Source: Bythopirellula sp.
Lineage (GTDB): Bacteria; Planctomycetota; Planctomycetia; Pirellulales; Lacipirellulaceae
Length of the DNA: 64,000 bases
NCBI GenBank assembly: GCA_965216565.1
Contig: OZ244170.1
Location: 1,952,001-2,016,000, forward strand
Direction: 5' to 3'
Shown: positions 1 through 64,000 of the stretch, in pieces
Layout of the letters: every line of letters begins with the position of its first letter
How positions within the stretch are numbered: the first letter of the stretch is position 1
Translations under genes and position numbers: made by a program
Notes under the pieces: generated by a model
The model's database searches: none
Told to the model about the DNA's origin: nothing
What the model saw: the letters and a program-made list of their open reading frames with translations, nothing else

Positions 1-2
1 CG

Positions 3-548
3 ATCATCTGGCAATCGATTTTTATCACCGTCAATCTTATTCAAATCGCGCTGTTGATTCTTGAAAGACGGCCCGTATTTCTGGGTGAAGAAGAAATGCG
101 GTTATACCGTACAGTTTTCAGTTCGCTGGCGCCGCGCGAATTCGTCAAGCTAGTAGGTATCGCCGAGTGGAAGCACGCCAAGGAAGGCGATATTCTGCTT
201 CGGCAGGATGAGAAGGTGTCGCAACTAGCTTTGATTTCCACCGGTCGTGCTGGTGTCGAACTCGATGGTCGCCACATTGCCGAAGTCGGCCCAAGTCAAT
301 TCGTTGGCGAAATGGGATTCCTTACCGAAGAGCCTGCCAGCGCCAATGTCGTCGCCCGACTCCCAATGGATTATCTTTGCTGGCCGGTGCCTACACTCCG
401 CGAGTTTCTCCGAGACAATCCGCAGATACATGTCAAAGTTCAGGGAATCTTAGGTACTGATCTCGTTGAAAAGTTGCGTCGCGAAGGTTTTTCGGCGGCG
501 CACCCTTCAAAGATCATGAACATGTACCAAAAGGGTGAGTTAGAATAG
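3..548 (+). CDS. Popeye-domain / cyclic nucleotide-binding membrane protein (5' truncated by window edge)
   Basis: Frame is open from nt 3 (IIWQSIFITVNLIQIALLILERRPV, a TM helix like that preceding Popeye domains), followed by a cNMP-binding fold (GRAGVELDG...QFVGEMGFL...ASANV). Confidence 0.75.
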   Translation: MIWQSIFITVNLIQIALLILERRPVFLGEEEMRLYRTVFSSLAPREFVKLVGIAEWKHAKEGDILLRQDEKVSQLALISTGRAGVELDGRHIAEVGPSQFVGEMGFLTEEPASANVVARLPMDYLCWPVPTLREFLRDNPQIHVKVQGILGTDLVEKLRREGFSAAHPSKIMNMYQKGELE

Positions 549-637
549 CCGGCTAAGTGTTCTGCTAACTTGCCTGCCCTTCCCAGTAAAACGGCAGACC
601 GTCTTCGTATTCTTACCATTTCAAGGGATAAACGGCC

Positions 638-1666
638 ATGCGAACTCCTTCACTCTTTGCTGCTGTGTTTGTTGCGTTGCAGTTGGGTTCCTATTCCTCA
701 GCGAAACCCTCTGAGCCAACACCGGCCAGCATTGTTGCCAATGTCGTCGAAGCGGCAGAGAACTTGCTCGATTCGTTAGATGAATCGCAGCAGGAACAGA
801 TTCTCTACGATTTCGACGATAAGGAGCAGCGCGAGCGTTGGTCGAATCTGCCCACGAGCATGGTCAAGAGGGGCGGAATTCCCTGGGCAGACTTAGACGA
901 CACACAGCAACAGGCTTTATTGCAACTGATCAAGACTACGCTCAGCGAAGCTGGTTATCGGCAAGTGATCGAAAACGTCGATGGCGACGAATATCTGAGA
1001 GAACATGGCGGCCGAGCTGATTTTGGCTGGCACGAATTCTATATTTCTCTGCTGGGCAAACCGTCCACGTCCGAACCCTGGATGTGGCAATTTGGCGGTC
1101 ACCACCTGGCCATCAACGCAACGATTGTCGGCGACCGGATTACACTTGCTCCCACCCTGACCGGTGGTCAGCCAATGGAATACCAGGTCGATGGCAATCA
1201 GGTGCGGCAAATGGCCGAGGAGCAAGACCAGGCATTCGAGCTTATCGGTTCCCTAACCCCCGAGCAGCTCAGGCAGACCGTTCTTGCCGACCGACATACA
1301 AAAATGATTTTCGGTCCTGGTAAGGACGGTGTAAAACCCAAACAGGAAGGTATCTCAGCTTCGGCACTCAACGAGTCTCAACGCAAGCTGCTGCTGCAAT
1401 TAATCGGCTCGCGCGTGCGAATGCTTAATGACGTCCATGCAAAACTTCGCATGAATCGGATCGAGAACGATCTGGGGGACACATGGTTCGCTTGGTTTGG
1501 CCCCACGACGCCAGGCAGTGCGGCAACCTATCGCATTCAAGGTCCGACGGTCTTGATCGAATATGCTCCACAACGCATGGGCAAAGACGCCACCGACCAC
1601 GTTCATGCCATGTATCGCGATCCGACCAATGACTATGGGGCTGGGCTGATTGCCAAGGAACCTTAG
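638..1666 (+). CDS. DUF3500 family secreted protein
   Basis: Signal peptide; motifs RWSNLP, WQFGGHHLAIN, YRIQGPTVLIEY, HVHAMYRDPTNDYG. Confidence 0.8.
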   Translation: MRTPSLFAAVFVALQLGSYSSAKPSEPTPASIVANVVEAAENLLDSLDESQQEQILYDFDDKEQRERWSNLPTSMVKRGGIPWADLDDTQQQALLQLIKTTLSEAGYRQVIENVDGDEYLREHGGRADFGWHEFYISLLGKPSTSEPWMWQFGGHHLAINATIVGDRITLAPTLTGGQPMEYQVDGNQVRQMAEEQDQAFELIGSLTPEQLRQTVLADRHTKMIFGPGKDGVKPKQEGISASALNESQRKLLLQLIGSRVRMLNDVHAKLRMNRIENDLGDTWFAWFGPTTPGSAATYRIQGPTVLIEYAPQRMGKDATDHVHAMYRDPTNDYGAGLIAKEP

Positions 1667-1789
1667 GCTTTCGCTTCGACAGGAGTGAACTGCATGTTCG
1701 ACTCCGCGCTATCGTGAAGTTAGAACATTAGAAACATGGCGGGACCCTTGTTCAGAAGTTACTAACTGATCCTATCGCCGTCATTACTC

Positions 1790-3088
1790 ATGGAACTGCA
1801 AACTCCAATCTCCGCTGACCCCACCGATCGCATTCAGGCAATCGTGGACTCTCTGCTCGGCGCTGCTGCTCGTGAGGGAGAACTGGCGGTAGCCTGGGCT
1901 CGGCTAGTGCTGGGCATCGCAGTGACCGTCATGTGGCCGATTGTCCATGGCGACAACATCCTGAACCTAGTACCGCGTGCTGTGGCAGTATTCGTCCTCG
2001 GTCTGCTTGGCCTGCTTTGGACACTCTGGGTGTTCTACCGACTACGTAACGCTACTCCGACGCCCCCATTGATTTATACCTCCATCACCATTGATGCGCT
2101 ACTCATTAACACCTTAGCTCTGATGTATGTGATGGCCCCCGGCCCGACTCACCAAAGCATTGCTGAAGTACACGGGGTGTCATTCGTCTACTTGGCCATT
2201 ATCACAGCGGGAGTACGCCTATCACCCGCCGCAGCCTACTATGGAGCCGTGCTAAATAGCGCCCTACTTATCGCACTGGCTATAGCCAGCACCATCCAAG
2301 TGAATGATCCTACCATTATGGGTTGGGCCGAGTGGATCACTATCGGCATAGGTCTAATAGGTTCAACTCTGCTTGGCGTAACAGTAGCCACTCGTACGAG
2401 CCGTTTGGTCCAACAGTCAGCCACAGAAACGCTCACCTCAGAAACCGCACGCACCCGACTGGGGGCTTACATATCGCCAGAAGTGGCCAGGATAGTCCTA
2501 CAGGAATCGGAGCTACGCCTAGGAGGCCAGCGACAAAATGTAGCAGTACTGTTTTCAGATCTTCGCGGATTCAGCAGTTACTCCGAAACACTCGAACCAG
2601 AAAACATCGTCGAGCAACTCAACAGCTACATGAGCGCCATGGTCGACACGATCTCTCGGAACGGTGGAATCGTCGATAAATTCATGGGCGATGGCATCAT
2701 GGCCGTTTTCGGTGCGCCGGTTTCAAAGTCCGGCGATGCCGATCGCGCCGTTACCTGTGCCCTGGCCATGATGGAAGCTATTGAGCGACACAATCAGACG
2801 CGAATGAACGACGGTTTACCTCGTTTGCGGCATGGCATCGGTGTGCATTTTGGGCCAGTGGTCGCGGGAAACGTGGGCACATCGGAACGGACAGCTTATA
2901 CGGTGATTGGCGATACAGTGAACGTGGCCAGCAGACTGGAGGCGATGACAAAACGACTCGAAACAGACATTGCCATTAGCCAGCAGACAATCGACGCGTG
3001 CTCGCAAGAACACAACCTGCGAAAGATCGACGAGGTTCATGTCCCCGGCCGGGAAGCTGCCGTAACAGTTTACGGTCCTCCTAGATAA
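1790..3088 (+). CDS. Membrane-bound class III adenylate/guanylate cyclase
   Basis: About 6 TM helices then VLFSDLRGFS, VDKFMGDGIMAVFG, YTVIGDTVNVASRLE; Lys in DKF is consistent with ATP specificity. Confidence 0.9.
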   Translation: MELQTPISADPTDRIQAIVDSLLGAAAREGELAVAWARLVLGIAVTVMWPIVHGDNILNLVPRAVAVFVLGLLGLLWTLWVFYRLRNATPTPPLIYTSITIDALLINTLALMYVMAPGPTHQSIAEVHGVSFVYLAIITAGVRLSPAAAYYGAVLNSALLIALAIASTIQVNDPTIMGWAEWITIGIGLIGSTLLGVTVATRTSRLVQQSATETLTSETARTRLGAYISPEVARIVLQESELRLGGQRQNVAVLFSDLRGFSSYSETLEPENIVEQLNSYMSAMVDTISRNGGIVDKFMGDGIMAVFGAPVSKSGDADRAVTCALAMMEAIERHNQTRMNDGLPRLRHGIGVHFGPVVAGNVGTSERTAYTVIGDTVNVASRLEAMTKRLETDIAISQQTIDACSQEHNLRKIDEVHVPGREAAVTVYGPPR

Positions 3089-3093
3089 AGACT

Positions 3094-4404
3094 CTAACAA
3101 CTCTTGGCTAAACGAATTCCGGAGAATTGCCAACGGGCTTCGGGGGGAAAGAAGTTGCGGTAGGTTGCTCGGATATGATCGGAGCTCGTAGCCACGGACC
3201 CGCCGCGGAGTACGTACTGGTTGCACATGAATTTCCCGTTGTATTCCCCCAAGGCTCCTTCGACGGCTTGGTAGCCCGGGTAAGGTGTGTAGGGGCTCGC
3301 GGTCCACTCCCAACAGTTGCCAAACATGCTCATAGGCTGGCACTTCTCCTCTACCGAATGGAGAGAGACCTGAGGGCTGGTTGGATGAACGGCCCGATCC
3401 TCGGCCAGCAAAGTATCAGCAAAGTTTCCTTTCCTCGGCAAGCCCTCCGCGGCAGATTCCCACTCAGCTTCTGTCGGCAGTCGGCAACCGGCCCAACGGG
3501 CGTAGGCATCGGCTTCGAAGTAGCTGATGTGCGTCACCGGGGCACTCTCGTCAAGCGCCCTGGGCCCCGCGAGAGTGAATTCAAACCACTTGCCGTCGCG
3601 CTGCCACCAATAAAGCGGTTGCTGATGCTTCAGCTCTTTCGCAAAGTGCCAACCGAGGGAAAGCCACAACTCGGGACGCGTGTAGCCACCATCGGCTATG
3701 AAATTCAGTAACTCGCCACTAGTTACTGGCCTCTGAGAAATAGCAAACGGTTCGAGAAAAACACGATGGCGAGGTGATTCGTTGTCGAACGAAAAACCAT
3801 CCCCTTCCTGACCCACCGCGTACAGGCCTTCGTCAAACTCTAGCCAATGCTGGTCAACGACAGAGGATCCTTCCGATTTTGCAGTCGGTTCACGATAGAC
3901 GGGTAAAAGTGGATTCAGAGAGAACAAGTGCTTCAGGTCAGTGAGAATCAACTCCTGATGCTGCTGTTCGTGGTGCAATCCAATTTCGACAATCTGAGCT
4001 AGCTCTTCGTCACTCGCAATCTTATCGAAGATCGCTGTCATCTCACGATCTACATGCTCACGGTAATCGAGCACCTGGTCGAGGGTTGGTCGAGATAGCA
4101 ATCCACGTTGGGCACGAGGAAACTGTTCGCCGACCGTATTGTAGTAGGAGTTAAACAGCACTTCGTAGTGTTCGTCGAACACTCGATATTGGGGACTGCG
4201 CTTCAGCAGGAAGGTCTCGAAAAACCAGCTCGTGTGGGCTAGATGCCAACGCACGGGGCTGGCATCGGGCATCGACTGCAAACAGCAATCCTCGGGACCC
4301 AGGGTTTCGCACAATTTGGCGGTAAAACAACGCACCTGCTGATATCGCTGGGCAAGCGTTGCAGGGGAGGAAGTCGCAAGAGTTTCACTAAGCGTGCTCA
4401 TCAT
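3094..4404 (-). CDS. egtB: Ergothioneine biosynthesis sulfoxide synthase
   Basis: DinB-like N-terminus with WHLAHT and HHEQQHQE iron ligands, NSYY, FGE-like C-terminus with GEYNGKFM and YRNFFPPEARWQF; in an operon with egtD. Confidence 0.92.
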   Translation of the reverse strand: MMSTLSETLATSSPATLAQRYQQVRCFTAKLCETLGPEDCCLQSMPDASPVRWHLAHTSWFFETFLLKRSPQYRVFDEHYEVLFNSYYNTVGEQFPRAQRGLLSRPTLDQVLDYREHVDREMTAIFDKIASDEELAQIVEIGLHHEQQHQELILTDLKHLFSLNPLLPVYREPTAKSEGSSVVDQHWLEFDEGLYAVGQEGDGFSFDNESPRHRVFLEPFAISQRPVTSGELLNFIADGGYTRPELWLSLGWHFAKELKHQQPLYWWQRDGKWFEFTLAGPRALDESAPVTHISYFEADAYARWAGCRLPTEAEWESAAEGLPRKGNFADTLLAEDRAVHPTSPQVSLHSVEEKCQPMSMFGNCWEWTASPYTPYPGYQAVEGALGEYNGKFMCNQYVLRGGSVATSSDHIRATYRNFFPPEARWQFSGIRLAKSC

Positions 4405-5944
4405 TTTCTCCAGCAGAGAACGGACTCGATGAATTCGAGCGTAAACCGGCGGGTACGAACCACCGTTCAGCTAATTCAAATAGTATTTGCAGCAGGATCG
4501 CCAAACCGGCTGCCGGTACGGCACCCTGCATAATCAGCCCCGTATCGTTAAGGCGAATTCCGGTGAGGATTGGTTGGCCATAGCCTCGCGCACCCACTAG
4601 CGCGCCGAGCGTCGCGAATCCCACGTTCAGCACGGCGGCCGTCTTGATGCCTGCCAGAATCGAAGGCGAAGCCAGCGGCAACTCAATATGCAGTAGCCGA
4701 AACCAAGACGAGAGCCCCAGCGCGGTCGCACTCTCGGTGTATTCTTCCGAAATGGAGGCCAACCCGGTGGCGGTATTGCGGACGATCGGCAACAGACTAT
4801 ACAAGAACAGCGCAGCGACGGCCGTCGCCGAACCGGCACCAAGTGTATCGAGATTCAATTTCGCCATTGGAGCAATGAGCAAAACCAATAGGGCCAAGGC
4901 GGGAATGGTTTGCACGATTCCCACCAGTCCTAACACAACCTGCCCAAACCGAGGCAGTTTGGCGGCAATGATTCCCAGCGGGATAGCGGCGAAGATAGCC
5001 GGGATTAGCGATCGCCGCACCAGGTCGCAATGCTCCAAGGTGCGGAGCCAAATCCGTTGACCAATCGACAGGTCCTCAACCTCGGTCTTCATATCGAAAT
5101 GTTGATTCAAAAACTTCGACGCCGCCTGCGATTCGCTAGCCTCGCGGGAAGCTACCTCGGCATTCAGGTCGATAATAGTATCCGTATCGATCGAGGATTG
5201 CAGTTTCTTGATTTGCTCAACTGCCGATGGCACACGATCCTGTAGATCAGCTCGGAAGAGAACGACTGCCTCGTAGTTCGGGAAATAGTTCAAATCGTCC
5301 TTGAGCACTACCAGATCGAGCTCAGCCAATTGGGCGTCAGTGGTGTACACATCCATCGCGTCGATGACGCGGGCATCGAGCTGACGATACGCCACGTCGT
5401 GATCGAGCCCGGCCACATCTTGGTGAGGCAGACTATACTTGGTGCGAAGATTCTTCCAGCCGTCTTCACGATCCAAGAATTCGTTTCCAAATCCCAGCCG
5501 AAGTTCCGGGTGGGAAGCCAAATCCGAAATTGATTTTAGCTGATACTTTTCCGCCGTTTCGCGCCGAACTGCGATCGCATAGTTATTGCTGAATCCAAGC
5601 GACTCAGACATCTCTATACCATCGGCCAATAACAAATCATCAAGCTGCTTCGGATCGAGGTCGGACTGGTCGGCGAAGATTTCTTGAATAATGGTCCCTG
5701 TGTACTCGGGGTATATGTCGATTTCCCCCCGTTTGAGGGCATCGTACACGATGCGTGTGCCACCCAATTGCATGACGTGTGTTGCCGGCTCGTCGGTTTC
5801 GCGAATCGACTGCGTGAGGATCTCACCCAGAATCACCGATTCGGTAAATACCTTGGAAGCCACTCGCAATCCCTGTTGGCTACTGCCGCGTGGTACGACG
5901 GCCAACAGCACAAGCAGAGATAAGATGAATATGATCCGCTTCAT
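4388..5944 (-). CDS. Quaternary-amine (betaine/ergothioneine-type) ABC transporter, fused substrate-binding domain + permease
   Basis: N-terminal OpuAC-like SBD (SKVFTES, YPEYTGT, DVYTTD), C-terminal OpuBB-like permease (QTIPALALL, LYSLLPIVRNT, ELPLA). Confidence 0.88.
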   Translation of the reverse strand: MKRIIFILSLLVLLAVVPRGSSQQGLRVASKVFTESVILGEILTQSIRETDEPATHVMQLGGTRIVYDALKRGEIDIYPEYTGTIIQEIFADQSDLDPKQLDDLLLADGIEMSESLGFSNNYAIAVRRETAEKYQLKSISDLASHPELRLGFGNEFLDREDGWKNLRTKYSLPHQDVAGLDHDVAYRQLDARVIDAMDVYTTDAQLAELDLVVLKDDLNYFPNYEAVVLFRADLQDRVPSAVEQIKKLQSSIDTDTIIDLNAEVASREASESQAASKFLNQHFDMKTEVEDLSIGQRIWLRTLEHCDLVRRSLIPAIFAAIPLGIIAAKLPRFGQVVLGLVGIVQTIPALALLVLLIAPMAKLNLDTLGAGSATAVAALFLYSLLPIVRNTATGLASISEEYTESATALGLSSWFRLLHIELPLASPSILAGIKTAAVLNVGFATLGALVGARGYGQPILTGIRLNDTGLIMQGAVPAAGLAILLQILFELAERWFVPAGLRSNSSSPFSAGENDEHA

Positions 5945-6672
5945 GCAAGCACCGGCCTTTGTGCTTGGACAAACTTGGCGGCAAAATCATCAGCAGGATC
6001 TTCAACGAGTTCGCTAAACGTACCCTGCTGTACAATTTTGCCAGCGCGAAGCAGCGTAATGCGATCGGCCAGGAACCCTGCCTCAGCCAAATCATGTGTG
6101 ACGAGCACGACCGTCTTACCCAATTCTCGGAAGATGGTCCGCAGATCTTCCTGCAACCCAGCCCGGATCATAGGATCGAGATCACCTAGCGGTTCGTCGA
6201 GCAGCAATACATCAGGATCTAGCATTAAGGCCCGCATCAAACTGACACGTTGTCGTTGTCCGCCCGATAGTTGGCGTGGGAAACGTACCAACATGGATGC
6301 CGGCAACTGGGTTAATTCTAAAAGCTCTTCAATGCGCTGCTCGGTGCGTTCGGTCTTCCAACCCAGATAGCGAGGCATGATCGCCGCATTGTCTCGCACC
6401 GAAAGGTGAGGGAACAGACCACCCTCTTGAATCATATAGCCAATTCGCAGCCGCACTTCGCTGAGGCTACTCGGGCTAAGAGGTTGGCCATCAAACTGAA
6501 TTGTGCCCGTGTCGGGCGTCACTAGTCCCACCATCATCCGCAACAGAGTCGATTTGCCGCAGCCACTAGTTCCGATCAGAACCTGGGTCTGACCAGCAGG
6601 ACAATGAAAATCCAACTTGTCGACGGCAACATGCAAACCGTAATGTTTAGAAACCCCGTCGAGCTGAATCAT
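5941..6672 (-). CDS. ABC transporter ATP-binding subunit (OpuBA/ProV-like)
   Basis: Walker A GTSGCGKS, signature LSGGQRQR, Walker B LLLDEP, H-loop VTHD; ATGA overlap with the permease gene. Confidence 0.92.
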   Translation of the reverse strand: MIQLDGVSKHYGLHVAVDKLDFHCPAGQTQVLIGTSGCGKSTLLRMMVGLVTPDTGTIQFDGQPLSPSSLSEVRLRIGYMIQEGGLFPHLSVRDNAAIMPRYLGWKTERTEQRIEELLELTQLPASMLVRFPRQLSGGQRQRVSLMRALMLDPDVLLLDEPLGDLDPMIRAGLQEDLRTIFRELGKTVVLVTHDLAEAGFLADRITLLRAGKIVQQGTFSELVEDPADDFAAKFVQAQRPVLA

Positions 6673-6683
6673 TGAACTTTACG

Positions 6684-7655
6684 CTAGAGGAGTACTAAGT
6701 GAAGCAGGGCGAACAATTCATTCTCGTCGGTCCAGGACTTGCGGAGGGTTAGCCCTACCTCCGCGGCAAGTTTGGCAAAGTCTTCAATGGTGTATTTGTG
6801 CGAGTACTCGGTGATAATCTGCTCCTGCTCATCAAACCGAACCAACTCATCACAGATAGTCACGTCTTGATCACAGAGACTCGCCAGCGAGATTTCTACT
6901 CGGTTTTCGACGTGATCATAAATAGCACGATGTTCGAATTTCTCAAGATCGAAGTCGCCGTCAAGTTCTCGGTTGATATGCTGCAATAAATTCAAGTTGA
7001 ATTCGGCGGTGATGCCCTGGGAATCGTTGTAGGCCGATTCTATGACATCGATATCTTTTTGAAGATCCACACCAATCAACAACCCACCACCGCGACCACA
7101 CATATCTGCGATTTGCGAAAGCATCAGCAGAACTTCTGAACGCTGAAAGTTACCAATGGTCGATCCCGGGAAGAACACGGCCGCATGGGTCGGCGTTTTG
7201 CGTGGAGAGGGCAGGGCAAACGGCTTGGTAAAGTCGGCACAGACCGGCATGATTTCGATATGGCGGTACACTTCGGAGAGTGCTTGCGCGGTGTTGTCGA
7301 GGTGCTCACGCGAAATGTCGACAGGCACATAGGCAGCAGGCTCGATCAGTTCGTCGAGCAAAGCTCGTGTCTTTGTACTACTTCCGCTTCCGTACTCAAC
7401 CAATTGGACGCCGGCACCCAACTGTACAGCCATCTCGCTGGCATGACGCTTGATAATTTCGTCTTCTGCACGCGTTAGATAGTATTCGTCCAGCTCACAT
7501 ATTTCATCGAAAAGCTCAGAGCCCCGCTGGTCGTACAGATACTTGCAAGGCAAGCTCTTGGGGGACGATTTCAAACCAGACATAACGTCCTGGAGAAATT
7601 GCTTATTATTCGGTTTGAGGTCTATTAGCGTCGTTGCGCCATCAAAATCGTTCAT
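6684..7655 (-). CDS. egtD: L-histidine N-alpha-trimethyltransferase
   Basis: KSLPCKYLYDQRGSELF, EYYLTRAE, EYGSGSSTKT, FPGSTIGNF, AYNDSQGITAEFNLN, TEYSHKY. Confidence 0.93.
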   Translation of the reverse strand: MNDFDGATTLIDLKPNNKQFLQDVMSGLKSSPKSLPCKYLYDQRGSELFDEICELDEYYLTRAEDEIIKRHASEMAVQLGAGVQLVEYGSGSSTKTRALLDELIEPAAYVPVDISREHLDNTAQALSEVYRHIEIMPVCADFTKPFALPSPRKTPTHAAVFFPGSTIGNFQRSEVLLMLSQIADMCGRGGGLLIGVDLQKDIDVIESAYNDSQGITAEFNLNLLQHINRELDGDFDLEKFEHRAIYDHVENRVEISLASLCDQDVTICDELVRFDEQEQIITEYSHKYTIEDFAKLAAEVGLTLRKSWTDENELFALLHLVLL

Positions 7656-7743
7656 AACCCCGACCTACTCCTCGAAACTTGGTTTCATCAATTTTCAAAG
7701 AGACATCTTACAAGTTTCAAAGACGTTCGGGCAGTGTTTGATT

Positions 7744-10692
7744 TCACTTAACAGAGGAACTGGCCGAATTTACGGCTAATTTCCAGTCTTCAATGACCGT
7801 TCCCGTTAAGTCGATATTGCTGCATATATAATGCAATCGCTGCGTTGCAGGCCCATTGGGTGCGGTTTCAAAGAGACTCTGCAAGAAATACGGCGGAATA
7901 GCTTGATAGTAGAGTGTGACTTGGACTTTTAGATTTGTCGAATCAAGTCCAGAAGGTAAACGGACTTTGTAAACAACTTCGTCGGAGCCACTGCCATCCT
8001 GATAGCGTGAGTCCTTCTTAGCGATAGGACCGGGATGCGTAGCGTGCAGAAATTCTCCACGCAGACCGGGTCCTGGTCCTTCAGGCTTCCAACCGCGCGG
8101 CAGCAATCGATTGTCTTTGATTATGTCTGACCCGTGAATGAAACTCGTCGTATAGAGATGCTTGGCACTGTGCAAGAGTGTCTCGTAGATTTGGACCTCT
8201 TCGGGCGAGTCAATTACCTCGTGGTGATTCTGACACGCTTGCTTTCGCGTCTCTGGATGTTCGTCAAAAAACTCTGAGGCTAGCGGTTCACCGTCGGGCC
8301 CGATCAATACACCCAACTCGTTCGTTTGGCCGGAGGACCAGACGATTCTCTCGGCAGAATCCTCAGAAGCTGATTGGTCGATGACAAGAAACTCCAAGAA
8401 CGCCCTTCTAAAACCGACTCCACTTGGAAAGCGGTGCCCTACTTTATTCTTAACCAGAACTTTAGCTGTAAGCTGTTGGCCTTCGACGGACGCTTCAACA
8501 CTCAAATCTGCTGTCTCATTTCGCGCCTGACGAACGAAGTCATCAATGGCGTGCGGTATGTCGGCTTGCGAGCCGGTCATAAAGTCATACTTTCTCACTC
8601 CCAAGATGTCGTCGAACTGATTGAACATCTCTAGCAGAAACACATTGAGCCCACGGAAGTTGTGCCTCGCGTACCCTTCCTTGCGAAGACGAACTTTCAA
8701 TTCTTCATGCTCTGCAAGGTTTTCCGCATCAGGGTAGGACTGATCTTGGATCACAGCTATTCGTGTGACCAAGTCATCGAAGTGGACGTCTAAATCATTA
8801 TTGTGATAATCCCGCGACATGTGGCAATTCTGACAAGTCTGTGCCTTGGGGTTGTCGGGGTTAAATTCGTTCTCGTACTCACTATTGAGCCATTCCAGGT
8901 AAGTCGCTTGTTCGATGTGGTGATGATACTGCTTGAAGAGCGGATTATTCTCCGAGGTAATGAGCTCGTCCGGCCGGTCGCCACGTTTCAAAGGTTTGTC
9001 GACGATCGGCAGATTGACGACATGACAGGTTCCACACATTTGCGAAGACTGAATGTAGTCGTTGTGTTTGGGCTTGAAACCCAGCGCGTGTTCCATGGAA
9101 TAGGGTGAGATCTCTTTGTCTTCGAAAGGGCCATGCATCTCGTTGACTTTGCCTAAGTGGACATTGCCAGTGATCGAAGTTTCCAGAAAGTACTCCAGGT
9201 AGGGCCGGTCGTCGCCCTCAGGTTGCTCGCGGGGTTGCATATGGTGGCAAATCGAGCAACTAATGCCATCGCGGGCCAGTGCCCCGTACTCCCAGTGATT
9301 CTTCCCCACGGCCTTCGGATCCGTGGACTCGCGCATCACATGCGCCAGTCCAAAGGGCTCGGCATCTGGGCCGTGATCGAGCCGATGCTGGTGTTTACCC
9401 ATCGCCCCATGACAAGTGAGGCAAGCGTCGACAAGCTGTTCGATATGCTCGTCGGCCTTTTGGGGATCGCTCGAAAAATCGCTCCGCATCAACGCAATCT
9501 CGCTCTCAAGCTGAGCAAAAAAGATCGGATCGCGTCCGGCAAGTCCCATCGGTGTCCAGCGCCATTCCCCATACGGAGAAAGATGAACGCCCGGCGCTCC
9601 GTAATGGGCTTGGCCCTCAGTAGGAAAAAACATGGTGGGGCCAAACGGTTCCAACAATCCCGCATGACAACTCATGCATTGATTCGACGAGACGAACGGT
9701 TGCTTGTCTTGCTCTGGTGCCGGTCGGCGGACCACCCAGTCGTGCGTAATAGGAGGAAAATGCAGTACCTGGTCGCGGGCTTTCGCATCGATCGTCGGGA
9801 ACTGACGAAGAAAGTTGTGATTGAGTTTAGGATTGCACAGCTCAGGGTGTGCTGATTCGCTGCAACGTGGGTGAGAGGAGACAGAGACTTGCTTGATTTC
9901 CGCAAGCAGATTCTCATTACTATCCTCAGCGCTAAGCGCCGGTTCCACCGGAACCTCTACATGCTCCTTGTGACGCCAAGAATCATCGACCCGAAAGAGT
10001 AATGGCTCACCAGGAAACCCTGCGATATTACGAAGCGAGGCAAACGTATATTCATTGGTTGCGCCATGAGTCTTAGTCGACGCGTGGCAGCGGACGCAAT
10101 AGATTCCAAATCCCGAAATCGGATGATCGAACGGATACTGATGGTTGTCGACTACTTGCTGATCTTTTCCCGGGTTGCTCCAGAACCATCCGTCATGCGA
10201 ACCCTTAGAATCTTTGACCATCACCGTCCAGCTTGCCAGACGCTCGAACAATTGATCGTCGTCAAAGTCATCGTAGCGTGCTGCAGGGGCTTCGAACTGT
10301 TCCTTGACTATCATCGCTCCATCGGGAATTGCTTCTTTCTTGCCGCTGGTAAGCCACTGGATGATCTCGGGCGAATAGTAGATTTTGACCGCCGGGTGCG
10401 TGCCGTACTCTTTGCCATTGATATACGGGCCGGTATCGCGAACCTTCTTATCCTTAAGCCAGCCTAGATGTCGATACTCTTGATGATTCAAAAAATCGAA
10501 CAGGTATCGATCGAATTCGGCGACGGGCAGAGTGCTCGGTGCCGGAAGCGGGCTTGGATGGCCAAAATCGGTCGGAGCATCGGCTATCTGTTCACTTGGA
10601 CAACTCGAAACGTGCCCTACGAGAAGAGCCGCAGCAGCGAACATGCAACACCATGCGCGACCTAGCATCCGTTGCCGTCGAAATCCATCCAT
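7744..10692 (-). CDS. Multiheme cytochrome c with N-terminal cytochrome P460-like domain
   Basis: Six CxxCH motifs (CVRCH, CMSCH, CLTCH, CSICH, CGTCH, CQNCH); P460-like GAMIVKE...VMVKD...GWFW; VGHRFPSG. Start placed at ATG 10692 (ORF track starts at 10752). Confidence 0.8.
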   Translation of the reverse strand: MDGFRRQRMLGRAWCCMFAAAALLVGHVSSCPSEQIADAPTDFGHPSPLPAPSTLPVAEFDRYLFDFLNHQEYRHLGWLKDKKVRDTGPYINGKEYGTHPAVKIYYSPEIIQWLTSGKKEAIPDGAMIVKEQFEAPAARYDDFDDDQLFERLASWTVMVKDSKGSHDGWFWSNPGKDQQVVDNHQYPFDHPISGFGIYCVRCHASTKTHGATNEYTFASLRNIAGFPGEPLLFRVDDSWRHKEHVEVPVEPALSAEDSNENLLAEIKQVSVSSHPRCSESAHPELCNPKLNHNFLRQFPTIDAKARDQVLHFPPITHDWVVRRPAPEQDKQPFVSSNQCMSCHAGLLEPFGPTMFFPTEGQAHYGAPGVHLSPYGEWRWTPMGLAGRDPIFFAQLESEIALMRSDFSSDPQKADEHIEQLVDACLTCHGAMGKHQHRLDHGPDAEPFGLAHVMRESTDPKAVGKNHWEYGALARDGISCSICHHMQPREQPEGDDRPYLEYFLETSITGNVHLGKVNEMHGPFEDKEISPYSMEHALGFKPKHNDYIQSSQMCGTCHVVNLPIVDKPLKRGDRPDELITSENNPLFKQYHHHIEQATYLEWLNSEYENEFNPDNPKAQTCQNCHMSRDYHNNDLDVHFDDLVTRIAVIQDQSYPDAENLAEHEELKVRLRKEGYARHNFRGLNVFLLEMFNQFDDILGVRKYDFMTGSQADIPHAIDDFVRQARNETADLSVEASVEGQQLTAKVLVKNKVGHRFPSGVGFRRAFLEFLVIDQSASEDSAERIVWSSGQTNELGVLIGPDGEPLASEFFDEHPETRKQACQNHHEVIDSPEEVQIYETLLHSAKHLYTTSFIHGSDIIKDNRLLPRGWKPEGPGPGLRGEFLHATHPGPIAKKDSRYQDGSGSDEVVYKVRLPSGLDSTNLKVQVTLYYQAIPPYFLQSLFETAPNGPATQRLHYICSNIDLTGTVIEDWKLAVNSASSSVK

Positions 10693-10865
10693 TGGTCCAC
10701 CCACTATCAATCGGAGATGCGCACCTAAGCAACAGCTTGTCCGGAGAGCCAACCGAGGCTGTCGGACACGCTCAACATTTTAGCAGCAACGCCAGAAATC
10801 GGTACACCCGATTCGTGTGAACGTTTTGAAAAGTGCAACAAAGTGCATCATCAGAGAGCAATGGA

Positions 10866-12206
10866 TTACTCGGTCTCTGACACTGCTGGAATGTCTTCTG
10901 GTTTAGCAGAATCGTGGAACAGCAGGGCAAAGGCCACCATGATAACACCGGCCATGGCCGCTGGGAGCATCCACAATTCTTTCCATTGGTCCATCACGGT
11001 CTGCAGAAGCGTGGGATCTATTCCCTCGGGCAGAGAAGCAGAAAACATTCTGCCCAGCGATTCCGCAAAAGACAAGGATTGTTCCTCAGAGTTCGCTGCG
11101 ATCGCGTCAGAGAGGGCATTGTAGTCGGGCACCGTGCTTTCGAAGCGTCCGAAGGCAACCATATACCCAAAGTACATACCCACGCCTTGCGTGAAAAACA
11201 CGAGCATGCTTTGGACCTGTCCCCGCACGTCTGCCGGGGCCTTGCTATCCGCATACATGAATCCGGTCACGAAGAAGAAGTCGTAGCACACGCCATGCAA
11301 TAGAACGGCCAGCAACATCATCCAGATCACCTGATCTTGAGCACCGTAGGCGAATAACACATATCGGAGTGCCCACGCGGCCATGCCGATGAGGATCATC
11401 CATTTCACTCCCAGGCGGCGGAAGAAAAACGGGATGAGCACCATAAAGAAGATCTCACTCATCTGGCCAAGAGTCATCGTCGAAGCTGGGGCTTCAAACC
11501 CAACCTGACCAAGCACATTGGACGTCAGCCCATAGTAGTAGGCCAGAGGAATGCAGATCAACGTCGAACAAACCATGAAGACCAAGAATGGAAAATCCGT
11601 CATCAACTTAAAACCGTCGACCATCAACAGAGTGCGAATATCGAGCGGCTTACCCTTCGCCGGTGGTGGAGTGTGCGGTAGAGAAAAGCAATACAGCCCC
11701 AAAACAATGGAGCCAATTCCTCCGAGCCAAAAAATTTGGAAGCTCGCAGACCAACCCAAAAATCCAACCACAAGTCCTGCCACGATCCAACCAATCGTTC
11801 CCCAAACTCGAATCTTAGGAAAATGACTTTGATCGGCGATGTTTGTGAAGGCAATCGTGTTGCTCAATCCAAGCGTCGGCATGTAACAGAGCATATGACC
11901 GAGCAATAGCCATACCAGCATGTTGCCATCCCCGGCAGCAGCGTAGCCAGGAGCCAGACACAGAATGACTCCGCCCAGCAGCATCAGCAGGCCCATAATC
12001 ACCTGCGAGGGAAAGAACCGATCGGCAACAAGCCCGAGGAATAGCGGCGCGATTATCGCAGCCAAGGGAGCCGTGCCGTAGGCATCCCCGCCGAAGTCCT
12101 TCAGCCCATTATCTGCCAGACATTTCCCTAACGTGGCAAACCATGCTCCCCAGACAAAAAACTGGAGAAACATCATTGTCGACAGTCTAAACGAGACACC
12201 ATTCAT
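10866..12206 (-). CDS. MFS permease, nucleoside:H+ symporter (NupG/YegT-like) family
   Basis: MMFLQFFVWGAW, ADRFF, IRVWGTIGWI, GQMSEIFF, LHGVCYDFFFV; about 12 TM. Confidence 0.88.
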   Translation of the reverse strand: MNGVSFRLSTMMFLQFFVWGAWFATLGKCLADNGLKDFGGDAYGTAPLAAIIAPLFLGLVADRFFPSQVIMGLLMLLGGVILCLAPGYAAAGDGNMLVWLLLGHMLCYMPTLGLSNTIAFTNIADQSHFPKIRVWGTIGWIVAGLVVGFLGWSASFQIFWLGGIGSIVLGLYCFSLPHTPPPAKGKPLDIRTLLMVDGFKLMTDFPFLVFMVCSTLICIPLAYYYGLTSNVLGQVGFEAPASTMTLGQMSEIFFMVLIPFFFRRLGVKWMILIGMAAWALRYVLFAYGAQDQVIWMMLLAVLLHGVCYDFFFVTGFMYADSKAPADVRGQVQSMLVFFTQGVGMYFGYMVAFGRFESTVPDYNALSDAIAANSEEQSLSFAESLGRMFSASLPEGIDPTLLQTVMDQWKELWMLPAAMAGVIMVAFALLFHDSAKPEDIPAVSETE

Positions 12207-12361
12207 TGCATTCTCTCGGGTGAGGTAGAAGTTATCTGAAGAGACAGCAATGGATAGTTTCCCTCCTTAACCCAATTGCTGCTGGTGCAATGATAAACAG
12301 CTAAATGCGAACCATCAACGCGGCAGAGCAGGGTAAGCTACAAATCTTTCAGATATTTCGG

Positions 12362-13405
12362 TCAAAGGCGAACTGACCGACGCCTCAGCAGACTCTCAGT
12401 TTGTTTTTGGCAGAGTTTAATGGCATCTTGGGCAAGTTGGCCATCTAGTATATCTGACGTGTTACCTGCTTTGACGCATTTCACAACTTCCTTAATCTCA
12501 GTTTCAAACGCTTCCATGGGATCGCCCCCGGAGAGTTTAGGCGTCTTGACCTTCCCGTTGGGCTCCAAGATCGTCGGCGGACAGAGGTAGGCTCCCTCGT
12601 CGCCGATCACTGCGAATTCGAAGAGCAGAGTGGCTTTCTCCAGATGAATCTCGAAGCCATGATTAAAGGCCCGTCCCTGTTGGCCAATCGTTCCGCTTTG
12701 TGCCGCTACACTGGGACCTTGAGGGCCGTAATCGAATTGCGTATGCCAATTCTCTGCCAACTCATTACGAGTACGTCCCGAACAACTCAATGCCTGGGGC
12801 ATACCGAATAGCAAACGAATGAAGTGAGCGTCGTGCACATGCAGATCGAGCATCGGACCGCCCACTTGATCGGCCTTCCAAAAATTGGGGAGCCAGGTCG
12901 GCTCTGCGATCACTCGCTTGAAAGTGCCACCAATCGGCTTTCCATAACGTCCGCCGTTGATGATTTTCAAAGCCCAAGCGTATTCCGGAAAAAAAGGCAA
13001 CACGTGCCCTACCATCAAGAGTCGATCGGCTGCAGCGGCTGCCTTGGCCATGCGAGTGCAGTCTTTGACAGTGAGCGCCATTGGCTTCTCGCAGAATACG
13101 TCTTTACCTGCCTTCAGCGCCTTGATCACAACTGGAGCATGAAGGGCAGGGGGCAGGGTAACGTCCACGACATCGATTTTGTCATCGGCCAGCAGCTCTT
13201 CGATCTCTGAGTATTTGGCCACGCCGCTGAGATCCATGCGTTTGCCAGCAGGGCCGAAGTTACCCTTGATACCCCGCCAGTCGCCCGCCAGCCGCTTCTT
13301 GTCTTGCTCGCAAATGGCTACAACTTTTGCGCCACGGATTTTTTGGTAGGAGAGATAATGCACCATCCCCATAAAACCAATACCAACAATGCCGACGCGT
13401 ACCAT
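12362..13405 (-). CDS. Gfo/Idh/MocA family oxidoreductase
   Basis: GIVGIGFMG Rossmann motif, CEKPMA, DLHVHD. Confidence 0.9.
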   Translation of the reverse strand: MVRVGIVGIGFMGMVHYLSYQKIRGAKVVAICEQDKKRLAGDWRGIKGNFGPAGKRMDLSGVAKYSEIEELLADDKIDVVDVTLPPALHAPVVIKALKAGKDVFCEKPMALTVKDCTRMAKAAAAADRLLMVGHVLPFFPEYAWALKIINGGRYGKPIGGTFKRVIAEPTWLPNFWKADQVGGPMLDLHVHDAHFIRLLFGMPQALSCSGRTRNELAENWHTQFDYGPQGPSVAAQSGTIGQQGRAFNHGFEIHLEKATLLFEFAVIGDEGAYLCPPTILEPNGKVKTPKLSGGDPMEAFETEIKEVVKCVKAGNTSDILDGQLAQDAIKLCQKQTESLLRRRSVRL

Positions 13406-13420
13406 GTTTAGTCCGTGAGA

Positions 13421-14269
13421 TTATGATTGCTGAAGCTGTTGAATCATCGTTCGCAAACGACTCGTAGCCGTGCTGATTTCTTCGATTTGTCTCTTTGGTT
13501 CCTGCGGTATTTCGCGCTCGATCGTCAGAGGACCTTGATAATCAATCTCCGAGAGTACCTGGAGAAATCGAGAAAAGTCGACATCGCCGTCTCCCACTGG
13601 CACCTCTTTGCCCCAAGTGATCCCAGGCTCGGAAGACCAAGTGGCATCTTTGCAATGTACACTCCGCACAAAACTGCCAACTGCCTGCAGTGCTTCGATC
13701 GGTTCGCCACAACCGTAGAGAATCATGTTGGCAGGATCGAAATTCACAAATAAGTTGTCGCGCTCCACGTCCTTCAAAAAACCTAGCAGAACGTCGGCCG
13801 GCTCCTGCCCAGTCTCCAAGTGGAGCGTATGCCCATCGTTCGAGCAATAGTCGCATACCTGACGGGTTACCTCGAGCACTTCGGCGTACTCTTCGCAGTC
13901 CCGATCATGGGGGACAAACCCAATATGGAGCCCAACAGGCACAACTCCCAGCAGCGTCCCAAAATCGACAATCTGCAATAGCTCCGCAACGCGTTCTTGG
14001 CGTGTCTCTCGTGGAACCAGTCCCACTGTTTGTTGAACCGTTGGTATATCCGCGTAACTCTCGCCCTCGAAGCCCGCGAACAGGCATGTGACCTCGATAT
14101 CCAATTCTTCAAATGTCTGCTTGAGATCGGCTGAGAGTTCAGCGGTTCTGCTACTTTGCTTGGGGGCGTGTAGATGAATGGTCGAGACATCCAGCTTCGG
14201 CAGAACTTCTACCTGCAAACCGAGGCCGGCATCTAAACTGGCGAATGCGCCGAGTTTCCAGTCGTGCAT
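13421..14269 (-). CDS. Sugar phosphate isomerase/epimerase (xylose isomerase-like TIM barrel)
   Basis: LETGQE, NFDPAN, VHCKD, G.GDVDF, LTIERE metal-binding motifs. Confidence 0.85.
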   Translation of the reverse strand: MHDWKLGAFASLDAGLGLQVEVLPKLDVSTIHLHAPKQSSRTAELSADLKQTFEELDIEVTCLFAGFEGESYADIPTVQQTVGLVPRETRQERVAELLQIVDFGTLLGVVPVGLHIGFVPHDRDCEEYAEVLEVTRQVCDYCSNDGHTLHLETGQEPADVLLGFLKDVERDNLFVNFDPANMILYGCGEPIEALQAVGSFVRSVHCKDATWSSEPGITWGKEVPVGDGDVDFSRFLQVLSEIDYQGPLTIEREIPQEPKRQIEEISTATSRLRTMIQQLQQS

Positions 14270-14473
14270 TTTTTGGCTCCAAATCTAGCGGTTTCTACTT
14301 GCCGCTCGCCAATTCCGCAACGGAGTCCAACCTCGGCGAAATGCACCCTCACTGCAGCGAGCAAGCCCAACTAGCCGCCGATCATATACGGACCGCGCAC
14401 GCTCGAACAGGAGGAGTATCGCCAGATTGGCGAGAGCAGCTCTAAGAAAGCAGCGTTTCCCTGTGGGCAGAGG

Positions 14474-16867
14474 CTACTGTAGCTTGAAACGGGCTGTCAA
14501 ATCGGCGCGACTATCGCCACCCACCCAAAGCTGAAACTTGCCCGGTTCGATCAAGAATTCCTCGTCTTCGTTGTAGAAGCCTAGCTGATCGGATTTCAGC
14601 ACAAACTCTACAACTTTGCTTTCGCCCGGCTTGAGAGGAACTCGCTCGAAATCTTTCAGCTCACGAACAGGACGGACCACACTACCAACTAAATCTCGAA
14701 CATAGAGCTGCACGACTTCTGTTCCGGCACGCTTTCCCTTATTGGTGACACGCACTTTGACGGTGATCTCTCCCTCTTTGTCGAGCTCACGCGAAGACAA
14801 ATCTAGGTCTTCATAGTTGAACTCCGTATAGGAGAGACCGAATCCGAAGGGGAACAAAGGAAAGGGATCCGAGTCGATATAGTGGGAAGAATAACGGACA
14901 TTTTCCGGCATGTTTTTTACCTTATCAAGCGACGGTGCTTGATAGTCATCAGGAGCGGGTCGGCCCGTCTTGGGATGATTGTAGTAGAGCGGCACCTGGC
15001 CAACTGTTTTCGGGAACGTCACCGGCAACTTACCCGAGGGCGATTCGACGCCGAGTAATAAATCGACAACGGCCGGGCCCATCATCGTGCCTGCTTGCCA
15101 TCCGTAAAGTACGGCATCGACCTGTTCAATTTGCTTGCCAATGGTAAGTGGTCGGCCTGCATTGATGATCATTACGGTCGGAACATCCAATTTCCCAACT
15201 GCCTCGACAAGCCGAGCCTGCGAGCCGGGCAATCCCAATTCCGTTCTGGAGTGAGCTTCACCACTGAAGGACTCTTCTTCTCCCACAAACAGCAGTGCGA
15301 TATCAGCTTCTTTGGCTGCAGCCACGGCTGCATCATACTGGGGATGATCTGGCAGATACTTGGATTGCAAACAAGGAACGTGAATGATCTCGCAATCCTT
15401 GCCGAACCTTCGTTTCAATGCCGAGAGCGGCGTAATGCTATCTTCGTCTTTGGCATCCATCACCCAAGTACCGAGTTGGTCGCGAGGTGCATCCGCAAAG
15501 GGGCCGATCACGGCGATTTTCTTCAGGGAGTCTTGATTCACGGGCAACGCGGAATCGTTTTTCAAAAGGACCATACTCTGACGACCAAGTTCTCTCGCCG
15601 TCTGTAGATATTCTTCGTCTAGCAATTCTCTCTGCTCAGGATCGGCATAAGGTTCTTCAAACAAATTGAGCCGGGCCTTCGTGTCCAAAATGCGGCCCAC
15701 CGCGTCGTCGATGAGCTTCATATCGACACGCCCAGATTCCAGGAGGTCGGACATATTCTTGGCGTAGCAAGTGCTGACCATTTCCATGTCGACTCCGGCT
15801 TGCATCGAAAGTTCAGCCGCTTCGCTCTTGTTTGCGACGCTTCCATGCTTGATCATTTCGATTACCGAACCCCAGTCGCTGACGACAAAGCCCGAGAATT
15901 GCCATTCGTCTTTCAGCACCTCTCGAAGCAAGCGTTTGTGACCAGAGGCTGGCACCCCGTTCACCGTATTGAAGGCAGTCATCAGCGTGCGTGCCTGCTC
16001 GTCGATACAAGCTTTGAACGGTGGCAGAAACACGTTGCGGAGTTCGTTCCGAGATACCAGTGCTCGGTTGTAGTCTCGGCCACCTTCGCTCAAGCCGTAA
16101 GCAACAAAGTGCTTCGGACACGCGGCGACGCCACGCAACACACCATTGGAGTCGGGAAGTTGAAAACCTCGCACCATGGCTGTGCCCACGGCAGCAGCCA
16201 GTACCGGATCTTCGCCGGGGCTTTCGGCAATACGCCCCCAGCGTGGGTCACGGGCAATATCCACCATCGGTGCAAACGTCCAATGGATGCCCACTTTTCT
16301 TGATTCGTAAGCAGAGAATTTGGCGGCTTCTTCGATCAGCTCTGGATTCCAGCTTGCTGCCTGACCCAGGGGGATTGGATAGATTGTTCGAAAACCGTGA
16401 ATCACGTCACGAGCGACAATCAAAGGAATACCAAGTCTAGACTGTTCGATAGCCACTCGCTGAGCATCTTGTACGATTTCGTCCTGGCCTGGATAGAAAA
16501 TCGAACTGACCTGGCCCGAGCGGATCTGACCTGCCAGATCATCAGACAAGCTCGCGCCGCCGGGGAAAGCCTGACACAGCTGGCCAATCTTCTCTTCCAG
16601 CGTCATTGCCGAGATGATCTCCTCGACGACCTCAGCAGGATCAGTCGGATCAGGTCGGAACCTAAGCCGGGGCAGATTCTCGGTCGGATCTTTTTCCAGA
16701 CGAGCATCCGAGCGGGGCAGGGTGGCAGTTTCTACGGGTCCTGTGACGGTCGGCCCCGTGACGGTTGTTTCAGCCGACACCAATGGCAATGTCACGCTCA
16801 AAGGGAGACAGACTGCCAGAACACCCAGCAAAGCCGCACAGCACATAAAATTTCGCAAAGCCTTCAC
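14474..16867 (-). CDS. GH3 beta-glucosidase (BglX-like), secreted
   Basis: MTLEEKIGQ, DVIHG, RDPRWGR, KHFVAYG, VVSDW nucleophile, C-terminal Fn3-like EVVQLY; GTG start overlaps the GH16 stop by 1 nt. Confidence 0.93.
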   Translation of the reverse strand: MKALRNFMCCAALLGVLAVCLPLSVTLPLVSAETTVTGPTVTGPVETATLPRSDARLEKDPTENLPRLRFRPDPTDPAEVVEEIISAMTLEEKIGQLCQAFPGGASLSDDLAGQIRSGQVSSIFYPGQDEIVQDAQRVAIEQSRLGIPLIVARDVIHGFRTIYPIPLGQAASWNPELIEEAAKFSAYESRKVGIHWTFAPMVDIARDPRWGRIAESPGEDPVLAAAVGTAMVRGFQLPDSNGVLRGVAACPKHFVAYGLSEGGRDYNRALVSRNELRNVFLPPFKACIDEQARTLMTAFNTVNGVPASGHKRLLREVLKDEWQFSGFVVSDWGSVIEMIKHGSVANKSEAAELSMQAGVDMEMVSTCYAKNMSDLLESGRVDMKLIDDAVGRILDTKARLNLFEEPYADPEQRELLDEEYLQTARELGRQSMVLLKNDSALPVNQDSLKKIAVIGPFADAPRDQLGTWVMDAKDEDSITPLSALKRRFGKDCEIIHVPCLQSKYLPDHPQYDAAVAAAKEADIALLFVGEEESFSGEAHSRTELGLPGSQARLVEAVGKLDVPTVMIINAGRPLTIGKQIEQVDAVLYGWQAGTMMGPAVVDLLLGVESPSGKLPVTFPKTVGQVPLYYNHPKTGRPAPDDYQAPSLDKVKNMPENVRYSSHYIDSDPFPLFPFGFGLSYTEFNYEDLDLSSRELDKEGEITVKVRVTNKGKRAGTEVVQLYVRDLVGSVVRPVRELKDFERVPLKPGESKVVEFVLKSDQLGFYNEDEEFLIEPGKFQLWVGGDSRADLTARFKLQ

Positions 16868-18522
16868 TATTCAACTCCCCCAAGGATATTTAGAGATTTG
16901 TGGAGGTGCGTTTGAACCTTGTTCTCCATCAAACCTATCAACTCGTTGTTCCCGCCGATTGATGTCCCAGATTTTGGAGCCGCTGCTGCGGGGGCCGAGT
17001 TCGATTGATTGTATTTCGACTCCCAGACGGCACGATCTGCGTTGTTGACGACTCCATCGTAGTTAAAATCTCCATCAGCAACCGAGGTGCCATCGTTCTT
17101 GCCGAGGCCCTTCTGCCACTCCATAAAATCGAGGCCGTCTACTCGTCCATCGTTGTTGGCATCGGCATTAAACTCCACATCGAGATTCCGGAACGCAACC
17201 TCATCGAGATGAACCGCCCCTCCCTCGTTATTAGGCTGAGTGAAGACTAATGCTAAGCGAGCCTCGACAGCACCTGTGGGGACGGTATCTGTGATCGTGT
17301 GGGAATGCCACTGGTCATTGGCAGTGTTTCCATCAGCGATTTTGATGGATTTCGAACTAATGTAAGCAGACGAGCCAAACCGTGCGCCCGGTTCGCTGTA
17401 GTAATCTATTTTCATATCCACGTGGTTCTTAGTGTCAGAAATCGAATCCGTGCCGCGGATATAAGCCTTCACCGAAGCAGATAGCGAATCGCCCGGCGAA
17501 ACACTGATCGCCTGGGCTACGCCCGAGTGGTTTTCTTCTCCACTCGACTGACCGAACAGCTTAAGTGCTATCGCGCCATCGCTGACAGATTCGTTATGCA
17601 CTTGGACATTGGGACTCTCTTGAATCTTGTTACCGAAAGTGGACCAGTTCTTGAGCGATCCGCCGTCCGCCTCGAAACCGCCATTCTTAAACACTACCGG
17701 AGAGGCATCTTTCGCCCGTTCGTAAACTCGAACGTAGTCGACAAGCATCTGCTGAGGCCAGCTACTACTAGGCCCGGGCTGAGCGTCTTTCAAAAACTCA
17801 CCGCCCACTGCCACGTTCAGCTGCACTTCGACGGGAGCTGTTTGGCTCGATAGAAATCCACCTACCTCGGCATCGTAAATTGTGAAGTAATGCACGTCGT
17901 CGACGAAGAACCGAAGCTTCTTTTCGTCCCACTCAACTGCATAGACGTGAAACTCTTTGTGAAAATTCTCAAGCTCGCCCAGAACCGAAGTCCGCTGCTC
18001 GTCGAATAAGAATTTCCGTTTCTTCGGACCGGGGCCGTAGTGAAAGGCGCTACTGGTGAGATGCGGCTGATTGCCACGGTTCTCCATGATGTCGATCTCA
18101 CCCTGCGTGGGCCAGGGGTGCTTTTTGGTGTCGGGTAGCAACCAGATCGCTGGCCAGGTGCCCAGCGTGCCGGGGAGTTTGGCACGAACTTCCCAGCGAC
18201 CGTGTCGCTTGGTCCATTTGCTTTCAACTTTGCCGGAGGTGAAGGCCTTGCCGCCATACTCTTTGGTGATAGCAGTTAGTGCCAAATGGCCCTCGGACAC
18301 AGAAACCTGAGACGGATGATAGGCCTGACGCTCATTGTTGTGAGGAGTCGTCCAATCGATGGCTTCCCACTTCGTGGTGTCGAGAGAATCACCCTCGAAT
18401 TCATCGCTCCACACTTTATGCCAACCAGGAGGGGCAGCAATTGCGGGGATGTCTTGCTGGAACAACGCCCCCCCAAAGCAAAGAATCAAACCAATGACTA
18501 TCCGCTGACCCAACTGATTCAT
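16867..18522 (-). CDS. GH16 endo-beta-1,3-glucanase (laminarinase-like) with CBM-like and dockerin-like domains
   Basis: WSDEF, WPAIWLL, catalytic GEIDIMEN, DYVRVY; then a NGGFE CBM-like sandwich and DANNDGRVDGLDF repeats. Confidence 0.9.
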   Translation of the reverse strand: MNQLGQRIVIGLILCFGGALFQQDIPAIAAPPGWHKVWSDEFEGDSLDTTKWEAIDWTTPHNNERQAYHPSQVSVSEGHLALTAITKEYGGKAFTSGKVESKWTKRHGRWEVRAKLPGTLGTWPAIWLLPDTKKHPWPTQGEIDIMENRGNQPHLTSSAFHYGPGPKKRKFLFDEQRTSVLGELENFHKEFHVYAVEWDEKKLRFFVDDVHYFTIYDAEVGGFLSSQTAPVEVQLNVAVGGEFLKDAQPGPSSSWPQQMLVDYVRVYERAKDASPVVFKNGGFEADGGSLKNWSTFGNKIQESPNVQVHNESVSDGAIALKLFGQSSGEENHSGVAQAISVSPGDSLSASVKAYIRGTDSISDTKNHVDMKIDYYSEPGARFGSSAYISSKSIKIADGNTANDQWHSHTITDTVPTGAVEARLALVFTQPNNEGGAVHLDEVAFRNLDVEFNADANNDGRVDGLDFMEWQKGLGKNDGTSVADGDFNYDGVVNNADRAVWESKYNQSNSAPAAAAPKSGTSIGGNNELIGLMENKVQTHLHKSLNILGGVE

Positions 18523-18725
18523 AGTTGCCTATCTCGAAGTACTTTCTAAAGTCCGTGGAATCGGTAATGAATTTCTAGATTAAACGCTGCTACCGGGTAA
18601 CACCCGAAGCGTGATTCCGTTCCATCAACAAATACGACGGCATTGTCGATTCTTCCAGAAATCCTGAGTTTTCTTCCCTTTAGCCGAGATCAATATCTTG
18701 GCTGACGAAAACAACAGCGTTCGCC

Positions 18726-19223
18726 CTAAGGCAAACTCCTTGCAGGTTCACTCGAGACGCCCTTGCCGGCCCACAGCTGGTCGTACTCCGCACCATCGAC
18801 TTCGCGTGTTTCCATGTTCAGGAAGCCAACCATGCGAGTTCCGTCGACACCGGTCGACTCGAAAACAACCGGTTCAGAACTGCCCATAGCACTGCCCTTA
18901 ACCGAAAAACGTATCTTGAATGGCTCATTGTCACGCGAACTGACGAAGAGGGCGTCGATCGAGCTAGGATCGATACCAATCCGTTGCAGCTTTTCCGGTT
19001 TGACACTCGAGATGAACTCTTTGAATTTATTTTCGTTCTTCGGTCCCTTCCAGTTATGTTTCATCTGGTAAGCAAGATAAAGGTTAGACAGCCGCTTGAG
19101 GTTCGAGTCGTTCGCCCGGGCGATTGCCTCACTAGTATCAATTTCACTCATGCAACCTGCCAGGCTACTTAAGAGTAGTGAACAAGCGATTGCACGAACT
19201 GTGACCGAATGCGTTTTAGCCAT
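18726..19223 (-). CDS. Hypothetical lipoprotein following DUF1559 gene
   Basis: Lipobox LAGC after a hydrophobic stretch; start placed at ATG 19223. Confidence 0.7.
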   Translation of the reverse strand: MAKTHSVTVRAIACSLLLSSLAGCMSEIDTSEAIARANDSNLKRLSNLYLAYQMKHNWKGPKNENKFKEFISSVKPEKLQRIGIDPSSIDALFVSSRDNEPFKIRFSVKGSAMGSSEPVVFESTGVDGTRMVGFLNMETREVDGAEYDQLWAGKGVSSEPARSLP

Positions 19224-19311
19224 GAAATCTTCGAACGTCCTATTTAATTGACGGTGTGCTGACAATTCAATCAACAGATTGAACCATCGTCCGTTGAGCC
19301 AACCTGACTCA

Positions 19312-20346
19312 TTACAAATTATTCAAATCTACGATTGCACCATCGGAACGCTTTCCGAGTTGATCGAGCAATATCAAGTCCGCGTCACTCGAGAGAGTTT
19401 GGGTAGAGCCATCGCCAAACACGGTTACAAAAACTCCTGGGTGGGCAGAGCCGAAGCCAAATTCTTCACCCTGAGATCGAGTTCGCGGTTCGTTGTCTGA
19501 CAATACAGGAAGCTCTTCGCCACTACCACCATTCGTTAATGCTCCGAACTGGCGCATGATAGGCCAGTCGGCGCCGGTGTAATACCCGTAGAGTTCCCAG
19601 AAGGGGAATGGGCTGGTCGATTCGAGTGAGTAGGCGTCGGATCTTACTGCTTTCTCTGCGAGCAGCATCGTATTGGATGATCCATCTTCAATCGCATTGA
19701 AGCTGACTTTCTGGAACTTCCATACCTTGCCGTTATTCGTGTTGACATGCCCACCCTTGGTGAGGATCCCGGTCCAAACTGTAGTTTCTTCATTGACCTC
19801 CGGATCACCCTGATTCACCCCTTTGGGCGGCTTACTTATTTGCCATTCAAAACCTGTCCAGCCCGGATCATTCCAGCTTGCCATCACACCTGCGTAGTCG
19901 CCGACTCGGTATAGATCGGTGCCGTTAATCACCCATCTGTTGTCACGGGTCGGACAATTGAACGCAGAAACTGGTGTTTCGATCATCCCGCTATCGATGA
20001 AACTTGGATTGCCACCATTTTCGCGGAGGTCCGCAATATTTTGCAGTTCCAGGTAAGGCAGTATCTGGTACATCCAGCTGCCGGTTTCGTATCCGGTTTT
20101 ATTTTGGTTGAAAAACTGCTCGACCGCTCCACCTGCAGAGGGAAAGTGGCCCTTGGCAGACTCAAAGTTCATGCAAGCCAATCCGAGCTGCTTCATGTTG
20201 TTCGTGCACTGGGCACGGCGGGCTGCTTCGCGAGCTGCTTGTACTGCGGGAAGCAACAGGGCTACCAAGACGCCAATAATGGCAATCACGACGAGCAGTT
20301 CCACCAGGGTGAAGCCCGCAACAGATTTATTACGCTTTACTGACAT
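19312..20346 (-). CDS. DUF1559 prepilin-type N-terminal cleavage/methylation protein
   Basis: [41 protein letters not shown]-terminal H-X9-DG ([14 protein letters not shown]). Confidence 0.95.
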
Positions 20347-20390
20347 CTTATTCTTTCCTTAAAAATATATGCCCTAAATATGATATGACA

Positions 20391-20421
20391 GTGGGCCCGA
20401 TCCGGACGGGATCGGACCCAC
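20391..20421 (-). terminator. GC-rich stem-loop downstream of PEP-CTERM gene (terminator or mRNA stabiliser)
   Basis: GTGGGCCCGATCC...GGATCGGACCCAC inverted repeat with one mismatch; no clear U-tract. Confidence 0.5.
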
Positions 20422-20462
20422 GTAACGAGTCTACTCTAATGAGGGTCGCTTATCGACTCCGA

Positions 20463-22130
20463 CTAGCGGTTACGTCGACGCATCAACAATCCGGCAGCCA
20501 GCGAACCCAATAGTAAAGTTGAGGGTTCTGGAACAGCAGTAACGGCTGACGCGAGTGGCGACGTGCCATACTGGGCTTCGTAGATTGCCAGGTCAGCGCT
20601 ACCTACCGTTCCATCGCCATTGGCATCGCCATTGGAGTTGTCGATCTGGCCGGTCAAACCCAGATTCTGCTGAAGAATCAGGAAGTCCAAACCGCTCACA
20701 ACACCGTCGCCATCGAAGTCGGCATTGTCGAGCGAGACTACCGCATCGTCGAAGGAGACGTTGTCGATGAAAATACCGGTCGGTGCAAAGTTGCTCGACC
20801 GATTGGTGATACCGAACTGAATGAGATGACCAACAAAGTTGGGGTCGATATCAAACAGCACCGAGCCAGACGTCCAGGACGAACTGGACAATCCCAGCGT
20901 GGAGGCGTCGAGCAAGCTCTCGGCACTAGTCACGAATCCATTGTTCGGATCGATCGTTCGGATATAGAACTGAGCAAAGGATTGGTTCGGATCGTAGGCA
21001 GCATTAGGATCGGTGGGTAGAGTCGCGTCAAACTTGAACTCTACTTGTCGGCCAGCGTCCGCAGAACCAACAAGAAGCTCTTGAAAAATGCTGCTCTCAA
21101 CGATATCTGTGCCATTGAAGTGGCCTTGGTTGGTGGTTCCTGGTCCGCAACAGTTGTAATCGCTAAACGTGTTGAGGTATTGGACACCTTGGCTAGGGCC
21201 TGCTTGACCGCTGGCTACGCTAGAGAAACCGCTGCCACCGTTCGGTGCTCCGAATGGACCATACTGGAACTGGAAATTGTTACCGCTATCAAACACGGCC
21301 CCGAAGCCTCTCCAACCATCATTGTTGAGGGCTTCAGGATTAGCAGCGACTGTTCCAGTCTCCGCTTCGAAGTCTTGAGTATAGGAACCGAAAGTGTCAT
21401 TGATGCTAAAGTCGACCACGTCGTAGCCGACGCCTGAAGCTTCGAAACCGGAGGCCCAGTTGTCGAATCCAAACTGCAGCAAGTCTCCCTGGAGATCACT
21501 AGTAATCGGCAGGCTTAGGGTCATCTGCACAAAGTTGTTCGGGTCGGAATCCAACGCAGTGGTTTCCACCGAATATTTTGCCTTCGTGAAGAAGAAGGTC
21601 GGATCCAAGGATTTAATAAAGGCATTGGCCTTGGTGCTTGTGGCTGTAATATCAGCTTGAGCATCCTTATGAGCCAAGAAACTAAACTTGGCCGTCTTAC
21701 CAACGTCTGAGGCGGCGATGAATTGCTCGCGGAAGACTAGAGACTCGATTCGATCGTTGGGATCTCCGTGGTCACCATTCTGGTAATCGCTAATCACAAC
21801 AAGTTCTTGGTCCCCTTGAGGAGGCGTGCCCTCGAAGGATGTAGTCTTGATGAGGGAGAACGCAGCGAAAGAAGGATTGTTGGGAGCCGGAAAAGAGAAG
21901 TAGTTGTATCGAAGAACCGTGGTGTCGGCTCCAAGATAGGTGCCGGGATCTGAGGCAAAAACATTGGCGCCGACCAACCAACCATCATGAAGGGTATTCG
22001 GATCTGTCTGTACAGTTCCGGGCAGCTCAAAATCTCGAGAATAAGGCACTAGCTGCGCCATGGCTGACGCTGCATGGAAACCGACGACGGCCGCACTGAT
22101 TGCCAGTGCAAAATTTAGTGAATTGCGCAT
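20463..22130 (-). CDS. PEP-CTERM surface protein with two tandem beta-rich domains and a dockerin-like repeat
   Basis: RBS AGGAG before ATG 22130, signal peptide, internal duplication, DFDGDGVVSGLDF repeat, VPEPSTLLL...RRRNR tail. Confidence 0.85.
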   Translation of the reverse strand: MRNSLNFALAISAAVVGFHAASAMAQLVPYSRDFELPGTVQTDPNTLHDGWLVGANVFASDPGTYLGADTTVLRYNYFSFPAPNNPSFAAFSLIKTTSFEGTPPQGDQELVVISDYQNGDHGDPNDRIESLVFREQFIAASDVGKTAKFSFLAHKDAQADITATSTKANAFIKSLDPTFFFTKAKYSVETTALDSDPNNFVQMTLSLPITSDLQGDLLQFGFDNWASGFEASGVGYDVVDFSINDTFGSYTQDFEAETGTVAANPEALNNDGWRGFGAVFDSGNNFQFQYGPFGAPNGGSGFSSVASGQAGPSQGVQYLNTFSDYNCCGPGTTNQGHFNGTDIVESSIFQELLVGSADAGRQVEFKFDATLPTDPNAAYDPNQSFAQFYIRTIDPNNGFVTSAESLLDASTLGLSSSSWTSGSVLFDIDPNFVGHLIQFGITNRSSNFAPTGIFIDNVSFDDAVVSLDNADFDGDGVVSGLDFLILQQNLGLTGQIDNSNGDANGDGTVGSADLAIYEAQYGTSPLASAVTAVPEPSTLLLGSLAAGLLMRRRNR

Positions 22131-22343
22131 GGGTCTCTCCTGTGAAAACTTCATCCTGGTATTACTCGTTAATGAATAGATCGATCGCCCGAAGCATGCC
22201 AAGATTTCTGGCATGGCTCCGACTATCTCGCGCCGAACAACGCTAGTTGTGGTCTCTGCAAAAGCAGCACCGCTGCCCCATAGAAATGGGTGCCGCCTGT
22301 CCCGCCCCAAGCCTCCTCGAATCTGCTCAGTCTTGGCGGCAAT

Positions 22344-22385
22344 CCTCGGGCGCGAGCGAGGGGGGGATACGCTCTACGCCCGAGG
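22344..22385 (-). other. Stem-loop in the intergenic region between two PEP-CTERM genes
   Basis: CCTCGGGCGCGAGCG...CGCTCTACGCCCGAGG imperfect inverted repeat. Confidence 0.55.
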
Positions 22386-22450
22386 GTCTACCGTTGCCTT
22401 CTTTTGCAATCTTAATCAGTCTGCATACCGCCTAAGATCGCGAACATCTT

Positions 22451-23119
22451 CTACTTTCTGCGACGTCCACCGAGCATGGCAATCACGCCCAGGCCAGCCA
22501 AGGCGATGGTGCCTGGTTCTGGAATGGCGGTGAATGACGAAGCATCGACGAACAAGTTTCCAGGGGTTCCGCTAGCGCTGAACGTTTCAACCGCGATAAC
22601 TCCCCGACCCGAAACTGCACCAACAGGTGCGGTGTGTGTTTGCGAGAAAGGCTGGTACGAAGTTGTCAGTGAACCCGCGATGGATTGGTTGTTATCGAAC
22701 TGGCCACCGACAAAGTTTCCACCACCATCTAGCCATTCAATGCGAAACTCAGCACCCATTGGGAATGGAGCGCCACTGTTGGACTTAGCGTCGAAAGCGA
22801 ATGTGTAATCAATACCAGCAGTCACTGGAACACTCTGTTGAACACCAGAAAATCCAGCTGCTGTGCCGTCGTTAGCAATGCTCAAGTGATGTGCGCCATC
22901 GCTAGGCATGATGGTGCCGCTGTAACCAGCATCAACTGTGCTAAATGTACCAGTGGAACCGGCACCGAAAAATGCAAACCAGTTTGGTAGGCTCGGATCG
23001 CCATACTCGAGTACGGACTCGAAGCTGGCGTTGTTGAATAAGTTAGCGGAAGCCGATTTGGCAGAAACTGCCAAGGCGACAACTGCCAGTGCAACGGTAA
23101 AGAATTTAACGACCTTCAT
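22451..23119 (-). CDS. PEP-CTERM protein with CBM-like (CBM4/16-type) domain
   Basis: Signal peptide, NLFNNASFE...GVQQSV...APVGAV, IPEPGT + TM + RRRK tail; RBS GAGGGAG. Confidence 0.85.
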   Translation of the reverse strand: MKVVKFFTVALAVVALAVSAKSASANLFNNASFESVLEYGDPSLPNWFAFFGAGSTGTFSTVDAGYSGTIMPSDGAHHLSIANDGTAAGFSGVQQSVPVTAGIDYTFAFDAKSNSGAPFPMGAEFRIEWLDGGGNFVGGQFDNNQSIAGSLTTSYQPFSQTHTAPVGAVSGRGVIAVETFSASGTPGNLFVDASSFTAIPEPGTIALAGLGVIAMLGGRRRK

Positions 23120-23269
23120 TAGTCACTCCCTCAATAAAAAGAAACAGAAAAGTAATGGAAGGCGGTGCCCCATCCGCCACGTAATGTGAATTCAAATCAC
23201 GGTCTCGAAACAATCTCTCTTGGAGCCCTCCAAGTTGCTAGTGGAATAGTAGTCGCCCGAACGGGCCTG

Positions 23270-23295
23270 TGAAACTGTTTCAGTGACAGTTTCCA
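23270..23295. promoter_or_regulatory. Putative LacI-family operator upstream of the beta-glucan operon
   Basis: Palindrome TGAAAC-T-GTTTCA (23270-23282) plus adjacent partial copy GTGACAGTTTCCA. Confidence 0.65.
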
Positions 23296-23478
23296 ATATG
23301 TCCGATTTTTCTAATAAGTCAAGCAATACTGTGGAAAATTTTCGGAATGTTCCTGAGGACCTAAGAGCAGCCCTCACGCTTCTATTATTACCAAATGGGC
23401 CAATAACGGAAAGGAAAAGTAGACCTCATACAATGAAAACTTGTTACACGTGGTTTACAGGGACCAATGAACCGTTTG

Positions 23479-24576
23479 CTAAGTTACCGCGGTCTGTTTC
23501 GCTGGAATTTCTGTCTGCATCATTAACCTGGTTCCATCGGGCAACACTCTGGCCGTTAGCTCTGCTGGGGGGCCAGTCGTCTGGTTGAGTTCGAGCCAAG
23601 TGCTAGCCGCGGTGGCCTGATGCGATTCTCTGCAACTACTGCTCTGTACGAACTGGGCCAGTCTTGAAAAGGCCTCTTTTCCCAATTCAACCGCATTTTG
23701 GCAAATTGCGGTTAGCTTCGGATAAACGTAATCCCGGCTGTCGCGGTCATCGAATCCTAGAACCGACAAGTCCCGCGGTATCTCGAGGTTCATATTGCGA
23801 GCTTCATTCAGCAAACCAACTGCTACCGAAGGGTCGGTCACGTATACCGCCGTCGGCGGTTTAGGGATGCTCATCATATTCCGTAAAAGTTGGGCACCGT
23901 CGGAACGATGTGCCGGTATCCGAAATAGAAGCTCGGGATCGACCGTAAGACCGGCAGCTTCGATGGCATCGCAGTAGCCGCGATACCGGTCCGCGTGATC
24001 TCCATCTTCGAATTTATTCGAAGCCAGAGCAATGCGCTGATGTCCCAGCGAGAGTAGATGCTGGATGCCTTGTTTGCTGGTTGTATACGAGTCTGCATAG
24101 ACGAAACTGAGCGTATCATGCTCAAAATGATCTCCCACAACGACGGCAGGAAAGTTTTCCGCCGCGATCGCTTCGCAAACAGCGCGTCCCTCTACAGTGG
24201 AGCGGAGCACCACGCCCCGTACGCCCTTGCGGAGGAAATATTGGGTATAGGTCTCGTCCGAGCCACGATCACGCGTTGGATTCAGTACCACAAGATCGAA
24301 ATCCAGAGCGTCCATCGCCTGGCCCATTCCCTCGATCAAAGCCATATCGTAGGACGAACCCAAAGAAAACGGTCCCGTGTAGACTAGTGCCAGAAAGGAG
24401 GTCGTTCGCCGACTAACGGTAGGCACATAGCCACAATGGTTAATTGCATCGAGAACCTTCGTGCGAACGTTTTCGCTCACCGCAGGATTGTTGTTGATCA
24501 CCCGGGAAACAGTGGCGATTGAGACCCCGGCGTTTTCTGCAACTTGGCGTATAGTTGGCACTTGAATCGACTCCAT
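23479..24576 (-). CDS. LacI family transcriptional regulator
   Basis: HTH PTIRQVAENAGVSIATVSRVIN; sugar-binding domain ending DLSVLGFDD. Confidence 0.95.
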   Translation of the reverse strand: MESIQVPTIRQVAENAGVSIATVSRVINNNPAVSENVRTKVLDAINHCGYVPTVSRRTTSFLALVYTGPFSLGSSYDMALIEGMGQAMDALDFDLVVLNPTRDRGSDETYTQYFLRKGVRGVVLRSTVEGRAVCEAIAAENFPAVVVGDHFEHDTLSFVYADSYTTSKQGIQHLLSLGHQRIALASNKFEDGDHADRYRGYCDAIEAAGLTVDPELLFRIPAHRSDGAQLLRNMMSIPKPPTAVYVTDPSVAVGLLNEARNMNLEIPRDLSVLGFDDRDSRDYVYPKLTAICQNAVELGKEAFSRLAQFVQSSSCRESHQATAASTWLELNQTTGPPAELTARVLPDGTRLMMQTEIPAKQTAVT

Positions 24577-24584
24577 TGGCCCTA

Positions 24585-24597
24585 TGAAACAGTTTCT
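24585..24597. promoter_or_regulatory. Putative LacI operator in the lacI/MFS divergent promoter region
   Basis: GAAACAGTTTC (24586-24596) is the exact reverse complement of the core at 23271-23281. Confidence 0.62.
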
Positions 24598-24709
24598 GTA
24601 TGCTGTTTCTCAGTCTAACCACGGTCGAGAATCTGTCAAATTACGATTTCCACGCATTTAGGCCGATTCCCGCTGAAAATAGACTTTCAGACCAGATGAT
24701 TCAGATCCC

Positions 24710-26176
24710 TTGGACGCCTCGACAGTGAGCAGTACGACGAAAACCTTGAAAAACCAGGAAATGGGCGATCGGATCTCACTGGTCCAGAAGTTGGCCTATT
24801 CGTCGGGCGTGCTGGTGAACAACCTGCAGGCGGCCGCCGTTCCGGCGATGGTCGTCATTCTGAACCTCGGGCTGGGCGTGTCTCCCGAGTGGGTGGGGAT
24901 TATCGTCTTCGTCCCCCGGATGGTCGACGCCCTAACGGACCCCATCGTGGGCTATATCTCCGATAACACGCGTACTCGCTGGGGGCGCCGGAGGCCTTAC
25001 ATCTTTGTTGGTGCCCTGTTGGCTGGCGTCCTCTTTGCTTCGATGTGGCAGGTTCCGTCTGGCCATTCTCAGAATTTCTATATCACGACGTTCATCTTCG
25101 CCTTTATTTGCTATTTCTTTTCCTACTCGCTCTTCGCAACTCCCCTGGTTGCGTTCGGGTATGAAATGACGCCCGACTACCACGAGCGGACCCGCCTGCA
25201 TGCCTTCGCCAATACTATTGGCCAGCTACCTTGGCTAGGCGTGCATTGGTTCTACGCCATCATGGCCAACAAGAATTATTTCGCCGACGAAGCCGAAGGG
25301 GCTCGCTATCTGTCCATCTATGTGGGTGCGACGATCTGCATCTTCGGCGTATTGCCGGCAATCTTTTGTCGCGAAAGAATCTTGCCCCAGGCTGTTGCTG
25401 TGGGAGAGCCGGGTGAGTTTTGGGGTCGAAAGCTTGTCACACACATCTCACGTTTCTTGGGAGATTTCAAATCAACGTTGTCTTGCCGACCCTTCATGAA
25501 ACTGTGCGCGGCAACTTTCCTCGTCTTCAATGGCTATGGCGTAGGCATTTCATTCACTCTCTATGTACTCATCTATTACGTATTCTCGGGCGACAGAGAG
25601 GCGGCAGGGTTTTTGAACGGTTGGTTCGGAATGATTACCGTGGTGAGCAGCATCATCCTAATCCCGCTCACTGGTTGGATTGCGACGAAGATCGGCAAAC
25701 GCGAAACGCTACTCGCCGCACTCTGCCTTTCTCTGGTCGGTTACAGCTTGAAATGGTTCGGCTTCAGCCCCGACTATCCCTACTTGCTGCTTATCGCATG
25801 CCCATTCATCGCCTGCGGTATCGGCACTCTATTCACGCTGATGAATGCGATGGTGGGCGATGTTTGCGACTACGATGAACTGCAGAGCCACAGCCGCCGC
25901 GAAGGCGTTTTCGGCGCTATCTATTGGTGGATGGTAAAAATCGGCATGGCGTTGGCAGGACTGGTCGCGGGCATCCTGCTGGAAAAGTCTGGCTTCAACG
26001 TCAAGCTGCCGGAGCAGTCGGACAGCACACTCGAGTTAATTCGTTTGATCGACGTCGTGGTGCCTTTCGTGACGACCGCACTCGCGATTTGGATTCTTTC
26101 CACCTACGAGATCACCGAAAGCAAATCCCTCCAGATCCGCCAGCAGCTCGAAGAGAGACGGGGCAAACTGCTCTAG
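24710..26176 (+). CDS. GPH-family (MelB-like) glycoside:cation symporter, MFS
   Basis: DALTDPIVGYISDNTRTRWGRRRPY, DYHERTRL, DVCDYDEL...RREG; start could be ATG 24761. Confidence 0.9.
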   Translation: MDASTVSSTTKTLKNQEMGDRISLVQKLAYSSGVLVNNLQAAAVPAMVVILNLGLGVSPEWVGIIVFVPRMVDALTDPIVGYISDNTRTRWGRRRPYIFVGALLAGVLFASMWQVPSGHSQNFYITTFIFAFICYFFSYSLFATPLVAFGYEMTPDYHERTRLHAFANTIGQLPWLGVHWFYAIMANKNYFADEAEGARYLSIYVGATICIFGVLPAIFCRERILPQAVAVGEPGEFWGRKLVTHISRFLGDFKSTLSCRPFMKLCAATFLVFNGYGVGISFTLYVLIYYVFSGDREAAGFLNGWFGMITVVSSIILIPLTGWIATKIGKRETLLAALCLSLVGYSLKWFGFSPDYPYLLLIACPFIACGIGTLFTLMNAMVGDVCDYDELQSHSRREGVFGAIYWWMVKIGMALAGLVAGILLEKSGFNVKLPEQSDSTLELIRLIDVVVPFVTTALAIWILSTYEITESKSLQIRQQLEERRGKLL

Positions 26177-26391
26177 GCTTCGGCTCCAGGACAACGCCTA
26201 TTCATCCCAGACTTCCCTAAGCACCATTCTTCGAGTATGAATGGCTAAGTTTGCGGATTTCGGTAAGTTTACTGGCAAAGTGCGACGATTACCTGTATCA
26301 GGACCTCCAGGCCCAAGGATCGGTGTACGTACTTCACCTTGGCTACCTACGAGGAGCTTTTCTCGATCATCTTTTCACAATTGAATCCTTC

Positions 26392-29300
26392 ATGACACGT
26401 ACGGTCCTTAAGAATCCGTATTTGGTTGGCGTGCTCTCCACCGCAATTCTGGTGCTAGGGCTCTACACCTATCCAAAGATTCCAAAGGACTTACTGCCCA
26501 TTTTCGAGACGTCGGCGGTGCAGATCGTGACGTTCTATCCCGGCATGCCGCCGGAGATTATGGAAAAGGACATCATGAGTCGCATGCAGCGATGGACGGG
26601 TCAGTCCGTGGGCATCGAGCATCAAGAAGCCAAGGCGATGACCGGTGTTTGCATTGTGAAAGACTTCTTTCGAGAGGGAATTTCGCTCGATACGGCGATG
26701 GCTCAAACCACGAGCTACGCGATGAGCGACATGTTCTACCTGCCGCCGGGCACGATCCCGCCCATGCTAATGCCGATCGATCCGACTGCCACGTTGCCAC
26801 TTTGCCTAGTAGTGGTCGACAGTCCGGGCATGAACGAGCAACAACTCTACGACATCGCCTACTACGAACTCCGCAACAAGCTGCAATCCATCCAGGGGGT
26901 GATCTCGCCCGCTGTGTTTGGTGGAAAACTGCGTCGGATCTACGCCTATATGAATCCAGCCAAGCTCGAGGCCTATGGCCTGACGCTGATGGACGTGCAG
27001 AACCAACTGGCCAAGTACAACGTGCTGATCCCCGCGGGCAATATGAAAGTGGGCCAGCAGGATTTCCAGCTCTTCACCAATGCAGTTCCCGAAACCATCG
27101 ACGATCTGAACGACTCGGTCATCAAGACGATCGAGGGCGTCCCGGTTCGAATCAGCGACATTGGCCGCGTCGAAAACAGCTCGCAGATCCAATCGAATAT
27201 CGTCCGCATCAACGGCGGTCGCAAAGCATATATCCCCATCTATCGGCAACCTGGTGCCAACTCGATTGAGATCGTCAAAACGATTCGCAAGAATCTGAAG
27301 AACATTCTAGACCGTTTGAAGAACGAACGTGCCGGTGACACCGGCATCGACGAGTTAGTCTTGTCGGTTGCCATGGATCAATCAGGGCCGGTTCAACAGA
27401 GCATCGCGGGATTGCAGTTTGCCGCGGGGCTGGGCGGCGTGCTGGCCGGGGTCGTCGTGCTGGTCTTCCTGCGGAATATCATTTCCACCTTTGTGGTCGT
27501 GCTGGTGATTCCGCTAGCCGTCTTGGCGGCCGTAGTCGGGATGTACTTTACGGGCAATACCGTCAACTCAATGACCCTCGGTGGTCTGGCATTGGCGATC
27601 GGGATTCTGGTCGACCAGTCCATCGTTGTGTTGGAAAACATCGTCCGGCACGTCAACATGGGCAAGACCCCGCTGCAGGCGGCACTCGAAGGGACTCAGG
27701 AAGTCACGGTTCCGATCTTCATTTCGACGGTCACTTTCGCAGTAGTATTTTTCCCCACGGTGTTCTTGAGCGGTTTGGCGTCCTACTTGTTCACACCTCT
27801 GGCACTTGCCACGATCATGGCGATCGTCGTGTCGTTCTTGCTATCGATTACATTAGTACCCGCCTACTGTGCGTTGTTTCTCCGACCAGAGAAGCACTCG
27901 TCTACTGAAAGCAAGCCAACGATGCTCACCGAAGCCGTGGGCAGTGTGGTTGCGGGCTGCATCAAACTTCGCTGGTTGGTCGCTGCGGGGGCGGCGGCCC
28001 TGTTTGTGGTTGCTGCTTTTGCGGCAACTCAGATGGGCCAAGAGCTAATCCCTCCGATCGACGCGGGGCAATTCACTATCTATGTACGCATGCCGTCGGG
28101 GACGAACATCGACCTGACGGATGATCGTATTCAAAAAATTGAACAGGCGATCATCCAAGAGACGGGGGAACCCGACCCCAGCTTTGCCCTGGGTGTTGAA
28201 AAAATCGCCAATTCCAATCTGCAGATTCTCATCTCCAACATTGGAGTGCTGAACGACTGGCCCGCAGCTTACACGTCCAACATCGGGCCGGGCGATGCCT
28301 TTATGCTCGTGCAACTCAAAGGCAAATCAGGCCAACCTGGTGCCTTCGACTACGTCGAACTGCTCCGCCAGAAACTCAATAATCAGTTTCCCGATGTCGA
28401 GTTCGCCTTCGACACCGGCGGCATGTTGACCTCCGCGCTGAACATGGGCGAACCTTCGCCTATCCATTTCCAAGTGAGCGGCGCTAAGCTCGAAGAGATG
28501 CGGGAAATTGCCGAGCATGTGGAAGATGCAGCCAACGCGGTCCCGGGCACCGTCGACGTGCGAATCGCGCAGCGGCTCGACTATCCCACGATGACAATCA
28601 CCATGAATCGAGATAAGGCCGCACGCATGGGGCTCACCCCGGAAGGCGTGATGCAGAATCTCGTCTCGGCAACGAATAGTTCGGTCGGCTTCGATCCGGC
28701 ATTTTGGGTCGATAAGTCCAAGGGCAATCACTACTTCATTGGTGTGCAGTACCCCGAGGAATTGCTCACCAACATGGAAACGATTCGCAACATTCCCATC
28801 GGGATGGTGGACGGAGTGCCAATTCGGTTGCGCAACGTGGCAGATATCGAGAAGGCCGAAGGTCCTGGTGTTGTGAATCATCGCAACATCACCCGGGTGA
28901 TGGACATCTATGCCAACGTCCAGCGGGGGTACGACGCCGGTACGATCATGTCCAATATCGAAGCCAGGCTACTGGCGGAAAATAACCCGCTGGGGGCGAC
29001 CCTGGACACCGACGATCGGGGCGAGGTTTACCGACTGGGGAACTATCCCGGAACGGCGCTCCGCTCCCAAGGCGAGGTGAAAGAAATGCGGAAGTCATTC
29101 AGCCAATTCACGGCTGGTTTTGCGATTGCCGCAGTGCTCGTCTATCTGGTGATGGTCGCCCAGTTCTGCAGTTTGCTCGATCCGCTGGTGATCTTGCTGA
29201 CCGTGCCGCTCGGCTTCATTGGTGTGGTTGCCGCCTTGTTGCTTACCGGATCCAACCTTTCGATCATGTCCTTTATGGGCATCATCATGATGGTGGGGAT

Positions 29301-29625
29301 CGTGGTGGAGTATTCCATCGTGCTCGTAGATTTTGCTAACCATCGCTTGGAAGAAGGGCTCAGCGTGAAAGAGGCCATTATCGACGCGGCGAAAGTGCGC
29401 GCCCGACCGATCTTGATGACCTCTCTCACCACGTGGCTCGCCTTGCTGCCGATGGCGATCGGCGGATTTGGCGGCGACGCCAACGCACCCCTAGCACGTG
29501 CGATTATCGGCGGAGTGATTGCAGCCACGGTTCTAACGCTCCTCGTGGTGCCCTGTTTGTACGTCATTCTAAAACGGCCACCGCGTACCAATTCAAGCAA
29601 CGAGGCTCAATGGGCGATCGCATGA
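26392..29625 (+). CDS. RND efflux permease (AcrB/CusA superfamily)
   Basis: GILVDQSIVVLEN, RARPILMT, about 12 TM with two large periplasmic loops; start placed at ATG 26392. Confidence 0.92.
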   Translation: MTRTVLKNPYLVGVLSTAILVLGLYTYPKIPKDLLPIFETSAVQIVTFYPGMPPEIMEKDIMSRMQRWTGQSVGIEHQEAKAMTGVCIVKDFFREGISLDTAMAQTTSYAMSDMFYLPPGTIPPMLMPIDPTATLPLCLVVVDSPGMNEQQLYDIAYYELRNKLQSIQGVISPAVFGGKLRRIYAYMNPAKLEAYGLTLMDVQNQLAKYNVLIPAGNMKVGQQDFQLFTNAVPETIDDLNDSVIKTIEGVPVRISDIGRVENSSQIQSNIVRINGGRKAYIPIYRQPGANSIEIVKTIRKNLKNILDRLKNERAGDTGIDELVLSVAMDQSGPVQQSIAGLQFAAGLGGVLAGVVVLVFLRNIISTFVVVLVIPLAVLAAVVGMYFTGNTVNSMTLGGLALAIGILVDQSIVVLENIVRHVNMGKTPLQAALEGTQEVTVPIFISTVTFAVVFFPTVFLSGLASYLFTPLALATIMAIVVSFLLSITLVPAYCALFLRPEKHSSTESKPTMLTEAVGSVVAGCIKLRWLVAAGAAALFVVAAFAATQMGQELIPPIDAGQFTIYVRMPSGTNIDLTDDRIQKIEQAIIQETGEPDPSFALGVEKIANSNLQILISNIGVLNDWPAAYTSNIGPGDAFMLVQLKGKSGQPGAFDYVELLRQKLNNQFPDVEFAFDTGGMLTSALNMGEPSPIHFQVSGAKLEEMREIAEHVEDAANAVPGTVDVRIAQRLDYPTMTITMNRDKAARMGLTPEGVMQNLVSATNSSVGFDPAFWVDKSKGNHYFIGVQYPEELLTNMETIRNIPIGMVDGVPIRLRNVADIEKAEGPGVVNHRNITRVMDIYANVQRGYDAGTIMSNIEARLLAENNPLGATLDTDDRGEVYRLGNYPGTALRSQGEVKEMRKSFSQFTAGFAIAAVLVYLVMVAQFCSLLDPLVILLTVPLGFIGVVAALLLTGSNLSIMSFMGIIMMVGIVVEYSIVLVDFANHRLEEGLSVKEAIIDAAKVRARPILMTSLTTWLALLPMAIGGFGGDANAPLARAIIGGVIAATVLTLLVVPCLYVILKRPPRTNSSNEAQWAIA

Positions 29626-30911
29626 TGAAAGTTTCCTTAAAATCATTGGGCTATCGAATCACGTTCGCCGCATGGCTAGGGGCGATTCTGACGATCCCGG
29701 GCTGCAATCGGGCGACGACTTCCTCGCCCGTTCCTCAGAAGGAAACGGCACCCGCGCCGGTCAAGGTCCGTGTGGGGACGGTACGAACACAGGAATTGAA
29801 AAAAAGCATCAACCTGCCAGCCACCGTGGAAAGCGACGAGACCGCCATGCTGATGCCCCGGGTCGAGGCGTACGTGGAACGCGTGTTGGTTGACATCGGC
29901 GACGAGGTGGAAGCCGGACAAGTGTTGGTGAAGCTTAACGCCCCAGAGCTAGAACAGGCCGTTCGTCAGCAAGAGGCGATGGTGCAACAACTGAAGGCAG
30001 ACAAGCAAGTGTTGCGCGCCGAGCTAGAGTCGGCTCGTTCTCAATTGAAAGCCGGCACTGCGGATTTGAATCTGAAGAAGTCAGAACGTCAACGCCTAGA
30101 ACGATTGGTCAGCACCGGTGCCATTGAGCGCCAGCGACTCGAGGAAGCAACATCACTTTCTCAATCGACGCAGGCTATGCTGCAGAAATATCAAAACGCC
30201 ATCCGCGTCATCCAAGCCAAGCTCAAAAAAGGTGAGTCGGAACTGGCTGTGGGCAAGGCGAAACTCGATCGGGCAAGAACCTTGGCCGGATATCTGGAAA
30301 TCAAGGCCCCGTTTGCCGGGGTTGTTGCCGAGCGCAATGTTGACCCTGGAAATCTGGTTCGCCCCAGCAATCAAGGGAGTGATGCCCGGCCGCTGTTAAC
30401 CATTGCCAAAGTCGACAAGCTGCGTGCCATCTTCCATGCCACCACCGACGTCGCGGCACAGTTGGCAACCGATAGCCATGCAGAATTTGTAAGCGACGAC
30501 CAACCGGACCAGGCCTTCACGGGCAAGGTTTCGCGGATGGCTGGCACTTATAGTGACAAAACACGCATGATGCGGGCTGAGATGGACCTAAATAATACTG
30601 CCGACCCCCAAACGGGCAGGCGTCCCCTCCGAGCCGGCAGTTACGGCTCGGTCACGATCGTGTTGCAGTCGGCCACGCTGCCGGTCGTACCCACGACGGC
30701 ACTGATTCGCGACGGGCAGGAGGACGAAGTGGTTGTGGTGCGCGATGGCAAATGCATGGTCACTCCCGTCGAGGTGGCGTTGGTGCTCGAAGACCTCGCG
30801 GGCATTTCGCAAGGGATCGCAGCGGGCGACCAGGTTGTTTTGCAAAATCCAGAAAGCATCGAACACAAACAGTCTCTAAAGGAATTAGAGATCGATGTTG
30901 TCGGCTGGTGA
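29622..30911 (+). CDS. RND periplasmic adaptor (membrane fusion protein)
   Basis: ATGA overlap with the permease; lipoyl-like VDIGDEVEAGQVL, coiled coil, IKAPFAGVV. Confidence 0.9.
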   Translation: MMKVSLKSLGYRITFAAWLGAILTIPGCNRATTSSPVPQKETAPAPVKVRVGTVRTQELKKSINLPATVESDETAMLMPRVEAYVERVLVDIGDEVEAGQVLVKLNAPELEQAVRQQEAMVQQLKADKQVLRAELESARSQLKAGTADLNLKKSERQRLERLVSTGAIERQRLEEATSLSQSTQAMLQKYQNAIRVIQAKLKKGESELAVGKAKLDRARTLAGYLEIKAPFAGVVAERNVDPGNLVRPSNQGSDARPLLTIAKVDKLRAIFHATTDVAAQLATDSHAEFVSDDQPDQAFTGKVSRMAGTYSDKTRMMRAEMDLNNTADPQTGRRPLRAGSYGSVTIVLQSATLPVVPTTALIRDGQEDEVVVVRDGKCMVTPVEVALVLEDLAGISQGIAAGDQVVLQNPESIEHKQSLKELEIDVVGW

Positions 30912-30940
30912 ATCAGATCAGCACGATCAAGGAAGATCGA

Positions 30941-32626
30941 ATGAACAAAAACCGACTACATACTGCGATGCAACTCGCGGCAATTGTGCCACTCGCCTTG
31001 CTGGCTGGTTGCATGTTGCCTGGTAGCAAAGTGGCAGACTCGAATCCTGCGCATCTGGAGCCTTTGCCCCAAGGCACTGCCATGCAGAGCCCCGCCGTTG
31101 CAGAAACCCGCGACTCGTTCCAGCAGGCCTCTTTCCAACAAGCAGGGGAGAGCTCCGACAACGAAATCTTGCTGCAGCCCCTTCCGGCAACCACTGCTCC
31201 TACCCTTGCCGAACAGTTGCCAGGGGAACCGCTTATTCGCAGTGGCACCTACCCAATCGATCTAGCCAACGCCTTGGGACTGGGTGGAGCCGACAACCTA
31301 CAGGTGCGCCTGGCCCGCACCCGTCTGTTCCAGGCCCAAGCCAAACACTTTCAGGCCAAAACGCTGTGGCTGCCATCCTTGCGGTTGGGTGTTGGATACA
31401 ACAAGCACGATGGCCAATTGCAGGAAACCGTTGGCAACGTCATCGAAGTGGAACGCAACTCACTGTTTTACGGAGGCGGTCTAGGCCTCGGTAGTGCGCC
31501 TCTCAACGCAGGGGCAGGGGGACCACCGCGTATGTTTGTGGACCTCTCCTTGGCAGATGCCTGGTTCAAGCCGCTGGCGGCCTGCCAAGTAGTTGCCGCC
31601 CACGGTGCCGCGGAACGCGTCGCAACGAACGATTCCTTAGCTGAGATTGCGATCAACTATCAAAACTTAGTCGAAGCCCACGGCATGCATGCAAACGCAT
31701 CGTCCGCTAGAGACCTTGCCCAAGATATGGTCAGCACAGTCGAGAACTTTGAACGCGAAGGGTTCAGTTCAAAGACCGAAGTGAATCGTGCTCGAACCGC
31801 ATTGGCTAAATGGCAACGCGAAGTGGCCGAAGCCCAGCGGCAAACGGTGGCCCATAGTTCCGAATTAGCGAGGATATTACGGCTTCCTCCTCAAGTCCAA
31901 TTGGTGCCGGTCGAAGAATATGTCATGCCATTTGACTTCGTCGACACCTCGGCAGAGACAGAAACCCTGATTTCGATCGCCTGGAATAGTCGACCGGAGA
32001 TATCGGAACAGGCGGCATTGCGCGAAGCTGCATGCTTTCGGGTGCAGGAAGAAAAGTGGCGACCTTGGATTCCTAACGTCCACGCTGGCGCCAGTGGTGG
32101 TGGGTTTGGCGGCGGCGTGTCCACGGACTTTCCGTCGGCATCCAGCCGAAGTGATGTCGACCTACTCGCAGTGTGGGAATGGGAAAATCTAGGCCTCGGC
32201 AACGTGGCCCTGCAACGTCAGCGGCGAGGTGAATTGCACGAACGTTCGTTGGAACTCGAAGTCGTACGCGAAAGGATTGCCGCGGAAGTTGTGGCAGCCG
32301 TAGCAGACATCAATAGTTACCGGACCCAGATGCAACTTGCGCAAGAGTCCATCGTGGCAGCCCAAGAGAGCTACACCCTCAATAAGCAACGCATCCGTGC
32401 GGGCGAGGGCCTGCCAATCGAACTCTTGCAATCAATCTCTGCTTTGGCAGAATCGCAAATCGCTTACACTTCTGCCGTAGCCAACTTCAACCGGGCTCAG
32501 TATCGCCTTCTACGCGCCATGGGTTCTCCTGCCGGCGTACCAGCGGAGAACATGGAAAGCTTGCCGGAGGTCGCCGCGCAAGCTTCCTACCCACCGCCAC
32601 CAACGGACCAAGGGCAGACTCTCTAG
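30941..32626 (+). CDS. TolC-family outer membrane factor (lipoprotein)
   Basis: LAGC lipobox; two OEP-like helical repeats ending AQYRLLRAMG; completes the tripartite operon. Confidence 0.82.
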   Translation: MNKNRLHTAMQLAAIVPLALLAGCMLPGSKVADSNPAHLEPLPQGTAMQSPAVAETRDSFQQASFQQAGESSDNEILLQPLPATTAPTLAEQLPGEPLIRSGTYPIDLANALGLGGADNLQVRLARTRLFQAQAKHFQAKTLWLPSLRLGVGYNKHDGQLQETVGNVIEVERNSLFYGGGLGLGSAPLNAGAGGPPRMFVDLSLADAWFKPLAACQVVAAHGAAERVATNDSLAEIAINYQNLVEAHGMHANASSARDLAQDMVSTVENFEREGFSSKTEVNRARTALAKWQREVAEAQRQTVAHSSELARILRLPPQVQLVPVEEYVMPFDFVDTSAETETLISIAWNSRPEISEQAALREAACFRVQEEKWRPWIPNVHAGASGGGFGGGVSTDFPSASSRSDVDLLAVWEWENLGLGNVALQRQRRGELHERSLELEVVRERIAAEVVAAVADINSYRTQMQLAQESIVAAQESYTLNKQRIRAGEGLPIELLQSISALAESQIAYTSAVANFNRAQYRLLRAMGSPAGVPAENMESLPEVAAQASYPPPPTDQGQTL

Positions 32627-32736
32627 AGTGTGTCCAAATTCGATGTAGCGGGATTCACTAGAATTCCGGATTCTGATTTGCCTAGGAGTCTGGGTGGCTG
32701 AATTCTTGCGAATCCAGCTACTGTGCCACGCTCTAG
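32623..32736. repeat. REP/MITE-like palindromic element
   Basis: Inner IR GTAGCGGGATTCACTAGAATTC (32645-32666) versus GAATTCTTGCGAATCCAGCTAC (32700-32721), 19/22 match; outer arms CTAGAGTGTG / CACGCTCTAG. Confidence 0.7.
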
Positions 32737-32989
32737 TCCTCTCTTTGGGCCCTCAAACCGCTTGGCGAATCCTCTCTCGCTAGCCAAAATAGCGGTATTC
32801 CGCCGAGCGACGGCAATTCGTCAATTGCCCAATTGCGCTTAGATTTCTGGGCTTATGGGCTGCTTTTTGCCCTATTTGGCACTTTTTGGCCGTGATCTGG
32901 GTTTTCTCATACCAATCCGTTGTTCGGCGCGCCTTACAAATAAAGCAACGATGCGACGAGGGGCCCCCCCGAAAAGGGTGGTGGCAAAC

Positions 32990-33565
32990 ATGACCGGGAG
33001 CGAGTCAGAATTTGAAGACCCAGACGAGGGTTCGCGATCCGATGCGAATCATCGAGATAGTTTCGCGAGACTTTTCGCCCAACACGATCGCTGGCTCTTT
33101 TCGTATTTGGTCACGCTGCTGGGAAGTCCCTCTCAAGCTGAGGAAGTTTTTCAAGAAGTTTGTGTAGTGCTGTGGCGAGAGTTGGAAACGTTTGAGCTAG
33201 GCACCGACTTTGTGAAATGGGTGGCAGTGATTGCTCACAATCAAGTCCGCAAGTACCGCCGCAACAATAAGAAGGCTGGTTTTCAACTTAACGAAGAGAC
33301 TTTCGACTACGTGGCAAAAGTCGCAGTGAACCGGGCCGATCTGTTTGACTACCGACGTGACGCGTTGCGAATGTGCTTAGACAAGCTTGCTCCCGAAGAC
33401 CGCCATTTAATTCGACAGTGCTACAACGAGAGTAGCTCCAATTTCAAAACCGTGGCCAATCACCTGGATCGTCCAGTGAATACCGTTTACAAAGCCTTGA
33501 ACCGCATTCGTCGATCGCTCCATGAGTGTATCGACCGCAGACTTTCGTCGGAGGGCATTCAATGA
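32990..33565 (+). CDS. ECF sigma-70 factor (planctomycete type)
   Basis: Region 2 AEEVFQEVCVVLW...FVKW; region 4 VNTVYKALNRIRRSLHECI; start placed at ATG 32990. Confidence 0.9.
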   Translation: MTGSESEFEDPDEGSRSDANHRDSFARLFAQHDRWLFSYLVTLLGSPSQAEEVFQEVCVVLWRELETFELGTDFVKWVAVIAHNQVRKYRRNNKKAGFQLNEETFDYVAKVAVNRADLFDYRRDALRMCLDKLAPEDRHLIRQCYNESSSNFKTVANHLDRPVNTVYKALNRIRRSLHECIDRRLSSEGIQ

Positions 33566-35457
33566 CCTACGCGGCGAAGAAACAACGGCTGCTGAGAGTG
33601 CTCGGTGATTTGTGCAACGAGCAGATTTCAGACCAAGACGGCGCGTGGCTTCAGGAATTGCTGCTGACCGACGTCGAAGCTCAGCGTCTTTATATCGACT
33701 ATCTGGCTATGCATGGTTCGCTGCATGCCGAGTGTGCTTCGCTACATACCGCTGGCCCCCATGAAGCGACGCCACAATCACTAACAGGTCTCCCTGGAAA
33801 TGACTTACCGAGAATCGACGAACTGGCCGCCGCCGATCAGATGCTGCCCCTGACTGGGCTTGCCGATGACTCTCAACAGCGGAACTACGACGATTCTTCT
33901 TTCCGTACACAACGCTCTATTCAGCTACCGATGGGCTGGGCCCTAGCGGCAGCTTTGTTGGGCATTGCCCTGTTTTCCAGCCTATTGACGTTCTTCGTGG
34001 CGCAGCAATTCTCCAGTAAGGATCTCGCGGCCCATCAGAATCAGGAAAATGGTTCGCAACGCGTCGCCAGGATTACCGGTACGCAAAACTGTTTGTGGCG
34101 AAACTCGGCCGCTCCCATTGGCTACGGCTCAGACTTGGTTACAGGCCAGCGTCTGGAACTCCAAGAGGGCATCGCTGAGATTACGTTTGAGGACGGCGCC
34201 ACTGTGTTGGTTGAAAGCCCGGCATCGTTTTCTGTGAATGCCCCGCACGAAGTCGACTTGCACTCCGGTCGTATGGCGGCCGTCGTGCCCCAAAAATCTC
34301 GCGGCTTCCGAGTTCATACTCGCACCCTCGATATTTTTGACGTGGGTACCGAGTTTGGATTGCTGGCTCAGGAATCGGGTTCGGCAGAGCTGCACGTCTT
34401 TAATGGATTTGTGAAAGCCGACGTGCTCGACTCCTCGGGCAAACGACATTCGCAGCTTGAACTGAATGCATCGCAAGCCGCACGGGTAAATCCCGTGGCG
34501 ACGACGGTCACCGAATTCCCTGCCAACAAGGCGGCGTTTGTCCGCAGCATGATTCCCTCCTCGGGACCGCAAAACGGTTTGTTCGCTTACGAGGGCTTCG
34601 ACTATCCGGCGGGTCCGCTGGCCGCACAAAACGGAGGCTTCGGCTGGGCGGGTCCTTGGTTCGATCTGGAGGCCGATTTAGAGTCGGATCCCCACTCCAA
34701 CAGCGTCGCCTCGGGTAGCTTGGCCGTAGAAGCAATCGTGCCCCTCGGCAATCACGCCTCGCAAAAAGCACAGCGCAATCGTATTCGTCGCTCACTCGGA
34801 ACTTCAGTGGGGGCTGTTTTCGATACCGCAGGCCTCGTCGAAAACCAGGATGGCGTCCGGCTGGTGGGCCAAGATGGCAAAGAGGTTTATCTGAGCTTTC
34901 TGCAGAGAGTCTCCAAACCTAACGACGGTTTCTACGGATTGGAGTTACACCGTGGTGACGGCAACGCCAACCGCGTGCTGTGCATCGGCAACGGCGCCGA
35001 TGGCGCCGGCTATGGTGCGACTTCCAATGTAAACGTCTACGGACCACAGAATTTCCCGTCATTAGGTGCGGAAAATACCGAGGCGAACTTCTTTGTGGTT
35101 AAAATATCGTTTGGAATAGAGAATCGTGATACTGTAGAGGTTTACCGGAACCCCGAGTCACTCCGTGACGAGTCAGCCTGTCAGGCCGATGCTGTGCTGA
35201 AGGGCAACTTTGCCTTCGACCGCATTAGCTTTGGCAACTTCGATGGCGACAAAGTTCACGACATCGACGAAGTCCGTGTCGGCACCCATTTCCTAGCGGT
35301 CACAGGCCGATGGGGAGGAGATCGCGGCGGCAGAACTATTCGTAGAATTACTCATCGCTTACCCAATTCGAATCAACACCAAGTCCCAACGCTGGATCGG
35401 TTGCCTGGCGACAGTCGCTACATCCTATTCTCGGCCGCGGGTACGTCGGTTTTTTAA
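33562..35457 (+). CDS. FecR-like anti-sigma factor / membrane sensor
   Basis: ATGA overlap with the sigma gene; N-terminal anti-sigma helices, one TM, FecR motifs (GFRVHT...DVGTEFG...LHVFNG), extra C-terminal beta domain. Confidence 0.85.
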   Translation: MTYAAKKQRLLRVLGDLCNEQISDQDGAWLQELLLTDVEAQRLYIDYLAMHGSLHAECASLHTAGPHEATPQSLTGLPGNDLPRIDELAAADQMLPLTGLADDSQQRNYDDSSFRTQRSIQLPMGWALAAALLGIALFSSLLTFFVAQQFSSKDLAAHQNQENGSQRVARITGTQNCLWRNSAAPIGYGSDLVTGQRLELQEGIAEITFEDGATVLVESPASFSVNAPHEVDLHSGRMAAVVPQKSRGFRVHTRTLDIFDVGTEFGLLAQESGSAELHVFNGFVKADVLDSSGKRHSQLELNASQAARVNPVATTVTEFPANKAAFVRSMIPSSGPQNGLFAYEGFDYPAGPLAAQNGGFGWAGPWFDLEADLESDPHSNSVASGSLAVEAIVPLGNHASQKAQRNRIRRSLGTSVGAVFDTAGLVENQDGVRLVGQDGKEVYLSFLQRVSKPNDGFYGLELHRGDGNANRVLCIGNGADGAGYGATSNVNVYGPQNFPSLGAENTEANFFVVKISFGIENRDTVEVYRNPESLRDESACQADAVLKGNFAFDRISFGNFDGDKVHDIDEVRVGTHFLAVTGRWGGDRGGRTIRRITHRLPNSNQHQVPTLDRLPGDSRYILFSAAGTSVF

Positions 35458-35654
35458 TAATCGTTCGATTGACTTACTTTGATTTTTTGTTTTGTTGAAC
35501 AGACATTTATGGACTAAAGCTCATCAGAGATCTCTGAGCTTTCGTCTTACGAATTTACTAGCAGAGCCTTCTTCACATTGTGGCGTCGGTCTTGCTCTTT
35601 AGTTTTGATGTTTGTTTTATTCAGAGGGATTCTTATTCCGGGAGGAAAAGACTA

Positions 35655-36623
35655 ATGAAGAAAGTTTTATGTACGCTCGCCATCGCGTTGATGGCGACAC
35701 CTGCATTTGCACAGCCAACGGTAGACGGCACTAGAGATGCTGCCTACGGCGGTGCGCTTGCTGTTCAAACAGTGAACACCGAATTTGGAAACTCTAGCGG
35801 CGGCTTAACAGGCGGTGGCGAACTGGACGCAGGTTACGCCGTTGTCGATAGCGGAAGACTGTATGTCATGCTGACTGGAAACGTTGAAAACAACTTCAAC
35901 AAAGTTAGCGTATTTATCGATTCCAAGCCGGGTGGCGAAAACGTTCTATCCGGTGGTCCAGCTTACGATTTTGGCAATGTTAGCCAGAACTTTGCTGGTC
36001 TGACTTTCGACAACGGTTTCGAAGCCGATTACCACGTTTTCGGTCGGTGGGGTGGCGCTAATGGCAACACCTTCGAAGTCGATATCGTTGACCGAGACGG
36101 CGGCAGTTGTGGCGGAAGCTGCAATGGAGACTTCGGTGCTGCTAGTAGCGGTGCTGGAACTGCCATTCAGTCCGGTAGTGCTTTGGGCAACGGAGCCGGT
36201 ACAACCTCATACCTGACGTCGGCACTCGACTTTGGTTTTAATAACACGAACAGCGGTGGTGTTGATGGTGGCTCGGGTGCTGCTGATCCCAATGCGGCTG
36301 CTGCAGTGACGACTGGTTTTGAATTCTCCGTGGCTCTTGCCGACATCGGCAACCCAGGCCCTGGCGACGTGATCAAGATCCACGCTGCTTATGGCAACGG
36401 GGACAACAATTTCCATTCCAACCAGATTCTTGGTGGGCTCCCTGCTCCCCAAGGCAACCTGGGTGGTGATGGTTCAGGTGGTTTCACTGGAAACCTAGGT
36501 GGAATCGATTTCAACAATTTCGCTGGAGATCAGTTCTTCACCATTGGTGTGCCTGAACCAGCCACACTGGCGCTTGCCGGTTTGGCACTATGCGGAATGC
36601 TTTCGACACGTCGTCGTGACTAG
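35655..36623 (+). CDS. PEP-CTERM surface protein (Gly/Asn-rich, possibly DOMON/CBM9-like)
   Basis: RBS GGAGG, signal peptide ending AFA-Q, VPEPATLAL...RRRD tail; paralogous to 42635-44230. Confidence 0.85.
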   Translation: MKKVLCTLAIALMATPAFAQPTVDGTRDAAYGGALAVQTVNTEFGNSSGGLTGGGELDAGYAVVDSGRLYVMLTGNVENNFNKVSVFIDSKPGGENVLSGGPAYDFGNVSQNFAGLTFDNGFEADYHVFGRWGGANGNTFEVDIVDRDGGSCGGSCNGDFGAASSGAGTAIQSGSALGNGAGTTSYLTSALDFGFNNTNSGGVDGGSGAADPNAAAAVTTGFEFSVALADIGNPGPGDVIKIHAAYGNGDNNFHSNQILGGLPAPQGNLGGDGSGGFTGNLGGIDFNNFAGDQFFTIGVPEPATLALAGLALCGMLSTRRRD

Positions 36624-36660
36624 TCGAAGCATCCCTGAGGACGATTTAGAAGTGTAGTTT

Positions 36661-36726
36661 GTTGGGGCTGTCGCCGTATCGCTCGTCTGGTCTACCCCGA
36701 CCTGCGAGCGGCCGGCGGCCGCCAAC
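36661..36726 (+). other. Long GC-rich stem-loop between PEP-CTERM and DUF1559 genes
   Basis: GTTGG...GCCG...CGCTCG..GGTC-TACCCC-GACC..CGAGCG..CGGC...CCAAC imperfect inverted repeat. Confidence 0.55.
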
Positions 36727-36774
36727 ACTACCATCACTAAACAACACGATTAGGGATATTGAGAGATAACGATC

Positions 36775-37836
36775 ATGCTTATCCGTCGTAACGAAAACGA
36801 ATCTCGTGGCTTCACGCTTGTGGAACTATTAGTAGTGATTGCAATCATCGGGGTGCTAGTGGCATTGCTGCTCCCAGCCGTTCAGGCAGCCCGAGAAGCG
36901 GCACGCCGGATTAGCTGTTCAAACAATCTTAAGCAAGTCGGCTTAGCGATCATCAACTATACAGATTCAAACAGTGGAGAAATTCCCTATAGCGTCACCA
37001 TGTGGGGCTTCCACGACGAGCGGCCGGATAACGAACGCACTGTGGCTGGCAGCAACGGTGGACCAGGATATTCAGGTCGAGGCTGGATTGTTCAAATTCT
37101 GCCGCAGCTCGAACAGCAAGCTATGTACGACATTATCCAGGAGGGTATTGAAGCCTCCAATGGTGCCGAATTCTCTTTAGGAACTCGCCGAGGCGGAAAG
37201 GGAATGGCCCACAAGATCATTCTTCCAGTGATCGGGAACCAACTCGATGCCTTATCCTGTGCATCCGATGCATCAGCCGTCCCCAGTAATGAACAATATT
37301 TTTGGTTCCCGAAAGACGAACTGTTCGTCGCCACCACCAGTTACAAGGGAGTCATGGGCGACAATGTGCTCTGGACTGGTGAGGGAGGCCATCCCGACGG
37401 AACATCGCACGACTTCTCCCACGCCAATGGATTCGGTTCGCTACCCGACTGTCATTCCTTGTCAGAGTACCAACCCTGCAACGGATCTTTTTGGCGGATG
37501 GCGTTTATGGATCCCGTAAAGCTTAGGCAGTACACCGACGGGACGAGCAATACTTTTCTAGTGGGCGAGGGAGTCGTTTCGCAAGACTTCCATAGCGCAG
37601 CCTATTTTGCCGACGGAGACTGGGCTACCTGCAGCATCCCACTGAATTACTTTACCTCGGAAGAAGAAGCCAAAGATGTTTGGTACAAGGCTCGCGGTTT
37701 TAAGAGCCTTCATCCCGGTGGTGCCCAGTTTGTCTACGCAGACGGTTCGGTTCACTTCGTACAAGAAGCGATCGAGCGTCTCGTTTATCGTGCGTACGCT
37801 ACACGAAACGGCGAGGAAGTGGTCTCGCAGAATTAG
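36775..37836 (+). CDS. DUF1559 prepilin-type N-terminal cleavage/methylation protein
   Basis: [57 protein letters not shown]. Confidence 0.95.
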   Translation: MLIRRNENESRGFTLVELLVVIAIIGVLVALLLPAVQAAREAARRISCSNNLKQVGLAIINYTDSNSGEIPYSVTMWGFHDERPDNERTVAGSNGGPGYSGRGWIVQILPQLEQQAMYDIIQEGIEASNGAEFSLGTRRGGKGMAHKIILPVIGNQLDALSCASDASAVPSNEQYFWFPKDELFVATTSYKGVMGDNVLWTGEGGHPDGTSHDFSHANGFGSLPDCHSLSEYQPCNGSFWRMAFMDPVKLRQYTDGTSNTFLVGEGVVSQDFHSAAYFADGDWATCSIPLNYFTSEEEAKDVWYKARGFKSLHPGGAQFVYADGSVHFVQEAIERLVYRAYATRNGEEVVSQN

Positions 37837-37889
37837 TCTCTTAGTACTCTCTTACTAAAGAACTTTTTTCCACTCGAAACTGAATAATA

Positions 37890-38546
37890 ATGAAAACACG
37901 GTTTTTACTTATAGCGAATGTTTGCGTATGCTCGATCCTACTCTCTAGTTTGTTAGGGTGTAGTTCTGGCAATGAAAACGCAGCCCAGGTGCAGGGGACT
38001 GTCACTATCGATGGGCAATTAGCCCGTACGGGGACCGTCACATTCCATTCCAAAGATGGTCATCCCCTGAGCTACGGAGCCATCGGAAAAGACGGAACGT
38101 TCGCCCTCCGCATCGGCCAGGGCAACAAGAGTAATCCCAACTACAACGATATCCCCCCGGGCGACTACGTCGCGACGGTCACAGTCCGTGGCCCGTCCAT
38201 CGAAGATCCGAATGCGGATCCAGGCGCTCCGCCCATGGCTGGGCCTTTGCTGATTGCTCGCAAATACACTAGCAAAGATTCGTCTGACTTGAGCTACAAA
38301 ATCAAGACCGGCCTGAACCCCATCACCATTGCCCTAGAGCGGCCATCGCCTGAGGACGCAAACGAAGAGGAAAGTGAATCCTCGGACGTGGAGGAAGCTT
38401 CGGAAGAAGATGAAGAATTGAGCGAGACCGAGCAGACGGTTGATGAGATTCTTAATCAAGCGGATTCCGACGACAAGACTCAGGACAACGATTCAGCAAA
38501 AACGGACTCTCCGAGCGACAGCTCACTGCAGGAGGAAGCTCAGTGA
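37890..38546 (+). CDS. Lipoprotein, carboxypeptidase-regulatory-like fold with acidic tail
   Basis: LLGC lipobox; VQGTVTIDG...GTVTF...PPGDY; D/E/S-rich C-terminus. Confidence 0.75.
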   Translation: MKTRFLLIANVCVCSILLSSLLGCSSGNENAAQVQGTVTIDGQLARTGTVTFHSKDGHPLSYGAIGKDGTFALRIGQGNKSNPNYNDIPPGDYVATVTVRGPSIEDPNADPGAPPMAGPLLIARKYTSKDSSDLSYKIKTGLNPITIALERPSPEDANEEESESSDVEEASEEDEELSETEQTVDEILNQADSDDKTQDNDSAKTDSPSDSSLQEEAQ

Positions 38547-39019
38547 CTCCCTCAAGGCGGAAATACGGACTACAGAAAACGCTCGGCGCAGTGCTTGCGA
38601 TGATGGCCTGTCTCGGTTGCGGAGGAACTTACGATTCCTACGTTTCGGGACTAGCAACTCTTGATGGGACACCGCTGACGCGAGGCACAGTCACTTTTAT
38701 GCCGGATGGCCCCGGCCCAACCGCGTATGGTTCGATCGATGGTGAGGGATACTATACCGTGAAGACCGGTCGCGAAGAGGGATTGCCCCCCGGGCAGTAC
38801 ACGGTGACTATTGTGGCGAAAGAAGATTCGATTCCCGACACCTCGGGACGAGGCATGCCACCAAAAGCTGGCAAGAACATCACTCCCCTATGGTATGCGT
38901 CCAAGAACAGTTCCGGTTTGAACTTTACCGTTGAATCGGGCTCAAACGACATCAATCTCGAGCTGAGTTCGGAACCTCCGCCCGACTGGAAACCTGCAGG
39001 AAAGCGGCGTCGCCGTTAA
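38543..39019 (+). CDS. Lipoprotein, carboxypeptidase-regulatory-like fold
   Basis: CLGC lipobox; VSGLATLDG...GTVTF...PPGQY...Y...SGL; GTGA overlap with the previous gene. Confidence 0.78.
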   Translation: MTPSRRKYGLQKTLGAVLAMMACLGCGGTYDSYVSGLATLDGTPLTRGTVTFMPDGPGPTAYGSIDGEGYYTVKTGREEGLPPGQYTVTIVAKEDSIPDTSGRGMPPKAGKNITPLWYASKNSSGLNFTVESGSNDINLELSSEPPPDWKPAGKRRRR

Positions 39020-39114
39020 CTTTCTGCGAGATAAAACGCAACGACTGTTTATCAATGAAGAGACAGGTCTTGCAAGAACCAATATGCGCCGACTGAGGCA
39101 TTTGATTAGGATTT

Positions 39115-42100
39115 ATGACGAATAGATTCAACACAACTCGATTTACGCAACTGGTCAGTAACGCCTCGCGATTACTGCTGGCAATAGCTACGGTTTGGCT
39201 GGCGCCCTTGGGCCCGTCGGCGAATGCTCAGGATGCTTCCTCGCCTGCTTACCTACAATTTTTCGAAGCTCGATGGGACACGATTGAAGAGCGGCAAGTC
39301 GACGTATTCAACACGGGCTATGGTGGAATGTGGTTGCCGCCTCCGACTCGAGCCGACAGCAGTAATTTTTCCGCCGGCTACGACCTGTTCGATCGCTTCG
39401 ATTTGGGCAGTCCGCGCAACGAAACTCTCTACGGCACCGAGGATGGTCTGAAGATATTGATTCAACAGGCGCACAAAGCCGGGGTCAATGTTGTTACCGA
39501 CTTAATCCTGAATCACAATGGTTTTAGCGACCTAAGCACTTCGGAATATCAAGGCAACGATCCCAACAACCCCGACCCCAATGACTTCGTGACGTTTGCC
39601 GAGAGTGGCGGCTACCCAGGTTTTGTGGTCACGCTGTCGGCCGAAGACGATCCTCAAGGGGTCGGCGCCATCGATGGAGATTTTCACAGCTCGTTCGCCG
39701 GGGGCGATCTGGATGGCAGGGTCTCCAATTTGATTGACATCGATCAGGACTCGGATCACCAATTCATTCGGCACCCAACAGTCCCCGGCAACCCGAATAA
39801 CATTCCCGCGGGCACGAAGGGAATTTTCGGGCGACCGCCGGCCAATCTACCCGACGCGAATAATGCTCGTTTCTATCCCGACCAGGCCAACGGAGGAAGA
39901 GTCTTTGACGTCGATCCCGGTCCCGGTGAGTTTTTGGTCACCCGTTACGATTTCAATACAGTAACTCCACTCGCTGGAGATCCCATCTTGGAGGATGCAG
40001 AGGATCTCACACTTCGGAGCGTTCAATGGATGGTGCAGGAAATTGGGGTCGACGGTTTTCGAATCGATGCGGCGAAACATTTCCCGCTCAACACGTTGAC
40101 GCTGCTCGATCAGAAGGTATTCGCAGCAAGCAAATACACCAACTTGGACGGAAGCATCAAGCCCATCTTCTCCTTCAGCGAAGTGCTGGATGGCAACACC
40201 GGTTTCGTGCAGAGCTTCATTAACAAATCGCTTTCCAATCCGCTCGCAATCGACCCCAACGATAACGTCGTGCGCGCCAACCGCGATGCGCTCGACTTCC
40301 CGCTTTCTTTTGCAATGCGTTTCAATTTGACCGATAACGGTTTTGCCAATAATTGGCACAACATCCGCCATGCCAGCCAAGATTTTCACGATGATGGGCT
40401 CATCAATGGCAGTTCGGGCGTTCAGTTCGTCAATAACCACGACGATCAAAATGGCGGCGCTGCTGGCGATGGCGCCCCGTTCCTCGACAAGGTGGCTCAT
40501 GCCTACATCTTAATGCGACCCGGCAATGCGGTGGTCTACTTCAACGCGGAGGAATTTGGTTCAGCGGAGTTCCGCGGCTTTCCCACCCACGGCACAGACG
40601 ACGCACTGGGCGGACCTTCTTCTGGCGACGCGGTTTCCACCTTGGTTGGCCTTCGTAACACCCACGGTCGGGGAAATTTCCATGAGCGTTGGATTGATGA
40701 CGCGTTCAATCCCAATGGCTTTTCAAATATTTACATCTACGAGCGTGAGGCTTCCGCAATCGTCGGGTTGAATAGTCGGAACGATACGTTTGTTGAAACT
40801 CGGTCGGGAGTCCAAACAGGCTTCGCCCCTGGCAGTATCTTGGTCGAGCTTACCGGCAATGCGACCGACCCGACGGTCGACCCTGGCAATTCCATCCCCG
40901 ACACGATCAAGGTAAATGGATCGGGACAGGTGAATGTAAGTATCCCCAGCAATGGCTCCCACGGGCGAGGCTACGTTGTCTACGGTCTGGCCCAACCGCA
41001 AGGTACTTTGTCGCTTACGAATGTTGCCTCGGTGCTAAGCGGTGGTACACCAACCGATCCGAACAATGGGACAGTCCGGCAAGGCGACATCCGCGTGATT
41101 CACAGCAATTCATTCGATGTGCAGCTAACGACGAATCCCGTGAGCCTCGTAAATCCTGACGATCCCAACACGATGGTCCGCGACGTACATGCCGACGGCG
41201 ACACTGCCTTGTTGCGAATTGACGAAGGCATGGATCTGAACAACATCGCTGGTTTCGACAATCCCACGCCTGGCAACATCGCTTACGGATTCGAAGATTT
41301 TACCGACACAAGAACGCCGGGCTACATCTGGGATGGGGCCACGAACATCGGTTCTGGAACCGGCACCTATGCACAAACGATCGATGCCACCCAGCTTTCC
41401 GAAGGCCAGCATCACATCACCGTGCGAACATTCCGCCATCGCAACTCTGGCACCGGTGGGGACGGCGGTCCTGCGATTTATACCGATTTCAAAGAGACCA
41501 TCTACGTCGATCGTTTGCCGCCCGAAGCAGCGGTCGTCAGCTTCGATCCCTTCGCCACCAGCCCCACGGTTCTAGACGATCGAGATTTGATTGTACAATC
41601 GACCGACTTAACAGCGGACAACATGCACCTATTTCTCGATCTACCTGAAGGCATGACCGATGCCCAGGTACTAGCCTTGGCACTTTCTGGCCAAAACGAT
41701 GCCGGCGAATATGATCGGGACAAATGGATTTTTGGTTTTACCGGAGTGACCACGGGCAACCATGTAGCGACCGTCGTCACATTCGAACAAACGTTCGACG
41801 GCACGAATGGATTCAACGTGCAGCGATTTCCCGGTTTCTTTACAGATACCGGCATTGGCGTCGGCTTTGGCGATCTCGATGCAGATAATTCGCTGGAAGT
41901 GGCCGATCTGCTGGGGACGTCGAACAACTCGTTCGAAGACGTACTCTATAGCCAGAACGCGGAGTTTAATGCGGCAGCCGACCTCGATGGAGACGGCGAT
42001 GTCGACAACCTGGACCTCTTCGCATTGGAATCCGAGCTAATTTCTTCCGGGGCAAGCCAATCGGTGCTCGACGCCTACGACGAATTACTCCTGGAGCGCG

Positions 42101-42555
42101 GAGACATTAACCAGGATGGTCAAACCAACGGCGACGACGTCATGGCCCTGCACCTAGCCTTTGGAACCAGCAATTGGCTGGAAGATTTGAATGTCGATGG
42201 CACCGTAGATTTGGGCGATGTGCAAACGCTTATCACAAACATCGCTCGCACCGTGAATGGTGACTTCGATTTGGATGGCGACGTCGACGGCGTCGATTTC
42301 CTTGCTTGGCAGATCGGCGCCAGCACTGCCGGTGCGGATTTCTACAGCCAAGGAGATGCGAACCTAGATGGCTCCGCCAATGGGGCCGACTTAGCGATCT
42401 GGAGTGGTTTATACGGTACCGTGGCAACCGGCGCAACGATCACCTCGAACGCAACGGTTGTCCCCGAGCCAAGTACTATGACTTTGATAAGTTTTGTTAT
42501 TGTTTCTTTGAACTTACGTTTTCGGAGTAGTCGCAACGCATACACAGCAGTGTAA
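39115..42555 (+). CDS. Surface GH13 alpha-amylase with dockerin-like repeats and PEP-CTERM
   Basis: GYDLFDRFDLG, DLILNH, DGFRIDAAKH (nucleophile), SEVLD (acid/base), NNHD; Asp-rich EF-hand-like repeats; VPEPST tail. Confidence 0.88.
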   Translation: MTNRFNTTRFTQLVSNASRLLLAIATVWLAPLGPSANAQDASSPAYLQFFEARWDTIEERQVDVFNTGYGGMWLPPPTRADSSNFSAGYDLFDRFDLGSPRNETLYGTEDGLKILIQQAHKAGVNVVTDLILNHNGFSDLSTSEYQGNDPNNPDPNDFVTFAESGGYPGFVVTLSAEDDPQGVGAIDGDFHSSFAGGDLDGRVSNLIDIDQDSDHQFIRHPTVPGNPNNIPAGTKGIFGRPPANLPDANNARFYPDQANGGRVFDVDPGPGEFLVTRYDFNTVTPLAGDPILEDAEDLTLRSVQWMVQEIGVDGFRIDAAKHFPLNTLTLLDQKVFAASKYTNLDGSIKPIFSFSEVLDGNTGFVQSFINKSLSNPLAIDPNDNVVRANRDALDFPLSFAMRFNLTDNGFANNWHNIRHASQDFHDDGLINGSSGVQFVNNHDDQNGGAAGDGAPFLDKVAHAYILMRPGNAVVYFNAEEFGSAEFRGFPTHGTDDALGGPSSGDAVSTLVGLRNTHGRGNFHERWIDDAFNPNGFSNIYIYEREASAIVGLNSRNDTFVETRSGVQTGFAPGSILVELTGNATDPTVDPGNSIPDTIKVNGSGQVNVSIPSNGSHGRGYVVYGLAQPQGTLSLTNVASVLSGGTPTDPNNGTVRQGDIRVIHSNSFDVQLTTNPVSLVNPDDPNTMVRDVHADGDTALLRIDEGMDLNNIAGFDNPTPGNIAYGFEDFTDTRTPGYIWDGATNIGSGTGTYAQTIDATQLSEGQHHITVRTFRHRNSGTGGDGGPAIYTDFKETIYVDRLPPEAAVVSFDPFATSPTVLDDRDLIVQSTDLTADNMHLFLDLPEGMTDAQVLALALSGQNDAGEYDRDKWIFGFTGVTTGNHVATVVTFEQTFDGTNGFNVQRFPGFFTDTGIGVGFGDLDADNSLEVADLLGTSNNSFEDVLYSQNAEFNAAADLDGDGDVDNLDLFALESELISSGASQSVLDAYDELLLERGDINQDGQTNGDDVMALHLAFGTSNWLEDLNVDGTVDLGDVQTLITNIARTVNGDFDLDGDVDGVDFLAWQIGASTAGADFYSQGDANLDGSANGADLAIWSGLYGTVATGATITSNATVVPEPSTMTLISFVIVSLNLRFRSSRNAYTAV

Positions 42556-42634
42556 TTTTCAACGACAATTTGTCTTTTTTGAGTCGGTCGATCCTAATGG
42601 TCGCCGCCTACAAGTCTTGATGGAGGGTATTCTA

Positions 42635-44230
42635 ATGAAATCTATGAATCGTTTAACTCTGAGTTTGGCAGCCATGGTGCTGGCCGTGTGGACTGTGCAA
42701 GTTAGCGCCCAGCCTGTGATCGACGGCACGGCGAGCGTCGCCGATGGTTACAGCTCAATCTTCGTACAGAACACAAACACCCAGTTCGGCAATGCTACGA
42801 ACGGCGATATTATCGATGGCGGGGGCGGTTCTGAACTCGACCAAATCCATGCAAAGATCGAAAATGGTCGACTCTATATGGTGCTTGCAGGTAATCTTGA
42901 ACTCAATTTTAACAAGATGCAGGTTTTCTTTGATACAGATCCAAACGCTGGCGTCAACCAAATCATCAGCAATCCAGATAACCCCGGGTTCTCCACAACT
43001 GGCATTAACGATCCGAACAGTAACGTGCCTTATGGCTTGGATCAGTTTTGCTGTGGTGGCTTAGTTCCTCCTGACGGCGGAAACACTAACAATCAAGGTG
43101 GCCTCCAAAAGTTTGATTTCTTTACCTTTGATCCAGGATTTACGGCGGACTACACGGTGAACTTCTCTCATGGAAACGAGAATGTCGGCCCCGCAGGTCC
43201 CTCAAATATTCAGTTCTATGCTATGAATGCTCACTATGCCGACCTAACTCAAGGCGTCGATGGCGACGTAGTGGCTGCTGGCGTTGTACTAGCTCCGTTG
43301 GGCCTACCCAATGTGCTGCGAAGTCCACTAGGTGGGGACTTCAACACAGATGGAAATGTCGACGGGCTCGACTTTTTGATCTGGCAGCAAAATCGAGATC
43401 AATTTAATCCAGACCCTAATAACATTGACGATCCCAACAATCCTGGCGCCATGCGTTCGCAAGGCGATGCCAATGACGATGGGTTCGTTAATGGTGCTGA
43501 CTTGGCTATTTGGGAAAGTGGCTATGGAAACGATCCGCCACTTAACGGAGATCCGTTTGTTCCTAATTCGTCGATTACCTCAACTGAAACTCTGATCGGT
43601 CCAGCACTACCAGGGTTGTCGCAAGGCCAACTGATCGACAAGGTCTACGCCATGGATCCTAATGGGGGCGGTTGCACCGATAGCGCTGGCACGGGCTGCG
43701 TCGCTCGGGAGCTCGAATTCGTTCTGCCTGTCGATGCGGCTGGTAACCCAAATAATCACCGCGACTTCGAGAACACCGTCGATCTTCAGCTAGCCATCAA
43801 TAACAGCAACACGGGTGGTGTCGAGGGAACGGATCCCAACGCTAACGGTATGTGGAATGCCACGGGGAACCCTGGTGACGTTAACACTGGGATCGAGTTT
43901 TCCATTCCACTGTCGGAGATTGGCGATCCCAATTCGGGCGATGACATCAAGATAACGGTTTTTATCAATGGTTCTGGATTCGATTTTGCTTCCAATCAAT
44001 GGTCAGGTGGAGTCCTCCAGGGCAACCTCGGCGGCGATGGAGCTGGCAATTTCACCGGCGGCTTGGGTGATATCGATTTAGGCACCATCGCGGGCGACCA
44101 ATTCGTCACCCTCGGTGTCCCTCTGGCTGCTGCTGTGGCGGCTGTTCCAGAACCATCGACCGTGGCACTTCTCTTGTTCGGGGCCAGCTGTGCTGGGCTC
44201 CGTCGCCAGAGGAATCGTCGTCGAAGCTAG
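42635..44230 (+). CDS. PEP-CTERM surface protein, paralog of 35655-36623 with dockerin-like insertion
   Basis: RBS GGAGGG, signal peptide, shared motifs GRLY..L.GN.E.NFNK and QGNLGGDG.G.FTG; VPEPST tail. Confidence 0.85.
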   Translation: MKSMNRLTLSLAAMVLAVWTVQVSAQPVIDGTASVADGYSSIFVQNTNTQFGNATNGDIIDGGGGSELDQIHAKIENGRLYMVLAGNLELNFNKMQVFFDTDPNAGVNQIISNPDNPGFSTTGINDPNSNVPYGLDQFCCGGLVPPDGGNTNNQGGLQKFDFFTFDPGFTADYTVNFSHGNENVGPAGPSNIQFYAMNAHYADLTQGVDGDVVAAGVVLAPLGLPNVLRSPLGGDFNTDGNVDGLDFLIWQQNRDQFNPDPNNIDDPNNPGAMRSQGDANDDGFVNGADLAIWESGYGNDPPLNGDPFVPNSSITSTETLIGPALPGLSQGQLIDKVYAMDPNGGGCTDSAGTGCVARELEFVLPVDAAGNPNNHRDFENTVDLQLAINNSNTGGVEGTDPNANGMWNATGNPGDVNTGIEFSIPLSEIGDPNSGDDIKITVFINGSGFDFASNQWSGGVLQGNLGGDGAGNFTGGLGDIDLGTIAGDQFVTLGVPLAAAVAAVPEPSTVALLLFGASCAGLRRQRNRRRS

Positions 44231-44244
44231 TTGTTTGACGTTCC

Positions 44245-44288
44245 GCTGACCGCGGTCGCTTACCGTGGCCGTGGTCAGCTTTATTTTC
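44245..44288 (+). terminator. Probable intrinsic terminator / stem-loop
   Basis: GCTGACCGCGGTCGC-TTACC-GTGGCCGTGGTCAGC followed by TTTATTTT. Confidence 0.65.
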
Positions 44289-44344
44289 AGTGAATCGTCC
44301 GATTCACATCCACTCCAGATAGTTGCAGGAAAGCGTTACTGGGG

Positions 44345-46372
44345 ATGCCAGAAATTCAGCCCAATATTTTAACTCGGTTGTGTACCGTTCTCTTAGTTTC
44401 ACTCTCTGCGCTGATCGGTTGCAACGCGCAGCAATCGCCAACGCCTCAGGCCACGCCGGCAGCAACCCAAACGACAGCTCCAGCAGTTTCATCAGAACCT
44501 GCCAATCTAGCAGAGCAATCCCCAGCCGAAGATCAGACGCCCTCGGACGAAATTGACACTTTGATGGAACCCTTCGTTCCATCTTGGGTCGTCGACGCGG
44601 TGTTTTATCAGATCTTCCCCGAACGTTTTCGCAATGGCGACTCGTCGAACGATCCTACCCGGGAATCGCTCGAACCCAACGATGTCTCCGATAGCTGGGC
44701 GATCACCCCTTGGACCAGTGATTGGTACAAGCGGGCAGATTGGGAAAAAGAGATTGGTGACGACTTCTACGAATCTGGAGTCTTTCACCGTCGCTTCGGG
44801 GGCGATTTGCAGGGAGTGCTCGATAAGCTCGATTACCTGGAAGACTTAGGCGTCAATGCGATCTATTTCAATCCCGTTTTCTATGGGCGATCGCTGCACA
44901 AATATGACGGTGCTTCAATGCACCATATCGATCCCTACTTTGGTCCCGACCCTGCGGGCGATCTCGAGATTATTGCCACCGAAACTAGCGATCCCGACAC
45001 TTGGAAGTGGACTGCCGCGGACAAACTTTTTCTCGATCTCGTTCAGCAGATACACCAACGCAAAATGCGGCTGATTATCGATGGAGTGTTTAACCACACT
45101 GGCAGAGACTTCTTCGCGTTTGCCGATTTGCGGGAGAAGCAAGAAGAGTCGCGCTACGTGGACTGGTATATCGTGCAGAGTTTCGACAAACCCGAGACGC
45201 CTCAAGATGAGTTTCGCTACAAAAGCTGGTGGGGAATCGACACGCTCCCAGAGTTTGCGGACGATTTCGATCGGACCGACCTGCACCCAGGCCCGAAGAA
45301 GTATATTTTCGACGTCACCCGCCGCTGGATGGATCCCGACAATGATGGCGACCCCTCCGACGGCATCGATGGCTGGCGATTGGATGTGGCTAATGAAGTG
45401 CCTTCCGGTTTTTGGAAGGACTGGAACTCGCTAGTGCGGGACCTCAATCCCGATGCCTATACCGTGGGCGAATTCTGGGGCGATGCCAAGCAGCATCTCG
45501 TCGATGGTCGATTCTCTGCCACGATGAACTATCACGGCTTCGCTTATTTGGTGAAAGGCTTCCTCATCGACGGCAGGCTCACCGCACACGACTTTGGAAT
45601 GCAGCTGCGAGACCGCATGGAGGAATACCCTCGCTCGATGCAATTTGCCTTGCAAAACCTCATTGATTCGCACGACACCGATCGTGTCGCCTCGATGATT
45701 GTGAATGCCAACGACGAGAATTATTTACAAGCTGAAAAGTTCGACTACGACGTTTCCGAAGTGGTCTCTCCTCGCTACACCCTTGCCTATTCGGCCGAGG
45801 CTCCCGACGACGACGATCGCCGCATTCAACGGATGGTCGCACTCATGCAAATGACGTTTGTCGGTGCCCCCATGGTTTACTACGGCACCGAAGCCGGAAT
45901 GTGGGGAGCCGACGATCCTTGCAATCGCCAAGCCATGGTCTGGGAAGACTTACAATACGACCCCCAAGCCGAAGATCCTCGGAACAGAAAAAGGAACGCG
46001 GATCCTATTGAATTCGATCAAGAATTGTTCGATTTCTACCAAAACGCCATTCAGCTTCGTCTCGACAATCCAGCGCTGCGGAATGGTGCCTTTGAAGTCC
46101 TCAGTTTTGATGACGAAGCCATGTTTATTGCTTTTCGTCGCGTCTCAGACGAAGGTACCCTCATCGTGGCAATCAATCGTGGGGATAGCTCCTATGAGTT
46201 CACTTTCGATACAAAACCGAATAGTGCCTGGTCCACTATTTTTGCCGCATCGGAGAATCTCGAAAGCGTGGCAGTTGCTGCGGAAGGCAATCAATCAACC
46301 GTTTCAATTCCTGCGATGGAAGCGATTGTTCTCAAGGATCTAGCGGGAGCGGAGCAGCAGGGCCCTGAATGA
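44345..46372 (+). CDS. GH13 neopullulanase/cyclomaltodextrinase-like lipoprotein
   Basis: LIGC lipobox; FYQIFPERF, GGDLQG, DGVFNH, DGWRLDVANE, GEFW, SHDTDR. Confidence 0.92.
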   Translation: MPEIQPNILTRLCTVLLVSLSALIGCNAQQSPTPQATPAATQTTAPAVSSEPANLAEQSPAEDQTPSDEIDTLMEPFVPSWVVDAVFYQIFPERFRNGDSSNDPTRESLEPNDVSDSWAITPWTSDWYKRADWEKEIGDDFYESGVFHRRFGGDLQGVLDKLDYLEDLGVNAIYFNPVFYGRSLHKYDGASMHHIDPYFGPDPAGDLEIIATETSDPDTWKWTAADKLFLDLVQQIHQRKMRLIIDGVFNHTGRDFFAFADLREKQEESRYVDWYIVQSFDKPETPQDEFRYKSWWGIDTLPEFADDFDRTDLHPGPKKYIFDVTRRWMDPDNDGDPSDGIDGWRLDVANEVPSGFWKDWNSLVRDLNPDAYTVGEFWGDAKQHLVDGRFSATMNYHGFAYLVKGFLIDGRLTAHDFGMQLRDRMEEYPRSMQFALQNLIDSHDTDRVASMIVNANDENYLQAEKFDYDVSEVVSPRYTLAYSAEAPDDDDRRIQRMVALMQMTFVGAPMVYYGTEAGMWGADDPCNRQAMVWEDLQYDPQAEDPRNRKRNADPIEFDQELFDFYQNAIQLRLDNPALRNGAFEVLSFDDEAMFIAFRRVSDEGTLIVAINRGDSSYEFTFDTKPNSAWSTIFAASENLESVAVAAEGNQSTVSIPAMEAIVLKDLAGAEQQGPE

Positions 46373-48672
46373 AGACGTCGGCACTTGAAACGTCGATTGG
46401 AATTGTCGCAAAAGTAATTCGTCTGAAGTGCAAGCTTCTGACGATCGCACTACTACTTCTGACCTCTGCAGGTCTCATCGGATGCCAACCCGCGAGCCAT
46501 AAGCGCACGATCACGGTGTGGCACCAACTGACTCCCCGCGATCGGGCCCTGTTGGAGCGTCGCATTGCGGACTTTGAGCAGTTCGATCCGAACATCCATG
46601 TAAGGTTTCTCTACAAAGAAACGGAGGAACTACGCAGCGGATTTCAAGCGGCCGCTCTGGCTGGGATTGGCCCGGAACTCATTCATGGCCCCACCGACGC
46701 CCTAGGCCCATTCCAAGCGATGGGAATCATCCAGGACATGTCGCCCTGGTTGAACGCCAAGTCTCAAGCCGCTTTCTTGCCAAATGCGCTAACCTTTGTT
46801 CCAAGCCGAGACGATCCGCAACGAAAAGAGCTACTTCAAATTCCGGATCGTTTCGGAAACCATCTGGCCCTCGTCTACAACCGCGATTTCATCAAAGAGC
46901 CTCCGAAGACAACAACTGAACTGATCGAACTTGGTAAACAACACACCGTCGATGCGAACGGCGACGGTAGAAACGAACGCTACGGCCTGGTTTGGAACTT
47001 CGTCGAACCTTTTTTTGCCATCCCGTTTGTCACCGGCTATGGAGGCTGGGTATTCGATGATTCTGGCGACCCCGTGCCTAACCTAGATACGCCCGAGATT
47101 GTAGACGCATACGAGTTCGTACTTTCGTTGAGAGACGAGCATAAGATTGTCCCCAATAACTGCGATTACGAAACGGCCGACTCACTTTTCAAAAGTGGCA
47201 AAGCAGCCATGATTATCAATGGCGATTGGAGTTGGTCCGACTATCTAGCAGCCGAGGGCATCGATGCCGCCGTGGCCCCTTTGCCGCTGGTGTCTGCCAC
47301 TGGCGAGCCCATGGGACCGATGGTCTCGCCCAAAGGGTATTCCTTGAATGCCGTTCTCGACGACACTGCCAAGCGCGATGCAATGCGCTTCGTCGAATTC
47401 ATGACCAGCGACGCAACGCAGAGATTCTATATGAGCGAGGGCTTGATTCTGCCCGCCTTGAAAGAGCCGTACGAGGATCCCATGATGTCCGAAAACGACA
47501 CATTGGTTGCCTCGAAAATCCAGCTCGACAACGGACGGTTGATGCCTGTCGATACCGAGTTACGGGCCGTATGGGACGCGATGAGACCCGCCTACCAGTC
47601 ACTCCTGGGGGGCAGTATCACCGCAGAGCAAGCTGGCAAGCAAATGCAAAAAGAGGCAGAGCGAGCCATCGATCTGATGAATCGCGACAGCCAGGCAGCC
47701 GCTGAGCCCTGGGTCTGGCAATTGTTGGGGGCGATTCTCTGCGGTGCGCTGCTTTTTTGGCAGCGGCGGAGTCTACTCCAATTTCTCCCCGATGTCCGTC
47801 GGCAGCCATTCGCTTATTGGCTGGTGCTACCCTCCATTGTTGTCATTTTCTTAACGGTCGCCTTTCCTTTTTTCTACAACGTTCTGCTTTCGCTCTCGAA
47901 TATGTCTCTCACCAATTTTCAGGAGTGGGAGATTGTAGGTCTGGAAAACTACCGAGAAGTGTTTGCCGAAGGGTCGTTCTATCGGTTGCTGGGCAGAACG
48001 ATCTTTTGGACGGCGATTAACGTCTTCTTTCATACATGCTTTGGCGTACTACTGGCGATGGCCATCAATGGGCCTATTCGGGGGAAGACGTTCTACCGAA
48101 TTTGCCTCATCATTCCCTGGGCCGTGCCGGCTTACATTACCGCTCTCACGTGGCGGAGCATGTTTCACTACGATTACGGCGCAATCAATCTGTTGTTGAG
48201 CAATTGGTTTGGCATCGAACCTGTGAATTGGCTCGGCGAACCGAGCCCAGCTTTCGCCGCCTGCATTGTTGCAAATGTATGGCTCGGCTATCCCTTCATG
48301 ATGGTCATCGCACTGGGCGGGCTGCAGGGAATTCCCAATGAGCTTTACGAAGCCGCCCGGATCGATGGTGCGTCGCGGTGGCACCAGTTTTGGCACGTCA
48401 CGTTGCCGCTGCTCAAACCAGTTTTAGCCCCCGCGGTTACGCTGGGTGCGATTTGGACTTTCAACAATCTAAACGTGGTGTGGCTCGTCTCCAACGGCGG
48501 CGAACCCGCCAACAAAACGCATATTTTAGTTTCCTACGTCTATAAAGCCGTTTTTAACCTCTATCGCTATGGCTATGGCGCAGCACTTTCGATGGTGATT
48601 TTTGCCATCCTGCTTGCCGCCAGCCTCATAGGGTTGCAGCGTTCGCGCGCCACCGAAAGCGTCTACACTTGA
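46369..48672 (+). CDS. Maltodextrin ABC transporter, fused substrate-binding (MalE-like) + permease (MalF-like)
   Basis: Lipobox LIGC, SBP motifs (LALVYNRD, AMIINGDW, VWDAM) then TM domain with EAA loop LYEAARIDGAS. Confidence 0.88.
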   Translation: MKTSALETSIGIVAKVIRLKCKLLTIALLLLTSAGLIGCQPASHKRTITVWHQLTPRDRALLERRIADFEQFDPNIHVRFLYKETEELRSGFQAAALAGIGPELIHGPTDALGPFQAMGIIQDMSPWLNAKSQAAFLPNALTFVPSRDDPQRKELLQIPDRFGNHLALVYNRDFIKEPPKTTTELIELGKQHTVDANGDGRNERYGLVWNFVEPFFAIPFVTGYGGWVFDDSGDPVPNLDTPEIVDAYEFVLSLRDEHKIVPNNCDYETADSLFKSGKAAMIINGDWSWSDYLAAEGIDAAVAPLPLVSATGEPMGPMVSPKGYSLNAVLDDTAKRDAMRFVEFMTSDATQRFYMSEGLILPALKEPYEDPMMSENDTLVASKIQLDNGRLMPVDTELRAVWDAMRPAYQSLLGGSITAEQAGKQMQKEAERAIDLMNRDSQAAAEPWVWQLLGAILCGALLFWQRRSLLQFLPDVRRQPFAYWLVLPSIVVIFLTVAFPFFYNVLLSLSNMSLTNFQEWEIVGLENYREVFAEGSFYRLLGRTIFWTAINVFFHTCFGVLLAMAINGPIRGKTFYRICLIIPWAVPAYITALTWRSMFHYDYGAINLLLSNWFGIEPVNWLGEPSPAFAACIVANVWLGYPFMMVIALGGLQGIPNELYEAARIDGASRWHQFWHVTLPLLKPVLAPAVTLGAIWTFNNLNVVWLVSNGGEPANKTHILVSYVYKAVFNLYRYGYGAALSMVIFAILLAASLIGLQRSRATESVYT

Positions 48673-48703
48673 GATCCAAAAGAATATTTAGTGCCAAATC
48701 GAA

Positions 48704-49561
48704 ATGAAGAAGAACCATCTCGATGACAAACCGACCGAAGCGATGGGAGTGTCGCTGTTGAGGCACGCAGTGCTATTGCTGTTTGTGTTTATCAGCCTCT
48801 ATCCCGTACTTATCGTACTCTCGATCTCCTTGCGGCCGGGGAACCAGCTACAATCGACCGATCTCTCACTTATTCCAGAAAATTGGACGTTCGATTCCTA
48901 TCGTAGCCTATTCACAGAACAACCTTTCTTAAATTGGCTAGGAAACTCTCTGCTCGTTTCAGGTATTGTGACGATGACCGGCGTGGCATTGGCGTCGCTG
49001 GGCGGGTACGCATTGAGCCGTTACAAATTTGTGGGACGACAAACTTTGATGCTCTCGATTCTCACGACGCAAATGTTCCCAGCGACAATGCTCTTGCTGC
49101 CCTTGTACATATTGATCGCCAAGTTGCACTTAGTAGATACGTATTTAGGGCTGATGATCTTTTACGTATCCACCGCTTTGCCTTTTTGCATTTGGCAAAT
49201 GAAAGGCTTTTACGACACGATTCCCCCTTCGCTGGAAGAAGCAGCTTCCATTGATGGTTGCGGACAATTCAGTGCCTTCTGGCGGATCGTGCTTCCCGTG
49301 GCAGTTCCTGGACTTGTGATTACAGCCTTGTTTAGTTTTATGACCGCGTGGAGCGAGTACATTGTCGCGGCCCAGGTCTTGCAAAGCCGCGATCTGTTCA
49401 CGCTACCCTTAGGAATCAAGGGATTTCAGGCGAGCATGTCGACCCAATGGGGACTCTATGCGGCAGCTTCCATTCTTGTCAGCATTCCTGTGGTCGTTGT
49501 CTTCATCATCTTGAGTCGGTACCTTGTTTCGGGCATGACCCTCGGTGCCGTGAAAGAGTAG
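48704..49561 (+). CDS. malG: Maltodextrin ABC permease (MalG-like)
   Basis: TQMFP, MKGFYDTIP..LEEAASIDG, AWSEY; about 6 TM. Confidence 0.85.
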   Translation: MKKNHLDDKPTEAMGVSLLRHAVLLLFVFISLYPVLIVLSISLRPGNQLQSTDLSLIPENWTFDSYRSLFTEQPFLNWLGNSLLVSGIVTMTGVALASLGGYALSRYKFVGRQTLMLSILTTQMFPATMLLLPLYILIAKLHLVDTYLGLMIFYVSTALPFCIWQMKGFYDTIPPSLEEAASIDGCGQFSAFWRIVLPVAVPGLVITALFSFMTAWSEYIVAAQVLQSRDLFTLPLGIKGFQASMSTQWGLYAAASILVSIPVVVVFIILSRYLVSGMTLGAVKE

Positions 49562-49599
49562 GGCAGGGGACCATTCCGCAATTTGCAACGAGAGCGAAG

Positions 49600-51066
49600 A
49601 TGAAACTAGCAATCCCAGTCTCGTTGGTCAGTTGCGCAATGCTAGTTGCTGAGCTGCTCTGCCCCTTCGCTCACGCTGCTCCAACCGCGCAGCCGAATAT
49701 CGTAATGATCCTCGTCGACGATCTTGGCTGGACCGACTTGGGCTGTTACGGCAGTAGCTTTTACGACACGCCCAATCTGGACAAGTTTGCGGAATCCTCG
49801 GTGAGATTCACGAGTGCTTATGCCGCGTCACCAGTCTGTTCGCCAACTCGCGCTGCCATCTTGAGTGGCAAAAACCCGATGCGACTTCAGATCACCGACT
49901 GGATTCCTGGAATGATCCCCATGCGCCCGCAGACTGCCAACCGCTATCCACTGCTGCAGCCACCCATTGAGAACCAACTCCCTCACGAAGAAACGACGAT
50001 CGCTGAAACCTTGCAATCAGCCGGCTACCAAACTTTCTACGCAGGAAAATGGCATCTTGGTGAGAAAAGACATTGGCCCGAGTCGCAGGGTTTCGAAATC
50101 AACCGGGGAGGACACGACAAAGGCTCGCCCCCCGGCGGCTATTATTCTCCCTATAAGAATCCGGCGTTGGGGGATGGTCCGACAGGTGAGTATCTGACAG
50201 ATCGGCTGGCAAGTGAAACAATCGAGTTTATTGAGCAGCGTGACAAAGATCGACCATTCTTCGCTTACTTGGCTTTTTACACCGTCCATACGCCCATCCA
50301 AGGTTGCAATAAGTACGACGAGCTCTACCGCCAACGTGCCGACGGTTTGCCCGCACTCAACAATCACACATTGCGTGAGGAGAACGGCGCTCGCACTCGA
50401 GTGGTTCAAGACAATCCCGAGTACGCGGCGATGGTTCGATCGATGGACGAGAACGTCGGTCGCGTCTTGAATTTGCTTGAGTCGGAAGACCTTGGCGATG
50501 ACACAATCGTGATCTTCACCTCCGACAATGGCGGGTTGAGCACTCAGGGCAAAGGGGGACCTACTTCAGTTCTACCACTGCGTGCAGGTAAGGGCTGGTG
50601 CTACGAGGGAGGCATTCGGATTCCCCTGCTGATCCGCGCTCCAGGCATCTCCCAGGACGGCACCGATTGCGACGTCCCCACAATTTCTATGGACCTCTAT
50701 CCCACTATTCTCGACTGTGCCGGCGTCCCCAGGCAGCCTGAACAACATCGGGACGGCATAAGCCTCGCCGGCTATCTTCGCTCGCCAGCAGAAACATTGA
50801 AGCGCACCCTGGTTTGGCATTTCCCTCACTACCATGCCTCCGCTTGGACACCGGGGTCGGCGATTCGCCAGGGAGATTGGAAACTCATCGAATTCTACGA
50901 GCAAGATGTGGTCGAACTCTACAATCTGGCCGACGATCTCGGTGAGCAGCATAACCTAGCCAACACAGATCCAGAGCAGGCAGAGTTACTTCTGAATGAA
51001 CTGCATCAATCGCTCGACTCGATGGGGGCGCTATACCCAGAGCAGAACCCAAATTTTCAGCGCTAG
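49600..51066 (+). CDS. Sulfatase (S1, Cys-type)
   Basis: PNIVMILVDDLG, formylglycine motif CSPTRAAILSG, GKWHLG, FTSDNGG; start placed at ATG 49600. Confidence 0.93.
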   Translation: MKLAIPVSLVSCAMLVAELLCPFAHAAPTAQPNIVMILVDDLGWTDLGCYGSSFYDTPNLDKFAESSVRFTSAYAASPVCSPTRAAILSGKNPMRLQITDWIPGMIPMRPQTANRYPLLQPPIENQLPHEETTIAETLQSAGYQTFYAGKWHLGEKRHWPESQGFEINRGGHDKGSPPGGYYSPYKNPALGDGPTGEYLTDRLASETIEFIEQRDKDRPFFAYLAFYTVHTPIQGCNKYDELYRQRADGLPALNNHTLREENGARTRVVQDNPEYAAMVRSMDENVGRVLNLLESEDLGDDTIVIFTSDNGGLSTQGKGGPTSVLPLRAGKGWCYEGGIRIPLLIRAPGISQDGTDCDVPTISMDLYPTILDCAGVPRQPEQHRDGISLAGYLRSPAETLKRTLVWHFPHYHASAWTPGSAIRQGDWKLIEFYEQDVVELYNLADDLGEQHNLANTDPEQAELLLNELHQSLDSMGALYPEQNPNFQR

Positions 51067-51145
51067 TCCTTGGCCTGCTCATTCTTACCAGAGCATCCAG
51101 ACTGTTGGAACCGGGCTGTAGTCACGCAAGTCGCACAGTCTTACA

Positions 51146-52879
51146 ATGGGCGACATGTCCATGTGGGAACTCCATTCTCAGTACCGTGTTTCTCCAGAAA
51201 TCACCAGCAACCTTCGGCATGCCGACATCGTACGCATGCTTGCCGAGCTACAGGCGGTACGCCCCGAGGCGATGCCCTTAAGCGAGCTGGGGACCTCGTA
51301 CGAAGGCCGCAGTATCTGGAAGGCGTCCCTAGGCAATGGTCCCACGAAGATATTTGCTTGGTCCCAAATGCATGGCAATGAACCAACCCACACGGCAGTG
51401 CTCTTGGATTTAATAAATTTCCTGCAGCGCTCACCGGAGGACCCTATTGCCAAAGTCATACTATCCGAGTGCACGCTACACTTGGTCCCGATGCTCAACC
51501 CCGATGGGGCGGAGCGTTACATACGACGCAATGCTCAAGCGATCGATATCAACCGTGACGCCCTCCTGCTACAGAGCCCCGAGGGACGGTTGCTGAGACA
51601 GACAGTTTTCGATTTACAACCCGATATTGCGCTAAACTTGCATAACCAAACGCCACGCACCTCGGTTGGCAGCAATCCAACTCGAGTCGCAGCCGTTTCG
51701 CTCTTGGTTCCGCCCATCGACGCAGTAGACACACAGACGGATGGGACTCGCCTTGCCAAACAACTCGCAGATAAATTCGTTGAAGCTGTCGAGCCACACT
51801 GCGCAGGCCTCATCTCTCGGTACGACGCCGACTTTATGCCGCGCTGCTTTGGCGAGTGGGTACAGCAACAAGGGGCGGCCACGCTAACGGTGGAAGCAGG
51901 CGGCTGGACAACCCCGCTGACCGAACGTAGCCCCCTGGTGCAAGTTCATTTTCTAGGAACGCTAAGCGTACTCGAGAGTATTGCCAATGAGAGTTACGAG
52001 TCGGCCGATCCGATCATCTACGATCAGCTGCCACGTTCCGGTGGCCACGACTTGTTCGATCTTGCCGTGAGAAATACGCGCATCGTGCTCAACAAGTCAG
52101 GCGAAACCGCCCGCAGCGACATCGGCATCAATTTTCATTCAACCTCGAGCGACCATCAGTTTGCCTTAACAGGGAGGATTGCCGACTTGGGCGATCTCTC
52201 CGTGACTGACGGGAAGATCGAGTTCATCGCCGACGACTGCATTTGTCTGCCAGGCAGGTTCGCCCTGCTACCTGAAATCAATCCCACCAACCTGCCCAGC
52301 CCCGATCTTGTTGCCGAGATGTTGCAATCCGGTGTCACTTCCCTGCTTGGGTCACTGGACTTATCGTCATCAGCTCAACGTGACGCACTCCTGGATCTCG
52401 GCACTCAATTGGCACTGCCTATCAACGTTGGCTTCTTGGCTGATCTCGACAGTTATCAAGGCCCAGAATCACAAGCAAACTTAATAAGAGCGCTTTCGCA
52501 GGGCGTGCTCGGAGCAATCGGCACGACCGAATCCACTGAAGCCCAGGAACTTCTAGATTGTTTTGGGATTGTTCCCATTGCGCACGGGGCACTCTCGTTT
52601 GCGTTGGGTGAGTCTTCGTCGCTGGAAGAATATTTTGGTCAGGTGCAGCAAGGTGCGCAACTTCTTAAACACTACCAGACTGGCCCAATTGCTCTGGGAT
52701 CGAGCGCAGATTTGGTCTTCCTCCAATCAGCAGATCGCCTGGCTGCCAATCAATCGGTCGACTGGAGTCTCTTGCGGCGAGTTTTAGTCAGCGGTAACGT
52801 TGTTTGGGACAAAGGCGAGCTGACCCCTAGTCCTGTGGGTCGACTACTCGTGAATGATTTTCGAGCAGCCAGGACATAA
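51146..52879 (+). CDS. M14 zinc carboxypeptidase fused to a degenerate amidohydrolase-like domain
   Basis: HGNE, NPDG, RRN...DINRD, LH zinc/substrate motifs, EAGG; C-terminal half has amidohydrolase beta-sandwich traits (PG, GVT, ADLV...V.G). Confidence 0.78.
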   Translation: MGDMSMWELHSQYRVSPEITSNLRHADIVRMLAELQAVRPEAMPLSELGTSYEGRSIWKASLGNGPTKIFAWSQMHGNEPTHTAVLLDLINFLQRSPEDPIAKVILSECTLHLVPMLNPDGAERYIRRNAQAIDINRDALLLQSPEGRLLRQTVFDLQPDIALNLHNQTPRTSVGSNPTRVAAVSLLVPPIDAVDTQTDGTRLAKQLADKFVEAVEPHCAGLISRYDADFMPRCFGEWVQQQGAATLTVEAGGWTTPLTERSPLVQVHFLGTLSVLESIANESYESADPIIYDQLPRSGGHDLFDLAVRNTRIVLNKSGETARSDIGINFHSTSSDHQFALTGRIADLGDLSVTDGKIEFIADDCICLPGRFALLPEINPTNLPSPDLVAEMLQSGVTSLLGSLDLSSSAQRDALLDLGTQLALPINVGFLADLDSYQGPESQANLIRALSQGVLGAIGTTESTEAQELLDCFGIVPIAHGALSFALGESSSLEEYFGQVQQGAQLLKHYQTGPIALGSSADLVFLQSADRLAANQSVDWSLLRRVLVSGNVVWDKGELTPSPVGRLLVNDFRAART

Positions 52880-52902
52880 TCGATCGTATCAAGGAATCTT
52901 AT

Positions 52903-53679
52903 ATGCTCAACAAGATTTGGTTCGGGCTGCTGCTGATCGGCGTGCTCTACGCCTTTGGCAAAGCTAGTTACAACGACTTGAGTGGCAAAACCCGATCGGT
53001 TGCGTCTGCCGAGGAAGATGTTCAGGAGCCAGATGTTCTAGTTGAAGCGACGGAGACAACAGCAGATCCGATCGACGATGTCTACGACAGACGTGGTCTC
53101 CAGGAGATGGGAAAAGATTTGAATGCAGCCGCCTTGGGAGCTGCGGAAACTTCCGTTGAAATCTGCCTCAAGCTTATCGGCATCATGGCTTTGTGGTTAG
53201 GACTGCTGAACGTCGCCAAGGATGCCGGCTTAGTCGATGCCTTCGCCAGGTTATTGCGACCACTCATGCGATGGCTATTCCCAGAAGTACCCGACGGTCA
53301 TCCCGCGCAGGGCGCGATGCTAATGAATATCTCGGCAAACATGCTAGGACTAGACAACGCGGCGACGCCGATGGGTCTGAAAGCGATGCAAGAGTTGCAA
53401 ACGCTCAACCCAGTGAAAGACACCGCGACCAATTCCATGGCCACGTTCCTGGCAATTAATACCAGCAACGTCACAATCATCCCCATCACAATTATCGCCT
53501 ATCGAGTTGCCGCCGACAGCACCGACCCGGCAGGCCCTCTGGTGCCTATCTTCCTGACGACCTCGGTCACCACAATCGTCGCGGTGCTGGCCGTCCGCAT
53601 GCTTCAGAAATCACCCGCGTATGCGATCCCTGCAGTTGCAGGAAGTTCGGAACCGATTGACGAGGAGGACGAAGTATGA
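52903..53679 (+). CDS. spmA: SpmA-like membrane protein (nucleoside-recognition Gate domain)
   Basis: MLNKIW, GIMALWLG, LFPEVP.GHPA, ANMLGLDNAATPMGLKAM.ELQ.LN. Confidence 0.88.
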   Translation: MLNKIWFGLLLIGVLYAFGKASYNDLSGKTRSVASAEEDVQEPDVLVEATETTADPIDDVYDRRGLQEMGKDLNAAALGAAETSVEICLKLIGIMALWLGLLNVAKDAGLVDAFARLLRPLMRWLFPEVPDGHPAQGAMLMNISANMLGLDNAATPMGLKAMQELQTLNPVKDTATNSMATFLAINTSNVTIIPITIIAYRVAADSTDPAGPLVPIFLTTSVTTIVAVLAVRMLQKSPAYAIPAVAGSSEPIDEEDEV

Positions 53680-54233
53680 GCGCACTCCAAGGCATGATGG
53701 ATACCGTTAGCCAATGGACTATCCCTGGCATGATGCTGCTGATCGTTCTTTGGGCAGCCTACAACAAGGTGCCCATGTACGAGTCCTTTGTCACCGGAGC
53801 CAAAGAAGGCTTCAGCGTGGCGGTGATGATTATTCCCTATCTGGTCGCGATACTGTTTGTGATCAAGGTATTTCTCGCCAGCGGTGCGTTCGAGGACATG
53901 AAGTTGCTGTTTATTTGGGTGATGGAACAATTCGGATTGGGAGAATATACCGAAACGCTCGACCTGATGCCGCTGGCATTTACACGACCGCTCACCGGGA
54001 GTGGCGCACGCGGGGTGCTGGTGGAAATGTTCGACAGCCATGGTCCCGATAGTTTTCTAGGAAATACTGCCACGCTGATGATGGGGAGCACCGAAACTAC
54101 GTTCTACGTCATCACGGTTTACTTTGGTGCGATCCAAGTCAAAAAAATTCGTCATACCCTGCCAGCATGTTTGATCGCAGATGCAGCGGGCGTGGCCACC
54201 GCGATCTTGCTTGGCTACTGGCTCTATGCATGA
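53676..54233 (+). CDS. spmB: SpmB-like membrane protein
   Basis: YESFV.GAKEGF, IIPYLVA, RPLTGSG, GPDS, GSTETTFY...VYFG; ATGA overlap with spmA. Confidence 0.9.
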   Translation: MSALQGMMDTVSQWTIPGMMLLIVLWAAYNKVPMYESFVTGAKEGFSVAVMIIPYLVAILFVIKVFLASGAFEDMKLLFIWVMEQFGLGEYTETLDLMPLAFTRPLTGSGARGVLVEMFDSHGPDSFLGNTATLMMGSTETTFYVITVYFGAIQVKKIRHTLPACLIADAAGVATAILLGYWLYA

Positions 54234-54240
54234 GAACCCC

Positions 54241-55209
54241 ATGAAGCCGCTTATTCCAAGAGCACTCAGAAAGGGCGACACAATCGCGCTGGTTGCTCCA
54301 GCAGGTCCCGTCGATCGCGCAAGGCTCGAGCGGGGAGTCGCTGTTTACGAGAAACAAGGTTTTCAACTCAAAACCTATCGAGATATCTACGCGACCCACG
54401 GCTACTTGGCCGGGGACGACGATGTTCGGACCAAGGAGCTGATGGAGGCGTTCGCCGATCCAGAGGTTGCTGCCATCTTCCCAGCCCGCGGAGGCACCGG
54501 TGTTACCCGACTTCTTGATCGGCTCGACTATGAATTGATTCGACAGAATCCTAAGATTCTTTGTGGCTTTAGCGATATCACCGCATTGCACTTGGCAGTG
54601 AACTCGCAGACGGGTTTGGTTACTTTTCATAGTCCTCATCCGATGGATGGCCCAGGGCATCCCGAGGGATTCACTGATCTCACCGCCCGCACCTACTGGC
54701 GTTGCTTACTGGCAGACGAATACGAGTCGTCAAACGAAGCCTCCTGGGAAATTCCTCTCACAGAAAACGAGCGACAAGGAATCGCCACGGTTCATCCCGG
54801 AACAGCAACGGGCAGGCTCATCGGCGGCAACTTGGCTCTCATCTGTTCGCTGCTAGGAACCCCTTATGAAATAGTCACCGAGCAGAACATCTTGCTAATC
54901 GAAGATATCAGCGAGCAGCCCTACCGCATTGACCGGTTTCTTTCTCAGCTTCAACTCGCCGGGAAACTGGATAAGCTGTCAGGAGTTGTCGTCGGACAAT
55001 TCACAGACTGCTTACCCGAGGAGGGCAAGGCAAGTCTCACGCTGGAGCAGATCTTCAGCAACTACCTTGGGGAATTGAAGGTTCCGATTGTTCAAAATTT
55101 CCCCACGGGCCATGCCCGCGACAATGCCACTTTGCCCCTGGGAGTCCAGGTTGAATTGAATGCAGACGCGCGAAAGCTAACCGTCTTGGAAAACCCAGTC
55201 CACTGCTGA
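54241..55209 (+). CDS. ldcA: LD-carboxypeptidase (S66, LdcA-like)
   Basis: RGG, GFSDIT catalytic Ser, GGNL, IED, GH catalytic His; start may be 54226. Confidence 0.88.
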   Translation: MKPLIPRALRKGDTIALVAPAGPVDRARLERGVAVYEKQGFQLKTYRDIYATHGYLAGDDDVRTKELMEAFADPEVAAIFPARGGTGVTRLLDRLDYELIRQNPKILCGFSDITALHLAVNSQTGLVTFHSPHPMDGPGHPEGFTDLTARTYWRCLLADEYESSNEASWEIPLTENERQGIATVHPGTATGRLIGGNLALICSLLGTPYEIVTEQNILLIEDISEQPYRIDRFLSQLQLAGKLDKLSGVVVGQFTDCLPEEGKASLTLEQIFSNYLGELKVPIVQNFPTGHARDNATLPLGVQVELNADARKLTVLENPVHC

Positions 55210-55257
55210 TTGCATCCCTTTAAGTGAGCGTTCCCATTGCACAGAGACAAAAACCGC

Positions 55258-56250
55258 ATGAAAACCCACGCCAACGAACCACCCAGAATCGAGCTCGCGC
55301 AACTTCCCTCTCCTTGTGTGGAACTTAAGAACTTAGCCAGATCGGCAGACGTGCCTAAGATATTCCTCAAGCGCGATGATCTTTCCGGCTTGGAGCTGAG
55401 CGGCAATAAGATCCGCAAACTTGAATACGTCGTGGCCGACGCCATTGCGAATGGGGCGGATACGCTAGTGACCCACGGGGGGATTCAGTCCAACCATTGC
55501 CGCGCCACGGCCGCAGTTGGCGCTCGCTTGGGAGTGCGGGTGAGAATGCTACTGCGCGGGGAAACTCCCTCTGTGCCCTACGAGGGAAATCTGGTGCTCG
55601 ACAAACTGTTCGGAGCCCACTGCAGCTACCATCCGCCTGACATCTACCGCGAGCAACTCGATCAACTCGTAAAAGATGCGATGCAAGAAGAAGTCGATCA
55701 AGGGCACAAACCTTACTTCTTCCCAGTCGGCGCCAGCGTCCCTCTCGGCAGTTGGGGCTATATCCGCTGCGTGGCGGAACTCGCCGAGACCCTGGGCCGC
55801 GATTCCGCAGTCGATCTTTATTGCGCTACCTCGTCAGGAGGCACGCAGGTGGGTTTGATTCTCGGTCGTGCCATCCTGGGTTGCGAGAACTGGCGGGTGC
55901 GGGGGGTGCCGGTTAGCGATAGCGTCGAGTATTTCCAAACACATCTCCGCGATTTGGAAAGGAAAACGACCGAGCAATTCGACTTACGACTCTCGATTGA
56001 GCAAACACCTATCGAACTCATCGACGGCTTTATTGGCGAAGGTTACGCAATTGAGTACCCCGAAGCGGTCGAAACCATTTCATTACTCGGCCAAACCGAG
56101 GCGATCGTACTCGATCCTAGTTACACGTCGAAAGCAATGACGGCGATGCTAGCCACTTTGCGTGAGGAATCGACCGACCGCATCCCCGTGTTCATCCATA
56201 CCGGCGGTGCCTTCGGACTTTACGGTCGCCGAGATCTAGTCGGTGCCTAA
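55258..56250 (+). CDS. D-cysteine desulfhydrase-like PLP enzyme
   Basis: KRDDLSG..LSGNKIRKLEY, QSNH, LDPSYTSKA, FIHTGG. Confidence 0.85.
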   Translation: MKTHANEPPRIELAQLPSPCVELKNLARSADVPKIFLKRDDLSGLELSGNKIRKLEYVVADAIANGADTLVTHGGIQSNHCRATAAVGARLGVRVRMLLRGETPSVPYEGNLVLDKLFGAHCSYHPPDIYREQLDQLVKDAMQEEVDQGHKPYFFPVGASVPLGSWGYIRCVAELAETLGRDSAVDLYCATSSGGTQVGLILGRAILGCENWRVRGVPVSDSVEYFQTHLRDLERKTTEQFDLRLSIEQTPIELIDGFIGEGYAIEYPEAVETISLLGQTEAIVLDPSYTSKAMTAMLATLREESTDRIPVFIHTGGAFGLYGRRDLVGA

Positions 56251-58607
56251 CGACTGTCGCAACGCGACGGATAGATCAGGAATTTACTACGCCGCTTCAA
56301 GAATTCTTGGTGTTCTTCCCGATAGCCCTCGATGATTTCGGGCAGTGGGGTGCCGTTGGCAATGGCATCGAATACTTGCTGGTCGCAGAGCAAACGATTA
56401 AATCGTTTCATCTCCCAGTCGTCGGGATAGAGATCGCGTACCGTAGCGGCCACGGCCAGGCCGGTTTTCACCGGCAGGAAAACCGACCGGTCGACGACCG
56501 TGATGTTTACCCCCAAGCACTGCTTGTCGGCATGTTTGCTGGTATCGGGAGTAAAACGAATTGGCACGAATCGGACGCCGGGTAAGTTTTGCCCATTGAG
56601 CTCCGCCGCAAGCTGGACGCCATCGATCCAGGGGGCTCCTAGGACTTCGAACGGGGTGTCTGTGCCTCTACCGACCGAAACGTTGGTCGTTTCCATCAGT
56701 CCAATTCCCGGATATAACACAGCCTCCGCCAAACTTCGCATGTTCGGCGACGGATTCGTCCATACCAGCCCGGTGCGATCCCAGTAGTCTTCTCGCTGCC
56801 AGTTCTCAACCTTCACAATTTCCAAATCAAGATCCAGCTCGAGTTCCTCGCGAAACATCATCGCCAACTCGCCAATCGTCATTCCATGCCGCACGGCAAT
56901 CGGATGGTATCCCACAAACGATTCCAGCCCAGGATCCAAAATCGGACCCTCCACCAAGTCACCACCGATAGGATTGGGACGATCGAGCACCACGAACTTC
57001 AGGTCGTGCTCTGCGGCTGCGTGCATGGCATGCCCCATCGTGGAAATGTACGTGTAGAAACGCGCTCCAATATCTTGGATGTCGAACACCAACGTGTCGA
57101 TATCCTTCAGTTGCTCGGCTGCAGGACGCCGCGATTCTCCATACAGGCTGTACACCGGCAAATTGGTTTTTTCTTCACGGGTGTCTGTTATGTTAGGCTG
57201 ATCGAGCTTCCCTTGCAGTCCATGCTCGGGGCTGAAAAGCGAAACCAGTTCCAGGTTGTCCGCTTCGTGCAAAAGATCGAGCGTACGTCGCCCTTGGCTA
57301 TCAAGACCAGTGTGATTCGTGATCAGCCCTACTCGACGGCCCGCTAGCTGTTCGAACTTCTCTCGCACCAGAACGTCGATTCCGTGCAGCACAGGTGGCC
57401 CCGTCTCGGCAGCTATGCGATTTGTCGAGTCCTTCGCTTGCGGGTTCGGTCCAACAATGGCGCCTGCCGCCACGGTCCCGATTCGTCCAGCGAGATCGTT
57501 GACACTTCCCTTGCCATCCGGATGCAGTCGACTGGAGAGAAAGACGACGAAGAGATCCAACTCCGGATCAATCCACATGGCTGTACCAGTGAACCCGCCG
57601 TGACCAAAAGCCGAACGGCTATATAGCTCGCCGCGGTTTGATGAATACTTGCTGCGCATATCCCAGCCCAAGCCGCGTTTTTGGCCAGCGACATCGCGTG
57701 CCCGCGTCATCTCTCGAATCGAGGCGGGGTTGAGAGCGGACGTCCCCTCCGGCGATTCTCTCCGCAACATCATGTTGGCGTAGAGCGCTAGGTCGTGGGC
57801 AGTGGAAAACAATCCCGCATGGCCCGCGACTCCATTGAGCAGCGATGCACGCGGATCGTGAACCTCGCCGCGCAACCACTTGTCGTTCTGCTTTTCGGTG
57901 GGCGCAATTCGCGAACGCAGGGATGCCCTCGGCTGGTAGCCCGTATCGACCATTCCCGTAGGACGAAAGATGTTCTCAGCAGCGAACTCGGCAACCGTTT
58001 TCCCCGACACTCGATGCACAAGCTCACCCAAGACCAGAAAGCCGACGTCGGTGTAGACAAACTTTTTACCTATTCCGTGAACCGGTTTTAACGCCCAAAT
58101 GTTTAGCCAGGCTTTGTCGATCCCTTGCTGGTAATCCGCTAGTGCATTGTCGGGCACCAGCCCTCCTTGATGCGTGAGGAGTTGCTCGACGGTGATCTCC
58201 CCTTTTCCATTGGCAGCAAACTCTGGGATGTAACGTGCAACCGGATCGCGGAGCCGAACTTTGCCGCGCTGCACTAGGACCATCACGCTGGTTGCCGTTG
58301 CCACGGGCTTAGTGATCGACGCCATATCGAAGATGGTGTCGACCGTCATCGCTTCGGGGGTCGGCTCGACCTGACGGTGACCAAAAGCCTCGCAGTACGC
58401 CACCACACCTCGGCGGCCGATTAATACGACTGCACCGGGCAGATTGCCGGCTTCGATCTCTTGTTGCACCAAGTCGGGGATGACCTGAAGATGCGACCCT
58501 GCTAACCCTACCGTGTCGGGGGATGCAGTTGGCAGGTGTGCAAGACTATCGCCTACGCCCACTGTCAACAAAACTGCGCTGATTAGTAGCTGCTTCATCA
58601 TGTGCAT
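56247..58607 (-). CDS. namZ: Fusion of beta-lactamase-family serine hydrolase (AmiE-like) and DUF1343 exo-beta-N-acetylmuramidase (NamZ)
   Basis: N-half SITK, YTD, GEVHD, GHAGLF, GHGGFTG; C-half GLITNHTG, FSPEHG, FDIQDIGARFYTY, LDRPNP, SPN, GRGT; RBS GAGGGG before ATG 58607. Confidence 0.88.
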   Translation of the reverse strand: MHMMKQLLISAVLLTVGVGDSLAHLPTASPDTVGLAGSHLQVIPDLVQQEIEAGNLPGAVVLIGRRGVVAYCEAFGHRQVEPTPEAMTVDTIFDMASITKPVATATSVMVLVQRGKVRLRDPVARYIPEFAANGKGEITVEQLLTHQGGLVPDNALADYQQGIDKAWLNIWALKPVHGIGKKFVYTDVGFLVLGELVHRVSGKTVAEFAAENIFRPTGMVDTGYQPRASLRSRIAPTEKQNDKWLRGEVHDPRASLLNGVAGHAGLFSTAHDLALYANMMLRRESPEGTSALNPASIREMTRARDVAGQKRGLGWDMRSKYSSNRGELYSRSAFGHGGFTGTAMWIDPELDLFVVFLSSRLHPDGKGSVNDLAGRIGTVAAGAIVGPNPQAKDSTNRIAAETGPPVLHGIDVLVREKFEQLAGRRVGLITNHTGLDSQGRRTLDLLHEADNLELVSLFSPEHGLQGKLDQPNITDTREEKTNLPVYSLYGESRRPAAEQLKDIDTLVFDIQDIGARFYTYISTMGHAMHAAAEHDLKFVVLDRPNPIGGDLVEGPILDPGLESFVGYHPIAVRHGMTIGELAMMFREELELDLDLEIVKVENWQREDYWDRTGLVWTNPSPNMRSLAEAVLYPGIGLMETTNVSVGRGTDTPFEVLGAPWIDGVQLAAELNGQNLPGVRFVPIRFTPDTSKHADKQCLGVNITVVDRSVFLPVKTGLAVAATVRDLYPDDWEMKRFNRLLCDQQVFDAIANGTPLPEIIEGYREEHQEFLKRRSKFLIYPSRCDSR

Positions 58608-58637
58608 CGTCCCCTCACTAATTTTGAAACCAACCAT

Positions 58638-60122
58638 CTACTTTGTTTTCCCATCGAGCCAATTGATTGCGAATTGAAAAACCAGACCGCACTCGATGAC
58701 GGCAATGGCCCCACACATGGCATACCAAGGCCAGTAAAGCGGAGTCAGAATGGCGATCACTGATAAAATGCCGATACCGAAGACGAATCCCAGCAGTGCC
58801 GCCATTTCGCCAAGATGCGGATAGAACACGGCCAGCAAATACATTCCCAGCACCGGCCCCAACGCAAACCCGGCAATCTTCAACACTTGCCCCACCGTGC
58901 TTTCGTCGAACCCAAAGCTCTGGCTCGCAATGGCAATGCAGATCTGAACAATCCCGAAAAACAGCGTGGCAACCCGGCTAATCCGGAGTTGTTGCTTCGA
59001 AGTCAATTCGGACTTAGTCAGCGGCAAATAGATATCGTTCACAAACGCAGTTGCCGAAGAATTCAACGAACTCGACAAGGTCGACATCGCCGCGGCAAAC
59101 ACCGCAGCGAGCGTGATGCCAACCAATCCCATGCCAAGTTCGTTCACGATAAAATGAGCAAAGATGCCATCGTTGACCACGTCTTCCGATACAGTTTGGG
59201 AGACCTGGGAATCGTAAAAACAGGACAGCGCCACACCAATGGTAAGGAACAACGCAAACTGCACGCACACGACAAAGCCACTCAGCACTAGTGCCCAACC
59301 AGCCGAGTGCTTGCTCTTAGCCGAGAGATAGCGTTGCACCATCAGTTGGTCGGTGCCGTGGGTGGCCGCGGTGAGAAAGATCCCTCCCATCAGCCCGGCC
59401 CAAAAGCTCATCGGCTTTTCCAGCCCCAGTCGAAAATCGAAGAGCTGGAATTTGCCCAACTCGTTTCCGTACTCGACAACTTGCTCGAACCCGCCGGGAA
59501 GCCTCGTCGCAATAACCACCAAGGTGGCCACGGCTCCAAGCATGTACACAGCAAACTGTAGGCAATCATTCCAAACAACGGCTTTGGCACCGCCCACGAG
59601 CGTGTAGACGATCGTAACGATTCCCAATGCGATCACGCACTGGGAGAGGGCCAACCCCGTCGCCTGTTGCAGCGCCAGTGCTGTCAGAAACAGCCGCAAC
59701 GCATCGCTCAGATTGCGAGTGACCAGGAATAACAGCGAGGCCCCGCGGCGGGTGGTTACTCCAAAGCGAGATTGAAGTACCTCATACGACGTGAACACCT
59801 GCCCTCGAAAAAATAGCGGCAACAACACAACTGCCACTAAGAGGCGTCCAGCAATATATCCGAAAGTTATCTGCAGAAAACGAAAGTCGCCGTTGAGCTT
59901 GGCGAAAGTTATCCCTGGGATACTAAGAAAAGTAACGGTACTAGTTTCCGTGGCAACAATCGAAAGCAAAATTGCCCACCACGGCAAACTTCTACCACCT
60001 AGAAAATAATCTTCCGTATTTTTTTGCGATCGCCCAAGCCACAATCCCCAGATTAGAACAATCGCGATGTAGCTAACAACGATCGCCTGATCGACCACAT
60101 GAATTGAAGAATTAATTGACAT
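58638..60122 (-). CDS. Sodium:solute symporter (SSS), probable amino-sugar uptake
   Basis: YFLGGR, SIVATETS, GTDQLMVQRYL, AAAMSTLSSSLNS. Confidence 0.9.
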   Translation of the reverse strand: MSINSSIHVVDQAIVVSYIAIVLIWGLWLGRSQKNTEDYFLGGRSLPWWAILLSIVATETSTVTFLSIPGITFAKLNGDFRFLQITFGYIAGRLLVAVVLLPLFFRGQVFTSYEVLQSRFGVTTRRGASLLFLVTRNLSDALRLFLTALALQQATGLALSQCVIALGIVTIVYTLVGGAKAVVWNDCLQFAVYMLGAVATLVVIATRLPGGFEQVVEYGNELGKFQLFDFRLGLEKPMSFWAGLMGGIFLTAATHGTDQLMVQRYLSAKSKHSAGWALVLSGFVVCVQFALFLTIGVALSCFYDSQVSQTVSEDVVNDGIFAHFIVNELGMGLVGITLAAVFAAAMSTLSSSLNSSATAFVNDIYLPLTKSELTSKQQLRISRVATLFFGIVQICIAIASQSFGFDESTVGQVLKIAGFALGPVLGMYLLAVFYPHLGEMAALLGFVFGIGILSVIAILTPLYWPWYAMCGAIAVIECGLVFQFAINWLDGKTK

Positions 60123-60363
60123 GGCCCTAACTTAATCTGAAAACCTAACAGCTACAGGTACGTTCGAAGTTTTTTCAAACTAAATCATAAGGATCATGGA
60201 ACTTCTAGTGGTGGCGTAAACTCGAACACCTGGCAAAGTATTTCGTTGCTTTTAACTGGGCGAAGCGACCTAACCAAGAGTCTTCCTCCTACTCAGCGCA
60301 TGGAAGTCTCTTTTTCGCGCATCTTCGCTATGTGTTTTACGAGGTGGCTACTAGAATCGAATT

Positions 60364-61263
60364 ATGCTTGAAAAGCTCGAAAACCTAACGACCGAAGGCA
60401 GAAATCCGGCCTCCGAGAATCTAGATAGCCTCAGTCCCTTGGACATCGTGCGTCTGATTAATTCGGAAGACGCCAAGGTTGCCGATGCAGTTGGACGCGA
60501 AGCGGAACCAATTGCCGAGGCGATCGAAGTGATTGCTCATCGATTGCAACACGGCGGACGTTTGATTTACGTTGGCGCCGGCACTTCTGGCAGGCTGGGA
60601 ATTCTCGACGCCGCGGAGTGTCCGCCCACCTTTAACTCCGATCCCTCGAAGGTGCTCGGATTAATTGCCGGTGGTCCCTCGGCAATGCTGAAAGCCGTGG
60701 AGGGTGCAGAAGACAATCCCGAATTGGCTGCCGAAGACCTACGAGAAGTGGGGCTCACCAGCCAAGACGTGGTCGTCGGAATCGCAACCAGTGGCCGCAC
60801 TCCTTATGTAATCGGGGCTCTCGAGTATGCCCGCAGCCAAGGTGCATTCCGGATTGGTCTCTCTTGCAACCGAGAAGCTACAATGCGAGCGCAGGCCCAG
60901 ATCAACATCGTCCCCGTTGTTGGGCCCGAAGTTGTCAGCGGCTCAACACGGATGAAAGCCGGCACCGCCACCAAGATGGTTCTTAACATGCTCACCACGG
61001 GTGCCATGGTAAGATTGGGCAAGACCTACGGGAACTTGATGGTGGATCTGCAGGCAACCAATATCAAGCTTACTGAACGATCTAAGCGTATCATTTGCTC
61101 GCTCACCGACCTATCGACGGAGAGTGCAGCCGAACTACTTACCGAGTGCGATGGTGAGCTCAAGACGGCAATCGTCGCTAACCGCAACGGCGTAGGGCCC
61201 GAGCAGGCGAGAGCTAAGCTCACCGATTCGAATGGCAAATTGAGAGAAGCGCTAGAAAACTGA
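60364..61263 (+). CDS. murQ: N-acetylmuramic acid 6-phosphate etherase
   Basis: TEGRN, GAGTSGRLG.LDA.ECPPTF, EGAED, GPEVVSGSTRMKAGTATK, NLMVD. Confidence 0.96.
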   Translation: MLEKLENLTTEGRNPASENLDSLSPLDIVRLINSEDAKVADAVGREAEPIAEAIEVIAHRLQHGGRLIYVGAGTSGRLGILDAAECPPTFNSDPSKVLGLIAGGPSAMLKAVEGAEDNPELAAEDLREVGLTSQDVVVGIATSGRTPYVIGALEYARSQGAFRIGLSCNREATMRAQAQINIVPVVGPEVVSGSTRMKAGTATKMVLNMLTTGAMVRLGKTYGNLMVDLQATNIKLTERSKRIICSLTDLSTESAAELLTECDGELKTAIVANRNGVGPEQARAKLTDSNGKLREALEN

Positions 61264-61383
61264 TCGGAATGAGTTTAGGCTTGTTTCTTTCCAGCTCGCC
61301 ACTCTTCACGAATTATTCAATGGTGAGCGTTCTTACTCTAGCTTGCCAACTAGCAGCGGCTACTAGTTAGCAAGGGGCTTGGC

Positions 61384-62316
61384 GTGCAAGAAACCCTAAT
61401 TCTCGGCATCGATGGCGGCGGCACCAAGACCCTCGCTCTACTGGCGGCGGTTTCTTCTGCTGGAACCCCCAAAATTCTCGGCCGGTGTGCGGCGGGATCT
61501 ACCAATGTGAATGCTGTCGGCTGGGAAGAGGCTTTTTCCAACCTGCGAATAGCCAGTCAGGGAGCATGGGAAGCAGCGAATCGCGAAGCCACAACCGCTG
61601 AGATGGCCGTGTTGGCTCTCTCGGGTGCGGGAAGAGATTCGGCTCAGAAAAAAATCGCTGATTGGGTTACGAAAGAAGGTATCGCCAGCCGGGTGGAAGT
61701 GATTCACGATGCCGAAGCCGTCTTAATGGCCGGAACACCTGAAGGTTATGGGGTAGCTTTGATTGCAGGGACAGGTGCGGTAGCGCTGGCAGTCAACGAA
61801 TCGCAGGAAAGCAGCATCAGCGGGGGATGGGGATATTGGTTCGGCGACGAAGGCAGTGCTTTTTGGCTAGGGCAAGCTGCGTTGCGAGCCGTCTCGTTAG
61901 CCGCTGATGGGCGAGGTCCAGCGACATCGCTGGAAGCTCAACTTCTGGAACATCTTCAGATCGACAAACCCAGAGATTTACTCTCCGCCCTTTCCACCGA
62001 CAATAGTGTCCGGCAAGCAATCGCTTCGCTTGCAAGATCTGTGGTCGGTGCCGCAGAAACTGGCGACCACGTTGCTAAGGCGATTGTCGACGAGGGTGCG
62101 CTGCACCTGGCCAAGTTAGTCCACAGTTCTGCAGCGGCTGTCACGCTGGGACCAGATTTTTCCTTGGCCGTCGCCGGTGGAGTTCTCTGCGGCAGTCCCT
62201 ACGTCCAAGATGCACTAAGGCTAAAGCTCGGCGGGTTGGGGCTAGAACCACACCCGGTCGAAAGCGTTGCGGAGCCAGCACTCGGTACGCTGAATCTCGC
62301 GTGTCGCAAGCTCTAG
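61384..62316 (+). CDS. BadF/BadG-type GlcNAc/MurNAc kinase (MurK-like)
   Basis: GIDGGGTKT, HDA, IAGTG, GGWG..FGDEGS, GGV. Confidence 0.85.
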   Translation: MQETLILGIDGGGTKTLALLAAVSSAGTPKILGRCAAGSTNVNAVGWEEAFSNLRIASQGAWEAANREATTAEMAVLALSGAGRDSAQKKIADWVTKEGIASRVEVIHDAEAVLMAGTPEGYGVALIAGTGAVALAVNESQESSISGGWGYWFGDEGSAFWLGQAALRAVSLAADGRGPATSLEAQLLEHLQIDKPRDLLSALSTDNSVRQAIASLARSVVGAAETGDHVAKAIVDEGALHLAKLVHSSAAAVTLGPDFSLAVAGGVLCGSPYVQDALRLKLGGLGLEPHPVESVAEPALGTLNLACRKL

Positions 62317-62337
62317 GAAACCGGCAACTCCTCGCCC

Positions 62338-63414
62338 CTACTTGACGATTTGAGCAGTCACGCCGCCGACCACGGGAAAAGCACAGCCCGTTGTCTCGGG
62401 AACCGTCAACGCCTGATTCTCCTGATGTCGGACTGCCAGCCAGGCAAAACACTCTGCTTCTAAAGTATCTGGATTGAGGCCCATTTCTCGAACCGTGTGA
62501 ACTTCCCCAAACTTCTCACGCAACATACTCATAATCACAGGATGGTGGACGCCGCCTCCGGTGACATAGATCGTCGCTGGAATCTCAGGCAGTTTCTCAA
62601 CCGCTCGGAACACTGCTTCAACCGTTACCGCACACAGAGTCGTGGCCCCATCTTCGATGCTGAGGCCTGAGACATCGACGTGATCGAAGTCGTATCGGTC
62701 TGCTGCCTTTGGCAACGGCATCGAGAAGAACGGCGCTGCGAGCGCCTCTTCAATAGTCTCTTGGTCCGCTTTGCCTGCCAAGGCGAGCTCCCCATCTCGG
62801 TCGTGCGGCAAGTCTGCCATGGCCTGGGCCCACTCATCGATTAAGCCGCAACCGGGCCCTGTATCCCCAGCAATGATCTGACCCTTCTCACCTAGCCACG
62901 TGACATTTGCCACGCCACCGATATTCAGAACAAGCGTCGGCAGAATAGCTTCACTGAAGAGTGCTTTGTGGAAGATCGCCACCAAGGGCGCTCCTTGACC
63001 TCCGCAAGCCATATCGCATCGCCGGAAGTCTGTAACGATGGGAAGCCCAAATTCCTTGGCCAACATCCAAGGATTGCCAATCTGCAAGGTGATTCCCTCG
63101 CTGGGAATGTGTCGGACGGTATGGCCATGAAAGCCAACGACGGCAACTCGATCTTTCAGTTTCGGGTTCTCTTCGAGTAAAACCTTGACGGCTTGTACAT
63201 GAACGTCCGAGACGCTTTTCTCTAAGCGCAGAAGTTCAGTCGTCGGAACATCGAACTGCGAAGCCTCCTGCAAACTTGCACGGAGTTCATCTTCGTAGGG
63301 CACAGTAATCCCGCCGAAGAATTCAATTTTGTTCTGACCATCGGTCTCCAGCAACGCGGCATCCACACCATCGCAGGAGGTACCGCTCATGAGTCCTATC
63401 GCAATTTTTGTCAT
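62338..63414 (-). CDS. anmK: Anhydro-N-acetylmuramic acid kinase
   Basis: IGLMSGTSCDGVD, GFHGHT, DFRR.D...GGQGAPL, NIGG.AN, DTGPG, EA..FAWLA. Confidence 0.94.
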   Translation of the reverse strand: MTKIAIGLMSGTSCDGVDAALLETDGQNKIEFFGGITVPYEDELRASLQEASQFDVPTTELLRLEKSVSDVHVQAVKVLLEENPKLKDRVAVVGFHGHTVRHIPSEGITLQIGNPWMLAKEFGLPIVTDFRRCDMACGGQGAPLVAIFHKALFSEAILPTLVLNIGGVANVTWLGEKGQIIAGDTGPGCGLIDEWAQAMADLPHDRDGELALAGKADQETIEEALAAPFFSMPLPKAADRYDFDHVDVSGLSIEDGATTLCAVTVEAVFRAVEKLPEIPATIYVTGGGVHHPVIMSMLREKFGEVHTVREMGLNPDTLEAECFAWLAVRHQENQALTVPETTGCAFPVVGGVTAQIVK

Positions 63415-63740
63415 ATTCGATTGCCTAGGTTCAATTCAGGCTAGGTGGTTTGGTTTCGATCGGAAAAAGGGCCGAGGTCGCCGTCTGAGGCGGTTCCTTC
63501 ACTCAAGTCAGTAACTAGCTTAGTGGGTTCCCAGCGAAGAAGAAGGAAAAAATACGCAACATTCTCTCGTAAATGCGCATGTTCTTGATTATGCTAATAG
63601 GGTGCCCGACAGCACAGCGAGCCAGATTCAGACAATCCCGCCAGTCTCCCACAACTTTGGCTCTCCCACCACCGTTGTTCCTTGATCCGAGAACGGTTCG
63701 AGACATTCGACCGGTCACACCCCGTGCTATTTCGTCGACT

Positions 63741-64000
63741 ATGGAAGAAAACAATAGTTTGCGTCGTGTCGCTGTATTGGTAGAGACCGATGACAGCTGG
63801 GGTTCGGGCGTAATCCGCGGGATAGCAGATTACTCTCAGGATTACGGCCATTGGAATCTCCTCATCGACCCCCGCGACCACGAAGAACGCTTGGCCATCC
63901 CTGATCTTTGGGAAGGCGATGGCGTGATCGCGCGTATTGGCACGCGATTGCAGTTGAACCAAATCACTAATCGCAAACTTCCCACTGTGAATGTGGACAC
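63741..64000 (+). CDS. XylR-type (sugar-binding + AraC) transcriptional regulator, 3' truncated
   Basis: Not in the ORF track (no stop inside the window); manual translation gives MEENNSLRRVAVLVETDDSWGSGVIRGIADY...WEGDGVIARI...LPTVNVD, typical of XylR N-termini. Confidence 0.8.
   Translation, partial: MEENNSLRRVAVLVETDDSWGSGVIRGIADYSQDYGHWNLLIDPRDHEERLAIPDLWEGDGVIARIGTRLQLNQITNRKLPTVNVD

Follow-up and report, generated by a model that had tools for sequence, protein, structure and literature searches.

The window, by which we mean the whole 64-kb stretch of DNA analyzed here, holds two glucan loci, each of which brings together CAZymes, a regulator and a sugar importer for one substrate. Co-regulation of DUF1559 genes with such loci is well supported. 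We tentatively propose, at somewhat short of even confidence, that the DUF1559 protein and its partner lipoprotein form an exchangeable, co-induced subunit of a retractable type IV pilus, common to the loci, that would help the nutrient cross the outer membrane of a cell in which no TonB receptor was detected.

Gene calls on the minus strand gave the order that had been predicted: a LacI-family repressor (23479..24576); two PEP-CTERM proteins (22451..23119 and 20463..22310, the latter with a dockerin-like repeat); the pilin-like protein DUF1559-A (19312..20346), with a G11|F12-T-L-V-E16 signal and an H-X9-DG tail; its partner, lipoprotein A (18726..19274), with a lipobox in the sequence and no Pfam family; a GH16 laminarinase-type enzyme (16867..18522) with an EIDIME motif, an accessory domain and a dockerin-like repeat; and a BglX-like GH3 beta-glucosidase (14474..16867; Pfam PF00933/PF01915/PF14310, with NF011678 over cut-off). 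The PEP-CTERM proteins had been described as CBM-like, which holds only as a weak CBM4/9-like signal on 22451..23119 (CBM_4_9 E 0.0014, under cut-off); 20463..22310 had no CBM match. A GPH-family sugar:cation symporter on the plus strand (24710..26176), divergent from lacI, also belongs to this locus and is conserved in three same-genus loci. An RND efflux trio (26251-32626) lies outside both glucan loci.

The plus-strand locus begins with an ECF sigma factor of the TIGR02989 family (32855..33565) and a FecR-domain anti-sigma factor (33526..35457). These are followed by PEP-CTERM protein B1 (35580..36623), DUF1559-B (36775..37836), lipoprotein B1 with an acidic tail (37890..38546), lipoprotein B2 with a weak likeness to adhesin beta-sandwich repeats (38543..39019), a GH13 alpha-amylase-type enzyme with a PEP-CTERM tail (39115..42555), PEP-CTERM protein B2, a paralogue of B1 (42617..44230), a GH13 cyclomaltodextrinase/neopullulanase-like lipoprotein (44345..46372), a MalE-MalF fusion of binding protein and permease (46369..48672) and the MalG permease (48704..49561). 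The original prediction had this order correct except that it omitted PEP-CTERM protein B2. No ATPase gene for the maltodextrin ABC transporter was found within the plus-strand locus. Both loci carry PEP-CTERM, DUF1559 and lipoprotein genes, as predicted, but they do not carry the same cassette, as the lipoprotein families are unrelated. Because lipoprotein A aligns with the B lipoproteins over the signal peptide alone, and the PEP-CTERM proteins of the two loci have only a dockerin-like repeat and the tail in common, the cassettes are analogous rather than identical.

The type IV prepilin signal attributed to DUF1559 was upheld, with PF07963 and TIGR02532 scoring over cut-off in both DUF1559-A and DUF1559-B. 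The signal has the G-1, F+1 and E+5 residues of class III; across 138 DUF1559 sequences, F12 and E16 were invariant, and E5 together with the entire hydrophobic helix was near-invariant. A model of DUF1559-A (pLDDT 90.8) predicted a long N-terminal helix packed on a C-terminal beta-sheet, and 20 of its 21 structural matches, spanning residues 12-344, were pilins or pseudopilins. Since the best match scored low (Z 4.3, 119 residues aligned, rmsd 3.4), support for the pilin fold comes from the consistency of the match list and not from the score. A Foldseek search of the PDB returned nothing under E 0.001; a single-sequence fold of DUF1559-A (pLDDT 36) was discarded. Identity across 50 paralogues was 74% for residues 12-70 and only 8-10% for residues 136-215 and 236-295, variable regions that reach 50% identity within clade A. 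DUF1559 is thus predicted to have a type IV pilin fold plus a variable insert of ~200 residues. Only 1 of 33 conserved residues specific to clade B1 is Trp or Tyr, unlike a typical glycan platform.

Type IV pilins and type II secretion (T2SS) pseudopilins such as PilA4 (6xxd), EpsG (4lw9) and ComP (5hz7) likewise have a class III signal, E5 and a long N-terminal helix with a C-terminal sheet, the last two being predictions on the DUF1559 side. The DUF1559 head, however, is ~200 residues larger, and a subunit of ~330 residues is large for a major pilin. Furthermore, DUF1559 is a family of dozens of paralogues whose genes lie apart from any assembly genes; each has its cognate lipoprotein and a separate regulator.

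Pairing of these lipoproteins with DUF1559 is obligate: all 5 lipoprotein A members in the genome adjoin a DUF1559 gene, and 23 of 24 lipoprotein B members lie within two genes of one. In the DUF1559 tree, the lipoprotein type switches once. A comparison for co-divergence of DUF1559 with lipoprotein A gave rho 0.77 over 37 pairs, a value inflated by orthologues, and with lipoprotein B it was not significant over 16 paralogue pairs in the genome (rho 0.23, p 0.056). That lipoprotein A might be a pilin head held by a lipid anchor was set aside as unproven (hhalign 8% and 0.3-3%, an Atlas lead of 0.83). No natural fusions of lipoprotein A were present among 8000 scored proteins of 343-2000 aa, which is weak evidence.

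The cassette is not peculiar to the window. Of the 63 DUF1559 genes in the genome, 26 have a partner lipoprotein and 32 have a PEP-CTERM gene within two genes, compared with 357 of 2825 other genes. GH, PL or CE genes made up 21 of 220 DUF1559 neighbors and 0 of 91 controls, and a CAZyme or sulfatase lay within 3 kb of 21 of the 39 loci with a lipoprotein or PEP-CTERM gene and of none of the 18 lone DUF1559 genes. The association of the cassette with CAZymes therefore exceeds chance. Nevertheless, 36 of the 57 DUF1559 loci scanned in this genome had no recognized CAZyme or sulfatase within 3 kb, and the module also occurs behind a cobalamin riboswitch and next to genes for scavenging nucleosides, phosphate and peptides. 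It serves non-glycan loci too and hence is not the glycan-specific module first suggested. An Rfam scan of the window itself gave no match.

Orthologues of the LacI repressor are present in single copy in 74 of the 120 family genomes. A candidate operator, GAAACTGTTTC (23271..23281), lies just 3' of a sigma-70-like promoter (23322-23295, minus strand) of the cassette operon, and a second, GAAACAGTTTC (24586..24596), lies 3' of a promoter-like site (24639-24612, minus strand) of lacI; counts in the promoter and terminator scan were at chance level. The candidate operator (GWAACWGTTWC) recurred at 8 of 23 A loci away from LacI and at none of 95 controls, and it is also found where a second GH16 gene begins, far off in the genome at 4.43 Mb. 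These copies, including those away from LacI, would place the laminarin-type clade in a beta-glucan regulon, which the candidate operator marks out across a family. Among 37 starch loci, ECF was upstream in 32 and FecR in 34. Upstream of the starch cassette, our search for a conserved ECF promoter recovered only ribosome-binding-site words.

Whether DUF1559 clades track neighboring CAZyme families, as the original prediction proposed, received a divided answer. The starch-type clade retained GH13 in all 37 related loci, across genera, whereas the A clade had GH16 nearby in only 6 of 30 loci, with many members among unrelated genes. Strict substrate tracking was not supported: at the orthologous LacI locus of 73 relatives, DUF1559 was of the starch-related, B-like kind in 44 and of the A type in 6. 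Still, 49 of the 73 retained DUF1559 of the two clades sought, despite lineage replacement. At the beta-glucan locus, DUF1559 genes of four or more lineages replace one another, and most of these lineages are related to the starch type. In trees, the B2 group of this locus nests inside the starch clade, although starch-clade monophyly was not rejected (AU p 0.47). The genome analyzed here has a B2-type copy at genome position 1.336 Mb. A rule of one clade for one substrate is thus only partly supported by these sequences. Such natural exchanges of cassettes between alpha- and beta-glucan loci reveal which parts can hold specificity and which cannot; the enzymes and PEP-CTERM proteins probably account for most of the fine linkage specificity, and the pilin would contribute only at a coarse level.

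The closest PDB relatives of the GH16 enzyme are mostly laminarinases. It has no PEP-CTERM tail, although one was present in 6 of 6 orthologues checked, and its accessory domain gave a weak profile match (prob 69%) to the PEP-CTERM protein at 22451..23119. The body of the PEP-CTERM protein at 20463..22310 had no homologue in the related loci compared. Searches with the PEP-CTERM bodies gave no PDB match; that of B1 scored 0.87 in the Atlas to a PF09985 cluster (glucodextranase C-terminal, DOMON-like), which we treat as a lead only. PF07589/TIGR02595 tails were found on four window proteins, the VPEP tail on the GH13 enzyme was seen in the sequence, and the genome has one exosortase gene (PF09721).

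No TonB receptor was found in the window, as predicted, and profiles for the TonB receptor, plug and SusD (PF00593, PF07715, PF07980) had 0 matches in the genome, which is 94% complete, and the Bacteroides thetaiotaomicron control gave matches. PF00593 had no match in 77 of 120 family genomes and 1-7 matches in the others. No tandem susC/susD pair of the Bacteroidota type was found in the genome, which supports the suggestion that the cassette occupies regulated nutrient loci in a genome without detectable SusC/D. In other phyla, the position that the starch cassette takes here beside ECF-FecR is where genes for TonB transducers sit. ECF and FecR are present in this genome, and no TonB-dependent transducer to act upstream of the anti-sigma factor was detected.

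Genes for pilus assembly are present: a Peptidase_A24 gene, PF00437 ATPases, five secretin genes over cut-off and two TIGR01420 PilT genes over cut-off. In a PilB-PilT-PilB-PilC locus, every pilin-like gene encodes 378 aa or more. This PilT-containing machine, lacking a small major pilin of its own, is the candidate assembly platform. The pilus-subunit reading starts from what was observed, namely linkage of the genes, pairing with a lipoprotein, a class III signal and a shared candidate operator, and from the prediction of a pilin fold that carries a variable insert on its surface; we infer the working cycle from these. An oligosaccharide would relieve LacI (beta-1,3-glucan) or activate ECF/FecR (alpha-glucan), and envelope-displayed PEP-CTERM enzymes and binders would cut and hold the glucan. 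Prepilin peptidase would cleave the DUF1559 protein, the PilB/PilC machine would build the filament, and PilT retraction would pull bound glucan or oligomers through a secretin. Trimming in the periplasm by GH3 or the second GH13 would then yield products for import by GPH or MalEFG. According to the available part of PMC5394234, dextran-coated gold binds pili-like fibers in planctomycetes and dextran reaches the periplasm.

Co-regulation and fold evidence would fit equally well if the DUF1559 filament formed substrate-induced adhesion pili that tie the cell to glucan particles while enzymes on the surface cut these, with small products entering through porins and no import by the pilus. Surface anchors are present on both endo-acting enzymes, GH13 and GH16, an OprB porin gene lies beside one A locus (this genome has one OprB), and Akkermansia MUL2 is described, in the portion of PMC13174399 available, as likely for attachment. 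However, adhesion is a poor fit for modules at cobalamin riboswitch, nucleoside, phosphate and peptide loci, and we consider it unlikely.

The excess of PEP-CTERM genes beside DUF1559 (32/63 vs 357/2825) could instead mean that DUF1559 and its lipoprotein act as a cargo-specific pseudopilin, adapting a T2SS so that it exports or displays the PEP-CTERM enzymes and binders expressed with them. The genome has three T2SS-like loci with secretins, and the T2SS proteins of one planctomycete were more abundant on fucoidan (PMC11685898, as far as the accessible text goes). Each of these loci, however, has its own small pseudopilin. Several A pairs retain the operator with no PEP-CTERM gene alongside, and DUF1559-A stays 54-65% identical although its PEP-CTERM neighbors have been replaced, leaving this explanation quite unlikely.

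It is more doubtful still that DUF1559 is never polymerized and reuses the pilin anchor to sit in the inner membrane as a periplasmic binder or sensor, passing oligomers to an ABC or MFS importer or to the anti-sigma factor. The large globular head, the Pfam name of the family (SBP_bac_10) and a FecR that needs a periplasmic signal all favor it. In the available sections of the sources, PMC2754498 calls DUF1559 a solute-binding family, without a test, and PMC8567305 reports DUF1559-type proteins in Tuwongella membrane fractions, a location that is no evidence of filaments. Yet assembly can explain the near-invariant E5 and hydrophobic helix of the 138 sequences, no solute-binding-protein fold was among the structural matches listed, and the starch locus already has MalE. 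Finally, hitch-hiking of an expanded family in variable islands with CAZymes, free of functional coupling, could account for the 63 copies, many of them lone, and for orphan A pairs in unrelated contexts, but it is highly improbable and largely refuted by the 37/37 starch loci conserved across genera, the 49/73 LacI orthologues that keep DUF1559 though its lineage was replaced, and the operator retained by orphans.

As pilus subunits, the DUF1559/lipoprotein pairs invite comparison with the Sus loci of Bacteroidota, which also cluster by substrate a regulator, surface endo-glycanase, surface binders, periplasmic exo-enzyme and inner-membrane importer. They too have two genes that always occur as a pair, one of them for a lipoprotein, and ECF/anti-sigma or LacI control. 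Here, however, no TonB-dependent transporter or SusD was found; the pair consists of a pilin-like protein and a lipoprotein of 120-180 aa, and the surface proteins bear PEP-CTERM tails. Akkermansia MUL2 likewise ties glycan use in the PVC superphylum to a type IV-like pilus, but it is, in the part of PMC13174399 at hand, a single conserved locus for the machine, with PilM and a protein resembling archaeal pilins, whereas here many pilin-like genes are spread over substrate loci. The planctomycete 'fishing rod' hypothesis proposes that pili-like fibers bind and pull in polysaccharide; the available portions of these accounts leave the genes unnamed (PMC5394234, PMC12078418), whereas here candidates are tied to defined sugars. 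Our literature search, whose coverage stopped short of subscription journals and bioRxiv supplements, found no paper on the DUF1559/lipoprotein/PEP-CTERM cassette, and the strings DUF1559, prepilin and pilin did not occur in five supplementary files of PMC11685898.

The 2017 study left unexplained, in its available text, the route by which planctomycetes take large polysaccharides into the periplasm (PMC5394234), and DUF1559 is among the largest planctomycete families without a function. With named DUF1559 genes tied to soluble substrates that are cheap and whose inducers can be predicted, both questions become experimentally addressable. A broader proposal, which we regard as possible but rather doubtful, is that a library of interchangeable DUF1559/lipoprotein ligand-binding pilins, each pair induced by its own nutrient, loaded on one common PilT-powered machine and drawn back through the secretin, replaces the TonB receptor repertoire in planctomycetes. 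If so, DUF1559 copy number would be the counterpart of SusC/D copy number in Bacteroidota, and this would apply to glycans, vitamin B12 and other nutrients.

Pfam and NCBIfam scans (45 and 19 window proteins, respectively) bore out the predicted gene orders of both the minus-strand beta-glucan locus (14474-26176) and the plus-strand starch locus (32855-49561). The EIDIME motif is intact in the window GH16, and laminarinases were at the top of its PDB relatives. The PEP-CTERM tail carried by 6/6 orthologues, and by the second GH16 of this genome, is missing at its end (16867-17000), and no VPEP was found there in the other two frames; thus, this enzyme may be released or periplasmic. The N-terminal part of the PEP-anchored GH13 matched alpha-amylases, and what we take to be its three catalytic motifs are visible by eye. 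In the starch locus, which has no MalK, a single ORF (46369-48672) joins the MalE binding protein to the MalF permease. GH3 is directly followed, on its own strand, by genes for a xylose-isomerase-like TIM barrel, a Gfo/Idh/MocA oxidoreductase and a nucleoside-symporter-family MFS protein (10866-14269), which are possibly part of a beta-glucoside pathway. Between both loci lies an efflux trio (RND, membrane-fusion and outer-membrane; 26251-32626) that is absent from the related loci fetched. Pfam also identified a peptidoglycan recycling cluster at 51146-63414 (M14 and S66 peptidases, NamZ fused to a beta-lactamase-family domain, an SSS transporter, a MurQ-like SIS protein, BadF kinase and AnmK) and, at 3094-7655, genes for EgtB-like, EgtD-like methyltransferase and betaine-type ABC transporter proteins, which from their family roles are presumably ergothioneine-related.

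The expanded DUF1559 family, together with the TIGR02989 sigma factor, points to a planctomycete. A TonB-dependent receptor, noted as absent from the window, was not found in the source genome either (one contig, 94% complete), in which a profile search gave no match to the TonB receptor barrel, plug or SusD. Barrel matches were absent from 77 of 120 family genomes and numbered 1-7 in the other 43. Neither locus belongs to the SusC/D PUL family, although both are PUL-like in layout and control. We conclude that the loci are real, conserved and PUL-like, and probably co-regulated, and that in them a protein with a predicted pilin fold and its cognate lipoprotein occupy the place of the missing outer-membrane importer.

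The source genome yielded 65 PF07596 matches, representing 63 DUF1559 genes. By our own gene calls, a same-strand PEP-CTERM gene lies no more than two genes from 32/63 of these versus 357/2825 other genes; a partner lipoprotein is present at 26/63, and both at 17/63. HMMs built from lipoproteins adjoining DUF1559 genes and run genome-wide detected 5 family-A and 24 family-B lipoproteins, with DUF1559 within two genes of 5/5 and 23/24, respectively (the exception is a 1574-aa protein). Aligned with each other, the two families have nothing beyond the signal peptide in common, and the DUF1559 tree has a single change of lipoprotein type among 94 labelled rows, as it does among the 20 rows of the source genome alone (shuffle p 0.0004). 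The lipoprotein partners in the window's two loci thus come from different families. The original prediction of the same cassette in both loci holds for its layout of DUF1559, lipoprotein and PEP-CTERM genes, but not for the lipoprotein itself.

A DUF1559-A model built from a 138-sequence alignment (pLDDT 90.8, pTM 0.89) was searched against 48,161 chains. Of 21 with Z of at least 2, 20 were pilins or pseudopilins, the best being PilA4 (6xxd; Z 4.3, 119 aligned, rmsd 3.4, residues 12-331); the scores are low, and the list of matches is consistent. The predicted fold reads as a pilin helix, a C-terminal sheet bearing an H-X9-DG motif, and a loop-rich insert of ~200 residues. Across 50 paralogues, identity to DUF1559-A stands at 74% over residues 12-70 and drops to 8-10% in insert segments, which are about 50% identical within clade A, suggesting a constant assembly end and a clade-specific head. 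Clade A keeps W163, W191, W250, Y255 and Y256. Because clade B1 has Trp/Tyr at 1/33 specific positions, an aromatic glycan platform does not seem favoured there.

Genes for five secretins, two PilT proteins, a prepilin peptidase and one exosortase were identified in the source genome, and ten PF00437 ATPases scored over cut-off. Three secretin loci each include pseudopilins of their own (107-147 aa), and the pilM-secretin operon (74-84 kb) has no pilin-like genes. At the PilB-PilT-PilB-PilC locus (143-155 kb), the pilin-like genes all encode 378-447 aa, and the nearest is the most DUF1559-like non-DUF protein. The four pilin-like genes of the surrounding region (G000:C1:136559-154543 of the source genome) are all large, a neighbour encodes 2077 aa, and no small major pilin is present; small pilins were sought by pattern in all ORFs of at least 70 aa. 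We infer that DUF1559 proteins are subunits of this machine.

A retractile pilus bearing DUF1559 may import nutrient. In the portions of the literature consulted, dextran is taken into the periplasm along an energy-dependent route, and pili-like fibres bind gold-dextran (PMC5394234), an uptake named the 'fishing-rod hypothesis' in PMC12078418. Prepilin-SBP_bac_10 genes are described as dispersed, often flanked by signal-peptide genes, with products in membrane fractions (PMC8567305), and a type IV-like pilus locus, MUL2, figures in Akkermansiaceae glycan use (PMC13174399). The consulted parts of PMC4807772, PMC5352709 and PMC2754498 mention the DUF1559 family without a tested function, and those of PMC11685898, with five supplements, make no mention of pilins. 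Our search, mostly outside subscription journals, found no description of the DUF1559/lipoprotein cassette. We consider import by a retractile pilus the best single mechanism, at somewhat under even chances. Adhesion instead of import is less likely, and a DUF1559-lipoprotein secretion adaptor slightly less likely still. That DUF1559 is an unpolymerised binding protein is the least probable of these.

For the starch side, the top 40 DUF1559-B matches from relatives and one source-genome paralogue were fetched. In the 37 relatives' loci of group B1, the PEP-anchored GH13 is present in 37/37, the second GH13 in 36/37, ECF in 32/37 and FecR in 34/37; GH16 and LacI are in none. Vertical inheritance of one locus would give the same conservation. 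Among 30 A-clade loci of relatives, lipoprotein A exceeded the score threshold applied at 26; GH16 is present at 6, LacI at 6 and GH13 at none, and many others lie among unrelated genes (101/110 cluster representatives scanned). The expectation that clades track CAZymes is supported for B1 but not, in its strict form, on the laminarin side.

The window contains two copies of the palindrome GWAACWGTTWC (23271 and 24586; 0.10 expected), each a short distance downstream of a -10 box of sigma-70-like type. Within 6 kb upstream, it was found for 7/7 A genes with a LacI neighbour, a circular count because the pattern was derived from these loci, 8/23 A genes without one, which were in view when the pattern was relaxed, and 4/7 B2 genes, versus 0/95 controls (8 outer A relatives, 37 B1 and 50 other source-genome paralogues). 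Its degenerate positions all vary among the LacI loci themselves. As an independent check, the 12 genome-wide sites comprise the 2 in the window, 1 at the start of the second GH16 gene 2.46 Mb away and 9 by unrelated genes. LacI presumably binds this candidate operator; the starch locus yielded no ECF promoter motif.

LacI has one orthologue each in 74/120 genomes. In relatives, an A or B-like DUF1559 lies within 8 kb of at least 49/73 (A 6, B-like 44, one both); the other 24 gave no match among those listed, in a search that was affected by short contigs and covered these two clades. In a 71-row tree, from which one incomplete fetched gene was left out, 24 B-like proteins of LacI or GH16 loci (GH16 verified for four, L074, L129, L135 and L137; the remainder assigned via LacI alone) fell into three groups of 4, 9 and 11; the group of 11 lies inside the GH13 group, whose monophyly was not rejected. 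Hence, by these sequences, the beta-glucan locus appears nearly always to keep a DUF1559/lipoprotein pair while its lineage is exchanged. Same-genus genomes G005, G008 and G012 have a B-like pair in the orthologous GPH-LacI-GH16 locus, G007 and G114 have both types, and the window carries the rarer A form. Away from its beta-glucan locus, the source genome has a B2-type DUF1559 (L140, G000:C1:1335964-1337019) accompanied by lipoprotein B and two PEP-CTERM genes; an operator-like site with one mismatch lies 1.7 kb upstream. In a locus that now has a B-type pair, a 69-aa remnant like lipoprotein A between two GH16 genes (L135:13067-13276) is a possible trace of cassette replacement. Because lineages exchange at the beta-glucan locus, the strict substrate-specific version of the original prediction is weakened.

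We scanned all 220 proteins of at least 220 aa encoded no further than 3 kb from 57 DUF1559 genes, a set that excludes the two in the window and four weak matches, and 91 control proteins from nine 20-kb regions separated by at least 34 kb from every DUF1559 gene. GH/PL/CE proteins made up 21/220 neighbours versus 0/91 controls (Fisher p 0.0008) and sulfatases 9/220 versus 1/91 (summed, p 0.0003), with the p values subject to a small control set and non-independent genes within a locus. All 21 of the 57 loci with such an enzyme belonged to the 39 that have a lipoprotein or PEP-CTERM gene nearby, versus 0/18 lone genes. At one locus (L173:9022-10219), a DUF1559 gene is preceded, at ~190 bases, by a cobalamin riboswitch, and the next gene after it encodes a DUF4465 PEP-CTERM protein. 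Further cassettes adjoin nucleoside phosphorylases, a phosphonate-type binding protein, peptidases and DHDPS-family lyases. We conclude that the DUF1559 module serves nutrient loci in general.
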